DNA from: Reclinomonas americana ATCC 50394
Lineage: Eukaryota
Direction of reading: 5' to 3'
Assembly (NCBI GenBank): GCA_048213135.1
Contig: PS015141.1
Coordinates: forward strand, 1 to 45,495
Length of the DNA stretch: 45,495 nucleotides
Part shown: in pieces, positions 1-45,495 of the stretch
How the letters are laid out: each line of letters opens with the position of its first letter
How positions within the stretch are numbered: the stretch's first letter is position 1
The notes under the pieces: generated by a model
The model's input: the letters and a program-made list of their open reading frames with translations, nothing else
Database searches by the model: none
Told to the model about the DNA's origin: nothing
Position numbers and translations under genes: made by a program

Positions 1-131
1 GAGAGAGAGAGAGATGAGCGAAAGGGCTGCAGGGATAACGAAGGGAGACGGATGAAGGAGAGGGACATCGAGCAGCCACAGTGGCTCTGGATGAATGGCA
101 CTAGCTCACCAACCTTTCTCACACCACCCGA

Positions 132-1618
132 TCACAGCAGAAAGTACGCCATCAGCAGCGTGCCTGAGGAGGAGAAGAAAAAATCCTCATCCAGCGTCTT
201 TTGCGAGATTCCGCCGCTCGAGTGATTGAGGAGGGCCATGGCGGTGAGGGAGATGGCGTTGCGCGCGTCGGTACGCCAGCCGCTGGTCGACACGTTGTGG
301 TAGTAGTTTTTCATCATTAGGATGAATAGGAGGAGGAGCTGCGAGGGAGGGGAAGGGATTGTGAGGAGGGGAAGGGGGGAAGGGCGACAGGGAACGGGGG
401 CGAAGGCAGGAAAAGCAACGGGAAACGACGAGGAGAGTAAGAGCAACTGAAGGGATCTGTGAGGGAGAGGCGACAGGGAACGGGGGTGAAGGAGAACGGC
501 AGGAGAAGCAACAGGAAAGGCGAAAAGGGTAAGAGTGACTGAAGGGATCTGTGAGGGAGAGGCGACAGGGAAGGGGGGCGAAGGAGAAGGGTAGGATAAG
601 CAACAGGAAAAAGCAACGGGAAAGACGAAGAGGGAAAGAGTAACTTACAATAGTGAGGTTGAGAGTGAATACGGCAAACGGAGAAAAGGCAAGGGAATGA
701 ACACAAACGAAGCAGATCGGAGTGAGGGCGCGATGCGGCACATCAGAGTGGAAGCAACAACAGGAGACACAAAGCGAGAAGAAAGCAACGCGGAGAAGGG
801 CACGGACGTCAAATGGGTTGCGGAGCTGACTGGAGATGGCGAGAGGGGAGTGCAAAAAGGCCGAGAAACACAACACGAGAACGACTAGCATGTGGAGGAC
901 AAGTTGCAGAAGAGGGCACCCAGCAACGCAGGGTGGAGTGCGTGTGGTAGAAAAGGGGAGAGCAACGGGAAGAGCACGTACAGATCGAGACAAAAACGAG
1001 AAAGGCTGGGAGGAGGACGGTGAGGGCCGCGAGAAGACAAGACAGAGAAAGCCCGAGACGGGAACGACCGCAAGAAGCGCACGAGAAGGGCAACGAGGAT
1101 CGGAGGCAGAAGGAGAAGAGCGAGACGAGAAACAAGGGAAGGAGAGACTGGAACGTGACGATCAGAGCAACCAACACAAGGAAGACAGGAGCGTAGACGC
1201 AACATCGTCGAGCAGGCGGAACGGAATGCGCGTCCGCGGTGTGACCTGTCGCTGCTTCCCGTGGGCATACAAGAGGAGCAGCAGGAACACCACGAGCTTG
1301 AAGTTGGCGTGCGAGAGGAACGAGAGGCGGGCGGAGAGGAGTTGTAAAGCTGTGACAATGAAGAGTGATTGATTGAAATGCGATCACACGCTTGTCTCTT
1401 CTCTCACTCTCTCTCTTCTCTCCTCTGTGTGTGTGCGTGTATGCCAGCGTGCCTGCAGAGAACAACGAACCAGGGCGTGAGAGCACCGAGTCAACCCATC
1501 GCACCACCCATGCATGAAATCGACACCATTGTGATGGAGGTGGTGGTGGTGGCGGTTGTTGAGGCATTATCGCTTCTCCCTCTTCCACTCCTTCTCCTCC
1601 TCCGTGAGGGTGGTTCAT
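132..1618 (-). CDS. Multi-exon hypothetical membrane protein; internal exon structure uncertain
   Basis: ATG 1618 (MNHPHGGGEG...), exon 1349-~1204 (ALQLLSARLSFLSHANFKLVVFLLLLLYAHGK...), clear GTAAGT donor at 647-642, terminal exon 338-132 (LLLLFILMMKNYYHNV...MAYFLL*) with C/G-ending codons and hydrophobic stretches. Confidence 0.5.
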
Positions 1619-1651
1619 CTCCTCCACCTTTGTTTGCTCTTTGTTGAAAGT

Positions 1652-1668
1652 AAAAAAAAAAAAAAAAA
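1652..1668 (-). terminator. Pol III oligo-T terminator of tRNA-Lys
   Basis: Long A run on + (T run on -) about 30 nt downstream of the tRNA 3' end. Confidence 0.75.
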
Positions 1669-1698
1669 GAAACGAAGCCCGATGGACGGCGTTATGAT

Positions 1699-1772
1699 AG
1701 CCGCACGGGGGACTCGAACCCCCAACCCTCAGATTAAGAGTCTGATGCTCTACCGAATTGAGCTAGTGCGGC
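1699..1772 (-). tRNA. tRNA-Lys: tRNA-Lys (anticodon CTT), intronless
   Basis: Reverse complement folds as GCCGCAC/GTGCGGC acceptor stem, GCTC/GAGC D arm, TCAGA-CTCTTAA-TCTGA anticodon arm, GGGGG-TTCGAGT-CCCCC T arm. Confidence 0.97.
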
Positions 1773-2013
1773 TTCGTTCGAAGGAGTGGTTGAATGATTG
1801 GGAGGCGCAGATGGATAAGGGGGAAGGGGAGGGGAAAAGCAAGGGAAACAGAAGGCTTGCGATGGGTGAGAGTGCGGGGGCGACAGACCACAGCGCCAGC
1901 AAGTGTAATTCATGGAAATTCTTGCTGCTCTTGGTGACGAGGGTTTTTCCCGACTCGGATCATTGTCATGGCTTCTTTGTTTTGTTGCTGATCGTCGCGA
2001 AAGCGCGTCAAGA

Positions 2014-2157
2014 ACCAACAGACAAGCAACAGCTGTCTTGATGGCCAAGTCCAACAATATCAACACAAACACCAGTCTTGAGGGCAGAAGCAGGTTTTCT
2101 CTTGTGTGCGATCGCTCTCGAAGCGAGAAGTCGAAATCAAGCCCCACAACTGCGATG
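2014..2157 (+). repeat. Dispersed repeat copy (family also at ~22674-22725 + and ~23975-24123 -)
   Basis: Shared core ACAAGCAACAGCTGTCTTGATG(G/A)CCAAGT(C/T)CAAC. Similarity continues through CAACACA.ACACCA.TCTTGAGG..G.AGCAGGTT with the reverse complement of the 24 kb copy. Confidence 0.8.
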
Positions 2158-2239
2158 CACGACTCGCGACTTGCAATTGGCAGCACACCACAAACACAAA
2201 CAAACAAACACGGAGACACACAGAAACTAAGTTGCACGA

Positions 2240-2725
2240 ACTCTCTTCTCAGCAAACAGGCATCACGCTTACAAGCAGTCGCTCAGCTCTTCCCAGTAAA
2301 CAGGCATCACGCTTACAAGCAGTCGCTCAGCTCTTCCCAGCAAACAGGCTTCACGCATTGGCAAGCAGTCGCTCAGCTCCCCTCACAAAACAGGCATCAC
2401 GCATTGGCAAGCACTCACTCTACTCTTCTCAGCAACCAGGCATCACGCATGGGCAAGAAGTCGCTCAGCTCCCCTCACTAAACAGGCATCACGCATTGGC
2501 AAGCACTCACTAACTCTTCTCAGCAAGCGGGCATCACAAATTTGCAAGCAGTCGCTCAACTCTTCTCAGCAAACAGGCATCACGCATTGACAATCAATCG
2601 CTTAACTCTTCTCGACAAACAGGCATCACGCAGTGGCAAGCACTAACTAAACTCTTCTCAGCAAACAAGCACGCATTGACAAGCAGTCGCTCAACTCTCT
2701 TCTCAGCAAACAGGCATCACACAGC
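2240..2725. repeat. Degenerate ~44-46 bp minisatellite, ~10 units
   Basis: Unit approx. AAACAGGCATCACGCATTGGCAAGCAGTCGCTCA(A/G)CTCTTCTCAGC repeated head-to-tail. Confidence 0.9.
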
Positions 2726-2957
2726 TACGCACTCGCTTCTGCAACACACATCAGGTAACCTCTTCCCCTCACTGCCCTTCCTCCTCATCGCCCTTCCCCT
2801 CACCTCCCACCTCCACACCACCATACCTAATCTCTCGTTTTTCTTCACTTCACACCCTCTTCTTCATCATCATCATCATCTCTCGTGTCAGCAACAATAA
2901 CTCACATGAAAAACCACTCTGGCACGCCATCTCCTCTCTTCCTTACAGCAGAAGAGT

Positions 2958-3717
2958 CTACTCGGTCTGCGAGGGCTTCCGCTTTGAGGCGCTGCCCTTC
3001 GGTGTGCTGTTGCCGCCCTTCTTCTGCAGCATTGCGCGAACGGCAGGGTCGACAAACTCCATGTCGGGTCCGCCCTCCACCGTGCCCTTTTCTGCCGCCG
3101 ATGGCGACGAGGGGCTGCCGGCGGCGGCCGTGGCCTTGCGCTTGCCCTGCTTGGGCGACGCCATGCGGTAGACCAGGAAGCCGAGGCCGCCGAAAATGGC
3201 CAGCAGCATCAGGTAGGCGAAGAGGCTGTAGGAAGGGGGGGAGGGAGGCGTGAGGGAAAGAGAGGGGAAAGTGGGACATCGAGGGGAAGGGGGAGGGAGA
3301 GAGAGGAAAATGGGAGAAGGACACGGGGGGGCGGGAGAGATATGGAAAAGTCAGAAGCACACAGAGAGACAATGCGGTGGCTGATGCAGACGGATGTGTG
3401 TGGGAGAACGACAAGACAAACAAAGAAAGAGTGTGAGAATGAAAGACACGCATACACACACAGGGAGAGGGAGAGAGAGAGAGAGAGAGAGAGAGCGGGG
3501 GAAGGTGCAAATAGAGGGTGAGGAGTTGGATGAAGAGGAATAGACCAGCAGCGAGAGGAAGTGTGAGAAAGAATGAGACGAACATGTACAGACAAAAGAA
3601 GAACCGAGTGACAGACAAAAAAGCTCAAACTTCACGATAAAAGACACAACACGGTGGGAGGCACAGACAGAGAGAGGGTGGAAGAGCAATACAGTGTGAA
3701 GAAACCACAAACGTACA

Positions 3718-3761
<44 letters not shown>

Positions 3762-6151
3762 AGTGGGAGGTGGAGGAGTAGACCGACAGAGAGAAGTTGA
3801 ACATAAACAGACAAAGAGAAGAAGAGCAGCTAAGGAGAAAAAGACGGACTGCGTGTGTGACCGACTGACAAGTACACAAACAAACCACGGTTTTGAGACA
3901 CAGGTGCAGAGAGAGAGGGAGGAAGAGCAATACAGTGTGAAAAAACAAACGTACACACCGAAAGAGAGATAGAGAGAGAAACAAACAAGAGAGGGACGAA
4001 GGAAAGAAGTCGAAAGACGAGCAGTGAAAGAAGGGAACGGGAGAACGAGTGGAAGCGAAATGAGTGACAGTCAGACAGACAGACCAAACACAGTCAGAGA
4101 AGAGAGACAGAGCATTCTCCTGCAACGCATCCCTTTTGCCCATCTGCCCATCTCCCTTCCCCAGCAACTCACCCCTGCACGTCAATGAACGACGCCGACG
4201 AGTCGACAAACTCAATGGTGCCATTGAAGCCAGTGTGCACAAACACCTGCGAGCCGATGTTGTAGATAATGTCGACGACCAGGCCGAACTCACGCGGATC
4301 CATGCTGGGGTCCGAGCGGAACTTGTACAGGATCGAGGATTCGGCGCCCGGGGCCAGGTTGTTGCCGTACTCGAAGCCAGTGAACTGTGCGTGGGAGGAG
4401 AAGGAGGACAGGGATGAGAGGGAGAGTGGAGGAGGGACAAGGAAGGGAGGGAGAGTGGCAAAGGAAAAGGAAGTGAGAGGGAGAAGACAAGAACAGAGAG
4501 GTGAGGGAAGAGTGGCAAGTGAGCAACATGAATGGAAGTGAGAAGGAGAAAGGAAAGGAAGTGTGTGCCACACATGAGAGTGAGAGGGAGAAGGGAAGAA
4601 CGGGAGAGTAGAGCTTGTGCAACACGAATGAAAGTCAGAGTGAGAAGGGAATAGAGGAAGTGTGGAGAGTGTACATGAACGAGAGAAGGACAAGGACAGA
4701 GCAAGCAGAGAGAGAAGGTGGTAAGCGTGCCACACGCGTGGAAGTGAAGGAGAATGGAAGAACAACTCGTGTAACACGCATGGAAGTGAGAGAGGATGAA
4801 GGAAGAGGGGAAGTGTGGCAAGTGTGCCGCACACGGGAGTGAGAGAGAAATGAAGAAAGGGAAGTGGCAAGTGTGGTGCACGCACGGAAAAGAAGGACAA
4901 GGAAGGGACGGTGAAGAGGGGAATGGAAAGTGCTGCACGCATGGAAAGAGAGAAAAGGAAGTAGGAAGCGAGGGAGTAGAAAGCGCAAAACGCTTGGGAG
5001 TGAGAGGGACAACACGGAGTGAAAGAAGGCAGGAATAGGGAAGAGAGGGGGAGTGGCAAGTGTGCAACACTCGTGAAACGAAGAGAAAGGAAGAGCGGGA
5101 AAGTGGAACTTGTGCAACACTCATGGAAGTGACAGAAAGAAGGAACAGGGAAGACACAGAGAATGAGTGCCGTGTGCTTGTGTGTGTGCGCAACGTTGAA
5201 GAACACTTGGTCGAAATCGGTGGGGCTGGTCAGGCGAGCGTAAGCCTGCGAGATATTGAAATGCAGCTCGTCGTTCTGGTTGAACAGGCCAAACACCACA
5301 TCCACCACAGCGCCAACGGGGAACTCTGCACAACAAAGGGCACAAGGTGCGCGTGGGTGAGCGGCATGTCAATTTCGTTCACAAACACACGCGCGCGCGC
5401 GACAACTCGCCCCCCGCACGTTCACTCGGCGCCTACTCTCTCTGTGTGTGTCGTGGTGTGCGTGTCTTCGAGTGCATTGGTGCCACACGCAACTGCGATC
5501 GGGATAGTCGGCAAACACATGTCGGATAATCACATCCTCGTGTCCGACGCGGTACCGCAGACCACCTGCACCGTCCTCATCATCATCATCCTCATCCTTC
5601 ACACAAGGAGAGAGAACAGACAGAAGTCAGACTCGGCACAACAAACACACACGCGCGCGCGTGCCTTGGCGGGAATATGCATAGGAGAGAGATACCTCCA
5701 GCGCCGCAAGAGCCTCTTGTGCTGTCGTCGCCGCGGAATCATCGTCATCATCATCGTCATCGTCGTCGTCATCAGCGCGTGCCGGACGGCCGACAAAGCC
5801 TGCATATGATTCGGCATCAGAGAGAGGAGAGGGGGGTGCACAAAAAAAGCGCGGGAGAGACAACCCCGCCACAAACGGAGAAAAACACACATGCAAAGAC
5901 GCGCGTGTGTGCTGTGTGGAAAGCAGGAGAGATGTGCAGCAGCGGCAACGGCGTGCAGTGTGACACGGGAGCGCAGGGAGCGGGCATGTCGCAGGCCATG
6001 ATGCAACACACACGCGACAACACACGCGCGTAGACAACAGCGCGTGGAGGACACGACAAAGGAGGCATATGCACACGCGCGCACGCGTGCACTCACCGAC
6101 AAGCAGCAGTCCGAGCAACAGGCAGACGAGCAGCCACTTCGCCGTCGACAT
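2958..6151 (-). CDS. SSR1: Translocon-associated protein subunit alpha (TRAP-alpha), 6 exons: 6151-6097, 5799-5696, 5596-5494, 5325-5195, 4384-4173, 3225-2958
   Basis: Signal peptide MSTAKWLLVCLLLGLLLVG, acidic poly-D region, lumenal domain KFPVGAVVDVVFGLFN...PTDFDQVFFNFTGFEYG...PREFGLVVDIIY...FNGTIEFVD, one TM helix (GLFAYLMLLAIFGGLGFLVY) and a basic tail. All splice phases are compatible. Confidence 0.92.
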
Positions 6152-6947
6152 TGTGAGTTTTTGTTTGAGTGAGGGTGACAATTGCGCCGGATCGCTGAAA
6201 TTTCCGAGGCGAGCACAGCACGCGGGCGTTTTGAAGAGGAGAAGGGATGAGTGTGAGGCAGACGCGGTCGTCGCAGCTCCGTGAGGAGAAGAATAAGAGG
6301 GCGGAGTTTTTGACGTTGCGTGGATGCAGGAAGAGGGAGGGGAAGGGTGAGATTGGAGAAGGGNNNNNNNNNNNNNNNNNNNNNNNNNNNNNNNNNNNNN
6401 NNNNNNNNNNNNNNNNNNNNNNNNNNNNNNNNNNNNNNNNNNNNNNNNNNNNNNNNNNNNNNNNNNNNNNNNNNNNNNNNNNNNNNNNNNNNNNNNNNNN
6501 NNNNNNNNNNNNNNNNNNNNNNNNNNNNNNNNNNNNNNNNNNNNNNNNNNNNNNNNNNNNNNNNNNNNNNNNNNNNNNNNNNNNNNNNNNNNNNNNNNNN
6601 NNNNNNNNNNNNNNNNNNNNNNNNNNNNNNNNNNNNNNNNNNNNNNNNNNNNNNNNNNNNNNNNNNNNNNNNNNNNNNNNNNNNNNNNNNNNNNNNNNNN
6701 NNNNNNNNNNNNNNNNNNNNNNNNNNNNNNNNNNNNNNNNNNNNNNNNNNNNNNNNNNNNNNNNNNNNNNNNNNNNNNNNNNNNNNNNNNNNNNNNNNNN
6801 NNNNNNNNNNNNNNNNNNNNNNNNNNNNNNNNNNNNNNNNNNNNNNNNNNNNNNNNNNNNNNNNNNNNNNNNNNNNNNNNNNNNNNNNNNNNNNNNNNNN
6901 NNNNNNNNNNNNNNNNNNNNNNNNNNNNNNNNNNNNNNNNNNNNAGA

Positions 6948-6998
<51 letters not shown>

Positions 6999-7279
6999 AG
7001 GCTGTGTGTGTGTTTGTGTGAGAGAGAGAGAGTGTGTGTGTGAGAAGGGAGTGGAGTGGGTGGAGTGGCTTGAGAGAGAGAACAGAGTGGGGAGCTAAAC
7101 TTCCGATGATTTCGCACAGATTGAGAGAGACAACGGAAAGTGAGACAGAGAGAGAGAGAGAGAGAGTGAGTGAGTGAGTGAGTGAGTGTGAGAGAGAGAC
7201 TGAGAGAGACTGAGAGAGAGAAAGAGAGTGAGAAAGAGAGTGAGAGAGAGAAATGAGAGAGAGAGAGAGAGAGAGAGAT

Positions 7280-7860
7280 GAGCGATGAAGGCATCAGTAT
7301 GTGAGATCGTGCGTCGCTTCATGTGTTCTGTTGCGCGCTGAAGAGCGATCCAGAGATCGTTCTCTTTTGAAGCTTCCTTGGCAACGATTGTTGGGTAGCT
7401 TCGTACTGTTGCCGACGACAAGAGTTCCAGCGAGTGATTAGAGCGATGCAGAGCCATGTGTGAATACTGCAGACAGATACATAGCGTTGACGAAGAGAAA
7501 TAGTGTTGGTCAAGGGCGAGTGAGGGCAGCCGCAAGCAGAGACAGCACACAGCGCAGATTGGGAGAAGTGGAAACTCGAGTTTGCAATCTGCGATTGAGC
7601 GCAGTTGTCACATTCTGTTGCGCATCGCTGGCGGACTGGGAGATGAAAGAGAGAGACAGATTGGGAGTTAAGTGTACACGTCACGAGTGAGACTGAAAGC
7701 AAATGGTGTTCGTCGCGCACCACTGGCACAATGCACGAGAGATGGAGAGTCGAATTTGCGTGAGCAATTGAAGGGTTCGTTGTGATCGCGGACGAGAGTG
7801 AGGAAGTGTTTCGAATGAGTGTTAATTGATAATTGAGGGGCGCTTCTGTTATCCCCTGTC
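7280..7860 (-). other. Possible small spliced gene or non-coding transcript
   Basis: Non-repetitive island with pyrimidine-tract/CAG acceptors (~7637, ~7468) and an open stretch LELLSSATVRSYPTIVAKEASKENDLWIALQRATEHMK. No coherent model could be built. Confidence 0.2.
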
Positions 7861-7922
7861 ATCTCCCTTTCTCATATCTCACGTGCATATCACTCTGCAG
7901 ACCTCTTCCTCCACCACCATGG

Positions 7923-9376
7923 ATGCCTAGCAACACACGCAGTCCATCATCACCAGCGCCCGGCGGCGACGCGCGGTCGAATCGATCGCCCGTTCGATTG
8001 TTGCGTCTCCTTATCCGCCCTTTTCCCTTCCATTCCCCCCTTTCCCCCTCACTCTTCTCCCCCCACACGAAAGGGCCCCCGCCACCACCGCCCCCGCTGG
8101 CGCCGCCGAACGCGCCGCCCACCGCGCCAACTTGACCACCAGCAAGACGTCGGGCGGCATTGGCCTGCTCACCCGCCACATGCACGAGTCGCGACAGAAT
8201 CACACCGCCGACGCCGATGCGTTGAAGGAGCTGCAGAATGACTTGCGCATGCTGGAGGCGCGGAGAGCGGAACTCAAGGGCAAGATCGACGAGGATGAGG
8301 AGTGGCTGCGGGGATATGAGACAGTTAAGTGGAGGGCGGGGAGAAGGGAAGGGGGTGAAGGGAGAGGGAGCAAGGAGATGAATGTGGTTGTCGATGTGTG
8401 TCTGTCTTTGTGCGTGTTGGCATGTCTGTGATTGCGTGGAACAACTGGGTGGCAAGGGAGAGTAGAGGTGGCCAGTGTGTCTGTCGATGTGTGTCTGTCT
8501 TTGCATGTGTTGGGATGTCTGTGAAGATGTGCGATTGCGTGGCAACAACTGAGTGGCAAGGGAGAGTAGAGGTGGCCAATGTGTTTCGATGTGTGTCTGT
8601 CTTGTGTGTCTGTCTTGTGTGTCTGTCTTTGTGTGTTAGCATGTTCTGTGAAGATGCGTGATTGCGTGGCAGCAATAAGTATTTTCTCGTGTGTATTGTT
8701 GTGTCTTGTTTATCCTCCTCTTGTGCTCCTCCTCCTTCTCTTCATTGTGCCTCTCTGTCTCTGTCTCTCTTCCCCTTTCGGAGAGAAGAGAAGAAAAGAG
8801 GTGAAAAGAAGCGATCTACCTGATGTATTTAAGTGACCGAAGGGTGAGAGGGAGGGAGAGAGGGAGAGGGAGAGCGATGTGCGTGGCAAATGCAGTGGAG
8901 GAATACAGCGAATGTTCTCTACTCTGTCCGAGCGTGTGTGAGAGAGAGAGAGAGAGATGAGACGAGAGCGAAAGGTTCGCAGCACACACGAGAGACGCGT
9001 GATGCTGTGAATATGTGTGTGTCGTGTAGTGTTGATTGAGTGTGCGAGGTACATGCGTACTGACGCAGATGATTCTTCTCGTCCTCCATCCTATCACGTT
9101 TCGTCTCACTTTTCTTCTTGTCGCACACTGCTCCCTCTCCTTCCCCGCCTCCAGAAGATGTGTGATTTCTAATTTTTGCACGATTCGTGTGTTTGTGCAC
9201 TCATCCCTCGTCCCCTTTTGCAGGAATTCAAGCCCTTCCGTCAGCGCTACGACAAGCTGATGGGTGAAATGGACACCCTGGTCGTCGACGCGCGCATCAA
9301 GTACAAGGAATCACTCCAGTTCCTCATCACCGAGCTCGATTTCAATCCCTCCTTCAAGCGATGGTACCAGGCGTGA
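7923..9376 (+). CDS. Small coiled-coil protein (~159 aa), 3 exons: 7923-7999, 8074-8323, 9224-9376
   Basis: Phase-compatible exons with strong C/G codon bias: ...DALKELQNDLRMLEARRAELKGKIDEDEEWLRGYET/EFKPFRQRYDKLMGEMDTLVVDARIKYKESLQFLITELDFNPSFKRWYQA*. Confidence 0.8.
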
Positions 9377-9998
9377 GACGGGCAAGTGCGTGGTGATTGT
9401 TTAAAGATGTTGTGTAAGTATGTGTGTGTGTTATTGCAGTTGAAATAAAAGGTGAAGAATCTGGTGATGTACACACTCGCAGAGAGAGAAAGAGAGAGAA
9501 AGAGAAAGAGAGAGAGAGCTGCATATTGGATGCACTGTTCTTCTTAGTATTGTTGCAGTTTGTATAGAAAGCGAAGACTGTACACACTTGCAGTGAAGAG
9601 AGAGAGAGAGAAAGAGAAAGAGAGCGGCACATAGAACGCACAGTACTCATGCATTCTTGCACGGACGCAGTGAGCTTGCAACACAGTTCTCGTTTGTGCT
9701 GATGCTGTGATAACTGCGCTCATTTGTGTTTCTGTGCTGGCAGGGGTACACTTGTATTATTACGACATGCAGCAGGTGCACAGTGGATTGTCATCGTCTC
9801 CCGCCTTTCCTCTCCCACGATGCAACCGAACAAACCTTGTGGCAAACGAAGAGTTGAACTCCTCCTCTCTGCTATTGTCAACGACAGTGTTTCCTCTCAC
9901 TCAGTCTCGTTTTTAAACACAATCCTGTTTTTTGCTCTTCCCCTTTACTGCTGCTTACAAACTACAAAGCAAAAATAATAATAATAATAACAAAACTA

Positions 9999-12900
9999 CT
10001 ACTCGCCACCCCCACTGATATTCGCGTCCGCGTCAACGTCGACACTGGACGGTGCATCACGCATTTTCTCCAGCTGCTGGAAGTAAAGCAGGCGCTCCCG
10101 CCGCGACTTGAGGTAGTCGGGGTTGGTTTGCTTCAGCACCTTGGAGGCCGAGGCCGCCACGTCGGCGACGGCCACCGACGACCGCGGTGAGCTGGGATCG
10201 CCCGCGGCCGCCGTCGGTAGTGGAATGGGGGCGGGTCGTGGTGGGAGCGGCACTGGCTGCAGGGCGGGGGCGTCCTGCTGGTCGCTGAGTGCCGCCGGAT
10301 TGGTGCTGCGGTACATGTCGTCGGTGTTGATGGGCCTCGCACGCGGCAGGGGCACCGAGGTCGGCGGTCCACCCAACGACAACGATGACGACGAGGCAGG
10401 AATGGGCACGGGCAAGACGGCCACGGCCACCGGCACGCCGCCACTGGATCGTGGTGGTGGTGAGCTGGCATTCTGCGCGGGTTGCGGTCGCTTGCCGTAG
10501 CCGAGTGCGGCGGGCTCGCGACGAGCACCAGTGCTCTGCGGCGGCGGGGTCACGCGCTGCTGCCGGGCCGACTGCCGGTTCGGTTGTGGCGGCACCTGCA
10601 GCGGAGGAGTCTCTGGCCGCTTGGCAGGCTTGGGTGGTGTGTGCTGCCGTGGTGGCGCAATCGGCGACGAAATGGCGGCGGCGTACATGTTGACGAGGTC
10701 GTCGGTGCGCACCGGCGTCATCGGCACCACTGGCGCCGACGGAAGTGCAGCCTGGGCGGCAGGTGGCGCGGCTGCCGCAGGAGCAGCAGCAGCTGCCGCT
10801 GGAGGACCGCGCGCCTGTGCCTTGGGGACCTGGCGAATCGCCAAGCTGGGCGGTGCATTGGCGACCTCCACCGTCCTCGGCGGCGCCGACTTGGCCTGAC
10901 GCACAGCCGGTCGCGCGTCCGGTGGTGACAGCTGAATGCGTGCCTCGGGCGCGCGCTGTGCCTGCTGCGAGGGCGGTGGCTGGCGGTCGTCGGCGCCCGT
11001 GTACATGGCCTCCACCACTTGCGAGTGTGGTCGCTCAAAGTCGTCTGGCTCGAGGAATTCGGCTTGCTCTGAGGAGGGGGAAGGGAAGTGAGGAAAAGGG
11101 GAGGAGGGGAGGGAGAGGGAAAGGGGGAGAGAGGGAAAGGGGGAGAGGGAGGGAAAGGGGGCGAGGGAAAGGGGGCGAGGGAAAGGGGGAGAGGGAAAGG
11201 GGAGTGAGGGAAAGAGGTACAAGGGATTAAGAAAAAGGGAGTGAGGGAATAGAGTCGCCACTTCCGTCTCCAATCTTGCTCTCACTTTTTGTCACGCCTC
11301 CCTGCTCTTCCTTCTCTTTCAGAGACGATGATAGTGATGAACAAGAGAGAGTGGATTTTCTGCAAGGGATCGCGTCTCGTGCCTCTGAAAGAATCACAAA
11401 CAAAGAAGCAACAGAGAGGAACGAAATGAAACGACAACAGAGTGAATGTGGAACAAGAGACTGATAGCCACGGAAAGACGGATAGTCGGCGAGCGTGGGA
11501 CAGCATAAAGTGGAGAGAGAGAGAGAGAGCGCGGCAAATAGCCTGCGATAGCGAGATAGACAAACACAGTGCCAGAGAGATAGACACAGAGCCGGAGACA
11601 GAAAAATGCAAGAACCTCACACCAAAGGATGCACAGAGGCAAGACAACAACACACATCTCTCTTGCTCTCTCTCTCCCTCTCTTACTCCAACAACACACC
11701 CTTCATGTCCACGGCAACCTCATCACGCGATCGGTTGCGATCGGGCGATTGATGACGCGGTCGTCGAGCGGCCACAGTTTCCACTCGGTTCGACGAGAGT
11801 GAGTCGGCCGGTCGAGGTGGCGGTGGCGGTGGCTCAGCACCCAGCTGTAAATTCGTGAGACAGAATTCAACACATGCAGCAAACCACGAGAACGCCACTC
11901 ACCCCATCACGTCTCGGCGACACCGACTGCGCGGCGGTGCTCATGGCCGTGGCACGCTCCATGGCCGCCATAACAGCTCGCGGCGGCGAAATGAGAGCGT
12001 GCGGGGTGCGCACGGGCGAGCCGGTGGGGTCGCGGCGCACGGCATCCACGTCGAGTCTGATTTGGTTGACCATGCTCTCCAGCCGCTGCGGTGGCGTGTC
12101 GGGCAAGTGCACGTCGGCGGGTGGAGGTGTTCTACAACAGAAGTGCGTGAGTCTCTACCCGCCACATATTCGACAACAAGTAGCAACAACTGCGCAACTT
12201 TCTTCTCGCCGCCAATCGTCGACGCAATCGCGCCTCCTCTTCGTGATCGTCAGTGTTGTGCCGATGTCGCCGATCGGACTTTCGCCTGTCTCCATCCTGC
12301 GTCGGTCGTTGTTGCTCGTTGCGCTTCGTCGCCTCACTCGCCTCGTCCGTCTCCGTGTCGGTGACAATGACCAGCACGCGCTCGGGCGACTCGGGGGGAT
12401 CGGCAGCCAGGCGACCGAGGCGGCGGCGGGGTGCCGCGGCGGCAGGGACAGGGGAGGGTGACTGTGGGGAGAGGGAGAGGGTGAGGGTGAGGGGAAGGGG
12501 AGGAAAAGGGGAAGGGGAAGGAAAAAGGGGGAGAAGGAAGAGGGAAGGGAGAGTGAAAGGGAAGGGGGAGAGAAAGGGGAGAGTGAAAGGGGGAGAGTGN
12601 NNNNNNNNNNNNNNNNNNNNNNNNNNNNNNNNNNNNNNNNNNNNNNNNNNNNNNNNNNNNNNNNNNNNNNNNNNNNNNNNNNNNNNNNNNNNNNNNNNNN
12701 NNNNNNNNNNNNNNNNNNNNNNNNNNNNNNNNNNNNNNNNNNNNNNNNNNNNNNNNNNNNNNNNNNNNNNNNNNNNNNNNNNNNNNNNNNNNNNNNNNNN
12801 NNNNNNNNNNNNNNNNNNNNNNNNNNNNNNNNNNNNNNNNNNNNNNNNNNNNNNNNNNNNNNNNNNNNNNNNNNNNNNNNNNNNNNNNNNNNNNNNNNNN

Positions 12901-15900
12901 NNNNNNNNNNNNNNNNNNNNNNNNNNNNNNNNNNNNNNNNNNNNNNNNNNNNNNNNNNNNNNNNNNNNNNNNNNNNNNNNNNNNNNNNNNNNNNNNNNNN
13001 NNGGGGAGAGAGAGGGGGAGTGAAAGGGGAGAGAGAGGGGGAGTGAAAGGGGAGAGTGATGGGGGGAGTGAAAGGGGGGAGTGATGGGGGGAGTGAAAGG
13101 GGGAGTGAATGGAGGAGCAAAGAGGACGAAAGAAAAAGTGGGGAAAAAGGGGGAGCGAAAGGCGCGCCGCAAGCAACACGAGCCCCAAATCGAGGAGAAG
13201 CAGGATACAAAAGGTGATCAAAGAGGAGCTCACAAGCAAGGGAATCAGACAGGCGAGCAGCACAGTTCTCTTGTTTTTCACGCACCCTATCACGCGTGAC
13301 ACCCGATTGCAAAATGCGCACGGTGCCAGTGGTGCCCGGGTCGGTGGTGGCCGGTGGAGAGCCTCGTGGCTGCAAGAAGGTGGCGTCTCGCGTGAGTGAA
13401 CAATAAAGACGCGAAGAGCAATTACAGTAGCACGCAACTGGGGACGCGCGTCGACGGAGCGGTGACATGTCAGAGTCCGATGACAGCGGTGGCGGGGAAA
13501 TGTCTTGTTGCTGGATGCCCTTGTTGCGGCGACCGCGAGCACGTCGAGAAGTCTTCCTGTCGCCGGGTGGCGGCGATTCGGAGCTCTCCTGCGGCTGATG
13601 GTGAGTCGCAGAGCAAAAAAAAAAAATCATTCAAAGCCACACACGCGCAACTCGTGACTGCGGAGTGCGGCGACCGCGCCGACGTCCGCCACCCGGTGAC
13701 GGGCGGTACTCGTCACCAGGCTCAGGAGAGGGGAGCGCAAACGGACTGTCAAAGTCGCCGTACGCCGTGCCCTGTGCGTATCGGCGATGGCGGTCGATGC
13801 TGGCCTCGGATCGGGGCGTCGGTGAGCCGCGCCGTGAGGGCGTCTGCACCAGCTCCAGCTCCAGCGACTGCAAATGCGCAATCTCCTTGCGCACTCGCCG
13901 AATCTGTCGCAGGCGCGTGGCTTGCGCCGCCAGCAGGTCCTCGAATTCGGTGGAGCCGCCGGAGAACTCGTCGTCGTCTTCGCCGTCGCCACTCGCCGGC
14001 CGCACGCGAATGCCCGAGGCCATCAGCGACTCGATCTGCGGTGAGGGTAAGGGGATGAGCGGAGAGAGAAAGAAGTGATAAACGAGAACAAGACGCACCT
14101 GCTCGTGCTGGTTGACCAGGTGCTTTTCCTCGGCTTCGAGCTTGCGAAGTCGATCGCGAATGTTGCGCTTCTGGCGCTCAATCTGCGGGAATGGAAGATG
14201 CGAAAGTGAGCGACGAGAGTGGGGGGAGCGAGAGTGGGGGAACGAGAGTGGGGGAGAGAGAGAGAGAGAGAAAGGCGGAGAACGAGAGTGGGGGAGAACG
14301 AGAGTGGGGGAAACGAGAGTGGGGGACACGAGAGTGGGGGAAACGAGAGCGGGGGAAACGAGAGTGGGGGAGAACGACAGTGGGGGAGAACGACAGTGGG
14401 GGAGAACGAGAGTGGGGGAGAACGAGAGTGGGAGGAACTAGAGACGAGAGTGGGGGAAACGAGAGTGCGGTGAACGAGAGTGCGGTGAACGAGAGTGCGG
14501 TGAACGAGAGTGCGGTGAACGAGAGTGGGGAGAGCGAGTGTGGGGGAAACGAGTGTGGGGGAAACGAGAGTGGGGAAACGAGAGTGCGGTGAACGAGAGT
14601 GCGGTGAACGAGAGTGCGGTGAACGAGAGCGCGGAGAACGAGAGTGCGGAGAACGAGAGCGCGGAGAACGACAGTGGCCAAAAGACAGAGAGCAACAAGA
14701 GTGCGAAACCAAAGTCGGAAAAAGAGTGGGAACGTATAAGATCGAAATAAATGAGAATGTGGGAAAGAGTAAAGGAACACCAGTGATTAAAAGACAGGGA
14801 GAAACTAAAGGGGAAAATAAAGAAGGGAAACGTGCATGCCACGGGGGAGAACAAGAGCAGCAGAAAAGAGTGTAAAAAACGAGAAGTTGGGCAGAGTCTC
14901 GATATTTCCCTCCCCCCTCATCCCCTTCCCCCTCTGCCCCTCTCCCCTTTCCTCTCCCCCTTTCCCCCTTTACCCTTCCCCTTCCCCCCATCCCTTCCAC
15001 CCTTCCCCCCATCCCTTCCACCCTTCCCCCCGACATACCTCCTCCTGCGCCCTCCGCCGCTCCTCCTCATCCAACCGATACGAGTCGGCGCGAGCCGCAG
15101 CCGCCGCCAGCACCCTCTGCGCGGCCAACCGACGAGCCGACGGGTGCTGGTCCTGCTCCTCGTCCTCGTCGTCGACCGACAAATCATCGGCGCCGGCCAC
15201 CACCCGCGCATCGTCGCTCGTGGCCTCCACCGGCGCCGCCATGTAGCCCTCAATGAGCACCGCCTCACGCATCATGCGCTGGCGAGCACGCTCATCACGC
15301 GCGGCCTCCGCGTCTCCAAAGAACCACCGAAACGCCATGGAAAACAGCAGCGCAACCATGCCCGGCCCCGGCGACATGTACGTCAGCTCGTTGCGATCTG
15401 AGCATGAGACAGCAACACATAAAAAAACATACTGGATCAGACACACACACACACGCATGGAACAGCACAGCAATGGATCTACATAGCACCGATGCACGCT
15501 ACACAACGCGATGACGGTCGCGCGTGAGATGACGATTCTCTCTCACAATCGCGCGTGAGATATCGGAATATTTCGTCATGACACTCGCTGATGCACACTC
15601 TCTCTCTCTCACTTTCTCAGTCGCTCTTTGTCGCTCTGTGTGTAAGAGTGTGTGCGTGTGCTCGACGCAACTGTCATCCAAAAACAAGACATCGGCCACT
15701 CGCTCCGTCGCGCCTCCCGCCACCTGCGCACGCACAACGCCCGCTCTTCTCCTCCCCCTCTGCTGCTGCGACTGCGACTGCTGCTGCCGCCCACGCCCAC
15801 TGGTCGACATCGACGCCGGCGATCGATGCTCCTCCTCGTCCTCCTCCTCCTCATCATCATCATGGATGCGACGTTGCGGCGGCGGCGGGGAACGATCGCG

Positions 15901-16152
15901 GCGTCCTGTTCCTCCGCCACCGCTGCGGTGTTGCTGACGTCGACTGTCACGCACGGTCTGCGTGACGGCGGTGGCGACCGTGGCCGTGGAGGCGCCAACC
16001 GATCGCCGTCCACTATTCGGCGACGATCGACGAGGCGGCGCCGGCGCAGGTAATAACACGCCTGCGTTTGGTTGATTGGTTAGCGTGTGGGCAATGAGAG
16101 AGCGTGCGCTGCGGTGCTGCAAACCGTCGTCGAGGGCCCGGCGACGCGACAT
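9999..16152 (-). CDS. Large low-complexity Pro/Arg/Ser-rich protein with coiled-coil segments; exons ~16152-15672, 15397-15039, 14182-14099, 14035-13652, 13588-13439, 13369-13322, 12461-12199, 12131-11903, 11844-11700, 11068-9999
   Basis: Ten exons join in frame. Coiled coil EEERRRAQEE/IERQKRNIRDRLRKLEAEEKHL; short hydrophobic patch MVALLFSMAFRWFFG. An assembly gap lies in one intron. Confidence 0.75.
14215..14675. repeat. Intronic 15-16 bp minisatellite (AACGAGAGTGGGGGA / AACGAGAGTGCGGTG)
   Basis: Directly visible tandem array. Confidence 0.9.
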
Positions 16153-16390
16153 GTCCGATCTACGTTCTCGTTGCACCAACACACGCGCAAAGTCTTCGGA
16201 CGATTTTTTTGCTTCCTCGCTCGCGCTGTGTGAAATACGTTCGCTTGCGCACTCGGCTTGTGCGCTCACACTGTGTCGCTGTGTGTGTGCGTGTGCGTGT
16301 GTTGTGAAGATGGAGGAGTGCAGACGCACGCACGCGAGCAAGAGAGCCGGCCATTCGTCGGAGAAACAGGAAAAAACGCGCCAAAATATT

Positions 16391-18765
16391 TCACTTTTCC
16401 TGTGGTCGTTCTGCTTCTTGCGGCGTCTTTTGTTGTTGGGCTTGGGCTTTGCGGCGCGAGGCGTTGGTGATGCCGGCGACAAAGCCGGTTTTCTCCTTCT
16501 TTTCTTGGTCGATGAGGATGCTGCGCTTGGTGATGTCGGTGCGGCCGAAGCCCATAGTGTCGAGCGGGGCCTTGGCCATCAGGCCGCTAAAAGGGAAAGG
16601 GGTATGAGGGGTATGAGGAGAAGGGGGGAGGGGGGAAGTGGGAAGATGGAAGGGGGATGAGGTAAGAAAGGGGTAAGAGGAAAGGGGGAGGGAAAAGGAA
16701 AGGGAGGATGGAAGGGGGGAGATGGAAGGGGGGAAGGAGGAAGTGGGCAAGGGAGGATGAATTTCAAGGCGAGATGCACAAAGAAACAGGAGATGCATTC
16801 AGGGAGACAACACGTGTTACAATCGGTGCACTCGAGGAGGCAAAACACGAGGCATGAAGAGGCTGAACAAGACGACTGGAAGGGAGGAATGGAAAAGGCA
16901 CGGAGTGATAAAGGTCGAGCAAGACAAGGCGCACAATGCGATGGACATTGATTCATCAAAGACAGGAGGATGAATATCAAGACGAGATGCACAAAGAGAT
17001 GCATGCAGGGAGACAACACGTGTTACAAAGGGTGCACTCGACGAGGCAAGACAGGAGGCATACTGAGGCTGAACAAGACGACGGGCACGGCGGTGGAGGA
17101 TGTGCTCAACGAGGAATGGAAAAGGCACAAGAGTAATAAAGGTCGAGTAAGACAAGGCGCACAATGCGATGGATCACAAGATAATCGGGCAGTGCGTGGA
17201 CGCAGAGTGCAGCAAAGCATGACGAGATGCAGATGGTGAAGAGCGCGATGGATGAACTTAAACACGAAGCACAGCACAGCTGAGAAGACGACAAATTGCG
17301 ATGCGACACTGACTTGGTGAATGGAGAATGGTGCAAGGAGAATAGCAGAGCGTCGTGACTCAAGGCAAGAGGCTCAGCCAGTGATATGAACACAAGAGCA
17401 AAGCGTGATGGAGAATGCATTCGACGAGGTAAGGCATGACGCGCGGACCACGATGTGTGATGCAAAGAGTACAGTGCAACAGAGGACGCACTGCTCTAGA
17501 AAGAGGTGCCGAGCTGTCGAAGAACAGCCCAGGATGAACAAAGCACTGAGGCAAGACGAGGACGACAAGAGCAATGCGTGATGGAGAATGCATTCGATGA
17601 GGGAAGGCATGAAGCGCGGACCACGATGTGTGATGCAAAGAGCACTGCTCTAGCAAGAGAGGTGTCGAGCTGTCGAAGAACAGCCCAGGATGTAACCAGG
17701 GAGTGAGTGGGAGAGAGAGAGAAAAAAGAATGATAGAAAGAAAGAAAGAAAGAGAGAGAGAGAAAGAGCACAGCACCGAAAGCAACGCGAAGAGCACGGC
17801 ATCTCTCTTATCTCCCTCCTTTCCCATTATGCCCTTCTCCTTCCCCGATCCTACTCACCGCTCCATCCGACACTGCAGATACGCCGCATACTGCTCCCGG
17901 CAATGCGAGCTGACATTGTTGTGCGCCTCCAGGCACTCCACCACAGCCTTCATAAAGTTCTTGCACTCGCCCAGGTGATCGAGTGGGAATGAGCCGCGCT
18001 CCGGGGGTTTGGGAGGGCCTGGTGGGGAACGGGAAGGGTGAGGGAAGGGGAAGGGGAAGGGAGAGGGAAGGGGAAGGGAAGGGAGATGGAGAGGGAAGGG
18101 GAGGAGGGAAGGGGAGAGGGAGGGAGGGAGGAGGGAGGGGAAGAGGGAAGGGGAGAGGGAAGGGAGATGGAGAGGGAAGGGGAGAAGGGAGTGGGGGAGT
18201 GGGGGAGTGAGTGCGTGCTGCTGCTGCGTTGCTACCCCTCGCGCTTTTCTTCTCTCTCTCTTTCTCTTTCTCTCTCTCTCTATTTCTTTCTCTCTCTCTC
18301 TCTTTCCTTCCACAAACACGAAAGAACGCGCCTGCACAGAGAGAAAGAGAGAGGGAGAGAGAGAGAGGAAGGAAGTGAGTGTATCTTTCACATTCTCTCA
18401 TCCTCCCTCTCTGTCTTTCACACACACACATTCTCTCTTTCTCTCGCACGATGTCTCTCTATTCTCCCACATACATACAAACGCACAAACGCGAGAGGGG
18501 CAATGCACACAGACAGAGGGAGACAGAGAGTGACAACGAGAGTAATTCTGATGCTTCGTTGCTCCCTCTTTCACACTCTCCTGCACTCCCCCTCTCCCTC
18601 CTTCTCCCACACACACCCCAACACACCTGCACTCAAACGCGACCCATAGTTCATTGTGTGTGTGTGTGTGTTATGTGTGTAAATCGTACACGCCAATTTG
18701 CGAGCAACTTCCCTTGGCGCCAACTCACTGCGTTTCCTTCTTTCAGTTTGCGTCGAGGCACTCAT
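16391..18765 (-). CDS. COX19: Cytochrome c oxidase assembly protein COX19 (twin CX9C), 3 exons: 18765-18729, 18018-17859, 16586-16391
   Basis: Spliced MSASTQTERRKRSPPKPPERGSFPLDHLGECKNFMKAVVECLEAHNNVSSHCREQYAAYLQCRMERGLMAKAPLDTMGF contains the hallmark PP.RGSFPLDH.GEC, CX9C-X10-CX9C and CRM.RGLMA motifs. Confidence 0.95.
16750..17695. repeat. Two diverged tandem duplications (~210 bp and ~175 bp) inside COX19 intron 2
   Basis: ~16752-16945 resembles ~16965-17175; ~17390-17535 resembles ~17565-17690. Confidence 0.75.
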
Positions 18766-18886
18766 TCGCGCACGTCTGCTGCCTTTTTCCTCTCTTCTTC
18801 TCCTTTCTGTGCCACTGGGCGCTCTCTCTGTGGTGGACGACGCAGCCGTGTAGTGCGTGCGTTGGGTCCATTTTGAGACCAGGAGG

Positions 18887-21800
18887 ATGGATTCGTGGCT
18901 CGTGGATGTCTCGCAAGATTCTGCGCATCGAGATGATGGTTTGTTTTGAGAGGGAGTGTGTGTGTGTCTCTGTGCTTGTATGAGAGAGAGAGCGCGCGAG
19001 AGGAGTTGCCAACGCAGAATCACTGATGCAAAGCACTCATTTCAATGAGAACGCACACTACAGAAGTTGTGGTTTTCGCACACTGTCACTCCTGCACTCT
19101 TTTTATGCAGAGGCTATGTAGTGTGTGTTCACTTGCTTGGCGTGTTCTTTGCGTCGGGTGGGCGGGTGGCAACTCGACATGTCCACCCGCGCGAACTGCT
19201 CTTCTTCCGCCGGAGTTGTTTGATTTGCCATCTCCTTTCGCGCTTGCCTCCATGCGTTTCCCGCGCTCCCTTCTTTCCCTCCCTCCCTCTTTGTGTGTCT
19301 CTCCGCCTCGTGTGCTCTCTCACACTTTGAATCTCTTGTTCGTTTTTATTCCTTCTCCCAGCTCCTTGTATGCACGCGCACGTGTGTATCTCTTCATTTA
19401 TCTCGCTGACCATCGGCACTCCCCCTTCCACTCGTGTTTGTTTTTATGGCAATGATTCAATCCACGTTACGCAAACCACCAATTTCACTCACTCTTTTTA
19501 TTTGTTGCACAGATGGCCGCCATCATCATCACCACGGATTCCTGCACGGCGCGCTCGGATTGCATCACCACGACTCGCACAGCGGCATGGTGATGCCGTC
19601 GTCGCCGAGCACGTGTGAGGGACTGGCGTCGTTCTTCCCCTCGTCGCCGACCATGCACGGTGACGGTGGTGCGCCGCCGTCGCTCACCTCGCCCCTCCTG
19701 CTGGCGCGCGGCTCGTCGGCCTTCCAGCCGCCCGTGCTCACACTGCCTCCACCACCACCGCCACCACCGGCGCTACCTGTATCCTCATTACCTCCGCCAC
19801 CACCGCCTCCGCCACCGCCCTCCATGTTCCCCATGTCGGTCATGTCCATGGCGGTGCCGTTCGCGGTGGAGGCACCGCCACCGCCGCCACCAATCATGCC
19901 GCCACCATTTCCGGTGTCCATGGTGTCACCGAGCGGCGGCGTGCCACCGGTGGACTACCTCGATCTGCTGTCGCGCGAGGTGCTGGCGCACCTGCAACAC
20001 GATCCGTCCAACCTTCAGCAGCTGGTGGGTCACGTGGCGCAGCGCTTCGTCGCCGACCCATCCGCCAAGTCCGAGCTGGCCGGCGAGTTGATGCGCTGCA
20101 TGCAGACGGGGAAGCGCGGTCCGCGCAACCCCGCCACCCCTGCCCGCCAGCGAGCCGCACGACGGAGGCCAGCACCGCCGCCACTTCCCCCACCACTGCC
20201 ACCGCCATATCTGTCGTCCGCATTCCTGCCGGAACCGCCACCACTGCCGTCATCGCTTTCCATGGAGCCTCCACCACCACTGCCGCCACCACCACCACCA
20301 TCATCATCGCCCCACGACGACATGCACACGCGGCGGCAGCAGGCACGGGCGACTGAGGACGTCGACTTGAGTCTGATCGAGGCGTCGGTCGTCGTCGCAC
20401 CGGCGCCGGAGCCGTCGCCAGCCGAGCTGGAGCAGGTGCGAGCGGCCGAGGCGAAAGTGGCGTCGCTGCTGGGCACGCGCAACAAGCTGCGGCAGAGTTT
20501 GCGCGAGTGCCTGCGTGACATGCTGCTGGGGAGTGCGCCATCGAGCGGCATGACACTGCACATTTTTCCGTTTGCGGATGAGGATGAGCTGGAGAATATG
20601 GTGCGGCATATGGCGGGGATTCCGGTGCAGGTGCCGCTGCATCGGGTGGAGGGGGCGGTGGGGTTGTTGAAAAAGGTGATGTTGGGGAAGGGGGGGCAGA
20701 GGGGAAGGCGGAAAGGGGAAGGGGGATTAGAGGGGAAGAGGGCTCAGCAGAAAGAGGACTGGAATGCAATAAGATGATTGCGTTTATGCATATAAAGTTA
20801 TGTAGCGGGAGTTTGAATGCTGAATAGAGGAGATAGCGAGTTGAGTTTTCAAGTTGCAGTTGTCGCTGTGAACTCTCAGACTGTTTCTGGAGTAATCATT
20901 CAGCACTCGTGTTCTAAGGTGGCACTGGATGATCGTGTGATGCGGTTAGGTTCTATCATGTTGCAGTTGTCGCAATTGTAACCAGTCCGCAGTGCGTAGA
21001 CAGAGCAGGTAGAGCGTGTGTAGAAAATGCAGCACAGATAACGCAAGATGAATGTGTTGTCAGCTGTCATCGGTTATCGCTGTTGTAATCAGTCAGCAAT
21101 GCGAGTGGCACAAGGAAGGCAAGACGCTGCAGGTTGAGCAAGTGAAGAGGATGCAGTACTGAGAAGGGTAGGCAACTATGAATGTGTTGTCAGCTGTCAT
21201 CCACGTGCAGTTGTCGAAGTTGTAGCCAGTCAGTATTACGTGCGGCACAAGGGAGAAGGTAGTTTGCTTGCACCGTACTCGAGGACTATTGCAGTTGTAG
21301 CACGTCAGCATTGCAACGCAGATGATAGTGTGAAGAGGATGTTGTGTAGAGGAGAGTTTTCGGTGCAGTTGTCGCAGTGGTAGTCAGTCAGCAGTGCGAG
21401 TGGAACAAAGAAGGCAAGACTGTTGAGCGAGTGAGTAGGATCAGTGGTGACAGTGCGCCTGCCACACTCCTCCTTTCCCCTTCATGTCTCACTCATCTGC
21501 TTCTTGGCTGCAGGCCAACGACGTCCTTGGCCTCTTGCGTCGGCAGGCCGCCCGCTCATACGTACCACCACCGGCCGACTGCACCGAGGCGGTGTTGGTC
21601 AAGCACGCACACCAGGCGGCACTCGACATTTGCAGTGCGCTCGGAGCTCCGTGGGGTGCCGTCGGACTGGCGCATGTTGGGCGACCGCTGCAGACATTTG
21701 TGCTGCGCTTCGTTGCGTCGTCACCCACTGGCGATGCTGTGAGTATCCGCACTCATCCCTCTCCCACGAAAATGCAGACCAACATTGCCTTCCAGCGGCA

Positions 21801-22502
21801 CGCTGCCGCCGAGTTGGCGGTGAAGAAGAACACCAATGTGCTCACACTGTTCTTCATGTATTTCGCCAACTTTGCCTCGGCTGGTTTGAAGAAGCTAATG
21901 TCGGTGAGTGAGCGCAGTGGTGCTTGCTCTGTTGCACCAGTGGCACTCATCCTCTGCTGCAGCGGGCCACCAATGGGACTCTGAAACGCAAGAGTCAACC
22001 GCAATCGACGACAACTGCAACCTCAGCTGCTGCTGCTGATGGTGACGCCGAGTCGGAGGGTGAGGAGGAGGCAGTGGAGGCTGCACATCGCCACCTTGCT
22101 GCGCCGGCAGTGGAGACGCTCGTGCAGAGTCCTGTGCACATGCAGCGTGGTCGGCGGGCGAGTGGATCGAGCAAGTCGCCAGTGTCGGTGTCGGGCAGTC
22201 CACTGTCGATGGTAATGCAGATAATGAGGAAGGGAGATAGAAAGCATTGCCTTCAGCCACATGCTAATCACCATTCCCGTGATTGTGAACAGCCGGTGAC
22301 AATGGAGCGACAAGTGACGGCCAACATGTCGCCGTCGTCTCTGTTCCCGGCGGATGCCGAGAGCAGTGGGCGTCGCCGACCGCGAACCGAAGGTGAAGGA
22401 GAGGAGGAGATGGGAGAGAAGGAGGTGGTGGATGACGAGGATGAGCCGCTGCGGAAGAGGCCAAGGGTAGGGGAGGAGTCCAGTGTGAACTGCAGTCCGT
22501 GA
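18887..22502 (+). CDS. Proline-rich hypothetical protein, possibly nuclear; exons 18887-18938, 19513-20675, 21514-21738, 21778-21903, 21963-22211, 22293-22502
   Basis: Phase-compatible exons; poly-His and poly-Pro tracts, a helical globular mid region and NLS-like LKRK and LRKRPR. Confidence 0.72.
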
Positions 22503-22599
22503 ATGTGTGTGGGTAAAGAGGTGATAATGTTGCGATCAGACTCGGGGAATGGGAAAAATGAGCACAATGGAGGAGGCGATGGAGGAAACTGCGTACAAC

Positions 22600-24123
22600 A
22601 ACAACAATAACTTTTACCAATCCAAACAGCAATGCGCAACATAGCTGCATGATGATCACCAACAACAACAATTCATTCACCAACAAACAAGCAACAGCTG
22701 TCTTGATGACCAAGTTCAACCGCATCAATAAGAAGTGCGACAACTGCAGGGGCACTTTGGTTGGGTGTGCGCCGTCGCTGTCGCTCCCGACGGGCAGCAC
22801 GTTGTGAGCGAGTGTAGTTACCGGCGGATAGGAAAAAAGTGCTCCTACTGGACAGAATTGAGAAAACCAAGAACAACAACTTTACTAATCCAAACAGCAA
22901 CACAGCTGCATGATGANNNNNNNNNNNNNNNNNNNNNNNNNNNNNNNNNNNNNNNNNNNNNNNNNNNNNNNNNNNNNNNNNNNNNNNNNNNNNNNNNNNN
23001 NNNNNNNNNNNNNNNNNNNNNNNNNNNNNNNNNNNNNNNNNNNNNNNNNNNNNNNNNNNNNNNNNNNNNNNNNNNNNNNNNNNNNNNNNNNNNNNNNNNN
23101 NNNNNNNNNNNNNNNNNNNNNNNNNNNNNNNNNNNNNNNNNNNNNNNNNNNNNNNNNNNNNNNNNNNNNNNNNNNNNNNNNNNNNNNNNNNNNNNNNNNN
23201 NNNNNNNNNNNNNNNNNNNNNNNNNNNNNNNNNNNNNNNNNNNNNNNNNNNNNNNNNNNNNNNNNNNNNNNNNNNNNNNNNNNNNNNNNNNNNNNNNNNN
23301 NNNNNNNNNNNNNNNNNNNNNNNNNNNNNNNNNNNNNNNNNNNNNNNNNNNNNNNNNNNNNNNNNNNNNNNNNNNNNNNNNNNNNNNNNNNNNNNNNNNN
23401 NNNNNNNNNNNNNNNNNNNNNNNNNNNNNNNNNNNNNNNNNNNNNNNNNNNNNNNNNNNNNNNNNNNNNNNNNNNNNNNNNNNNNNNNNNNNNNNNNNNN
23501 NNNNNNNNNNNNNNNNNNNNNNNNNNNNNNNNNNNNNNNNNNNNNNNNNNNNNNNNNNNNNNNNNNNNNNNNNNNNNNNNNNNNNNNNNNNNNNNNNNNN
23601 NNNNNNNNNNNNNNNNNNNNNNNNNNNNNNNNNNNNNNNNNNNNNNNNNNNNNNNNNNNNNNNNNNNNNNNNNNNNNNNNNNNNNNNNNNNNNNNNNNNN
23701 NNNNNNNNNNNNNNNNNNNNNNNNNNNNNNNNNNNNNNNNNNNNNNNNNNNNNNNNNNNNNNNNNNNNNNNNNNNNNNNNNNNNNNNNNNNNNNNNNNNN
23801 NNNNNNNNNNNNNNNNNNNNNNNNNNNNNNNNNNNNNNNNNNNNNNNNNNNNNNNNNNGTCGAGATGGCTAATGCTAGCACAACAAACCACTGCTAGCGC
23901 TTTGCCTGCTTCACGGATCCGGACCCGGCTTTGCTTTGTTTGCTTGGCTCATGACCTTTTCCCGAATTCTGAAGATCGCAGTTCTTTACTTGTTCGAAGC
24001 TCCGAGAGCGAGCACATAAACACGGAACCTGCTGCTGCCTCAAGATTGGTGTCTGTGTTGATGTTTCCGGATATGGTTGAACTTGGTCATCAAGACAGCT
24101 GTTGCTTTGTTTGTTAGTGAATG
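22600..24123. mobile_element. Repeat cluster with direct and inverted copies around an assembly gap; possible non-autonomous element
   Basis: 22603-22655 is directly repeated at 22872-22916. 22674-22721 is near-identical to the reverse complement of ~24075-24123. Confidence 0.4.
22735..22830 (+). pseudogene. Isolated degenerate WD40 repeat fragment
   Basis: VRQLQGHFGWVCAVAVAPDGQHVVSECSYRRI matches the WD40 pattern L.GH..WV.AVAV.PDG..VVS.S.D.TI. It lies between repeat copies next to a gap. Confidence 0.6.
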
Positions 24124-24714
24124 GAATGCGGCTGCTGTGTAAACGGCAACACTTCTGCATCCTCCTCTTGGATCTCAGAGTCTTCCTCTGCATTTCTTGG
24201 CCAAAAGGCTGGAATCCGCAGCTGCAACGATTGCGAATGCAAACTTCTCCACGTATTCCGGACCTGAACTCGCGATCATCATCTAGTGCTGTTTCAGTGC
24301 CTACCCCTCTCGTTTGCTGGCTTGCCGCCGTCGACGTCGCGACGTCCGACCCCAAATTCCACCGTCCAGTTGGTCGGCGAACGCATCATTGCATGCATGA
24401 GAAGGGGGCGCGACGACAGTGAGCCTCCCGTGTCTGCACCCACTCGCCGCTTCTCACCTGACCGACCATATCAGTTTCGTGCTCGGGTTCTTGCTAGCTC
24501 GCACTTGCACACTAACGCATTCTTCCTCATTCTCTCTCTCTCTCTCTCTCTCTNNNNNNNNNNNNNNNNNNNNNNNNNNNNNNNNNNNNNNNNNNNNNNN
24601 NNNNNNNNNNNNNNNNNCCTCCTCCTCCTCCTCCTCCCCCTCCTCCCCCTCCTCTTCCTCCCCCTCCTTTCCTCCTCTCTTCTCCTCATCCTCCTCCTCC
24701 GTCCCCCTCTTCAG

Positions 24715-27700
24715 CACTACGCACCCCCCCACTGGCGACCACGTGGCGGCGCAGACGGCTCCGAGTCACGCACGCCTCCAGGCACCTCCACCACGGCAGC
24801 CGCCCCCGGCAATGCTGCTCGCACCCAGGTAATCCCTTTCCTCCTTTCCACCCTCCCCCTCACCCGCATCTCATCTCCCGCGCCAGCAGCGCGCCGTTCG
24901 TCGCGTTCGCTTCGAGGGCGACGCCGATGCCGCGGTGCAGAGTGCGGCAGCGGGCGACGTGGACACGAGTGCTGACGACGACGAGCTGCGCCTGCTGATG
25001 ATGGTGCGACGGCTGCGCGATGTGTATCGTCAGCGATCGGGGGCGGCCGCGTCGGCGCTCCGGTGGCCCGACAAGCTGCGCGAGACGGAGCAGTTGGCGC
25101 ACAGTGTGCGGCTGCTGGTCGAGGGCACTGGCGGGGACTCGTTACTGCACGAGGAGTCGGCGTTGGACGACAGCCTCATGCGACGAGCTGCGCAGACGCC
25201 TTTGCGGCTGGTTGGCGCGGATGAGTTCCACTCGGCGGTCGGTGGATTGGGTCGTGAGCTGAAGGTTAGAGGCCGACTACGATCTCTCCCTCCCTCTCCT
25301 TCCTCTGACACATTCGCCGGCTGTAGGAGACCGTGACGACCTTGTCATCCAGCGTGCAAAGCCGATTGGGTTCGCTGGAATCGAGCTTGCAGGAGCGCAG
25401 TTCTCATTCTCGTGACGAGAGGTATGTTGTGTCTCACGCCAGCCTTCGCAGTGTGGTGCTTGTCTCTCTCATGTTCCCTCGCAGCGAGCGACTGCGTGCC
25501 GATGTGGTGGAATTGCGCCGCGAAGTGGCACATTTGCGCGGTCTGGTGGAGTTCTCCGCCGCCGCCGTGCAGCAACAACAGCAGCAACAGCAGCAGCAAC
25601 TGCAACAGCAGGCGCGACAGATTCAGTTCATATCACCGCTGGCGGCCACCCCCGCCGGTCTGAGTTATCAACAGACGCCCGGCTTCGACGTGGCGCAGTC
25701 GACGGCCGCCGCGCTGTTTGTCAATCCTGCCGGTTCCATGTCGGCTCCCGTTACTGTTACTCTGGGAGGCGGTGATTCGATGCGGTTCGCCAATTGCTCT
25801 GTTCCTGACTTGCGATACTGCGTCTGCTGACTTCAGGAGATGATGCACAGCGCGCCGATCAGTGCCAGTCCAGCTGTCACACAGGTGTGTGAAGAGCGAT
25901 TGCATTCATTTCCTTCTTTGATGCTCACTGCCATATCCCGCCAGGTGCACCGTCCACCATCGCCGTCGCCGCGACCGCCACTCGCGAACGGGTAATGCTC
26001 GTCATCACAGTCGCCAAATTGAACTCCTCTCATTACTTCTCGCACAGCACTTCCACTGTACAGCCGACATCGACCGCTCAAACTCCATCATCGCCGCCCA
26101 CACGGTACGTGCATCACCAAGGATGACGACAGATGTGACGCTCATCCCGCATTTGCAGGCGCGATTCGTCGCCTTCACAGCGGCGACCTGCCCCACCGGC
26201 TCGTTCTTCCTTCCCCACGTCGGCAGCAACAGCGATGAATCCGCCTCCCAGAGCCACACCACCAGTGGAGAGCACTCGGACTGCTGAGAGCGAGACGACC
26301 AAGTCGGAGAGCAGTGCAGCGGATGACAGCAAGAGCAACGGCTATGCCAACAATAGCACAGGGTTGCGTCGGCGCAGAAGATATAAGCGCGGCTTATCAA
26401 TCTCTGTGTCGATTCTCGCTGTGTCGCTGTGTCGCTCATCGCTGTGTCGCTCATCGCTGTGTCGCTCATCGCTGTGTCGCTCCTCTCGCTGTGTCGCTCG
26501 CTCATCGCTCTGTCGCTCATCGCTCTGTCGCTCATCGCTCTGTCGCTCATCGCTGTGTCGCTCATCGCTGTGTCGCTCATCGCTGTGTCGCTCATCGCTG
26601 TGTCGCTCATCGCTGTGTCGCTCATCGCTGTGTCGCTCATCGCTGTGTCGCTCATCGCTGTGTCGCTCATCGCTGTGTCGCTCCTCTCGCTGTGTCGCTC
26701 CTCACGCTGTGTCGCTCCTCACGCTGTGTCGCTCCTCTCGCTGTGTCGCTCATTGCTGTGTCGCTCATCGCTCTGTCGCTCATCGCTGTGTCGCTCCTAT
26801 CGCTGTGCCGCTCCTCTCGCTGTGCCGCTCCTCNNNNNNNNNNNNNNNNNNNNNNNNNNNNNNNNNNNNNNNNNNNNNNNNNNNNNNNNNNNNNNNNNNN
26901 NNNNNNNNNNNNNNNNNNNNNNNNNNNNNNNNNNNNNNNNNNNNNNNNNNNNNNNNNNNCTCGCTGTGTCGCTCCTCTCGCTGTGTCGCTCCTCTCGCTG
27001 TGTCGCTCCTCTCGCAGTGTCGCTCCTCTCGCTGCGTCGCTCCTCTCGTTGTTGTCGCTCATTGCCGATTCCTATGCGCACAGCACTATCGTACGGTACA
27101 TTGGCGGAAGTGCTGTGACAGCATTCCCTGAGCGGTCTTCGAGCGCCACTGACCTGGCGACACCGGCTGCACGTTTCGTTGTTGCTGCTTTCACGCCGCC
27201 TGTACTTTTGCTGACTTTCCAGCGCTGCTTCAGCCACTGGAGATGATGGACACAGTTCGAATAGCAGCGTCGTGAACCTGGATGAATGGATCGGCGGTTC
27301 AGGTCTGCTCTCGTGCACCTTTCCTCTCTGCTGGACGCTATTGTCGCTGGCCCTCATTTTTTGTGTCATTACAAAAAGGTGTCGGTTTTGACATTCCGTC
27401 GTTTGAGGACATTACGAGTGTTGTGACAACGTTGCGTGCGCTGCGTCGCTGTCGTTTTCCCTCATCGATCACAAGGCTGATGCATTGCTTGTTTACAGTC
27501 CATTGACCACCATGGATGGTTCCGTCAACGAATTCCGTGCTTCTCGACCTGTTTCATCTGCAGCGGGTGGTGCGTGCTGGCTCTGCTATCTTGCCTCCTG
27601 TATTATCCTGACCATGATACGTGCAGCCACTGCACGGCCTCCCGCGCTTCCGACACCGGCTGTGGAGACAGTGCCGGCTGCCCGTCCTCCGAAGCGCGCC

Positions 27701-30700
27701 GCTCGCATTGAAGAGGAATCCGATGCCGTTGCGTTACTGTGCCTAGTGGATGCGACGGGACTTTCTTTCTCATTCTCGTTGTGGTGTAGGAGTTTCGCGA
27801 ATCGCTGAAGAAGACGCTGTCGCAGCAGAGTGATGACCCGAAGCTCAAAGAGTCGAAGCTCATGTCATTCTTTGCCAAGCTCAGCACCGGCGAGTTCCAG
27901 CTCGAAGGCCGAGATGTTGCGTCCGTCGTCTTCTGTGTCAGTTTATTGTTGTGTATTCATTGGCGTTTGCAGCTTGTGTCAACACCCGTGTCGGCGCCGG
28001 CTGTGCCCATGCATCAAAAGTGGTTTGACGATGAAGATGGGAATGGCTCAAAGCAGGAGAAGACTGCACAGGCGCTGGCTCGTTGCGTGAAGAGGAATGA
28101 GGGGGGATAGGGGAATGAGAGGGGGAAAGGGAGGGTGAAGATAGTCTTTCAAAGAGAGGTAGATATCCGACTTGTGAGTGCCAAGCTGGTTAACGGCGGT
28201 TGTGAGAGTTTGGACAGGTTGGTGAAGAGGTTGTACTTGTGAGAGCAAGTGAGACTGAGCGCCGGAGACTTCATGAAGAGGGTCTCGGGAGTGGAAGAGT
28301 GCGTTGGAACGCGATACAGCTCCAGAGTCGGTAACGAGGTTGTGCTTGCGAACGCAAGTAAGACTATGCTCCAGAGATACAGTGAAGAGGCTCTCGGAAT
28401 GGGAGAGTGAGTTGGAACGAGAGAAACTGCCTGAGTTGGTGAAGATGCTCTTGGGTGCACAGAGTTGAAAGAATTGCTGAAGAGTCCAGAGCATGGCGAT
28501 GAGGTTATGTTAATGTGAGTAAGAGTGGGATTGTGCTTGAAAGACTTGGAAGGCAGACTCTCGAGGTGAAAATAGACCGAAAAGAATCCTGTACGGTTAT
28601 TTTGTGGAAGAGAGTGAAGTTGCGAGTGAGTGAGAATAACTTGAGAGTGCCAACAGATTGTGAGATTTGCAGAATCAAGAGAGACATACAAAGACAACTG
28701 CATTGTGCGTTACTCTCTCTATCCTCTCTTGGCTTTCAAGTTTGCTGTTCCTCGCCTTTAACCTCCCCTTTTTGCACACGCAGGTGACCTCGACGCGTCT
28801 CTCGCTGCCGCCACGGCTGCGAATTCAGTCACCACCACCGTATCCACCGTCACAACCACGACTACCACCACTGCCACCATCGCCGCCGCGACGGTGGCCA
28901 CACCAACACCGCTGCGACCTGTGGATGCAGCTGCTGTGGGAACTCCAGCGCGCGTTGAAGAAGTGGAGGCATCATTTGCCGTATCGTCGTTTAACCAAAC
29001 GCAGGATGCGGGCGGCACTCACGGTGACGTGTCGGTGACCGGCATGTCACCGTCGGCAGGGTCGATTGAGCAGGATTCGCTGCCGTCTGCTGCACAGCCC
29101 GCTGCTGGTGTGGCGAGGAGAGCGGCTCCTGGACCGCTGCGCGTGGATCCGTTGGTGTGTGCTTTGTCGTGTGTGTGTTGTCGTATATAATATTTCATAT
29201 GTGCGCTTGTATCACTCTCCCCGTCGCATTCTCTCTCTCATTCTCGCTTTCTCTTGTTCTCCCTTTATCTCCTCGGTTTCTCTCTTTCTTGTTCTCTTTT
29301 GTTCTCGTTCTCACTCATTCTCTCGCTCTCGCTCTCGCTCTCTCTCGCTCTCGCTCTCTCTCTCGCGCGCTCTCGCTCTCGCTCTCTCTCTCGCGCGCTC
29401 TCTCTCTCGCTCTCTCTCGCTCTCGCTCTCTCTCTCGCGCGCTCTCTCTCTCGCNNNNNNNNNNNNNNNNNNNNNNNNNNNNNNNNNNNNNNNNNNNNNN
29501 NNNNNNNNNNNNNNNNNNNNNNNNNNNNNNNNNNNNNNNNNNNNNNNNNNNNNNNNNNNNNNNNNNNNNNNNNNNNNNNNNNNNNNNNNNNNNNNNNNNN
29601 NNNNNNNNNNNNNNNNNNNNNNNNNNNNNNNNNNNNNNNNNNNNNNNNNNNNNNNNNNNNNNNNNNNNNNNNNNNNNNNNNNNNNNNNNNNNNNNNNNNN
29701 NNNNNNNNNNNNNNNNNNNNNNNNNNNNNNNNNNNNNNNNNNNNNNNNNNNNNNNNNNNNNNNNNNNNNNNNNNNNNNNNNNNNNNNNNNNNNNNNNNNN
29801 NNNNNNNNNNNNNNNNNNNNNNNNNNNNNNNNNNNNNNNNNNNNNNNNNNNNNNNNNNNNNNNNNNNNNNNNNNNNNNNNNNNNNNNNNNNNNNNNNNNN
29901 NNNNNNNNNNNNNNNNNNNNNNNNNNNNNNNNNNNNNNNNNNNNNNNNNNNNNNNNNNNNNNNNNNNNNNNNNNNNNNNNNNNNNNNNNNNNNNNNNNNN
30001 NNNNNNNNNNNNNNNNNNNNNNNNNNNNNNNNNNNNNNNNNNNNNNNNNNNNNNNNNNNNNNNNNNNNNNNNNNNNNNNNNNNNNNNNNNNNNNNNNNNN
30101 NNNNNNNNNNNNNNNNNNNNNNNNNNNNNNNNNNNNNNNNNNNNNNNNNNNNNNNNNNNNNNNNNNNNNNNNNNNNNNNNNNNNNNNNNNNNNNNNNNNN
30201 NNNNNNNNNNNNNNNNNNNNNNNNNNNNNNNNNNNNNNNNNNNNNNNNNNNNNNNNNNNNNNNNNNNNNNNNNNNNNNNNNNNNNNNNNNNNNNNNNNNN
30301 NNNNNNNNNNNNNNNNNNNNNNNNNNNNNNNNNNNNNNNNNNNNNNNNNNNNNNNNNNNNNNNNNNNNNNNNNNNNNNNNNNNNNNNNNNNNNNNNNNNN
30401 NNNNNNNNNNNNNNNNNNNNNNNNNNNNNNNNNNNNNNNNNNNNNNNNNCTCGTTCTCTCTCGTTCTCGTTCTCTCTCGTTCTCGTTCTCTCTCGTTCTC
30501 GTTCTCTCTCGTTCTCGTTCTCTCTCGTTCTCGTTCTCTCTCGTTCTCGTTCTCTCTCGTTCTCGTTCTCTCTCGTTCTCGTTCTCTCTCGTTCTCGTTC
30601 TCTCTCGCCCTCACTCGCTCTCACTCGTTCTCGTTCTCTCTCGTTCTCGCTCTCTCTCGCTCTTTCTCGCTCGCTCTTGCTTCTCTCGCTCTCTCTCGCT

Positions 30701-31813
30701 CTCTCCCTCCCTCGCTCCCTTTTTCTGCTTTCCTTCCCCCTTCCCTCTTGCGCGCCGTCTCACCTCTCCCCACCCTGCAGGTCTCCTCACCAGTTACCGT
30801 CCCTCAAGTGTCTGCCGCTTCACTGGAGGCGTTTTTGCGTTTTGAGAGCTACAACTTTGGCGCCGACGAGAAGTATGTCACTGGGCTGCAGGTACGCCGC
30901 CGTGCCATGTACTGCGCTATGGATGAGAACTGCGTGCACTCAGCTGTGTGTGTCCGCAGAAAATCCGAGCTGCCGGCACACTCGACCGCCTCATGCAGAG
31001 TCTGCAGCACGACGAGGCCAAGGCGTTGAGATTGTTGCAGATAAAGTATTTTGTGAGGTGAGGAGTTGAAGATTGTCTTCGTGTCTGTGCTATCTGGGTG
31101 TGGAATTTGTATTCGTGCATGAGATTGAGATTTGTTGTGTGTGCGTGTACGCTCTTGTGTTGTGCATGTGTGTGTTCTTCTCTTGTGTGTGATCGTGTGT
31201 GTCTCTCACCCCTTTTCCCCCTCCCAGACACGTACAACCAATGGACCTCGACGAATATCAAACATGGCGCTCGGCAATGGACGCTCTGGTGGCCGCCGGT
31301 GGTGGCAGTGACAGAGGGGACGTGAGCGACGTTTCTGACGGGGAATTCCGGTTGGCGAGACCCCCGAGCGCTGCGGCGAGTGCACGAGCGGGCCCGTCAC
31401 CAGGCACTCGACAAGATGAAGGAGACGCACGGTCGAACGGCACGACAGCACCGGTTGCGGCACAGCCAGCTCCGCAAGGTGCACAAGAGTCGAATAGCAC
31501 GGCGCCGTCAGGTGAGAGAAGTGCGCAACTGAGATGCGTGACGTCGCCTCACATGTCGTGTTATGTGTGTAGCGAATGGTACGGCGGAAGCGCCAGCGCC
31601 TTCAAGCGCGAAGCAGAGCACAGTGCCAGGTATGTCTCTCTCTCTCTCTCTCTCTCTCNNNNNNNNNNNNNNNNNNNNCGTCCGTACCGTACGTACGTAC
31701 GTTCGTTGTTGTTGTGTAGTACGGTACGGTACGGTACGGTACGGACGGACGACGACGACGACCGTACGTACGACGACGACGACGACGACGACGACGACGT
31801 ACGTACGTACGTC

Positions 31814-31878
<65 letters not shown>

Positions 31879-32814
31879 CTACTACAGCCTCTTGGTGCCC
31901 TCACACACTCGCACTTTCTCTGCTCACTTCAGTCGCTCGCTTCAGTCGCTCACGCACTCAGTCACTCACTGCATACTCCGTCTCTGTCTCTCTTTCTCTC
32001 TCGTTCTCTCACTCCTTCACTCTGTCAGTGCATCCAGTCTCTGTTTCTCTCTCACACGCTTTCACATTTCACTCACGCAGTCGCACAATCCCACCCCCTC
32101 TTCTCCCGCCTCCTTCTCCCTCCCTCGCTTCTTCCCTCTGTCTCTCTCTCTTTCTCGTTCTCTCGCTCACGCCTCTCGCTTTCATCCATTTCACTCTGCC
32201 ACTGCATCCAGTCTGTCCTCTCTCTCACACTTTCACGTTCTCGCTCACTTTCTCTCACTGCAGTCGCTCACTGCGCTCACTCACTACATTCTCTTTCTCT
32301 GTCTCCCTTTCTCTCACGGTCTCTCACTCACGCCTCTCTCTTTTATCCACTTCACTCAGTCACTTTATCCAGTCTCTGTTTCTCTCTCTCACGCTTTCAC
32401 ATTCTCACTCACTTTCTCTCTCCCATGTTCTCTCACTGCAGTCGCTCACTGCATTCTCCTTCTCTGTCTCTCTTTCTCTCTCGTTCTTTCACTCACGCCT
32501 CTCTCTTTCATCCATTTCACTCAGTCACTTTATCCAGTCTCCGTTTCTCTCTCTCACGCTTTCACATTCTCACTCACTTTCTCTCTCCCATTTTCTCTCA
32601 CTGCAGTCGCTCACTCAATCACTCCTGTATTCTCCCTCTGTCTTCCTTTCTCTCTCGTTCTGTCACTCATGCCTCTCTCTGTCATCCGTTTTACTCAGTC
32701 ACTTCATTGAATCTCTGTTTCTCTCTCTCACGCTTTCATTCTCACTCACTTTCTCTTCTCCCACTTTCTCTCACTGCAATCGCTCAGGTAATCACTCACT
32801 GTAATATCCTCCTC

Positions 32815-32852
<38 letters not shown>

Positions 32853-33447
32853 CTCTCGCCTCCGTGCATCTCTTTCATTCATTTCAGTCACTCTCACTTT
32901 CGCTTGTTCTCACTGTGCTCACTCGTTCGCTCACTTACTTACGCTCTCCCACCTCTTCTCCCTCCCTCTCCCTTGACCCTCCCTCTCCACCTACTGCACA
33001 GCGCAAGACGACATGACGCAACACCCCTACTCATCGCGCTTCATCGACGTGTTGACGAACCTGTCGCAAGGCAAAGTGCCGAGCGACGTGCGCGTGGTGG
33101 ACGACAAGCCAAAGAATCCACACCAGCAGCCGTCGCGATCCAAGTTGACGCGCCGACCGAATCCGTGGGAGAAGAAGAAGCAGCAGCAGCCTGCATCGCA
33201 AAAGCAGGAGCCGGAGAGCACGGATGAAGTGGAATCGCTGGCCGCTCTCGGCGAGGCATCGACGCCGATGGCAGTGGACTCGGACGACACGACGCCGTTG
33301 GCGGGTGAAGATGATGGCGAGCAGACACCGCCGCCAGCCAAGTCGGTGCTTTCGTTTGAGGATATCGACAGCGCGGCATCGAATTCGGTGACGGCGGCGC
33401 TGCTGGTGGACGCGGAGCAGGGTGCAAATGGTGGTAAAAATGAATGA
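24715..33447 (+). CDS. Large PEX39-like peroxin (~20 exons, 5' end unresolved): coiled coil, PEX7-binding-like segment, PEX39-type helical domain and KPWE-type domain
   Basis: Exon 27790-27915 gives DDPKLKESKLMSFFAKLSTGEFQLEGRD. Exons 30781-30891, 30960-31057 and 31228- give AFLRFESYNFGADEKYVTGLQKI...LRLLQIKYFVRHVQPMDLDEYQTWR. Last exon 33002-33447 gives PYSSRFIDVLTNLSQGKVPSDVRVVDDKPKNPHQQPSRSKLTRRPNPWEKK. The exons join in frame, with one ambiguous junction near 25780-25850. Confidence 0.72.
26405..27060. repeat. Intronic 15-18 bp minisatellite (TCGCTGTGTCGCTCA)
   Basis: Directly visible tandem array interrupted by a gap. Confidence 0.92.
29310..30700. repeat. Intronic CT/CGCT and 16-mer (CTCGTTCTCGTTCTCT) arrays spanning a gap
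   Basis: Directly visible on both sides of the N run. Confidence 0.85.
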
Positions 33448-33477
33448 TATACCCTAACAGTTCATTACCCACATTGC

Positions 33478-35341
33478 TTAACGCTTGCTGAGCTTGCGCG
33501 GCGGTGGCGGTGGAGCGTCGAGGTGCGACGCCAGATTGAATGGATTGACCGACGCGTCAAACATGGAGCCGAAAGGCGAGGGGCGCACCAGAGGCGCCAT
33601 GCCACCGGCCGCCGACGCCGCTGCAGATATCGCCGACGGCTGCATTGCACACGACGACGATGAAGCGGACGACGGCGACGAAGGTCTCAACATGGCGCCT
33701 GCAAAGGCCGACGCCGGATTTGGCATCACAAACGCCTCCTCAAAGTGCCGCTTCCGCTGCTCGGCAAACGGCGAGTAGCCGGCCGATGTGAATGCCGGTG
33801 GGAGGCCGAGGTCGCTGCCGACGCCGCCACTGCCACATGCACCAACGGCAGCAGCAAATCCAAATCGTGGCGGCTGCCGCTGGAAACCGAGACCAGTGGC
33901 CGCCATGCGTGCTCGGACAGGCGGCACGTTCTCGTCGTCACGCATGGCATCCACACCACTTCCGCTGCCGCTGCCACTTCCACCAAGCTCCTCCTCCTCC
34001 TCTTCCTCTTCTTCTTCTTCTCCTCCGTGGCCGCCAACAGAGTGTCGCAGTGGTCGGTGGTGGCGATGATGGTGAAGATGGCGGTGATGGCGAATGTCAT
34101 CGTCTTCAAACTCGGCGTCGTCCTCCACTCGATCGTCACTGCTGCCATGGTGACTGCCATCCATGTTGCCAGCAGCAGCCGCGGCCGCAGCTGCCACCAC
34201 AGCGGCGGACGTACCGCCGGCAGTGCGCCGTTGCACGGGTCGGCGCACGCGCCCATCGGAAATCTCCTCCTGGTCTTCTTCTTCTTCTTCTCCTTCTTCC
34301 TCTTCTTCCTCCTCGTCGTCGTCGGCCATGGTAAAGTCTTGCACACCGCGGCGAATGGAGCCAATGGTGGCTGCCGCGGAGGTGGCGGTGGAGGCGGCGG
34401 GGGGGATGGAGGATGCGGTCGTGGGGGTGGTGGCGGAGGCGGAGGAGGAGGGAGGACAGGGCTGGGGGGGAAAGGGGGAAGGGGAAGTGAGGGGAAGTGA
34501 GGGGGAAGTGAGGAGAAGGGGAAGGTGAGGGGAAGGGGAAGTGAGGGGAAGGGGAAGGGAGAAGGGGAAGGTGAGGGGAAGGGGGAAGTGAGGGGAGAAG
34601 GGGAAGTGAGGGGGAAGTGAGGGACAGGGGAAGTGAGGGAAGGGGGAAGTGAGTGAGGGAAAGGGGGAAGTGACGGGGAAGGAGGAGGTGAGGGGAAGGG
34701 GGAAGTGAGGGGAAGGGGGAAGTGAGGGGAAGGGGGAAGTGAGGGAAGAGGGAAGTGAGGGAAGGGGGAAGTGAGGGGAAGGGGGACGTGAGGGGAGGGG
34801 GGCAGTGAGGGAAGGGGGAAGTGAGGGGAAGGGAAGGGGAAAACAAGGTGAAGAGGGGATACAAAGAAATGAAGAGGATTAGGAGGAGGGAAAGAGGGAG
34901 AGCGTGGGGTAATAGAATCAAGATGAGGGGAACGAGAAAGCGTGTGGGTAATAACACATCGGTCAAGGGTTGAGGGTGGAGAGAGACACTGATTACACGC
35001 ACACATACATCAAGGGTTGAGGGTGGAGGAGAGACACTGATTGCACACACGCACACACCAATCAAGGGTTGAGGTGGAGAGAAACACTGATCACAATACA
35101 CCGATCAAGGGTTGAGAGTGGAGAGAGAGACATTGACAGGACACTCAACGATCAAGGGTTGAAGTGAGATCCAAATTGTGCATGCACATAGATGAAGGAT
35201 TTAAGGTGGAGAGAGACACTGATCACACGCACACACACCGATCAAGGGTCGAGGGTGGAGAGACACTGATCACACCGATAAAGGGTTGAGGGTGGAGAGA
35301 CACACTGATTGCACGCACACGCCGATCAAGGGTTGAGGGTG

Positions 35342-35379
<38 letters not shown>

Positions 35380-37210
35380 TCGCGCACATAATGATCAAGC
35401 ACTGAGAGTGGAGAGAACTTGCAACCACAAGCGCAGGGAAGGAGCAGAGAGAGAACAGAAACTCGGATCGTGCACATTGGGGCGAAGATCCGCCGCCTTT
35501 CTTCCTGTTCATAAACGAAACTCGGCTTCCAACCTGACTCGCTCCCGCTGACGACATGCGAAAAGAAACTGCTGTCGCACTGGCCATTGTGGCGGAAGAC
35601 GCCTGGAAACCACATGCCTGTCAGAGCATGATTTGTGCGCATGTGATTCCACAATCGCTCACCATTCCTCCTAACCTCGCCAGACCGCCAATCATGCCGC
35701 CTCCCGCGCCTCCACTGCCGCTGCTGCCGCCACCAGCAGAGGCAGACGGCACGGTGGTCGAGGGGGTGGTGGTCGCCGTCGGTACGTGCATCATCTCGGC
35801 GATGGGGATTGGCGGTTGCGGGGGTGGAATGTCGTGCTCCATTTGTTGGAGGAAGGTGAGCAGGTCGCTGATGGGGATGGCGGGTCCGAGGTGCGTGGTG
35901 CACTGTGAGAGGGGCAACAATGAAAAGGGATAGAAGGAAGGGGGAGGGGAAAGAGAAGGGGAAGGGGAAGACAATGGGGGAAGAGCGAAAGGAGAAGAGC
36001 GAGAGGGGAGAGAAGGGGGAGGATGAAGGGGGAAGAGCGAAGGGGGAGAGAAGGGGGAAGACGATGGGGGAAGACGATGGGGGGAGAGAAGGGGGAAGAG
36101 CAAGGGGGAAGAGCAAGGCAGGAGAGCAAGGGGGGAGAGCAAAGGGGGAGAGCAAAGGGGAAAGAGAGGGGAAAGAGCAAGGGGAATGAGCAAGGGGAAA
36201 GAGCAAGGGGAAAGAGCAAGGGGGAAGAGAAGGGGGGAGAGAAGGGGGGAAGAGCAAGGGCGAAGAGCAAGGGCGAAGAGCAAGGAGGAAGAGCAAGGAG
36301 GAAGAGCAAGGGGGAAGAGCAAGGGCGAAGAGCAAGGGGGAAGAGCAAGGGGGAAGAGGAAGGGGGAAGAGGAAGAGCGAAGGGGGATGAGCGAAGGGGG
36401 AAGACAAGGGGAAAGAGCGAAGGGGGAAGACGAAGGGGGGAGAGGAGGAGTGAAGAGCAAGGGGGAAGACGATGAGGGAAGAGACTATGGGGAGACAAAG
36501 GGGGAGAGGATGGGTGGAGAGAAGGGGGAAGAGCAAGTGCAGAAGGAACATGGGGAAGGAGAACGAGAAGAGAACGAGAAGAGCAAGCGCTAGAGCATGA
36601 GGGAAACGGGGAGAGAGACAAAGAGAGGTAAGTAATGCTTGGGAGTTGAGGAAGAGGATGGGGAAAGAGAAGCGGTTCGTCGCAGGAGTGCAAACGGAGT
36701 GGATGTGGTCGAATCACATCAACACCACAGCAGGCACGAGCGAGACGTTCAACGCACAGAAACATTCTCGGTTGTGCCGAACAGATCGGAGGAGAATGCG
36801 TTCTCTCTTTGTTCGCATCCTTTGCCCTCGACCACACTCACCTGCTGCCGCTGAATCATCTCCTCCAAGCTATCCATGACGTGCTTCGCCCCACACCGGT
36901 ACGACTCCTTCTCCGAGCGAAGCGCCGCACGATACAGATCCGTCACCGACTGCGCCGCCGCACGGAAATACGCATTGAAAATGCTGCCGGCGGCACTCAT
37001 TTGCTGCTGCTGCTGCTGCTGCTGCTGTTGTTGTTGATGATAGTGCGGGTCATGAGGATGGTGTGGCGAAGGGGACGACGAGGAGGACGACTGTAGTGGA
37101 AGGTTGTCAGACAATAGCGTTGTCGCACTGAGTTGTCGTGCGTCTTCTCTCTCTTTGCCCAACAGCCTGCAATGATGAAGGAACTCTCGCGCTGCGGAAC
37201 ATGACTGCAT
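33478..37210 (-). CDS. HAPSTR1/C16orf72 (DUF4588)-like protein with long acidic/disordered C-terminus; exons (37210 or 37000)-36842, 35902-35663, 35602-35534, 34461-33478
   Basis: IFNAYFRAAAQSVTDLYRAALRSEKESYRCGAKHVMDSLEEMIQRQQ/CTTHLGPAIPISDLLTFLQQME resembles the recalled F..AA.SV..LY......S...G......L...I.......I...DL..FL signature. All junctions are phase 0. Start codon uncertain. Confidence 0.7.
34960..35410. repeat. Intronic ~40-55 bp degenerate tandem repeat (ATCAAGGGTTGAGGGTGGAGAGAGACACTGAT core)
   Basis: About 8-9 recognisable units. Confidence 0.85.
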
Positions 37211-37214
37211 TCTT

Positions 37215-37275
<61 letters not shown>

Positions 37276-37334
37276 ACTCACTCACTCACTCACTCACTCA
37301 CTCACTCACTCACNNNNNNNNNNNNNNNNNNNNN

Positions 37335-37431
<97 letters not shown>

Positions 37432-38370
37432 TCTCTCTCACGCCCAGACTCTCTGCAAGAGGAGGAGGAAGAGGAAGAGGAGGAGAAGGAGTAGGAGGAC
37501 GAGAAAGAAAGAGTACACTGCCTCTTGACAAGGAGGAGGCGGAGGAGGAGGAAGAGAGAGAGGGAATGCACGTGCGTGTTTCTGTGTCATCCTCATTGGT
37601 CATTTCCTCTTGGAAGATCTTCCTCATTAAACAACTGCTTTCTCTCTCTCTCTCTCTCTCACTGCCTCACTCTTGCTGTGCCTCACTCTCTTCAGCTCGC
37701 CAACTTGACGCAACTGCGAGATGTGGAGGCAACGCGCCGCGGTGACTCATCTCCACAGCAACAGATCCGCCACACGCTCCTTGTCCTCTCCTCAAGCACG
37801 CAGACACACACACACACACGCGAGACACCTGCGCGTCGACTCGAATTCGACTTTGGGTTGAGCGTGCCGTCCTGCGTCGATGTCGACGTCATCGAGTTCG
37901 CGCTTCGATCAATGGCTTGTGCGTCCTCCAAGCTGCTGTGATAGACAAGGATGTGTTGCACGCATGTAGCGCTGCGTGTGAGCGCCGCTGCGATTGTTCA
38001 ACACCAAATCTCCGACGTCGTGTCCCGTTTCTCCTCCGCTTCCGCTGTTGCGGCGAATGCAAGGTGAGACTCATGTAACACATTATGGGCATCACCAGCC
38101 AGCAGTGCGAATGTCTGCAGCGCGTATCAGTCCGCTTCTGTGGGCTGACTTCTTCGTTTTGTCCTGCACCCTCTTCCGGGTGCAGATCTCACTTCCTTTC
38201 GCCACTGTTCATCTCCATACACAATCACACCCACCACTGTCCAATCCCACCCCCGCCCTTGTCTCAAAACTGTTTTCCTTGTCAAGAACGTCGACGCGCC
38301 CGAATTTCTGCAACCGTTGCTCGATTTTCAGTGCATTTGACGAGAGAGTGCAAGGCGATTCTCTCTGCAC

Positions 38371-41300
38371 ATGGGTGCGGTGGCCAGTCGCGGTGAGCAT
38401 GTAGTGGATGTGGGCTCTCATGCCACTGTCGTCGAGGCCAATGGCGACTGGATGCTGAGCGAATCGGAGGGCGATGCCTCGTCGATCGCCAGTGCGGCGA
38501 TTGAGCAACCACAGCAGAGGAAGAAGAAGAAGAAGAAGAGAAAGTCGACGCGTCTGCAGGAGCATGAGTGTGCGGCGGTGGGGCGTGCCGACTGTGACAT
38601 GTATCACGAGGAGGATGGAGTGGGGTCGTCGCGGGTGGAGGTGGTGGGTGGCGCTGGCTGGGAGCACGAGTCGACGGATATATGGACGCGGGCGCTGGCG
38701 GAGTTGATTGCGTTGGAGCAGGAGGGGCCGCCGGAAGTGTGTCGCTTTAATGTGAGTGGGAAGGGGAGGAGATGAGGGAAGGAATGAGGGAAGAGATGAG
38801 GGAAAGAATGGGGGAAGGGATGAGGGAAGGAAGGGAGAGGGACGTGCTCCTCTGCGTCGCTGTGCTCCTCGCTTGTCGCTATGCTCTTGTCATAGCTATG
38901 CTCCTTGCGTCGCTGCGCTCCTTGCGTCGCTGCGCTCCTTGTCGTCGCTGTGCTCCTCCTTTGTCGCTGTGCTCCTCCTTTGTCGCTGTGCCCCACCTTT
39001 GTCGCTGTGCTCCACCTTTGTCGCTGTGCTCCACCTTTGTCGCTGTGCTCCTCCTTTGTCACTGTTCTCCTTATTGCTGCACTCCTTGTCGTCGCTGTGC
39101 TCCTTGTCGTCGCAGTGCTCCTTGTCGTCGCTGTGCTCCTTGTCGTCGCAGTGCTCCATGTCCTCGCAGTGCTCCTTGTCGTCGCTGTGCTCCTTGTCGT
39201 CGCTGTGCTCCTCTGCGTCGCTGTGCTCCTCTGCGTCGCTGTGCTCCTCTGCGTCGCTGTGCTCCTCTGCGTCGCTGTGCTCCTCTGCGTCGCTGTGCTC
39301 CTCTGCGTCGCTGTGCTCCTCTGCGTCGCTGTGCTCCTCTGCGTCGCTGTGCTCCTCTGCGTCGCTGTGCTCCTCTGNNNNNNNNNNNNNNNNNNNNNNN
39401 NNNNNNNNNNNNNNNNNNNNNNNNNNNNNNNNNNNNNNNNNNNNNNNNNNNNNNNNNNNNNNNNNNNNNNNNNNNNNNNNNNNNNNNNNNNNNNNNNNNN
39501 NNNNNNNNNNNNNNNNNNNNNNNNNNNNNNNNNNNNNNNNNNNNNNNNNNNNNNNNNNNNNNNNNNNNNNNNNNNNNNNNNNNNNNNNNNNNNNNNNNNN
39601 NNNNNNNNNNNNNNNNNNNNNNNNNNNNNNNNNNNNNNNNNNNNNNNNNNNNNNNNNNNNNNNNNNNNNNNNNNNNNNNNNNNNNNNNNNNNNNNNNNNN
39701 NNNNNNNNNNNNNNNNNNNNNNNNNNNNNNNNNNNNNNNNNNNNNNNNNNNNNNNNNNNNNNNNNNNNNNNNNNNNNNNNNNNNNNNNNNNNNNNNNNNN
39801 NNNNNNNNNNNNNNNNNNNNNNNNNNNNNNNNNNNNNNNNNNNNNNNNNNNNNNNNNNNNNNNNNNNNNNNNNNNNNNNNNNNNNNNNNNNNNNNNNNNN
39901 NNNNNNNNNNNNNNNNNNNNCGTCGCTGTGCTCCTCCTGTCGCTGTTCTCCTTGCGTCGCTGTGCTTTTTGTCGTCGCAGTGCTCCTCTCCGTCGCTGTG
40001 CTCCTTGTTGTCGCTGTGCTCCTTGTCGCTGTGCTTCTTGTCGCTGTGCTCCTTGCGTCGCTGTGCTTTTTGTCGTCGCAGTGCTCCTCTCCGTCGCTGT
40101 GCTCCTTGTTGTCGCTGTGCTCCTTGTCGCTGTGCTTCTTGTCGCTGTGCTCCTTGTCGCTGTGCTCCTTGTCGCTGTGCTTCTTGTCGCTGTGCTCCTT
40201 GCGTCGCTGTGCTCCTTGCGTCGCTGTGCTCCTTGCCTCGCTGTGCTCCTTGCGTCGCTGTGCTCCTTGCGTCGCTGTGCTCCTGTGCGTCGCTGTGTTC
40301 CTCCTACGTCGCTGTGCTCCTCCTGCGTCGCTGTGCTCCTTGTTGCTGTGCTCCTTGCGTCGCTGTGCTCCTTCCCTTCGATGTGCTCCTGCCGTCGCTG
40401 TGCTCCTTGTGTCGCTTGTTGCTCTTTCGCCCCCTTCTAGCTGTTCTTATCCTCACCGTTAGAGTTCCCGCAGGTGGTCATTGCCGGCGACAGTGGCGTC
40501 GGCAAGTCGGCGTTTATTCGCGCCGCTCTCGGTCACCAATTTGTGTCCCGCCACACGCACACTGCTGGCGTGGCCTTGCACATGATGCAGTATCGCAGTG
40601 AGGATGGGCGGCGCATTCAAGTGCAGGTTTGCAACGCAAATGTCTGATAAGCAAGTTGCGTTGACTTACTCTGCGGCGCAGTTGATTGAGCGCTCTGGCG
40701 ATCCGCGGTACCAGTGTATGACTGAGGAATATGTGCGAGCGGCTGATGCAATGATTGTGCTAATCGACTCGTCGACATTCTCCTTTGAGGCGCCTGCAGA
40801 GTCTTCGTATGGACGGTCGAAACAAGTTACGTCTCTGCGGGCGTCACTATTTATTTCTTGATTCTAATCTCTGCTTTAGTACTTTGCCAGTGCCGACGAG
40901 TATCACCCGCAAGGTGACGACGATGAGTTTGTGCGAGTGTTGCTGGGCACAAAGGTGCTGTTTGTCACCCCTGTCATTTTCACTTGCTGAATCTCACACC
41001 ATGTACAGGCCGACCTGGTGCGCGCGGAAGCCGCCATTGGTCGCCCCGGAGGAGTACCGTCGTTCCTCGCCGTCGAGGCATCGCTCAATGTCGATCGAAC
41101 CACCGGCTTGCGATACACGGCGGTGTCGGCCAAGGTACTCCCTTGCTCTTCCTCACTCATCACAACTCTCTCCACTCTCTCACCCCCCCGCAGACACACC
41201 CCGCAAGCATTCGCGACATTGTGAAGACGGTGGTGTTGCGCATTCAGCAGCGACAGGCCGAGGTGGAGCAGTGGTTTCCGGAGATGGCGTACTTTTCGCC

Positions 41301-44300
41301 GCTGTCGCTGCCGACGCTGACGCAGCACATTTGTGGCGGATGCACGCAGCAGGGTGGCAGTGTGGGGTTGTTGGGGGGTGCGCTGTCGCCGCGGTCGGTG
41401 CCGTATGCGTTTTTGTCGGCGGAGGAGGCGAGGGAGTGGAGGTTGCATGATCCGAATGTGTCGGGGTTGGATAGGAGGGGGAATCGGTTGCCGGATCCAG
41501 AGAGGGTGAGGAGGTGAGTGGGAAAAGGGAAAGGGGGAATAGGGGGAAGGGGGGAATGAGGGAAAGGGGGGAAGGGGGAAGGGGGAAGGGGGGAGGGAAA
41601 GAGGGAAGGGGCGGGGGAGGGGGAAGGTGGAAGAGGAGGTTAGCGGGGAAGGCGGAGAAGGGGGAGGAAACGGAGGAGAGAACGAAGTACAGAACGGAAG
41701 AGTGAGTGGGACGGAGTAGGGAACGGAGGAGGGAATGGAGGAGGGAATGGAGGAGGGAATGGAGGAGGGAATGGAGGAGGGAATGGAGGAGGGAATGGAG
41801 GAGGGAATGGAGGAAGAGAGGGAGAAGGCATAGAAAATAGGTGATAGTCAAGGGAAAGTGACGTAAACGAGAGTGAGGGAAGATGGATTGAGAGAGTAGA
41901 GGAAGAAATGAGTGAGAATGAATGACTGAGCGCCGAAAGAGTGAGTATGCGAGTTTACCATAGATTTTGTGAACGTCGACAGTGAGAGGGTGGAGGGCAG
42001 TGAGTGTGTGGGCTTGCTATTGAATGGATGTGTGAGAGGCTGACTGTGGTGAGAAGAAGAATGAAATGAGGCTGCTCGAGTAAGTGGACGAGTGTATGCA
42101 TGTGAATGATTTGAGAGAAGGTGTGGATGTGTGAGAAAAAGCGCCCGAGTACAACAGATTGGCAATATGAAGTAATGAGGGAAAGCAAGCCGTGAACTGA
42201 GGTGCTGTAATGGTGCATATAAAGAGTGAGGAAACTGACAGACATGGTCATGAAGAAGAATAGTTCGGGCAGATAGTGAGTCAGTTCGCTGTTGTGTTTT
42301 TTGTCTCTCTTATCGCTGTCGCTCTATCGCTGTCGCTCTTGTCGCCGTCACTTTTGTCGCTGTCACTCTTGTCGCTGTCGCTCTCGTGTGGCTGTCGCTC
42401 GTGTCGCTGTCTCGCTCGTGTCGCTGTCTCGCTCGTGTCGCTGTCGCTCTCGTCGCTGTCGCTCTCGTCGCTGTCGCTCTCGTCGCTGCCGCTCTCGTCG
42501 CTGCCGCTCTCGTCGCTGTCGCTTTCGTCGCTTTCGCTCTCGTCGCTTTCGCTCTCGTCGCTGTCGCTCTCGTCGCTGTCGCTCTCGTCGCTGTCGCTCT
42601 TGTTGCCGTCGCTCTTGTCTGTCGCTCTTATCGCTGTCGCTGTGCTCCTTGTCGCTGTGCTCCTTGTCGCTGTGCTCCTTGTCGCTGTGCTCCTTGTCGC
42701 TGTGCTCCTTGTCGCTGTGCTCCTTGTCGCTGTGCTCCATGTCGCTGTGCTCCTTGTCGCTGTGCTCCATGTCGCTGTGCTCCTTGTCGCTGTGCTCCTT
42801 GTCGCTGTGCTCCATGTCGCTGTGCTCCATGTCGCTGTGCTCCTTGTCGCCGTGCTCCTTGTCGCCGTGCTCCTTGTCGCCGTGCTCCTTGTCATTATCG
42901 CTCTTGTTGCTGTCGCTCACATTGACTTGCTGTGCATTGCCTATCTCTTTCTCTCTCCGTGTCTCGCCCCTTTCGCATTTCGCATCGCAGGGTGTATCGG
43001 AGGCTCGTCCGCCAGTTCAACCACAAGGAAGCCGCGGCTGGCGTCCATGTTGCGCCCGCCGGATACGCTCCAGAGACCGCGCCGTCGGTGGAGGAGTGGT
43101 CGGTGTTGGGTAGCCAGCCAGACGAAGTCAGCATGATCAGTGTGGAGATGGAGGGAGTGGGCGCTGGCGCACCGTGGGAGCAACATGCGGAGTACATGGA
43201 TGTGGTGAGTGGGCTTGGGAAGAAGTTGGTGGTATCTTGGCACTCAATCTCTTGTGGAGCAGGTCGACGTGAATGCCAACGACTCATGGCAGGATGACCC
43301 TGCAAACCAAGATGCGTTCTCGTATGGCGAGGCGGCGAGCAGCAGACGGCATTCTGTGACGCAGACGGTATGAAAGCAACAAGAGCAGGAACTGTGTTGA
43401 TTTGCAGTTCATCGCGCAACGCTTACAGCCCGGCGACTTTGTGACGCCGCGATTCGAGAGACGACAGAGTGTCGCGGTTGCGTTATTAGCTGGTGGTGCA
43501 TTGTCTCTTACGTTAGAACTAACTTTCCTTGACGCGCAGAGTGGGCGAGATGGGTGGACACCAGGGCGTGAGCGACGGAAGAGTATTACCGAGGTGAGCA
43601 CAGCACTTTAGTGTCACTGAAGAGAACGCTCAAGGAGCGCACTCGGTGTGCAGTGCATCCTCTCCGCAGAATTTGCACTCTCACCCTCATGCTGCGTGAT
43701 TACTCATCTACTGTTTGACTGTCGCGCAAGCACACATCGCCTGTACACGCAACAAGGTTGCATAGCAAGTGAGAGAGATTATTTGTGAGGAATAGGAGGG
43801 ATTATGTTGGAAAGATAGAGAAAATGTGTTGGTGTCGTTTGCGACACGTCTGGGAGTCGCACCGCTTGTGGGAATGAGCGGAAGACAGTTTGAAACAGGG
43901 AGTGCAGGTGTGCTGGTGTCATGTGCAGTAAGTCTGCGAGGGGCACCTTGGTGTAGAGGAAGGCATAGCGGACAATCTTTTGATGAATCCTGACATATCT
44001 GGACTTGATGCTCACAAACTTGCACAACAGAGCGGTGGGCCGTGGCCAGATTTCGAGCGGCGTCGCAGCATTGGCAGGGTGCGGTGCCCTTTACTCCTTT
44101 CACTCTGCTCTTGTGACCTCACGATCTGCGCAGCTCGGCGGCCATGAACGCCGGCAGAGCGTGACACAAGTTGCGACTGCACACCGCGCCGACTGAGATG
44201 CTTGCGTGCTCATTCCTGACTTGACACATAGCTCGGCGATGAAGACTGGTCGCTGCCGCCTGACACCACAGAGCGCCGCCGCAGTATTGTAGCAGTTGCG

Positions 44301-45290
44301 TTATCAACGGACTGGTACTTTGGAAGAGACTCAGATGCTGTCTCAACTGAAGAGAGACCACTGGTAGAACGTGCACTTGCTCGGCGCTGTCACTATTTCT
44401 CATTTTCTGACGCGAGAGCTCTGGTAGAACACGCACTTGCACGGCGCTGTCACTTTTCCTCATTGTCTGATGATAGAGCTTTGGTGAACGCGCACTTGCT
44501 CGGCGTTGTCACTGGTTTCATTTTCTAACGAGAGAGCTCTGATTCAACGACTTGCTCGGCGCTGTCACCAATTCTCATTCTGACGAGCAAGCTGTGGTAG
44601 ATACCGCGCTTGCTCGGCGTTGTCACTTTTCCTTATCGTCTGATGAGAGAGCGCTGGTAGAACGTATACTTGCTCGGCGTTGTCACTATTTCCCGTTTTT
44701 CGACGATAGAGCTGTGGTAGAACGACGCACAGTCGCCCTTTCCCCATTTCGAGGATGTCCTTAAGACGACCCACGTCTATTCTTTCCTGTTACAGTCGCT
44801 TTCTTCGTTCCGTTCCTTCTTGTCACTTCTGTTGTCGTTGTGCACACAGTGTGTACACTCGATTCGATTGCTTTTTTTGGTTCCTCTTGCAGTCACTCGC
44901 ATCAGTGCAAGCGTCTCTCATCACGGAGTGTTGTCGTTTCCTCTTGTTGGTCACATAATTTTTGCCGCGCTCAGGATGACGCCAGCATGGCCTCCACTGC
45001 CTTTGGACGACGCAAGAGTCTGAACATGGTCCGCTACTCTCTTGTTGTCGCCCCTTTCCCCTGTCAAGCTCCACCTAACCTTGCTGCTGCAGGAGGAGCT
45101 GCTGGCCGCGATTGCCGAGAGACGCGATCGCAAGCGGCAGATTGCCAATTTTCTGCGCACCGCCGGTTACAACACGGGCGACTTGGGGGAGCCGGTGATG
45201 CACGACTTCACTTCCAGTTCGTCGTCCAGTGACTCGAATGTGCCGGAGGCGGAGCCCAATAGTGCAAGTGACAATGATGATTCAGCGCAG
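38371..45290 (+). CDS. Atypical Rab/Ras-superfamily GTPase with N- and C-terminal extensions, 3' incomplete; exons 38371-38751, 40474-40626, 40682-40825, 40880-40954, 41009-41134, 41194-41513, 42991-43204, 43263/43293-43367, 43408-43476, 43540-43593, 44031-44078, 44134-44169, 44232-44294, 44975-45028, 45093-45290
   Basis: G1 FN/VVIAGDSGVGKS, G2 HTAG, G3-equivalent VQ/LIERSGDPRY...EEYVRAADAMIVLID, G4 VLLGTK/ADL, G5 YTAVSAK. All phases are compatible. Confidence 0.85.
38845..40420. repeat. Intronic 15-21 bp minisatellite (GTCGCTGTGCTCCT core)
   Basis: Directly visible array with internal gap. Confidence 0.92.
42310..42920. repeat. Intronic 15-mer arrays (TCGTCGCTGTCGCTC then GTCGCTGTGCTCCTT)
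   Basis: Directly visible; same core as the 38.9-40.4 kb array. Confidence 0.92.
44350..44725. repeat. Intronic ~58 bp degenerate minisatellite, ~6 units
   Basis: Unit approx. GAGAGCTCTGGTAGAACGCGCACTTGCTCGGCGCTGTCACTTTTCCTCATTGTCTGAT. Confidence 0.85.
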
Positions 45291-45367
45291 GTTGGTTTTG
45301 ATGGGGAAGGGTGGATTGTTGTTCTTGTTGCGAAGGTCGATCTTCGCCATGCGGATAGTCCCGCCTT

Positions 45368-45399
<32 letters not shown>

Positions 45400-45419
45400 C
45401 CTCTCTCTCTCTGCCCTCA

Positions 45420-45477
<58 letters not shown>

Positions 45478-45495
45478 CTCTCTCTCTCTACTCTA

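Follow-up and report, generated by a model that had tools for sequence, protein, structure and literature searches.

A candidate GTTGCG class of 5′ splice sites in a 45-kb window, possibly read with U1 shifted by one base

In the stretch of DNA analysed here (the window, 45,495 nucleotides), GTTGCG sites are very probably genuine intron starts, judging by sequence features, and form a large class. Of 39 curated introns, 15 (about a third) open with GTTGCG where G|GT(A/G)NGT would be usual, and two further claimed donors, GTTAAGT at 8324 and GTTACGT at 40826, bring the set of claimed sites to 17. The reading that we favour, at a probability of roughly 0.45, is that GTTGCG(T) marks a real and abundant kind of 5′ splice site within the ordinary GT-AG (U2-type) introns, that GTTAAGT and GTTACGT are further members of this class, and that these donors are read with U1 shifted by one base, through snRNA pairings that we infer. 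If this is true, the organism uses abundantly what in human is a rare shifted-register oddity. The share of the class refers to this single 45-kb window rather than to the genome.

The curated set consists of eight gene models with 39 GT-AG introns, assembled by a curator who knew the hypothesis beforehand; the spliced reading frame is open in all eight. Nineteen introns have GTT donors (15 of them GTTGCG) and 20 have ordinary donors, with intron length ranges alike in the two groups. Most proteins of the window are of low complexity and have no Pfam match. The first-pass annotation had reported GTTGCG at 15 of roughly 60 introns, a figure compatible with 15 of 39 because not every gene was curated. 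All 17 of its coordinates carry the motif that it gave, on the strand that it gave, and the absence of G at +5 that it described for the GTTGCG donors is borne out. Its further claim that most sites are needed for frame or stops also stands: splicing avoids a stop or a frameshift at 13 of the 17, and the dispensable sites are 5194, 13438, 27916 and 43477. GTTGCG donors occur in all three codon phases, and the motif is therefore not a coding constraint. The 15 GTTGCG sites are spread over only five genes, and two of the introns (43477 and 44295) share their first 10 bases, so that the site counts are not fully independent.

The hexamer occurs 47 times on the two strands of the window, compared with 26.5 +/- 4.65 in dinucleotide shuffles (0 of 100 shuffles reach 47). 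The raw excess is nevertheless modest, because higher-order models approach the observed count (29.0 expected at order 2 and 38.5 at order 4). More telling is where the copies lie: on the sense strand of the curated genes, 15 of 21 are intron starts and six are unused, compared with 5 of 11 for GTGAGT, 3 of 10 for GTGCGT and none for five control hexamers. In donor-blind parses—that is, gene parses that ignore the donor sequence—GTTGCG was the most used donor hexamer, accounting for 5 of 53, 5 of 51, 6 of 46, 5 of 38 and 6 of 30 introns. Against a background of 47 among 4846 GT sites (0.97%), this is an enrichment with p between 4e-7 and 3e-5 in the runs of 30-46 introns, whose 3′ and length models were trained on non-GTT introns only; a decoy parse of the reversed sequence gave 11 introns with no hexamer repeated. 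Eleven of the 17 claimed sites were chosen at least once by a donor-blind parse, and 8000, 27431, 27916, 28082, 44170 and 44295 were never chosen by any. The 3′ architecture is likewise that of introns: 14 of the 17 claimed introns and 19 of the 22 others have a CT[ACG]A[CT] motif 5-36 nt upstream of the AG, as opposed to only 485 of all 6068 AG sites (8%).

Homology provides an anchor in the gene for TRAP-alpha on the minus strand, for which 103 homologs were found; the family is named as such by the sources and carries PF03896, and the spliced model is colinear with 15 homologs. The nearest named relatives include euglenids. Intron 3 (5326..5493; donor GTTGCGT, 168 nt, phase 1, -1 A) and intron 4 (4385..5194; donor GTTGCGC, 810 nt, phase 0, -1 C) were both picked blind. 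Isoforms were scored with an HMM of 36 homologs, and the curated isoform was the best of six stop-free, in-frame GT-AG variants, at 221.5 bits. The best in-frame GT-AG alternative for intron 3, which uses the inner GT, reached 213.0 bits (a margin of 8.5 bits), and the best rival for intron 4 reached 207.4 (14 bits), so both homology anchors proposed in the first-pass annotation hold. Intron 4 is not required by frame or stops; its splice junction coincides with N|FT, a position conserved in the homologs.

Four of the GTTGCG introns lie in geneB, on the minus strand. Intron 1 (15398..15671; GTTGCGT, 274 nt, phase 1, -1 A) is in the inspected intron lists of the donor-blind parses, and reading through it meets a stop within the intron. 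The intron at 13589..13651 (GTTGCGC, 63 nt, -1 A), found by blind parses and by manual reading, has an alternative in-frame acceptor at 13595, six bases upstream, and read-through ends after 6 codons. The intron at 13370..13438 (GTTGCGT, 69 nt, phase 0, -1 A) was chosen in a blind parse; its acceptor is TTGCAG, and CTCAC within it resembles a branch motif. The fourth, at 12132..12198 (GTTGCGC, 67 nt, phase 2, -1 A), leads to a stop if read through; it was picked blind only at a penalty of -10, other runs favouring GTCCGA at 12279 or GTTGCT at 12187. In geneC, on the plus strand, the weakest site of all is a putative intron at 8000..8073 (GTTGCGT, 74 nt, acceptor AAG), chosen only with a learned donor model. 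It is doubtful and may precede the real start of translation, with geneC beginning instead at the ATG at 8180. The other geneC intron (8324..9223; GTTAAGT, 900 nt, phase 0, -1 A) came from a blind parse and has a stop within it; a homolog search for geneC found none with which to anchor this intron.

The plus-strand gene27k maintains its frame across seven consecutive introns, five of them opening with GTTGCGT. Intron 1 (26363..27222; 860 nt, -1 G) contains a tandem array and an N gap and was chosen blind at a penalty of -6, the second GT at 26368 being used in other runs. Intron 5 (27728..27789; 62 nt, not a multiple of 3, phase 0, -1 C) was found by blind parses. The remaining three come from the manual model: intron 3 (27431..27498; 68 nt, not a multiple of 3, phase 2, -1 C), which leaves an open spliced frame; intron 6 (27916..27972; 57 nt, phase 0, -1 T), one of the dispensable sites; and intron 7 (28082..28783; 702 nt, phase 1, -1 C), where read-through stops after 8 codons.

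Three more GTTGCG donors belong to the RRxS-repeat gene, also on the plus strand. The exon before intron 3 (43477..43539; GTTGCGT, 63 nt, phase 0, -1 G) ends directly past an RRxS[IV] motif, as do seven other exons of the gene; one blind parse used this donor, the second GT (43482) being taken in other runs. Intron 6 (44170..44231; GTTGCGA, 62 nt, phase 0, -1 A) and intron 7 (44295..44974; GTTGCGT, 680 nt, -1 A) are manual models with internal stops; the former has a length that is not a multiple of 3, and the latter contains a 60-nt tandem array. In the small-GTPase-like gene (plus strand), intron 2 (40826..40879; GTTACGT, 54 nt, phase 0, -1 A) was found by blind parses and has a stop within it, and its flanking exons match small GTPases. 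Intron 1 of the same gene (40627..40681; GTTTGC, -1 G), also from blind parses, fits the ordinary register (seven canonical and three shifted pairs with the assumed U1) and contains an unused GTTGCGT at 40655; alignments do not separate its donor from a GTGCAG donor 6 bases upstream. The plus-strand geneE intron found in a blind parse (25265..25326; GTTAGA, -1 G) likewise fits the ordinary register, with six canonical and three shifted pairs with the assumed U1, and falls outside the shifted class.

The exon side of the donors differs sharply between the two groups. The last exon base is G at all 20 ordinary donors and at 4 of 19 GTT donors (p 1.5e-7), and it is A at none of the former and nine of the latter. 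The nine A and two G reported in the first-pass annotation for the 17 claimed sites were recovered, the others being C at four and T at two, and its view that the exonic AG preference appears displaced by one base is supported: the -1 G is lost, and the -1 A of GTT donors mirrors the A found at -2 in 9 of 20 ordinary donors. GTTGCG copies used as donors have A at -1 in 7 of 15 cases and T at +7 in 11 of 15, compared with 4 of 32 and 7 of 32 for non-donor copies. The proposal that these donors simply equal ordinary ones with one extra T is not supported as it stands: GCG occupies +4..+6 in 15 of 19 GTT donors, whereas just 4 of 20 ordinary donors have it at the corresponding +3..+5 (p 3.6e-4).

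If a canonical U1 5′ end is assumed, 14 of the 15 GTTGCG donors, as well as GTTAAGT and GTTACGT, form more Watson-Crick pairs in the register displaced by +1 than in the canonical one, whereas the canonical register is better for all 20 ordinary donors. The 15 GTTGCG donors make 2-5 canonical and 4-7 shifted pairs with this U1, which may not be that of the host, and GTTAAGT at 8324 makes 3 and 8. Canonical U1 would pair better with GTTAAGT than with GTTGCGT, and the GCG core, though nearly invariant, includes one wobble and one mismatch.

The site (C)A|GUUGCGU could be regarded as the nine-base (C)AG|GUGCGU in which U has replaced the first G of the intron, which would leave the sole GU one base upstream and place cleavage at that GU. 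U1 would bind displaced by one base, C9 pairing with +1G and U10 with -1A; +2U would be mismatched, and +3U, +6G and +7U would take over the usual pairing of +2, +5 and +6. The GU would then be picked at later steps by U6, U5 and Prp8, and pairing of U6 with GU at +6/+7 would require one U to be looped out. The status of the sites as intron starts rests on reading frame, homology and 3′ architecture; within the curated models, the exon-end preference also shows a shift of one base.

It is improbable that the class is a modelling artefact, in which many of the 17 sites would go unspliced, give way to a neighbouring GT or fall outside genes, their recurrence reflecting composition, exon duplication or modeller bias. 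The six sites never chosen blind, the runs that preferred an inner GT (26368, 43482) or another donor (12279, 12187), the four sites unneeded for frame, the modest k-mer excess and the low complexity of most proteins all speak for an artefact. Against it stand the blind-parse enrichment with its clean decoy, the TRAP-alpha margins over the inner GT and the intron 4 rival, the use of all three codon phases, and the branch-like motifs downstream. Moreover, the second GT lies 5 bases inside GTTGCGT, and 4 of the 15 GTTGCG sites have none. A special intron family (introner-like mobile introns, euglenid-type end-pairing introns or U12-type introns) is largely refuted and very improbable. Euglenids, in which end-pairing introns are described in the available text of two sources (PMC11170887, PMC12621601), are among the nearest named TRAP-alpha relatives, and two introns have their first 10 bases in common. 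However, interior identity is 0.54 among nine short GTTGCG introns, 0.50 among ordinary introns and 0.52 across the two classes, and the duplex between an intron's own 5′ and 3′ ends (-7.43 kcal/mol) equals that of mismatched pairs (-7.62 kcal/mol). Branch and acceptor features are the same as in ordinary introns, which argues against a U12 type. To our knowledge, GTTGCG is not the U12-type donor consensus.

Two further explanations accept the introns and concern how they are read. The donors might be recognized by a dedicated RNA, either an additional U1 variant or one sole U1 whose 5′ end departs from the canonical one, in both cases complementary to GUUGCGU; this we consider somewhat unlikely, and it would imply two parallel 5′ splice-site specificities within the major spliceosome. 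It would suit the stereotyped GCG core, the frequent +7 T, the relaxed -1 position (as expected if seven intron bases suffice for pairing) and the single occurrence of GTTAAGT, which canonical U1 would favour. Variant human U1 snRNAs and the two U1 genes with differing 5′ ends in Sulcionema specki, as outlined in PMC12621601, offer a precedent. On the other hand, no snRNA gene was found within the 45-kb window, and the enrichment of -1 A and -2 C is what a shifted standard U1 predicts. Alternatively, standard U1 might keep the canonical register and leave its exon contacts unshifted, a single U (+2 or +3) being bulged out; such a register is validated in human according to the portions of PMC4856993 consulted. 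The intron positions do match ordinary donors once one U is skipped, and position-matrix likelihood over the whole site is highest for the bulge (3.72 bits for GTT donors, versus 2.67 for the shift; 4.50 for GTTGCG donors). Yet -1 G should then still pair with U1 C9 and stay favoured, instead of falling from 20/20 to 4/19, and the exon positions alone score -2.24 bits unshifted and +0.10 shifted, making this reading quite improbable.

The shifted register of standard U1 that we prefer has its closest counterpart in human, where shifted-register 5′ splice sites are described as a rare atypical class (Roca and Krainer, 2009, via excerpts of PMC4856993 and PMC9311317) and where, by the same excerpts, shifted and bulged registers are experimentally established. 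As in those sites, the donors of the window have GU plus an extra U, a predicted displacement of all U1 pairs by one position with +1G in place of -1G, no +5G and presumed cleavage at GU, and GTTAAGT at 8324 is the textbook form. They differ in abundance (15-17 of 39 curated introns) and in having a GCGU core, which pairs less well with canonical U1 than the human AAGU; and the human register is known by experiment, whereas here it is a prediction from the donor sequences. The human bulge +2/+3 register, with 68 predicted sites of which 54 were kept after curation (Roca et al., 2012; Tan et al., 2016, as excerpted from PMC4856993), is similar in that one U at +2 or +3 is unpaired, so that each intron position beyond it pairs one place further on. 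The loss of -1 G here, unlike there, argues that exon contacts are displaced too, beyond what a simple bulge would lead one to expect.

Variant U1 snRNAs, as in human (vU1) and S. specki, would enable a single spliceosome to recognize 5′ splice sites of two kinds and would account for the stereotyped GCG core; in the accessible part of PMC12621601, the two U1 genes of this diplonemid differ at the 5′ end and both fit the same 5′ splice-site logo about equally. The same text gives (G)/GTATG as the 5′ splice-site consensus of three diplonemids, and GTGTG is given for Euglena gracilis GT-AG introns in the part of PMC11170887 available. The window resembles these Euglenozoa in its strong G before GT (G|GT at 20 of 20 ordinary donors) and its unusual intron-side consensus, but differs in its GTT and GTTGCG class, of which the portions of the two sources (PMC12621601, PMC11170887) available to us report none.

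Eight gene models containing 39 GT-AG introns were built for the window by combining a reading of the sequence with the output of our own gene parser, and the spliced frames of all eight are open, without internal stops. The first-pass annotation had pointed to 17 introns with an unusual 5' splice site, 15 beginning GTTGCG and one each beginning GTTAAGT (8324, +) and GTTACGT (40826, +). Each of the 17 positions carries its motif on the strand named, and every one of the 39 curated introns, these 17 included, starts with GT and finishes with AG; the 17 fall within the 19 curated donors that start with GTT, 15 of which read GTTGCG. The GTTGCG donors are distributed among the TRAP-alpha gene (2), the minus-strand geneB (4), the plus-strand geneC (1) and gene27k (5), and the plus-strand RRxS-repeat gene (3). 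The description of these introns as mostly required by frame or stops was borne out, since the reading frame would meet a stop or shift if any of 13 of the 17 were left in place (the exceptions being 5194, 13438, 27916 and 43477). The motif is seen in each of the three codon phases and therefore does not reflect a coding constraint. Overall, the original observation is confirmed at the sequence level: it is very probable (we put it at about 0.85) that the GTTGCG-type sites are true 5' splice sites, and they form a large class within the window.

The exon contacts of this class are displaced by one base. The last exon base was G in all 20 ordinary (non-GTT) donors vs only 4 of the 19 GTT donors (Fisher p 1.5e-7), and A in none of the former vs nine of the latter (p 4.4e-4); the base counts at -1 in the GTT group (A 9, C 4, G 4, T 2) are nearly those at -2 in the ordinary group (A 9, G 4, C 3, T 4), and C occupies -2 in 7/19 GTT donors. 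Thus, the exonic AG motif, suspected from the outset to be shifted, is indeed displaced by one base, with -1 G lost and -1 A and -2 C gained. At the 17 sites themselves, the last exon base is A in nine and G in two, as originally counted, and C in four and T in two of the remainder. On the intron side, +6 G (17/19) and +7 T (13/19) in GTT donors stand where ordinary donors have +5 G (15/20) and +6 T (11/20). The same context separates GTTGCG copies used as donors from those that are not, both for -1 A (7/15 vs 4/32, p 0.023) and for +7 T (11/15 vs 7/32, p 0.0012). The full motif (C)A/GTTGCGT, with the slash marking the splice junction, equals the ordinary (C)AG/GTGCGT with the first intron G changed to T, which leaves the sole GT one base upstream. 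The one-base displacement of exon contacts is shown statistically. The proposal that the GTT donors are ordinary donors plus one T agrees with +6 G and +7 T and disagrees with the GCG core, which is found at +4 to +6 in 15/19 GTT donors vs 4/20 at the corresponding +3 to +5 of ordinary donors (p 3.6e-4). The ordinary donors of the window are themselves invariant at -1 (G, 20/20) and loose from +3 to +6 (GAG 6, GCG 4, ATG 3, and others), and their core signal looks like G/GT.

The curated models were made with the hypothesis known, and parses that ignore donor sequence served as the control for this bias. The parser, a dynamic-programming algorithm that scores codons, acceptors and intron lengths, was given an identical donor score for each GT. 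With donors thus flat, GTTGCG was the top donor hexamer (5 of 53 introns), and in a second such run it was level with GTGAGT (5 of 51); hexamer re-weighting of the parser had little effect. When the acceptor, branch and length models were trained exclusively on 15 introns with non-GTT donors and run at three intron penalties, GTTGCG again came first, in 6/46, 5/38 and 6/30 introns (binomial p 5.6e-6, 3.3e-5 and 4e-7), relative to a background share of 47 among 4846 GT sites. The reversed sequence, used as a decoy, yielded two genes and 11 introns in which every hexamer was used at most once. At least one blind parse chose 11 of the 17 sites; the six that were never chosen (8000, 27431, 27916, 28082, 44170 and 44295) are set among very short exons, for which the crude codon model performs poorly. 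In some blind runs, the inner GT, five bases inside GTTGCGT, was favored (at 26368 and 43482), or a different donor was (at 12279 and 12187), a genuine ambiguity for individual sites. Self-training from the longest open reading frames and a two-matrix donor mixture were both dropped after drifting into low-complexity and GT-repeat sequence.

Apart from their donors, the 17 introns resemble the others. A CT[ACG]A[CT] branch-like motif lies 5-36 bases upstream of the 3' AG in 14/17 of them and in 19/22 other introns, vs 485 of all 6068 AG sites (8%), a pyrimidine precedes the 3' AG in 16/17 and 20/22, respectively, and the lengths of short GTT introns (54-74 nt) overlap those of short ordinary ones (40-99 nt). 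The exact 3' junction is left unsettled by the sequence at 13589/13595 (-) and 43259/43262 (+), because in-frame tandem acceptors lie there 3 or 6 bases apart. Known special intron families do not account for the class. U12-type (minor) introns are defined by a long conserved donor motif and a matching branch box; the donors tabulated here read GTTGCG(T) instead, and in their branch and acceptor features these introns do not differ from ordinary ones. Introner-like mobile introns and introns of the euglenid end-pairing type were rejected because the interiors are no more alike than those of controls (identity 0.54 for nine short GTTGCG introns vs 0.50 and 0.52) and because the ends of the 15 GTTGCG introns pair no better with each other than with those of different introns (-7.43 vs -7.62 kcal/mol).

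Homology provides an anchor in the gene for translocon-associated protein alpha (TRAP-alpha), which is complete at 2958-6151 (-) and contains five introns; in its product, an acidic stretch follows the signal peptide and a membrane segment lies at the C-terminus. The read-through frame (4172-5368, -) misleadingly appears as one long open reading frame because no in-frame stop interrupts the 810-nt intron 4. As the query of a full HMMER search, this frame returned 103 proteins at E<=0.001, many with two matching stretches and several named translocon-associated protein alpha at source. The closest homolog (P0001, 51% identity) has no name at source and carries PF03896, and the nearest named TRAP-alpha relatives, at about 38-41% identity, come from euglenids (Jenningsia, Keelungia, Ploeotia), Tsukubamonas, dictyostelids and a green alga. 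Proteins from the organism itself seem to be absent from the databases that were queried. The claim that two GTTGCG sites are anchored by this homology is upheld, since the spliced model is colinear with 15 homologs and gap-free in the model at both junctions. Six variants, comprising the stop-free in-frame GT-AG combinations within 30 bases of introns 3 and 4, were scored against an HMM built from 36 homologs: the curated isoform reached 221.5 bits vs 213.0 when the inner GT (5488) was combined with a displaced acceptor, and 207.4 for the best rival at intron 4. Weaker tools missed this relationship. Single TRAP-alpha exons had no Pfam match up to E<=10; a PDB search matched exon 5 weakly (E 1.3) and exon 4 not at all; a TRAP-alpha exon gave no match in word-based protein searches, in which P0001 itself retrieved only itself and one unnamed fragment; and a metagenome scan with a TRAP-alpha exon produced 291 pattern matches, none confirmed. 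No homologs of geneC were found with its last exon in a word-based protein search or with an exon in a protein atlas. The exons of the small-GTPase-like gene (+) match Ran- and Arf-like proteins, and, as we read the alignments, do not discriminate between GTTTGC at 40627 and GTGCAG, which lies six bases upstream, as the donor.

The frequency of the motif is a poorer guide. GTTGCG occurs 47 times in the window vs 26.5 +/- 4.65 times in dinucleotide shuffles, none of 100 of which reached 47, and higher-order models raise the expectation, to 29.0 (order 2) and 38.5 (order 4); because the excess shrinks in this way, the k-mer count by itself is weak evidence for a donor class. The strand asymmetry of GTTGCG within genes (21 sense vs 8 antisense) was set aside as non-specific, as control T-rich hexamers behave likewise. 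The models leave six sense-strand copies within curated genes unused as donors, four exonic and two intronic (15356 on the minus strand; 21712, 28619, 40655, 41235 and 43049 on the plus strand), and these are candidates for cryptic or alternative donors.

How the GTT donors are read by the spliceosome was considered by pairing them with the canonical U1 5' end given in PMC4856993. With this assumed U1, possibly different from the organism's own, the 15 GTTGCG donors form 4-7 Watson-Crick pairs in a register shifted by one base vs 2-5 in the canonical one, the shifted register being better in 14 and equal in one, while GTTAAGT forms 8 vs 3 pairs and GTTACGT 7 vs 5. On the same assumption, the canonical register is better in all 20 ordinary donors and also in the two remaining GTT donors, GTTAGA (25265) and GTTTGC (40627), both of which retain -1 G and are better counted as ordinary; the shifted class therefore coincides exactly with the 17 sites originally proposed. 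A standard U1 in a shifted register is one candidate mechanism and a bulged U within an otherwise ordinary duplex another: scored with the ordinary-donor matrix, the bulge gives a slightly higher value over the whole site (3.72 vs 2.67 bits), although the exon positions alone favor the shift (+0.10 vs -2.24 bits). The stereotypy of the core does not fit a simple shift: AAG would pair better with a canonical U1 than the GCG seen in 15/19 GTT donors vs 4/20 ordinary ones, and it is mainly because of this stereotypy that a dedicated or remodeled U1 is retained as a serious rival to the shifted standard U1. In its fullest form, this rival would have a second stereotyped code, A/GUUGCGU, serving a quarter to a third of introns and read by a dedicated U1 or one with a remodeled 5' end, and one base would be looped out correspondingly when U6 acts; we consider this full version unlikely. 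The snRNA mechanism may be a standard U1 in a shifted register, a U1 that is dedicated or altered, or a bulge. Searches with Rfam, at gathering thresholds and at E<=1, found no snRNA genes in the window, and the sole structured RNA gene detected was a tRNA-Lys (CTT) at 1698-1773 (-).

The surrounding 45,495-base eukaryotic scaffold contains nine N runs and many tandem arrays. Sub-threshold microRNA-like Rfam matches at E<=1 lie on a low-complexity hairpin at 18100-18420, made up of a purine-rich GGGGAA array and, after it, a TC-rich tract; the many microRNA-family matches there are all far under gathering scores and were judged a composition artefact. Long tandem arrays of 15-18-nt units, rich in GTCGCT/TGTGCTCC, occupy 26416-27060, 38844-40416 and 42302-42918 (+), where they fall within introns, or between the exons, of three distinct genes on the plus strand, and GTCGCT is the most over-represented GT hexamer of the window (164 vs about 24 expected under an order-2 model). 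Most open frames encode low-complexity proteins without a Pfam match; of 414 frames spanning 55 codons or more, the 300 of highest complexity yielded just a few domains (Ras/Roc, CHCH and PEX14-like KPWE). Judging from the six-frame translations, an ORF at 33013-33447 (+) with an NPWEKK motif may be the one that matches the PEX14-like KPWE domain (best E 2.2e-8 among 150 ORFs). The RRxS-repeat gene (42991-45294, +) consists of short exons, of which eight ends lie two to four codons past an RRxS[IV/L] motif, and looks like a tandemly duplicated exon-intron unit that would encode phosphorylation sites of the basophilic-kinase type; the donors of its units vary (GTATGA, GTTGCGT, GTGAGC, GTGCGG, GTTGCGA, GTTGCGT, GTCCGC).

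On the prevailing view, a G/GURAGU-like signal, close to universal and read by U1 in one register, sets where an intron begins, and to our knowledge shifted or bulged registers are rare exceptions described in human genes only. An organism in which sites of the GTTGCG type are a major, highly stereotyped class would offer a natural system for learning to what extent the bond to be cleaved is chosen separately from U1 binding, how U6 handles an extra base between the cleaved bond and the pairing site, and whether snRNA variants co-evolve with splice-site classes. Were the dedicated-U1 reading true, a major spliceosome would possess two co-existing 5' splice-site specificities. On the practical side, gene finders trained on +5 G would produce wrong annotations for a large fraction of the genes in this genome.

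Among the papers listed by full-text literature searches, none describes GUUGCG or GTTGCG as a splice-site class. Shifted and bulged pairings between the 5' splice site and U1 are established in human cells (PMC4856993; PMC9311317), where 68 sites were predicted to use the bulge +2/+3 register, 54 of them remaining after curation (PMC4856993). Among other protists, the 5' splice-site logos of diplonemids read (G)/GTATG (PMC12621601) and the GT-AG introns of Euglena gracilis begin GTGTG (PMC11170887); in the text consulted, these two papers and PMC10161547 make no mention of a GTT donor class. The genes of Diplonema papillatum contain 1.6 introns each, with a median intron size stated as below 1 kb (PMC10161547), and its gene structure, with fewer and longer introns, differs from that of the window.

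Follow-up and report, generated by a model that had tools for sequence, protein, structure and literature searches.

We identified in Reclinomonas americana ATCC 50394 a locus that is best explained, with moderate confidence and on sequence evidence, by a single spliced PEX39-family protein of ~400-570 aa bearing an added PEX5-type box (Box 1) as a putative second clamp on PEX7. PEX39, named only in 2024-2025, acts in the cytosol as a chaperone for PEX7, the receptor for PTS2. The DNA under study, hereafter the window, is the plus strand of positions 1-45,495 of contig PS015141.1 (assembly GCA_048213135.1). The analysis established which sequence elements are present, in what order, and that they occur together in relatives; by these elements the predicted protein is a PEX39-family member with an added PEX5-type box, not a true co-receptor. 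No description of this three-part layout (Box 1, region X, KPWE) was found in the accessible literature, and a PEX5-type box in PEX39 goes unmentioned in the PEX39 papers PMC12339391 and PMC12173945, as far as their text was accessible.

Translation of the window located the three segments of the initial annotation at their assigned places on the plus strand and in the order reported there (Table 1), and they can be joined via GT..AG introns into one open frame. The shortest gene model encodes 407 aa and the others 445 or 567 aa (from the ATG at 27512, in the context ACCATGG), with every junction GT..AG and in frame. These lengths leave the polypeptide of >1000 aa originally put forward unsupported, and no peroxin domain was detected in the upstream ORFs. 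We infer that a single transcript spans the three segments; one spliced ORF, as first proposed, is a possible reading that fits the architecture of the relatives. The acidic end of exon 2 aligns with the acidic run preceding the box in the relatives P0012 and P0025. The Box 1 exon may alternatively end at 27936 (donor GTCAGT), and the WFDDED stretch of the optional exon downstream of it occupies the position of FDE(I/L)Y in relatives. Several frames on both strands are open across the Ala/Thr-rich region, and a further exon could be hidden in the assembly gap.

Table 1. Features of the candidate PEX39-family locus (positions in the window).
Feature	Position	Strand	Basis and remarks
Putative first coding exon	27512..27569	+	Read from sequence, in-frame model; donor GTGCGT at 27570
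Putative exon 2, Pro/Ala-rich, acidic run at end	27627..27727	+	In-frame model; weak donor GTTGCG at 27728
Box 1 exon (segment 1)	27790..27915	+	Signature, BLASTP, profile; GT at 27916
Optional in-frame exon	27973..28086	+	Donor GTGAAG at 28087; weak evidence
Optional low-complexity (Ala/Thr-rich) exon	28784..29154	+	Includes ATG 29044; coding status uncertain
Assembly gap, 995 N, inside long intron	29455..30449	.	Between Box 1 and region X
Region X / HTH_76, first part (FLRFESYNFGADEKY)	30781..30891	+	BLASTP, X profile, GT..AG junctions
Region X / HTH_76, middle part, ending IKYFV	30960..31057	+	X profile, alignments
Region X end (MDLDEYQTW), then low-complexity linker	31228..31511	+	Alignment; phase-1 donor GTGAGA
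Last exon (segment 3)	33002..33447	+	Pfam PF17733; stop codon at end

The last exon, which encodes an amphipathic helix (about 33031-33072), a linker, the NPWE anchor (33160-33171) and an acidic tail before the stop, matched the Pfam family KPWE_dom (PF17733, formerly DUF5572) with E 1.9e-8 and 34.7 bits (cut-off 27). The match covers 33025-33174 and positions 1-48 of the 48 in the profile, in line with the PEX39-type domain initially assigned to segment 3, here of PEX39/PEX14 type. On the other hand, the (R/K)PWE motif read there is RRPNPWE, with N replacing K/R and PWE kept. K stands at that position in all 24 database relatives having the motif, and NPWE is possibly a single-base assembly error; in the accessible text of the PEX39 paper, alanine replacement of single KPWE residues is reported to generally impair binding. 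The helix SRFIDVLTNLS aligned with that of all relatives and had a helical hydrophobic moment of 0.59 (protein mean 0.28, sd 0.15). A PDB search with this exon returned no peroxin and a word-indexed protein search no match. The protein resembles PEX39 (human C6ORF226, yeast Yjr012c) in its amphipathic helix, linker, PWE anchor and full Pfam profile, yet it is much longer, carries NPWE instead of (R/K)PWE, and adds region X and the PEX5-type box.

Segment 2, also taken initially for a PEX39 domain, is by sequence similarity the PEX39 'region X', Pfam HTH_76 (PF25871). The assignment was made from precomputed annotation of relatives (HTH_76 on P0010, P0020 and P0025), BLASTP and a profile built from database sequences only; the local Pfam copy at no point listed PF25871, and Pfam gave no family on the separate region-X exons. 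Exon 30781-30891 matched P0012 by BLASTP with E 1e-6 and ranked first of the 954 six-frame pieces of the window against the region-X profile (E 0.0026), followed in second place by exon 30960-31057 (E 0.51), whose alignment to profile positions 28-52 is collinear with the first. BLASTP of exons 30960-31055 and 31229-31510 to P0012 gave no match. Region X followed by a KPWE domain is likewise the layout of fungal, invertebrate and fish PEX39 (HTH_76 plus KPWE_dom in Pfam 38.1), and the two occur together in fungal clusters of 163-209 aa; the difference is Box 1 upstream of region X, seen here, the fungal and fish proteins having been compared by description only. Literature searches for PF25871 or HTH_76 found nothing on region X, and those for DDPKL in PEX5 found nothing either.

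The Box 1 exon encodes a 24-residue core, PKLKESKLMSFFAKLSTGEFQLEG (27838-27909), with K2, S6, F11 and G18 at the exact spacing of the Pex7-binding motif of the same length in which these residues are conserved (accessible Fig. 1 legend of PMC6203080). The four residues and their spacing are shared with the PEX5/PEX5L boxes of Guillardia theta, T. gondii (414-437), human and Arabidopsis, and comparison by eye with the Pex5 box of G. theta, EKLAQSELRDFIAAVNDGSFQFDN (PMC6203080 supplement), counted 9 of 24 identical residues, five of them beyond the signature. The likeness to a co-receptor PEX7-binding motif seen at the outset is upheld by these matches. The signature occurred once in the six-frame window, versus 0.09 times on average across 100 shuffles. 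BLASTP of Box 1 gave E 5e-7 to P0010 and 9e-7 to P0012, and the sole match of a Box 1 profile built from database relatives only, among the 954 six-frame pieces, was the 27790 ORF (E 1.2e-8). The initial annotation had staked its reading on a profile match to 27790-27915, and formally Pfam gave none: hmmscan with a copy presumed to include PEX18_PEX21_C (PF25098) gave no PEX18_PEX21_C or other family match to Box 1 with E as high as 10 allowed, nor to the box region of P0010, P0012 or P0015 with E as high as 1. PDB sequence and profile searches with Box 1 recovered no peroxin, a word-indexed protein search with its exon had no match, and a protein-atlas language-model lead to PEX18_PEX21_C (PF25098) scored 0.75, below the level that the tool treats as meaningful.

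The missing Pfam and PDB profile matches and the low atlas score, along with the small size of the box (about 24 residues), favor another reading of the same single gene, in which Box 1 would be a family-specific motif with some other role and its likeness to the PEX5 box would be due to chance or to short amphipathic helices having converged. Also on its side, G18 is kept in only two of the four lineages, being absent from P0010 and P0012, and hhalign of Box 1 with the helix-KPWE region placed it in register over the PEX39 helix at a non-significant level (probability 0.5%, E 0.11); as a detectable duplicate of that helix, Box 1 was discarded. We nonetheless regard this reading as rather unlikely in view of the exactly spaced signature residues with their further G. 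theta identities, the invariance of K2, S6 and F11 in all four lineages, and the nature of the other parts of the protein, which are known PEX7 binders.

We retrieved 25 proteins as relatives, comprising 23 HMMER matches to segment 3 alone and two close relatives. Although the query was segment 3 only, the proteins retrieved with it also include matches to Box 1 and region X. Box 1, region X and KPWE occurred together in five of the 25 (P0010; P0012, P0024 and P0025; P0015), counted as three environmental lineages without assigned taxonomy, so the initial claim that a PEX7-binding box and PEX39 domains share one chain holds for single proteins in three further lineages. The remainder were two proteins with region X and KPWE only, nine of PEX14 type, and nine that were short or fragmentary. 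An alignment-based protein search returned four proteins, namely three of the earlier set and the close relative P0025, while metagenome DNA scanned for the P0012 and P0015 loci yielded no relative. The 433 aa of P0012 take up 1,299 coding bases on a contig of 1,506 bases, and its parts are therefore one essentially uninterrupted coding sequence.

This layout bears on a two-gene reading, in which a small upstream gene would end with Box 1 at the TAG at 28108 and a separate, ordinary PEX39 with region X and KPWE would start downstream, either from ATG 29044 or somewhere within the N gap. Indeed, the Box 1 frame, if left unspliced, stops at 28108-28110; ATG 29044 is in frame with a donor at 29155 and an acceptor at 30780; of the three donors in the vicinity of Box 1, two are the weak GTTGCG; and relatives devoid of Box 1 exist (P0007, and P0020, which is N-terminally incomplete). 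However, Box 1, region X and KPWE lie on one chain and in the same order in the three other lineages, no stand-alone Box 1 protein is found among the 25 retrieved, and splicing 27915 directly to 30781 keeps the frame, which leaves two separate genes as a minor possibility. That the run of 995 N separating Box 1 from region X joins two unrelated contigs in scaffolding is extremely improbable: the assembly is a draft with nine N runs, but the CT-rich repeats to the left and right of the gap resemble each other and share a period of 16, and the order and strand of the elements are exactly those of the relatives.

The initial annotation further suggested that the protein may supply both PEX7-binding activities; action as a full co-receptor is not borne out by the features looked for. 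None of the three gene models contains a [WF]xxx[FY] docking motif or, with the 5′ end as inferred, a conserved N-terminal Cys motif (the 407-aa and 567-aa models are free of Cys, and the 445-aa model has one, internal). No TPR was detected in the 199 ORF pieces of the window, exons in the N gaps aside, nor was Pex14_N, PEX14 central or any other peroxin domain. These absences argue against a true PTS2 co-receptor, Pex20-like or PEX5-like and possibly of >1000 aa through upstream exons, fused to PEX39. Such exons could join through an acceptor at 27498/27499, open plus-strand frames are available at 24.8-26.4 kb, and P0012 carries a 220-residue N-terminal extension; P0010, on the contrary, begins directly at the box, and we consider this fusion very unlikely. 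A generic WD40 match at 22732-22810, below the Pfam cut-off, was ruled out as PEX7.

In PEX18, PEX20 and PEX21, the PEX7-binding domain is C-terminal. The R. americana protein resembles these fungal PTS2 co-receptors in being TPR-less and having a PEX7-binding region; unlike them, it has its box at the N-terminal side and lacks the N-terminal Cys motif and the WxxxF/Y motifs, which in PTS2 co-receptors precede the PEX7-binding domain. The difference from PEX5 is similar, as the PEX5 box sits between WxxxF/Y motifs and TPR, and the R. americana models have neither. A closely similar KPWE domain is found at the C-terminus of plant and 'chromalveolate' PEX14, and G. theta Pex14 likewise ends in one. 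Nonetheless, Pex14_N and PEX14 central domains, readily detected in nine of the 25 database relatives, were not found in the window or in the relatives bearing Box 1, and a PEX14 fusion was ruled out since no Pex14_N was found.

In the PEX39 papers, as far as accessible, the PEX7/PTS2 surface to which the PEX39 helix binds is also the one bound by the co-receptor box; the two compete for it in the current model, and the receptor displaces the helix. By analogy, we infer that the R. americana protein binds PEX7 and competes with PEX5. Its elements run in the order Box 1, HTH_76 'region X', PEX39 amphipathic helix and bottom-face anchor NPWE. As in published PEX39, the anchor would grip the PEX7 propeller at its bottom face, with the linker following the side groove, and one helix, either that of PEX39 or Box 1, would lie over the PTS2 helix at the top face. 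Box 1 would then provide a second clamp of co-receptor type, making the hold on PEX7-cargo stronger or longer-lasting until it is displaced by the PEX5 box. Being devoid of receptor docking and recycling parts, the protein is expected to remain in the cytosol and not to take cargo through the membrane.

A natural protein with both elements on one chain would be a ready-made probe of the competition between helix and box, and it hints at a possible evolutionary link between the PEX39 helix and the PEX5 box. In a wider reading, which we deem unlikely, Box 1 would be ancestral in PEX39 as a PEX7-binding module shared with the PEX5/PEX20 co-receptors, and a built-in pseudo-co-receptor would gate the handover of PTS2 cargo to PEX5; in these protists one soluble protein would then hold the bottom face, side groove and co-receptor site of PEX7 at once, and could replace the box function in lineages whose PEX5 has lost the box. 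Within the favored reading of one PEX39-family protein with a PEX5-type box, this eukaryote and environmental protist-like sequences of unassigned taxonomy provide a free PEX39 architecture, not fused to PEX14, which adds to the published survey, since PEX39-like sequences outside opisthokonts are PEX14 fusions in its accessible text.

All three peptide segments that the initial annotation assigned to one spliced ORF were found on the plus strand of the window, a draft eukaryotic sequence containing nine N runs and numerous CT-rich repeats. A gene model was assembled by eye and then checked by script. Its first codon is ATG 27512 (context ACCATGG), and in its shortest form it has GT..AG at each junction and a 407-residue open frame. 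Longer in-frame variants add either 27973-28086 (445 aa) or 27973-28081 plus 28784-29154 (567 aa). The claimed size of more than 1000 aa is without support. Because an acceptor lies shortly before the ATG, further 5' exons are possible. Among the donors, the four downstream ones (GTACGC, GTGAGG, GTGAGA and GTGCGT) are ordinary. Both donors adjoining segment 1 are weak (GTTGCG), which makes the borders of this exon the least certain in the model. A run of 995 N (29455-30449) lies inside the long intron, flanked on either side by similar period-16 CT-rich repeats, which points to a collapsed repeat more than to a misjoin; this gap and three others (24554-24617, 26834-26959 and 31659-31678) adjoin minisatellite arrays or simple CT/CCT repeats. 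The gene model predicts that a single transcript encodes the three segments.

Exons of the gene model, its three segments and other features of the window
Feature	Position	Strand	Remarks
tRNA-Lys (CTT)	1698-1773	-	sole Rfam or ARAGORN match in the window
CHCH-domain ORF piece	17858-18397	-	E 7.2e-7; 29.6 bits (cut-off 27.2)
Pro-rich open frame, 455 residues	19410-20774	+	no Pfam family
WD40-repeat fragment	22732-22810	+	E 7.8e-4, below cut-off; runs into a 942-N gap
Long CT-rich minisatellites	26404-27060, 29231-29454, 30450-30705, 32136-32831		periods 15-17, 16, 165-174
Model exons	27512-27569, 27627-27727, 27790-27915, 30781-30891, 30960-31057, 31228-31511, 33002-33447	+	by eye and script
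Segment 1 (Box 1)	open piece from 27790	+
Segment 2 (region X)	spread over 30781-30891, 30960-31057, 31228 onward	+
Segment 3 (helix, linker, NPWE)	within 33002-33447	+	stop codon at its end
Long low-complexity ORF	33481-34878	-	no Pfam family; its end is ~35 bases away from the stop of the PEX39-like gene

The predicted presence of domains of PEX39, a helper of the PTS2 receptor PEX7, was borne out for both downstream segments. Along its full profile length, Pfam KPWE_dom (PF17733, formerly DUF5572) matched the last exon (E 1.9e-8; 34.7 bits, cut-off 27); the available text of PMC12339391 describes this domain as common to PEX39 and the C-terminus of plant-type PEX14. Region X corresponds to the Pfam 38.1 family HTH_76 (PF25871), which is precomputed annotation on the relatives P0010, P0020 and P0025 and occurs together with KPWE_dom in fungal clusters of 163-209 aa in the protein atlas. 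Window exon 30781-30891 aligned with P0012 (E 1e-6), and the two smaller region-X pieces gave no pairwise BLAST alignment. When 954 six-frame pieces were ranked with a region-X profile built from six database proteins only, the two window exons took the top two places, in collinear order. The anchor motif of the window protein reads NPWE (Asn codon AAT at 33160-33162), with K at the N position in 24/24 database relatives having the motif. In the accessible part of the PEX39 paper, alanine at single KPWE residues generally weakens binding, an effect strongest at W and slightest at E. The deviation may be genuine, in which case the extra box possibly compensates for it, or a one-base error of the assembly.

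Relatives were retrieved with the last exon alone as query: HMMER, run in full against 1.84 billion representatives (E up to 0.001), yielded 23 proteins (best E 1.2e-7); two close relatives found later brought the set to 25. Nine are PEX14-type, combining Pex14_N with KPWE_dom (P0003, P0004, P0008, P0009, P0011, P0016, P0017, P0021 and P0023), another nine are short or fragmentary with KPWE only (P0001, P0002, P0005, P0006, P0013, P0014, P0018, P0019 and P0022), and two carry region X plus KPWE (P0007 and P0020). The remaining five, from three environmental lineages (P0010; P0012/P0024/P0025; P0015), share the order Box 1, region X and KPWE. A close counterpart of segment 1 lies upstream of region X in three lineages, though retrieval used segment 3 only. 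The long N-terminal extension of P0012, P0024 and P0025 opens with MGGNNS, which resembles an N-myristoylation consensus.

In BLASTP, segment 1 matched P0010 (E 5e-7) and P0012 (E 9e-7), the exon alignment being invariant at P17, K18, S22 and F27, among others. A Box 1 profile lacking the window row had the 27790 ORF as its sole match in the window (E 1.2e-8). The Pex7-binding motif of the import receptor PEX5 spans 24 residues with four conserved positions, Lys2, Ser6, Phe11 and Gly18 (PMC6203080, Fig. 1 legend), and the window's PKLKESKLMSFFAKLSTGEFQLEG has all of them at the exact spacing. The six-frame translation contained this four-residue signature a single time, whereas 100 block shuffles gave a mean of 0.09. 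K2, S6 and F11 are kept in 4/4 lineages and G18 in 2/4. By eye, Box 1 is identical to the Guillardia theta Pex5 box EKLAQSELRDFIAAVNDGSFQFDN (PMC6203080 supplement) at 9/24 positions. Against the PEX5-box reading, hmmscan with the Pfam copy used found no family on Box 1 or its three relatives, PDB sequence and profile searches with Box 1 returned no peroxin, and an atlas lead to a PEX18_PEX21_C cluster scored only 0.75. From its sequence, Box 1 is a candidate PEX7-binding box.

In the three gene models, neither [WF]xxx[FY] nor an N-terminal Cys motif occurs, and TPR, Pex14_N and other peroxin domains were absent from the 199 window ORF pieces scanned (11 + 133 + 55). Since, in addition, P0010 starts directly at the box, we rejected a PEX5, a Pex20-like co-receptor and a PEX14 fusion as readings of the modelled protein. 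The initial observation of three peptide segments in order was confirmed and its interpretation partly supported, the joining of PEX39 parts to a PEX5-type box in one chain being predicted; neither the proposed size nor the co-receptor nature was borne out.

Between Box 1 and region X, an FDE(I/L)Y or FDNIY pentapeptide is kept in five of seven region-X relatives, P0024 being left out (P0010 42-46, P0012 264-268, P0025 270-274, P0015 70-74 and P0007 14-18); it is not present in P0020. It has the F-x-x-x-Y form, as in di-aromatic PEX14-binding motifs, and the window has at its place (about 28020-28040) only WFDDED, within an optional exon. If PEX14-binding, the pentapeptide might tether free PEX39-like relatives to PEX14, a link that is covalent in the plant fusion.

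According to the available portions of two 2025 PEX39 papers, PEX7 is held at its bottom by the (R/K)PWE motif, with the linker in a side groove, the amphipathic helix of PEX39 covers PTS2 on the top face, and the co-receptor's PEX7-binding domain displaces this helix, PEX5 F215, Pex21 F236 and PEX39 L21 being equivalent positions. Because both kinds of top-face element, a PEX39-type helix and a PEX5-type box, are present in the window protein, we propose that it may be a PEX7 chaperone in which Box 1 would act as a second, co-receptor-like clamp that PEX5 would have to displace. In Toxoplasma gondii, PEX5 reportedly retains a box of its own (414-437), and competition between the PEX5 box and Box 1 would follow if the organism were a coccidian. 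Coccidian PEX7 is disputed, lacking according to a table footnote in PMC7710942 but listed in PMC5737649 (Table 1) for T. gondii, N. caninum, Eimeria, Cyclospora, Hammondia and S. neurona. The accessible parts of PMC12339391, PMC12173945, PMC13591263, PMC12956874 and PMC12904895 make no mention of a PEX5-type box in PEX39, and literature searches on PEX39 with alveolate terms and on HTH_76 returned nothing relevant. The "region X" or grey box of the published survey (Extended Data Fig. 1a) might already cover Box 1.

Elsewhere in the window, the CHCH domain is the only other Pfam match above cut-off besides KPWE_dom. The WD40 fragment was considered as PEX7 and rejected, being a generic repeat with no PEX7 sign. 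The end of the opposite-strand low-complexity ORF so close to the PEX39-like stop codon suggests a convergent neighbour gene, and the Pro-rich frame probably belongs to another gene further upstream.

Follow-up and report, generated by a model that had tools for sequence, protein, structure and literature searches.

The window, i.e., the whole stretch of 45,495 nt of Reclinomonas americana DNA that was analyzed, contains towards its end a plus-strand gene for which a model of 15 exons could be assembled and whose predicted product is a divergent GTPase of the Ras superfamily. All introns of the model are of the GT..AG type, with 12 acceptors being CAG and two being TAG, and 13 of the 14 introns are in phase 0, the single exception being a phase 2 intron. 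Outside of the tail (exons 8 to 14, e8-e14) the model consists of the following exons:

38371..38751, plus strand: exon 1, which starts with MGAVASR, holds the stretch RKKKKKKRK and ends with CRFN, where the G domain begins
40474..40626, plus strand: exon 2, P-loop GDSGVGKS and switch I
40682..40825, plus strand: exon 3, G3 region IERSGDP (WDTAGQE in relatives)
40880..40954, plus strand: exon 4, with LLGTK at its end, the first half of the G4 motif
41009..41134, plus strand: exon 5, with ADL at its start completing G4 (TKAD) and SAK (G5) at its end
41194..41513, plus strand: exon 6, 106 complete codons and 2 nt located behind the G domain, without known family
42991..43204, plus strand: exon 7, a linker, preceded by the phase 2 intron
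45093..45290, plus strand: exon 15, 198 nt, EELLAAIAERRDRKRQIANFL, without a stop and followed by a donor-like GTTGGT

The MGxxxS start of exon 1 is taken here to be myristoylation-like. As exon 15 lacks a stop and is followed by a donor-like sequence, the gene probably extends beyond the end of the window; the frame is still open both at the donor of exon 15 and at the window end, and the C-terminus, where members of the Rab, Ras and Rho subfamilies have a prenylation box, lies outside the window.

The ORF with exon 2 matched the Pfam families Ras (8.4e-06, 25.9 bits; cut-off 21.6) and Roc (4.7e-06, 27.3 bits; cut-off 27). A phmmer search with exon 2 against 1.84 billion representatives yielded seven matches at E <= 0.001, six of which were remote Rab/Ran-like proteins and one a repetitive protein (P0005), with identities of 33-40%. 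The P-loop GDSGVGKS conforms to the G1 pattern GxxxxGK[ST] and aligns with the P-loops of P0002-P0004, and both G4 ([NT]KxD) and G5 (SAK) are present, their counterparts in the Rab-like matches being GNKxD and SAK. The G3 pattern DxxG(Q), in contrast, is not preserved: ERSGD aligns to DTAGQ or DIAGQ of the relatives, which means that the glycine is kept, the aspartate is replaced by glutamate and the catalytic glutamine by aspartate. The GTPase is an atypical member of the fold, in which GTP hydrolysis may be altered.

The alignments also bear on the exon borders. The spliced G domain can be aligned to Rab-like proteins with no gap at the junctions e1/e2 and e2/e3, the best-domain scores being 34.8 bits (P0002) and 31.1 bits (P0004). 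At the e4/e5 junction splicing restores TK/AD; here GTK/ADL aligns with GNKADL or GNKCDL, and the SAK at the end of exon 5 aligns with SAK. The G-domain introns checked by homology are 55, 54, 54 and 59 nt long and have the loose donors GTTTGC, GTTACG, GTGCTG and GTACTC, the 55-nt intron with GTTTGC being the one between exons 2 and 3. No orthologue of the GTPase was found by protein homologue searches with exon 2 (352 word-sharing candidates, none significant), exon 6 (615, none significant) and exon 15 (219, none significant) or by metagenome scans with exon 3 (556 pattern matches, none confirmed) and exon 6 (596, none confirmed), and Pfam searches with exons 1, 6 and 15 gave nothing reaching a curated cut-off.

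Between exon 7 and exon 15 lie seven small segments, each carrying an arginine-arginine-x-serine motif, together with two further features of the same region:

43263-43367, plus strand: e8, 105 nt, with a DSWQDDP patch, ending in SSRRHSVTQT
43408-43476, plus strand: e9, 69 nt, with GDFVTPRFERRQSVA, ending in FERRQSVA
43540-43593, plus strand: e10, 54 nt, SGRDGWTPGRERRKSITE, ending in RERRKSITE, donor GTGAGC
43670..43699, plus strand: candidate alternative terminal exon, acceptor ctctccgcag/AAT, reading NLHSHPHAA and then TGA
44031-44078, plus strand: e11, 48 nt, SGGPWPDFERRRSIGR, ending in FERRRSIGR
44134-44169, plus strand: e12, 36 nt, LGGHERRQSVTQ
44232-44294, plus strand: e13, 63 nt, LGDEDWSLPPDTTERRRSIVA, ending in TERRRSIVA
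44347..44730, plus strand: 60-nt tandem repeat, 6.5 copies, 72% matches, score 372, inside the 680-nt intron 13
44975-45028, plus strand: e14, 54 nt, DDASMASTAFGRRKSLNM, ending in FGRRKSLNM

All seven peptides quoted in a preliminary description of this DNA are present where they had been placed, and the proposed run of consecutive phase-0 exons of 36-105 nt holds as well: every segment has a length that is a multiple of three, has CAG or TAG directly upstream and GT directly downstream, and is flanked by phase-0 introns. The term micro-exon, which had been applied to them, does not fit. Even with a looser limit of 51 nt only e11 and e12 would pass. None of the seven falls under the definition of 30 nt or less that is given in the available text of two sources (PMC7821500, PMC8042270), and they are rather to be called small exons.

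The short introns of the tail measure 58, 40, 63, 55, 62 and 64 nt, and two others measure 437 nt and 680 nt; with its 40 nt, the intron separating e8 from e9 falls below all homology-checked introns of the gene (54-59 nt). The tail donors, which include GTTGCG (three times), GTGCGG and GTCCGC, resemble the loose donors of the G domain, and e13 and e9 have the donor context GTTGCGTTAT in common. On reading through the donor, six of the seven exons run into a stop after 1 to 77 codons (e8 reads V, then stop), so that all seven conserved sites can be part of one protein only with splicing. As no tail exon exceeds 35 codons, an ORF-based annotation would miss this GTPase. Pfam searches with four minus-strand ORFs across the region, with two read-through ORFs in the 60-nt repeat and with the read-through ORF that joins e9, its intron and e10 yielded nothing reaching a curated cut-off.

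The cores of the motif in e8-e14 are RRHSV, RRQSV, RRKSI, RRRSI, RRQSV, RRRSI and RRKSL, and the serine lies 4, 2, 3, 3, 3, 3 and 3 residues upstream of the donor, which agrees with the earlier statement that the motif sits just before it. When the 45.5-kb window is translated in all six frames, RR.S[VIL] occurs 23 times, and seven of these occurrences are found on the plus strand of this 1.77-kb stretch. This density is not random: first-order Markov simulations of the stretch (n = 5000) gave a mean of 0.40 motifs and a maximum of five, and other windows of the same length contain at most two each. The motif is embedded in a larger module, as five of seven exons contain a [D/G]-[W/F]-x(0-3)-P patch upstream of it (DSWQDDP, GDFVTP, DGWTP, GPWPD and EDWSLPP) and five of seven have a glutamate at position -4. 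Neither feature is accounted for by a kinase consensus alone. The motif serines are 12-25 residues apart, and the 143 residues of e8-e14 comprise 23 K+R versus 21 D+E, which corresponds to a net charge of about +2. A further RRFSL just upstream of the start codon was counted as background, since a stop lies between this motif and the nearest upstream acceptor.

The conservation of the array acts at the level of amino acids. Among the 63 sites of the 21 Arg/Arg/Ser codons 13 deviate from the consensus, and all 13 differences are synonymous (Arg: AGA, CGA, CGG, CGC, CGT; Ser: TCT, AGT, AGC). The joint probability of this all-synonymous pattern is 5e-8 under a star-phylogeny null, a value that is conditioned on copies which retained the motif (ascertainment). 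The T fraction amounts to 0.08-0.19 in the tail exons versus 0.23-0.37 in the tail introns, without overlap (Mann-Whitney p = 0.002), and the separation persists when the motif codons are removed (0.11-0.22 versus 0.23-0.37, p = 0.002); the same contrast is also present in the homology-checked part of the gene. Codon log-odds of the tail favor the proposed frame (0.008 versus -0.29 and -0.42), in which every tail intron scores lower. This score is weak, as 18.65% of random windows reach it (2000 windows of 429 nt, each taken in the best of its three frames). The GC content by codon position is likewise only weakly coding-like (0.64/0.57/0.65 in the tail versus 0.65/0.47/0.72 in e1-e7), whereas among the downstream exons the codon-usage signal is strongest in exon 15 (frame 0: 0.448 bits per codon; other frames: -0.71 and -0.54). 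Taken together, splice geometry, exclusively synonymous changes, the contrast in composition and the read-through stops suggest that the tail segments are most likely real, spliced and translated exons of the GTPase gene.

How the array came into being can be addressed by comparing its members. Outside of the motif block the ungapped DNA identity between tail exons is 0.15-0.49, which is background level. The rest of each exon, which had been described as diverged, is not wholly so, as shown by the recurring W/F-P patch and the glutamate at -4. In DNA alignments against 300 shuffles the pairs e9/e13 and e11/e13 surpassed 300 of 300, e12/e13 gave a fraction of 0.057, and 16 further pairs showed no significant similarity; the scores of e8/e9 and e11/e12 are artefacts of physically overlapping flanks. 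The proposed origin by exon duplication thus finds weak support: all seven exons have equal phase and share the architecture of the protein module, while DNA similarity is limited to short patches. The array would most likely stem from an old tandem duplication of a unit of exon plus short intron and would now be mostly constitutive.

With a probability of roughly one half, we consider the seven small exons to be real, spliced and translated and to form a C-terminal extension of a divergent Ras-superfamily GTPase that carries sites for a basophilic kinase. The exons would build part of a long, probably disordered extension of a protein whose N-terminus looks, judged by motifs, myristoylated and polybasic. 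Each exon would contribute one module of the type [D/G]-[W/F]-x-P ... E-R-R-x-S-[V/I/L], in which the R-R-x-S-hydrophobic core would most likely be the phospho-acceptor for a basophilic kinase, either from the PKA/PKG/AGC class or from one resembling it. A glutamate at -4 is not known to belong to the PKA consensus. The preliminary description had taken the motif for the optimal PKA consensus; the R-R-x-S-hydrophobic consensus for basophilic kinases is indeed found in all seven exons, but a specificity for PKA does not follow from it, as such contexts are common to several AGC kinases, with RRxS/T contexts being common to PKA, Ypk1 and Sch9 in yeast according to the available text of PMC7124472. 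As the tail is near +2 and would become strongly negative with seven phosphates, a graded charge or docking switch can be envisaged, which would alter the contact of the tail with the membrane, the G domain or a partner such as 14-3-3. Splicing, phosphorylation of the sites, the identity of the kinase and any downstream effect of the tail are in this respect predictions from the DNA sequence.

Other explanations of the array differ in how much of the above they retain. That the region is non-coding appears highly improbable, whether it is viewed as a repeat in decay, as an element acting at the nucleotide level (e.g., a splicing enhancer) or as a product of chance. Taken alone, codon usage gives no significant signal, and the searches described above found no homologue, but none of the 5000 simulations reached seven motifs, the differences between copies lie at synonymous positions and include a switch between TCT and AGY serine codons, which have no base in common at the first two positions, and the proposed boundaries separate the composition completely. 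It also seems unlikely that the main product ends early, either at the 43670 acceptor or by retention of the 40-nt intron, with e11-e14 belonging to a minor isoform or being relics. The preliminary description had pointed to such an acceptor near 43668, and both the acceptor and an in-frame TGA (43697-43699) do exist. If used after e10, the acceptor would create a 76-nt intron and a short isoform with three sites; its phase fits that of e10, and its pyrimidine tract surpasses those of most acceptors of the gene. Retention of the 40-nt intron, which is shorter than is usual in this gene, would give QTV followed by a stop. In addition, neither the 437-nt nor the 680-nt intron yielded a further RRxS exon, intact or degenerate: among their 25 and 26 symmetric AG..GT candidates, respectively, none resembled the module. 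Relics, however, would not be expected to keep their motif via synonymous codons, as e11-e14 do (CGG CGT..AGC; CGC CGG..AGC; CGC CGC..AGT; CGA CGC..AGT); the composition of these four exons is exon-type like that of other exons, and the strongest coding signal lies downstream in exon 15. Short and full isoforms could moreover coexist.

Two further explanations accept the exons and differ in what they do. The conserved module might mainly be a docking or sorting motif, with phosphorylation being secondary or absent, which we regard as improbable. Such a motif could be a retention-type signal built on arginines, or an E-R-R-x-S-hydrophobic peptide that binds a partner and is joined to an adaptor-type patch, D-W/F-x-P. 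In some channels, di-arginine signals with a neighboring phosphoserine work as COPI/14-3-3 switches, and adaptor appendages are bound by DPW/DPF repeats. The glutamate at -4 and the [D/G]-[W/F]-x(0-3)-P patch do exceed the needs of a basophilic kinase, but an invariant serine with a hydrophobic residue at +1 is a hallmark of a phospho-acceptor and the W/F patches differ from exact DPW/DPF. The other explanation, which the preliminary description had put forward, is a rheostat in which regulated skipping of single exons, always in frame, adjusts how many sites a protein carries. Since all seven exons are of phase 0-0, any subset could be removed without a frame break, most tail donors are far from GTRAGT, and intron 9, whose 63 nt keep the frame and contain no stop, could be retained. 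Exons 2 to 5 of the G domain (153, 144, 75 and 126 nt) are, however, equally symmetric, although their loss would destroy the fold, and weak donors are also usual in introns whose removal the G domain needs. As phase-0 introns and weak donors occur in the G domain as well, neither singles out the tail for skipping, and this tuning appears distinctly unlikely. The same low standing applies to the full version of the idea, an exon-modular phospho-rheostat with one symmetric exon per site on a membrane-anchored, probably hydrolysis-impaired GTPase, whose site number is set by exon inclusion, which we hold to be very doubtful. If it were true, site number would over evolution be set by gain or loss of exon-plus-intron units, and the gain of a cyclic-nucleotide pathway, or of another one using a basophilic kinase, would be directly coupled to splicing.

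The favored reading, a C-terminal extension with kinase sites, has partial counterparts among known systems. Like the GTPase described here, Rad of the RGK family combines a Ras-superfamily G domain and non-canonical G motifs with extensions carrying several basophilic-kinase serines, and its phosphorylation lowers the positive charge and frees it from membrane and partner, with phospho-Ser272 and phospho-Ser300 in the polybasic C-terminal domain leading to release from the membrane and CaV-beta (as the available text of PMC10904049 describes). Rad differs in having four sites divided over its N- and C-terminal extensions rather than seven in a row and in not being built from one exon per site, and its polybasic patch lies in the C-terminal domain, whereas here it is N-terminal. 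The likeness is an analogy only; no sequence similarity to RGK proteins emerged, the best matches of exon 2 among the 1.84 billion representatives being Rab/Ran-like with 33-40% identity. The R domain of CFTR is mostly encoded by one large exon. Its sites are located outside any repeated module, and CFTR is an ABC channel and not a GTPase. Similarities exist in that it is disordered, contains many PKA consensus sites (R-R/K-x-S) in about 200 residues and sets activity through graded phosphorylation (in the available text of PMC8240754).

In terms of gene architecture, mutually exclusive tandem duplicated exons are neighboring homologues of the same phase that arose from duplication (according to the accessible part of PMC9741552). 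Such exons replace one another, while here joint inclusion would be expected and there is no sign of mutual exclusion. The 54-nt exons of collagen and the PEVK exons of titin form series of small exons that are all in phase 0, resemble each other in size and encode one peptide unit each, and in titin the count of included PEVK exons varies between isoforms. Their units are structural (Gly-X-Y, elastic PEVK) and not single kinase sites, and unlike these arrays the exons here range from 36 to 105 nt and have almost lost DNA similarity between copies. Plant ARA6/RabF1 and Plasmodium Rab5b are N-terminally lipidated, begin with MG and do not rely on a C-terminal prenyl anchor. The GTPase described here also begins with MG, which would leave the C-terminus free for other functions, but ARA6/RabF1 and Rab5b have short C-termini unlike the long tail, and lipidation of the present protein is a motif-level guess. 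Limited literature searches on tandem exon duplication and phosphorylation and on RRxS-containing C-terminal extensions of small GTPases showed no such array among the matches listed, and a limited search combining symmetric exons, exon skipping, tandem repeats and PKA sites gave no match.

If the model is true, the tail would be an unusually clean natural multisite phosphorylation region in which each site is a separate frame-neutral exon. Its site number could be changed exon by exon, which would allow a test of how graded phosphorylation translates into output, and tandem exon duplication would prove able to build signaling valency. The model would also reveal an orphan atypical GTPase of the Ras superfamily with an ERSGD G3 and a myristoylation-like start. 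With early termination or no splicing, the finding would shrink to a curious cluster of motifs.

A candidate AKAP-like helix in exon 15 was discarded, its hydrophobic-pair spacing being, as judged by eye, unsuitable. Elsewhere in the window, the only domain that exceeded its curated cut-off in Pfam searches with ten other ORFs was KPWE, and the ORF containing it matched generic eukaryotic KPWE clusters in an Atlas search with scores of 0.86 or less. Rfam and ARAGORN identified one tRNA-Lys in the window.

Both the coordinates and the peptides that the preliminary description had given for seven putative small exons in the tail of a Ras-superfamily GTPase gene (43263-45028) were reproduced exactly by a read of 41000-45495 and by a scripted model:

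Tail exons e8 to e14 of the 15-exon gene model
43263-43367, + strand, exon e8, 105 nt, ending in RRHSVTQT
43408-43476, + strand, exon e9, 69 nt, ending in ERRQSVA
43540-43593, + strand, exon e10, 54 nt, ending in ERRKSITE
44031-44078, + strand, exon e11, 48 nt, ending in ERRRSIGR
44134-44169, + strand, exon e12, 36 nt, ending in ERRQSVTQ
44232-44294, + strand, exon e13, 63 nt, ending in ERRRSIVA
44975-45028, + strand, exon e14, 54 nt, ending in GRRKSLNM

All seven lengths are divisible by three, and each exon lies between a CAG or TAG on its 5′ side and a GT on its 3′ side. The motif indeed sits just before the donor, with its serine two to four residues upstream in all seven exons. A six-frame translation of the window contains 23 matches to RR.S[VIL], with seven on the + strand of the 1.77-kb tail stretch. 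As matches averaged 0.40 and peaked at five in 5000 first-order Markov simulations of this stretch, and windows of equal size elsewhere in the sequence contained at most two each, the density in the tail is far above chance. Glutamate at position -4 and a [D/G]-[W/F]-x(0-3)-P patch upstream of the motif are each kept in five of the seven modules, so that the repeated unit is larger than a kinase site alone, perhaps with a docking element in it. No additional module-like exons were found in the two long tail introns.

With a probability of about 0.75 these seven segments are translated exons, a prediction for which four intrinsic lines, namely synonymous variation, base composition, read-through and the signal of the last exon (e15), provide backing. 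The invariant Arg, Arg and Ser of the motif use five different Arg codons and three Ser codons, with a switch between TCT and AGY among the latter, and all 13 of the 63 nucleotides that deviate from the consensus are synonymous. The joint probability of this pattern is 5e-8 under a simple null with a star phylogeny, in a test that counted only motif-bearing copies. Beyond the 18-nt motif block, ungapped identity between the copies is at the background level (0.15-0.49), which together with the synonymous-only changes argues that the motif was held while the rest drifted. Tail exons contain 8-19% T and 57-69% GC, compared to 23-37% T and 42-58% GC in the tail introns; the T fractions do not overlap (Mann-Whitney p = 0.002), also not after removal of the motif codons (p = 0.002), and the homology-checked part of the gene shows this contrast too. 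Reading through the donors leads to a stop after 1 (e8), 5 (e10), 22 (e11), 8 (e12), 77 (e13) and 67 (e14) codons, with the 63-nt intron that follows e9 being the sole open one, so that all seven sites can be joined in one protein only via splicing. The codon usage of e15 scores 0.448 bits per codon, versus -0.71 and -0.54 when read in the two alternative frames. For the concatenated tail the proposed frame is likewise the best one (0.008 versus -0.29 and -0.42) and exceeds each tail intron in that frame. As evidence for coding this score is neutral, being equalled by 18.65% of random 429-nt windows and resting on a training set of only 471 codons. Minus-strand and read-through ORFs of the region matched no Pfam family at or above the curated cut-off.

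The tail is preceded on the same strand by an ORF piece with GDSGVGKS that scores above the Pfam thresholds of both Ras and Roc. The model opens with an ATG at 38371 (MGAVASR...) and extends to 45290, with an open frame of 680 residues. Its 14 introns are all bounded by GT..AG, and 13 are in phase 0, a share well above the roughly one-half that is usual among eukaryotic introns. Their lengths are bimodal: ten introns measure 40-64 nt and the other four, filled with repeats, 437-1722 nt. The spliced model was compared locally with seven phmmer matches of e2, which are remote Rab/Ran-like proteins apart from the repetitive P0005. These alignments cross the e1/e2 and e2/e3 junctions without gaps, and a MAFFT alignment shows the G4 motif restored at the e4/e5 junction (GTK/ADL versus GNKADL and GNKCDL) and the G5 motif SAK at the end of e5; homology thus supports these junctions. 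Three of them lie at introns of 54-55 nt with loose donors (GTTTGC, GTTACG, GTGCTG), and intron 5 (59 nt, donor GTACTC) starts directly after the aligned SAK. This support matters for the tail because its short introns (58, 40, 63, 55, 62 and 64 nt; donors GTATGA, GTTGCG three times, GTGCGG and GTCCGC) belong to the same class. By eye, CTNAY-like branch motifs were seen 7-20 nt before the AG in G-domain and tail introns alike.

At the start of e3 (40682-40702) the G3/switch II segment reads IERSGDP, versus WDTAGQE in Rab-like relatives; the core ERSGD in place of DTAGQ changes Asp to Glu and the catalytic Gln to Asp. Judged from these residues the G domain is atypical, and nucleotide binding or GTP hydrolysis may be so as well. 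The predicted N-terminus, encoded by 38371-38550 in exon e1, starts with MGAVAS, which matches the N-myristoylation pattern MGxxxS/T, followed by RKKKKKKRK. These features suggest an N-terminal membrane anchor in place of a C-terminal prenyl group. No orthologue of the gene was found by word-index protein search (e2, e6, e15), exhaustive phmmer (e2) or metagenome scans (e6, e3).

As to the origin of the array, the common module, the donor context GTTGCGTTAT of both e9 and e13 and the start CTCGGCG..ATGAA of both e12 and e13 point to an ancient tandem duplication of a unit made up of an exon and an intron. Only e9/e13 and e11/e13 are more similar than 300 of 300 shuffles, most pairs are not significant, and the previously proposed exon duplications would be old or the evidence for them thin. 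Intron 13, between e13 and e14, contains a further repeat:

44347-44730, 60-nt tandem repeat, 6.5 copies, 72% matches

Its unit includes CTCGGCG, the heptamer opening e12 and e13, and one of its frames is open for 77 codons past e13. The repeat may be a remnant of the duplicated unit.

It had also been proposed that in-frame exon skipping could tune the number of sites. The seven exons could indeed be dropped in any combination without breaking the frame. However, symmetry is gene-wide, with 13 of 14 introns in phase 0; the G-domain exons e2-e5 are symmetric too, yet skipping them would destroy the fold, and G-domain introns have weak donors as well. As no sequence feature thus marks the tail exons as alternative, such a splicing rheostat appears improbable. 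The early acceptor that had been flagged does exist (ctctccgcag before AAT at 43670) and is in phase with e10, so that splicing to it could give a short form ending in NLHSHPHAA and TGA. Conservation of e11-e14 at the amino-acid level, however, argues that the long form is, or was, made, and both forms could coexist. The intron between e9 and e10 (43477-43539, 63 nt) is in frame and stop-free; its retention would insert a hydrophobic stretch of 21 residues (VALLAGGALSLTLELTFLDAQ).

R-R-x-S-hydrophobic is a classical consensus of basophilic kinases, which also suits PKG and Aurora-type kinases, and all seven modules match it. The preliminary description had called it the optimal PKA consensus; the consensus is not specific to PKA, and RRxS/T contexts are common to PKA, Ypk1 and Sch9 in an excerpt of PMC7124472. 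The motifs are plausible kinase sites, a prediction slightly favoured over its opposite. The 143-residue tail, which spans model residues 472-614, is nearly neutral (23 basic, 21 acidic residues), its serines are spaced by 12-25 residues, and with all sites phosphorylated it would be strongly acidic. These properties, combined with the RKKKKKKRK patch and the myristoylation-like start, suggest a GTPase that associates with membranes and has a tail acting as a graded charge or docking switch. Its closest counterparts are the Rad phosphoswitch (PMC10904049) and the CFTR R domain (PMC8240754), both as excerpted, with the likeness being functional and not one of family membership. Such a design would be a variant of multisite phospho-regulated tails and tandem small-exon arrays and not a new category.

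The window is a draft eukaryotic scaffold (45,495 bases, nine runs of N) in which simple repeats and spliced genes are abundant. Two further features were identified:

1698-1773, - strand, tRNA-Lys (CTT), Rfam 70.8 bits, also found by ARAGORN
32977-33444, + strand, ORF with a PEX14-like KPWE domain (PF17733, 2.2e-08, 34.5 bits versus a cut-off of 27)

The closest Atlas clusters of the latter are eukaryotic KPWE proteins (score at most 0.86), and it probably belongs to another gene, which precedes that of the GTPase. Within the GTPase gene, the long introns 38752-40473 and 41514-42990 both start with GTGAGTGGGAA, which has only these two matches in the window. Both have a purine-rich 5′ part of GGGAAG type and a 15-nt minisatellite, GTCGCTGTGCTCCTT, in their 3′ part; its 60 matches (at most one mismatch; expected 0) are all on the + strand and confined to these introns. 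The two look paralogous, which suggests that an intron was copied inside the gene or that an introner-like element is involved.
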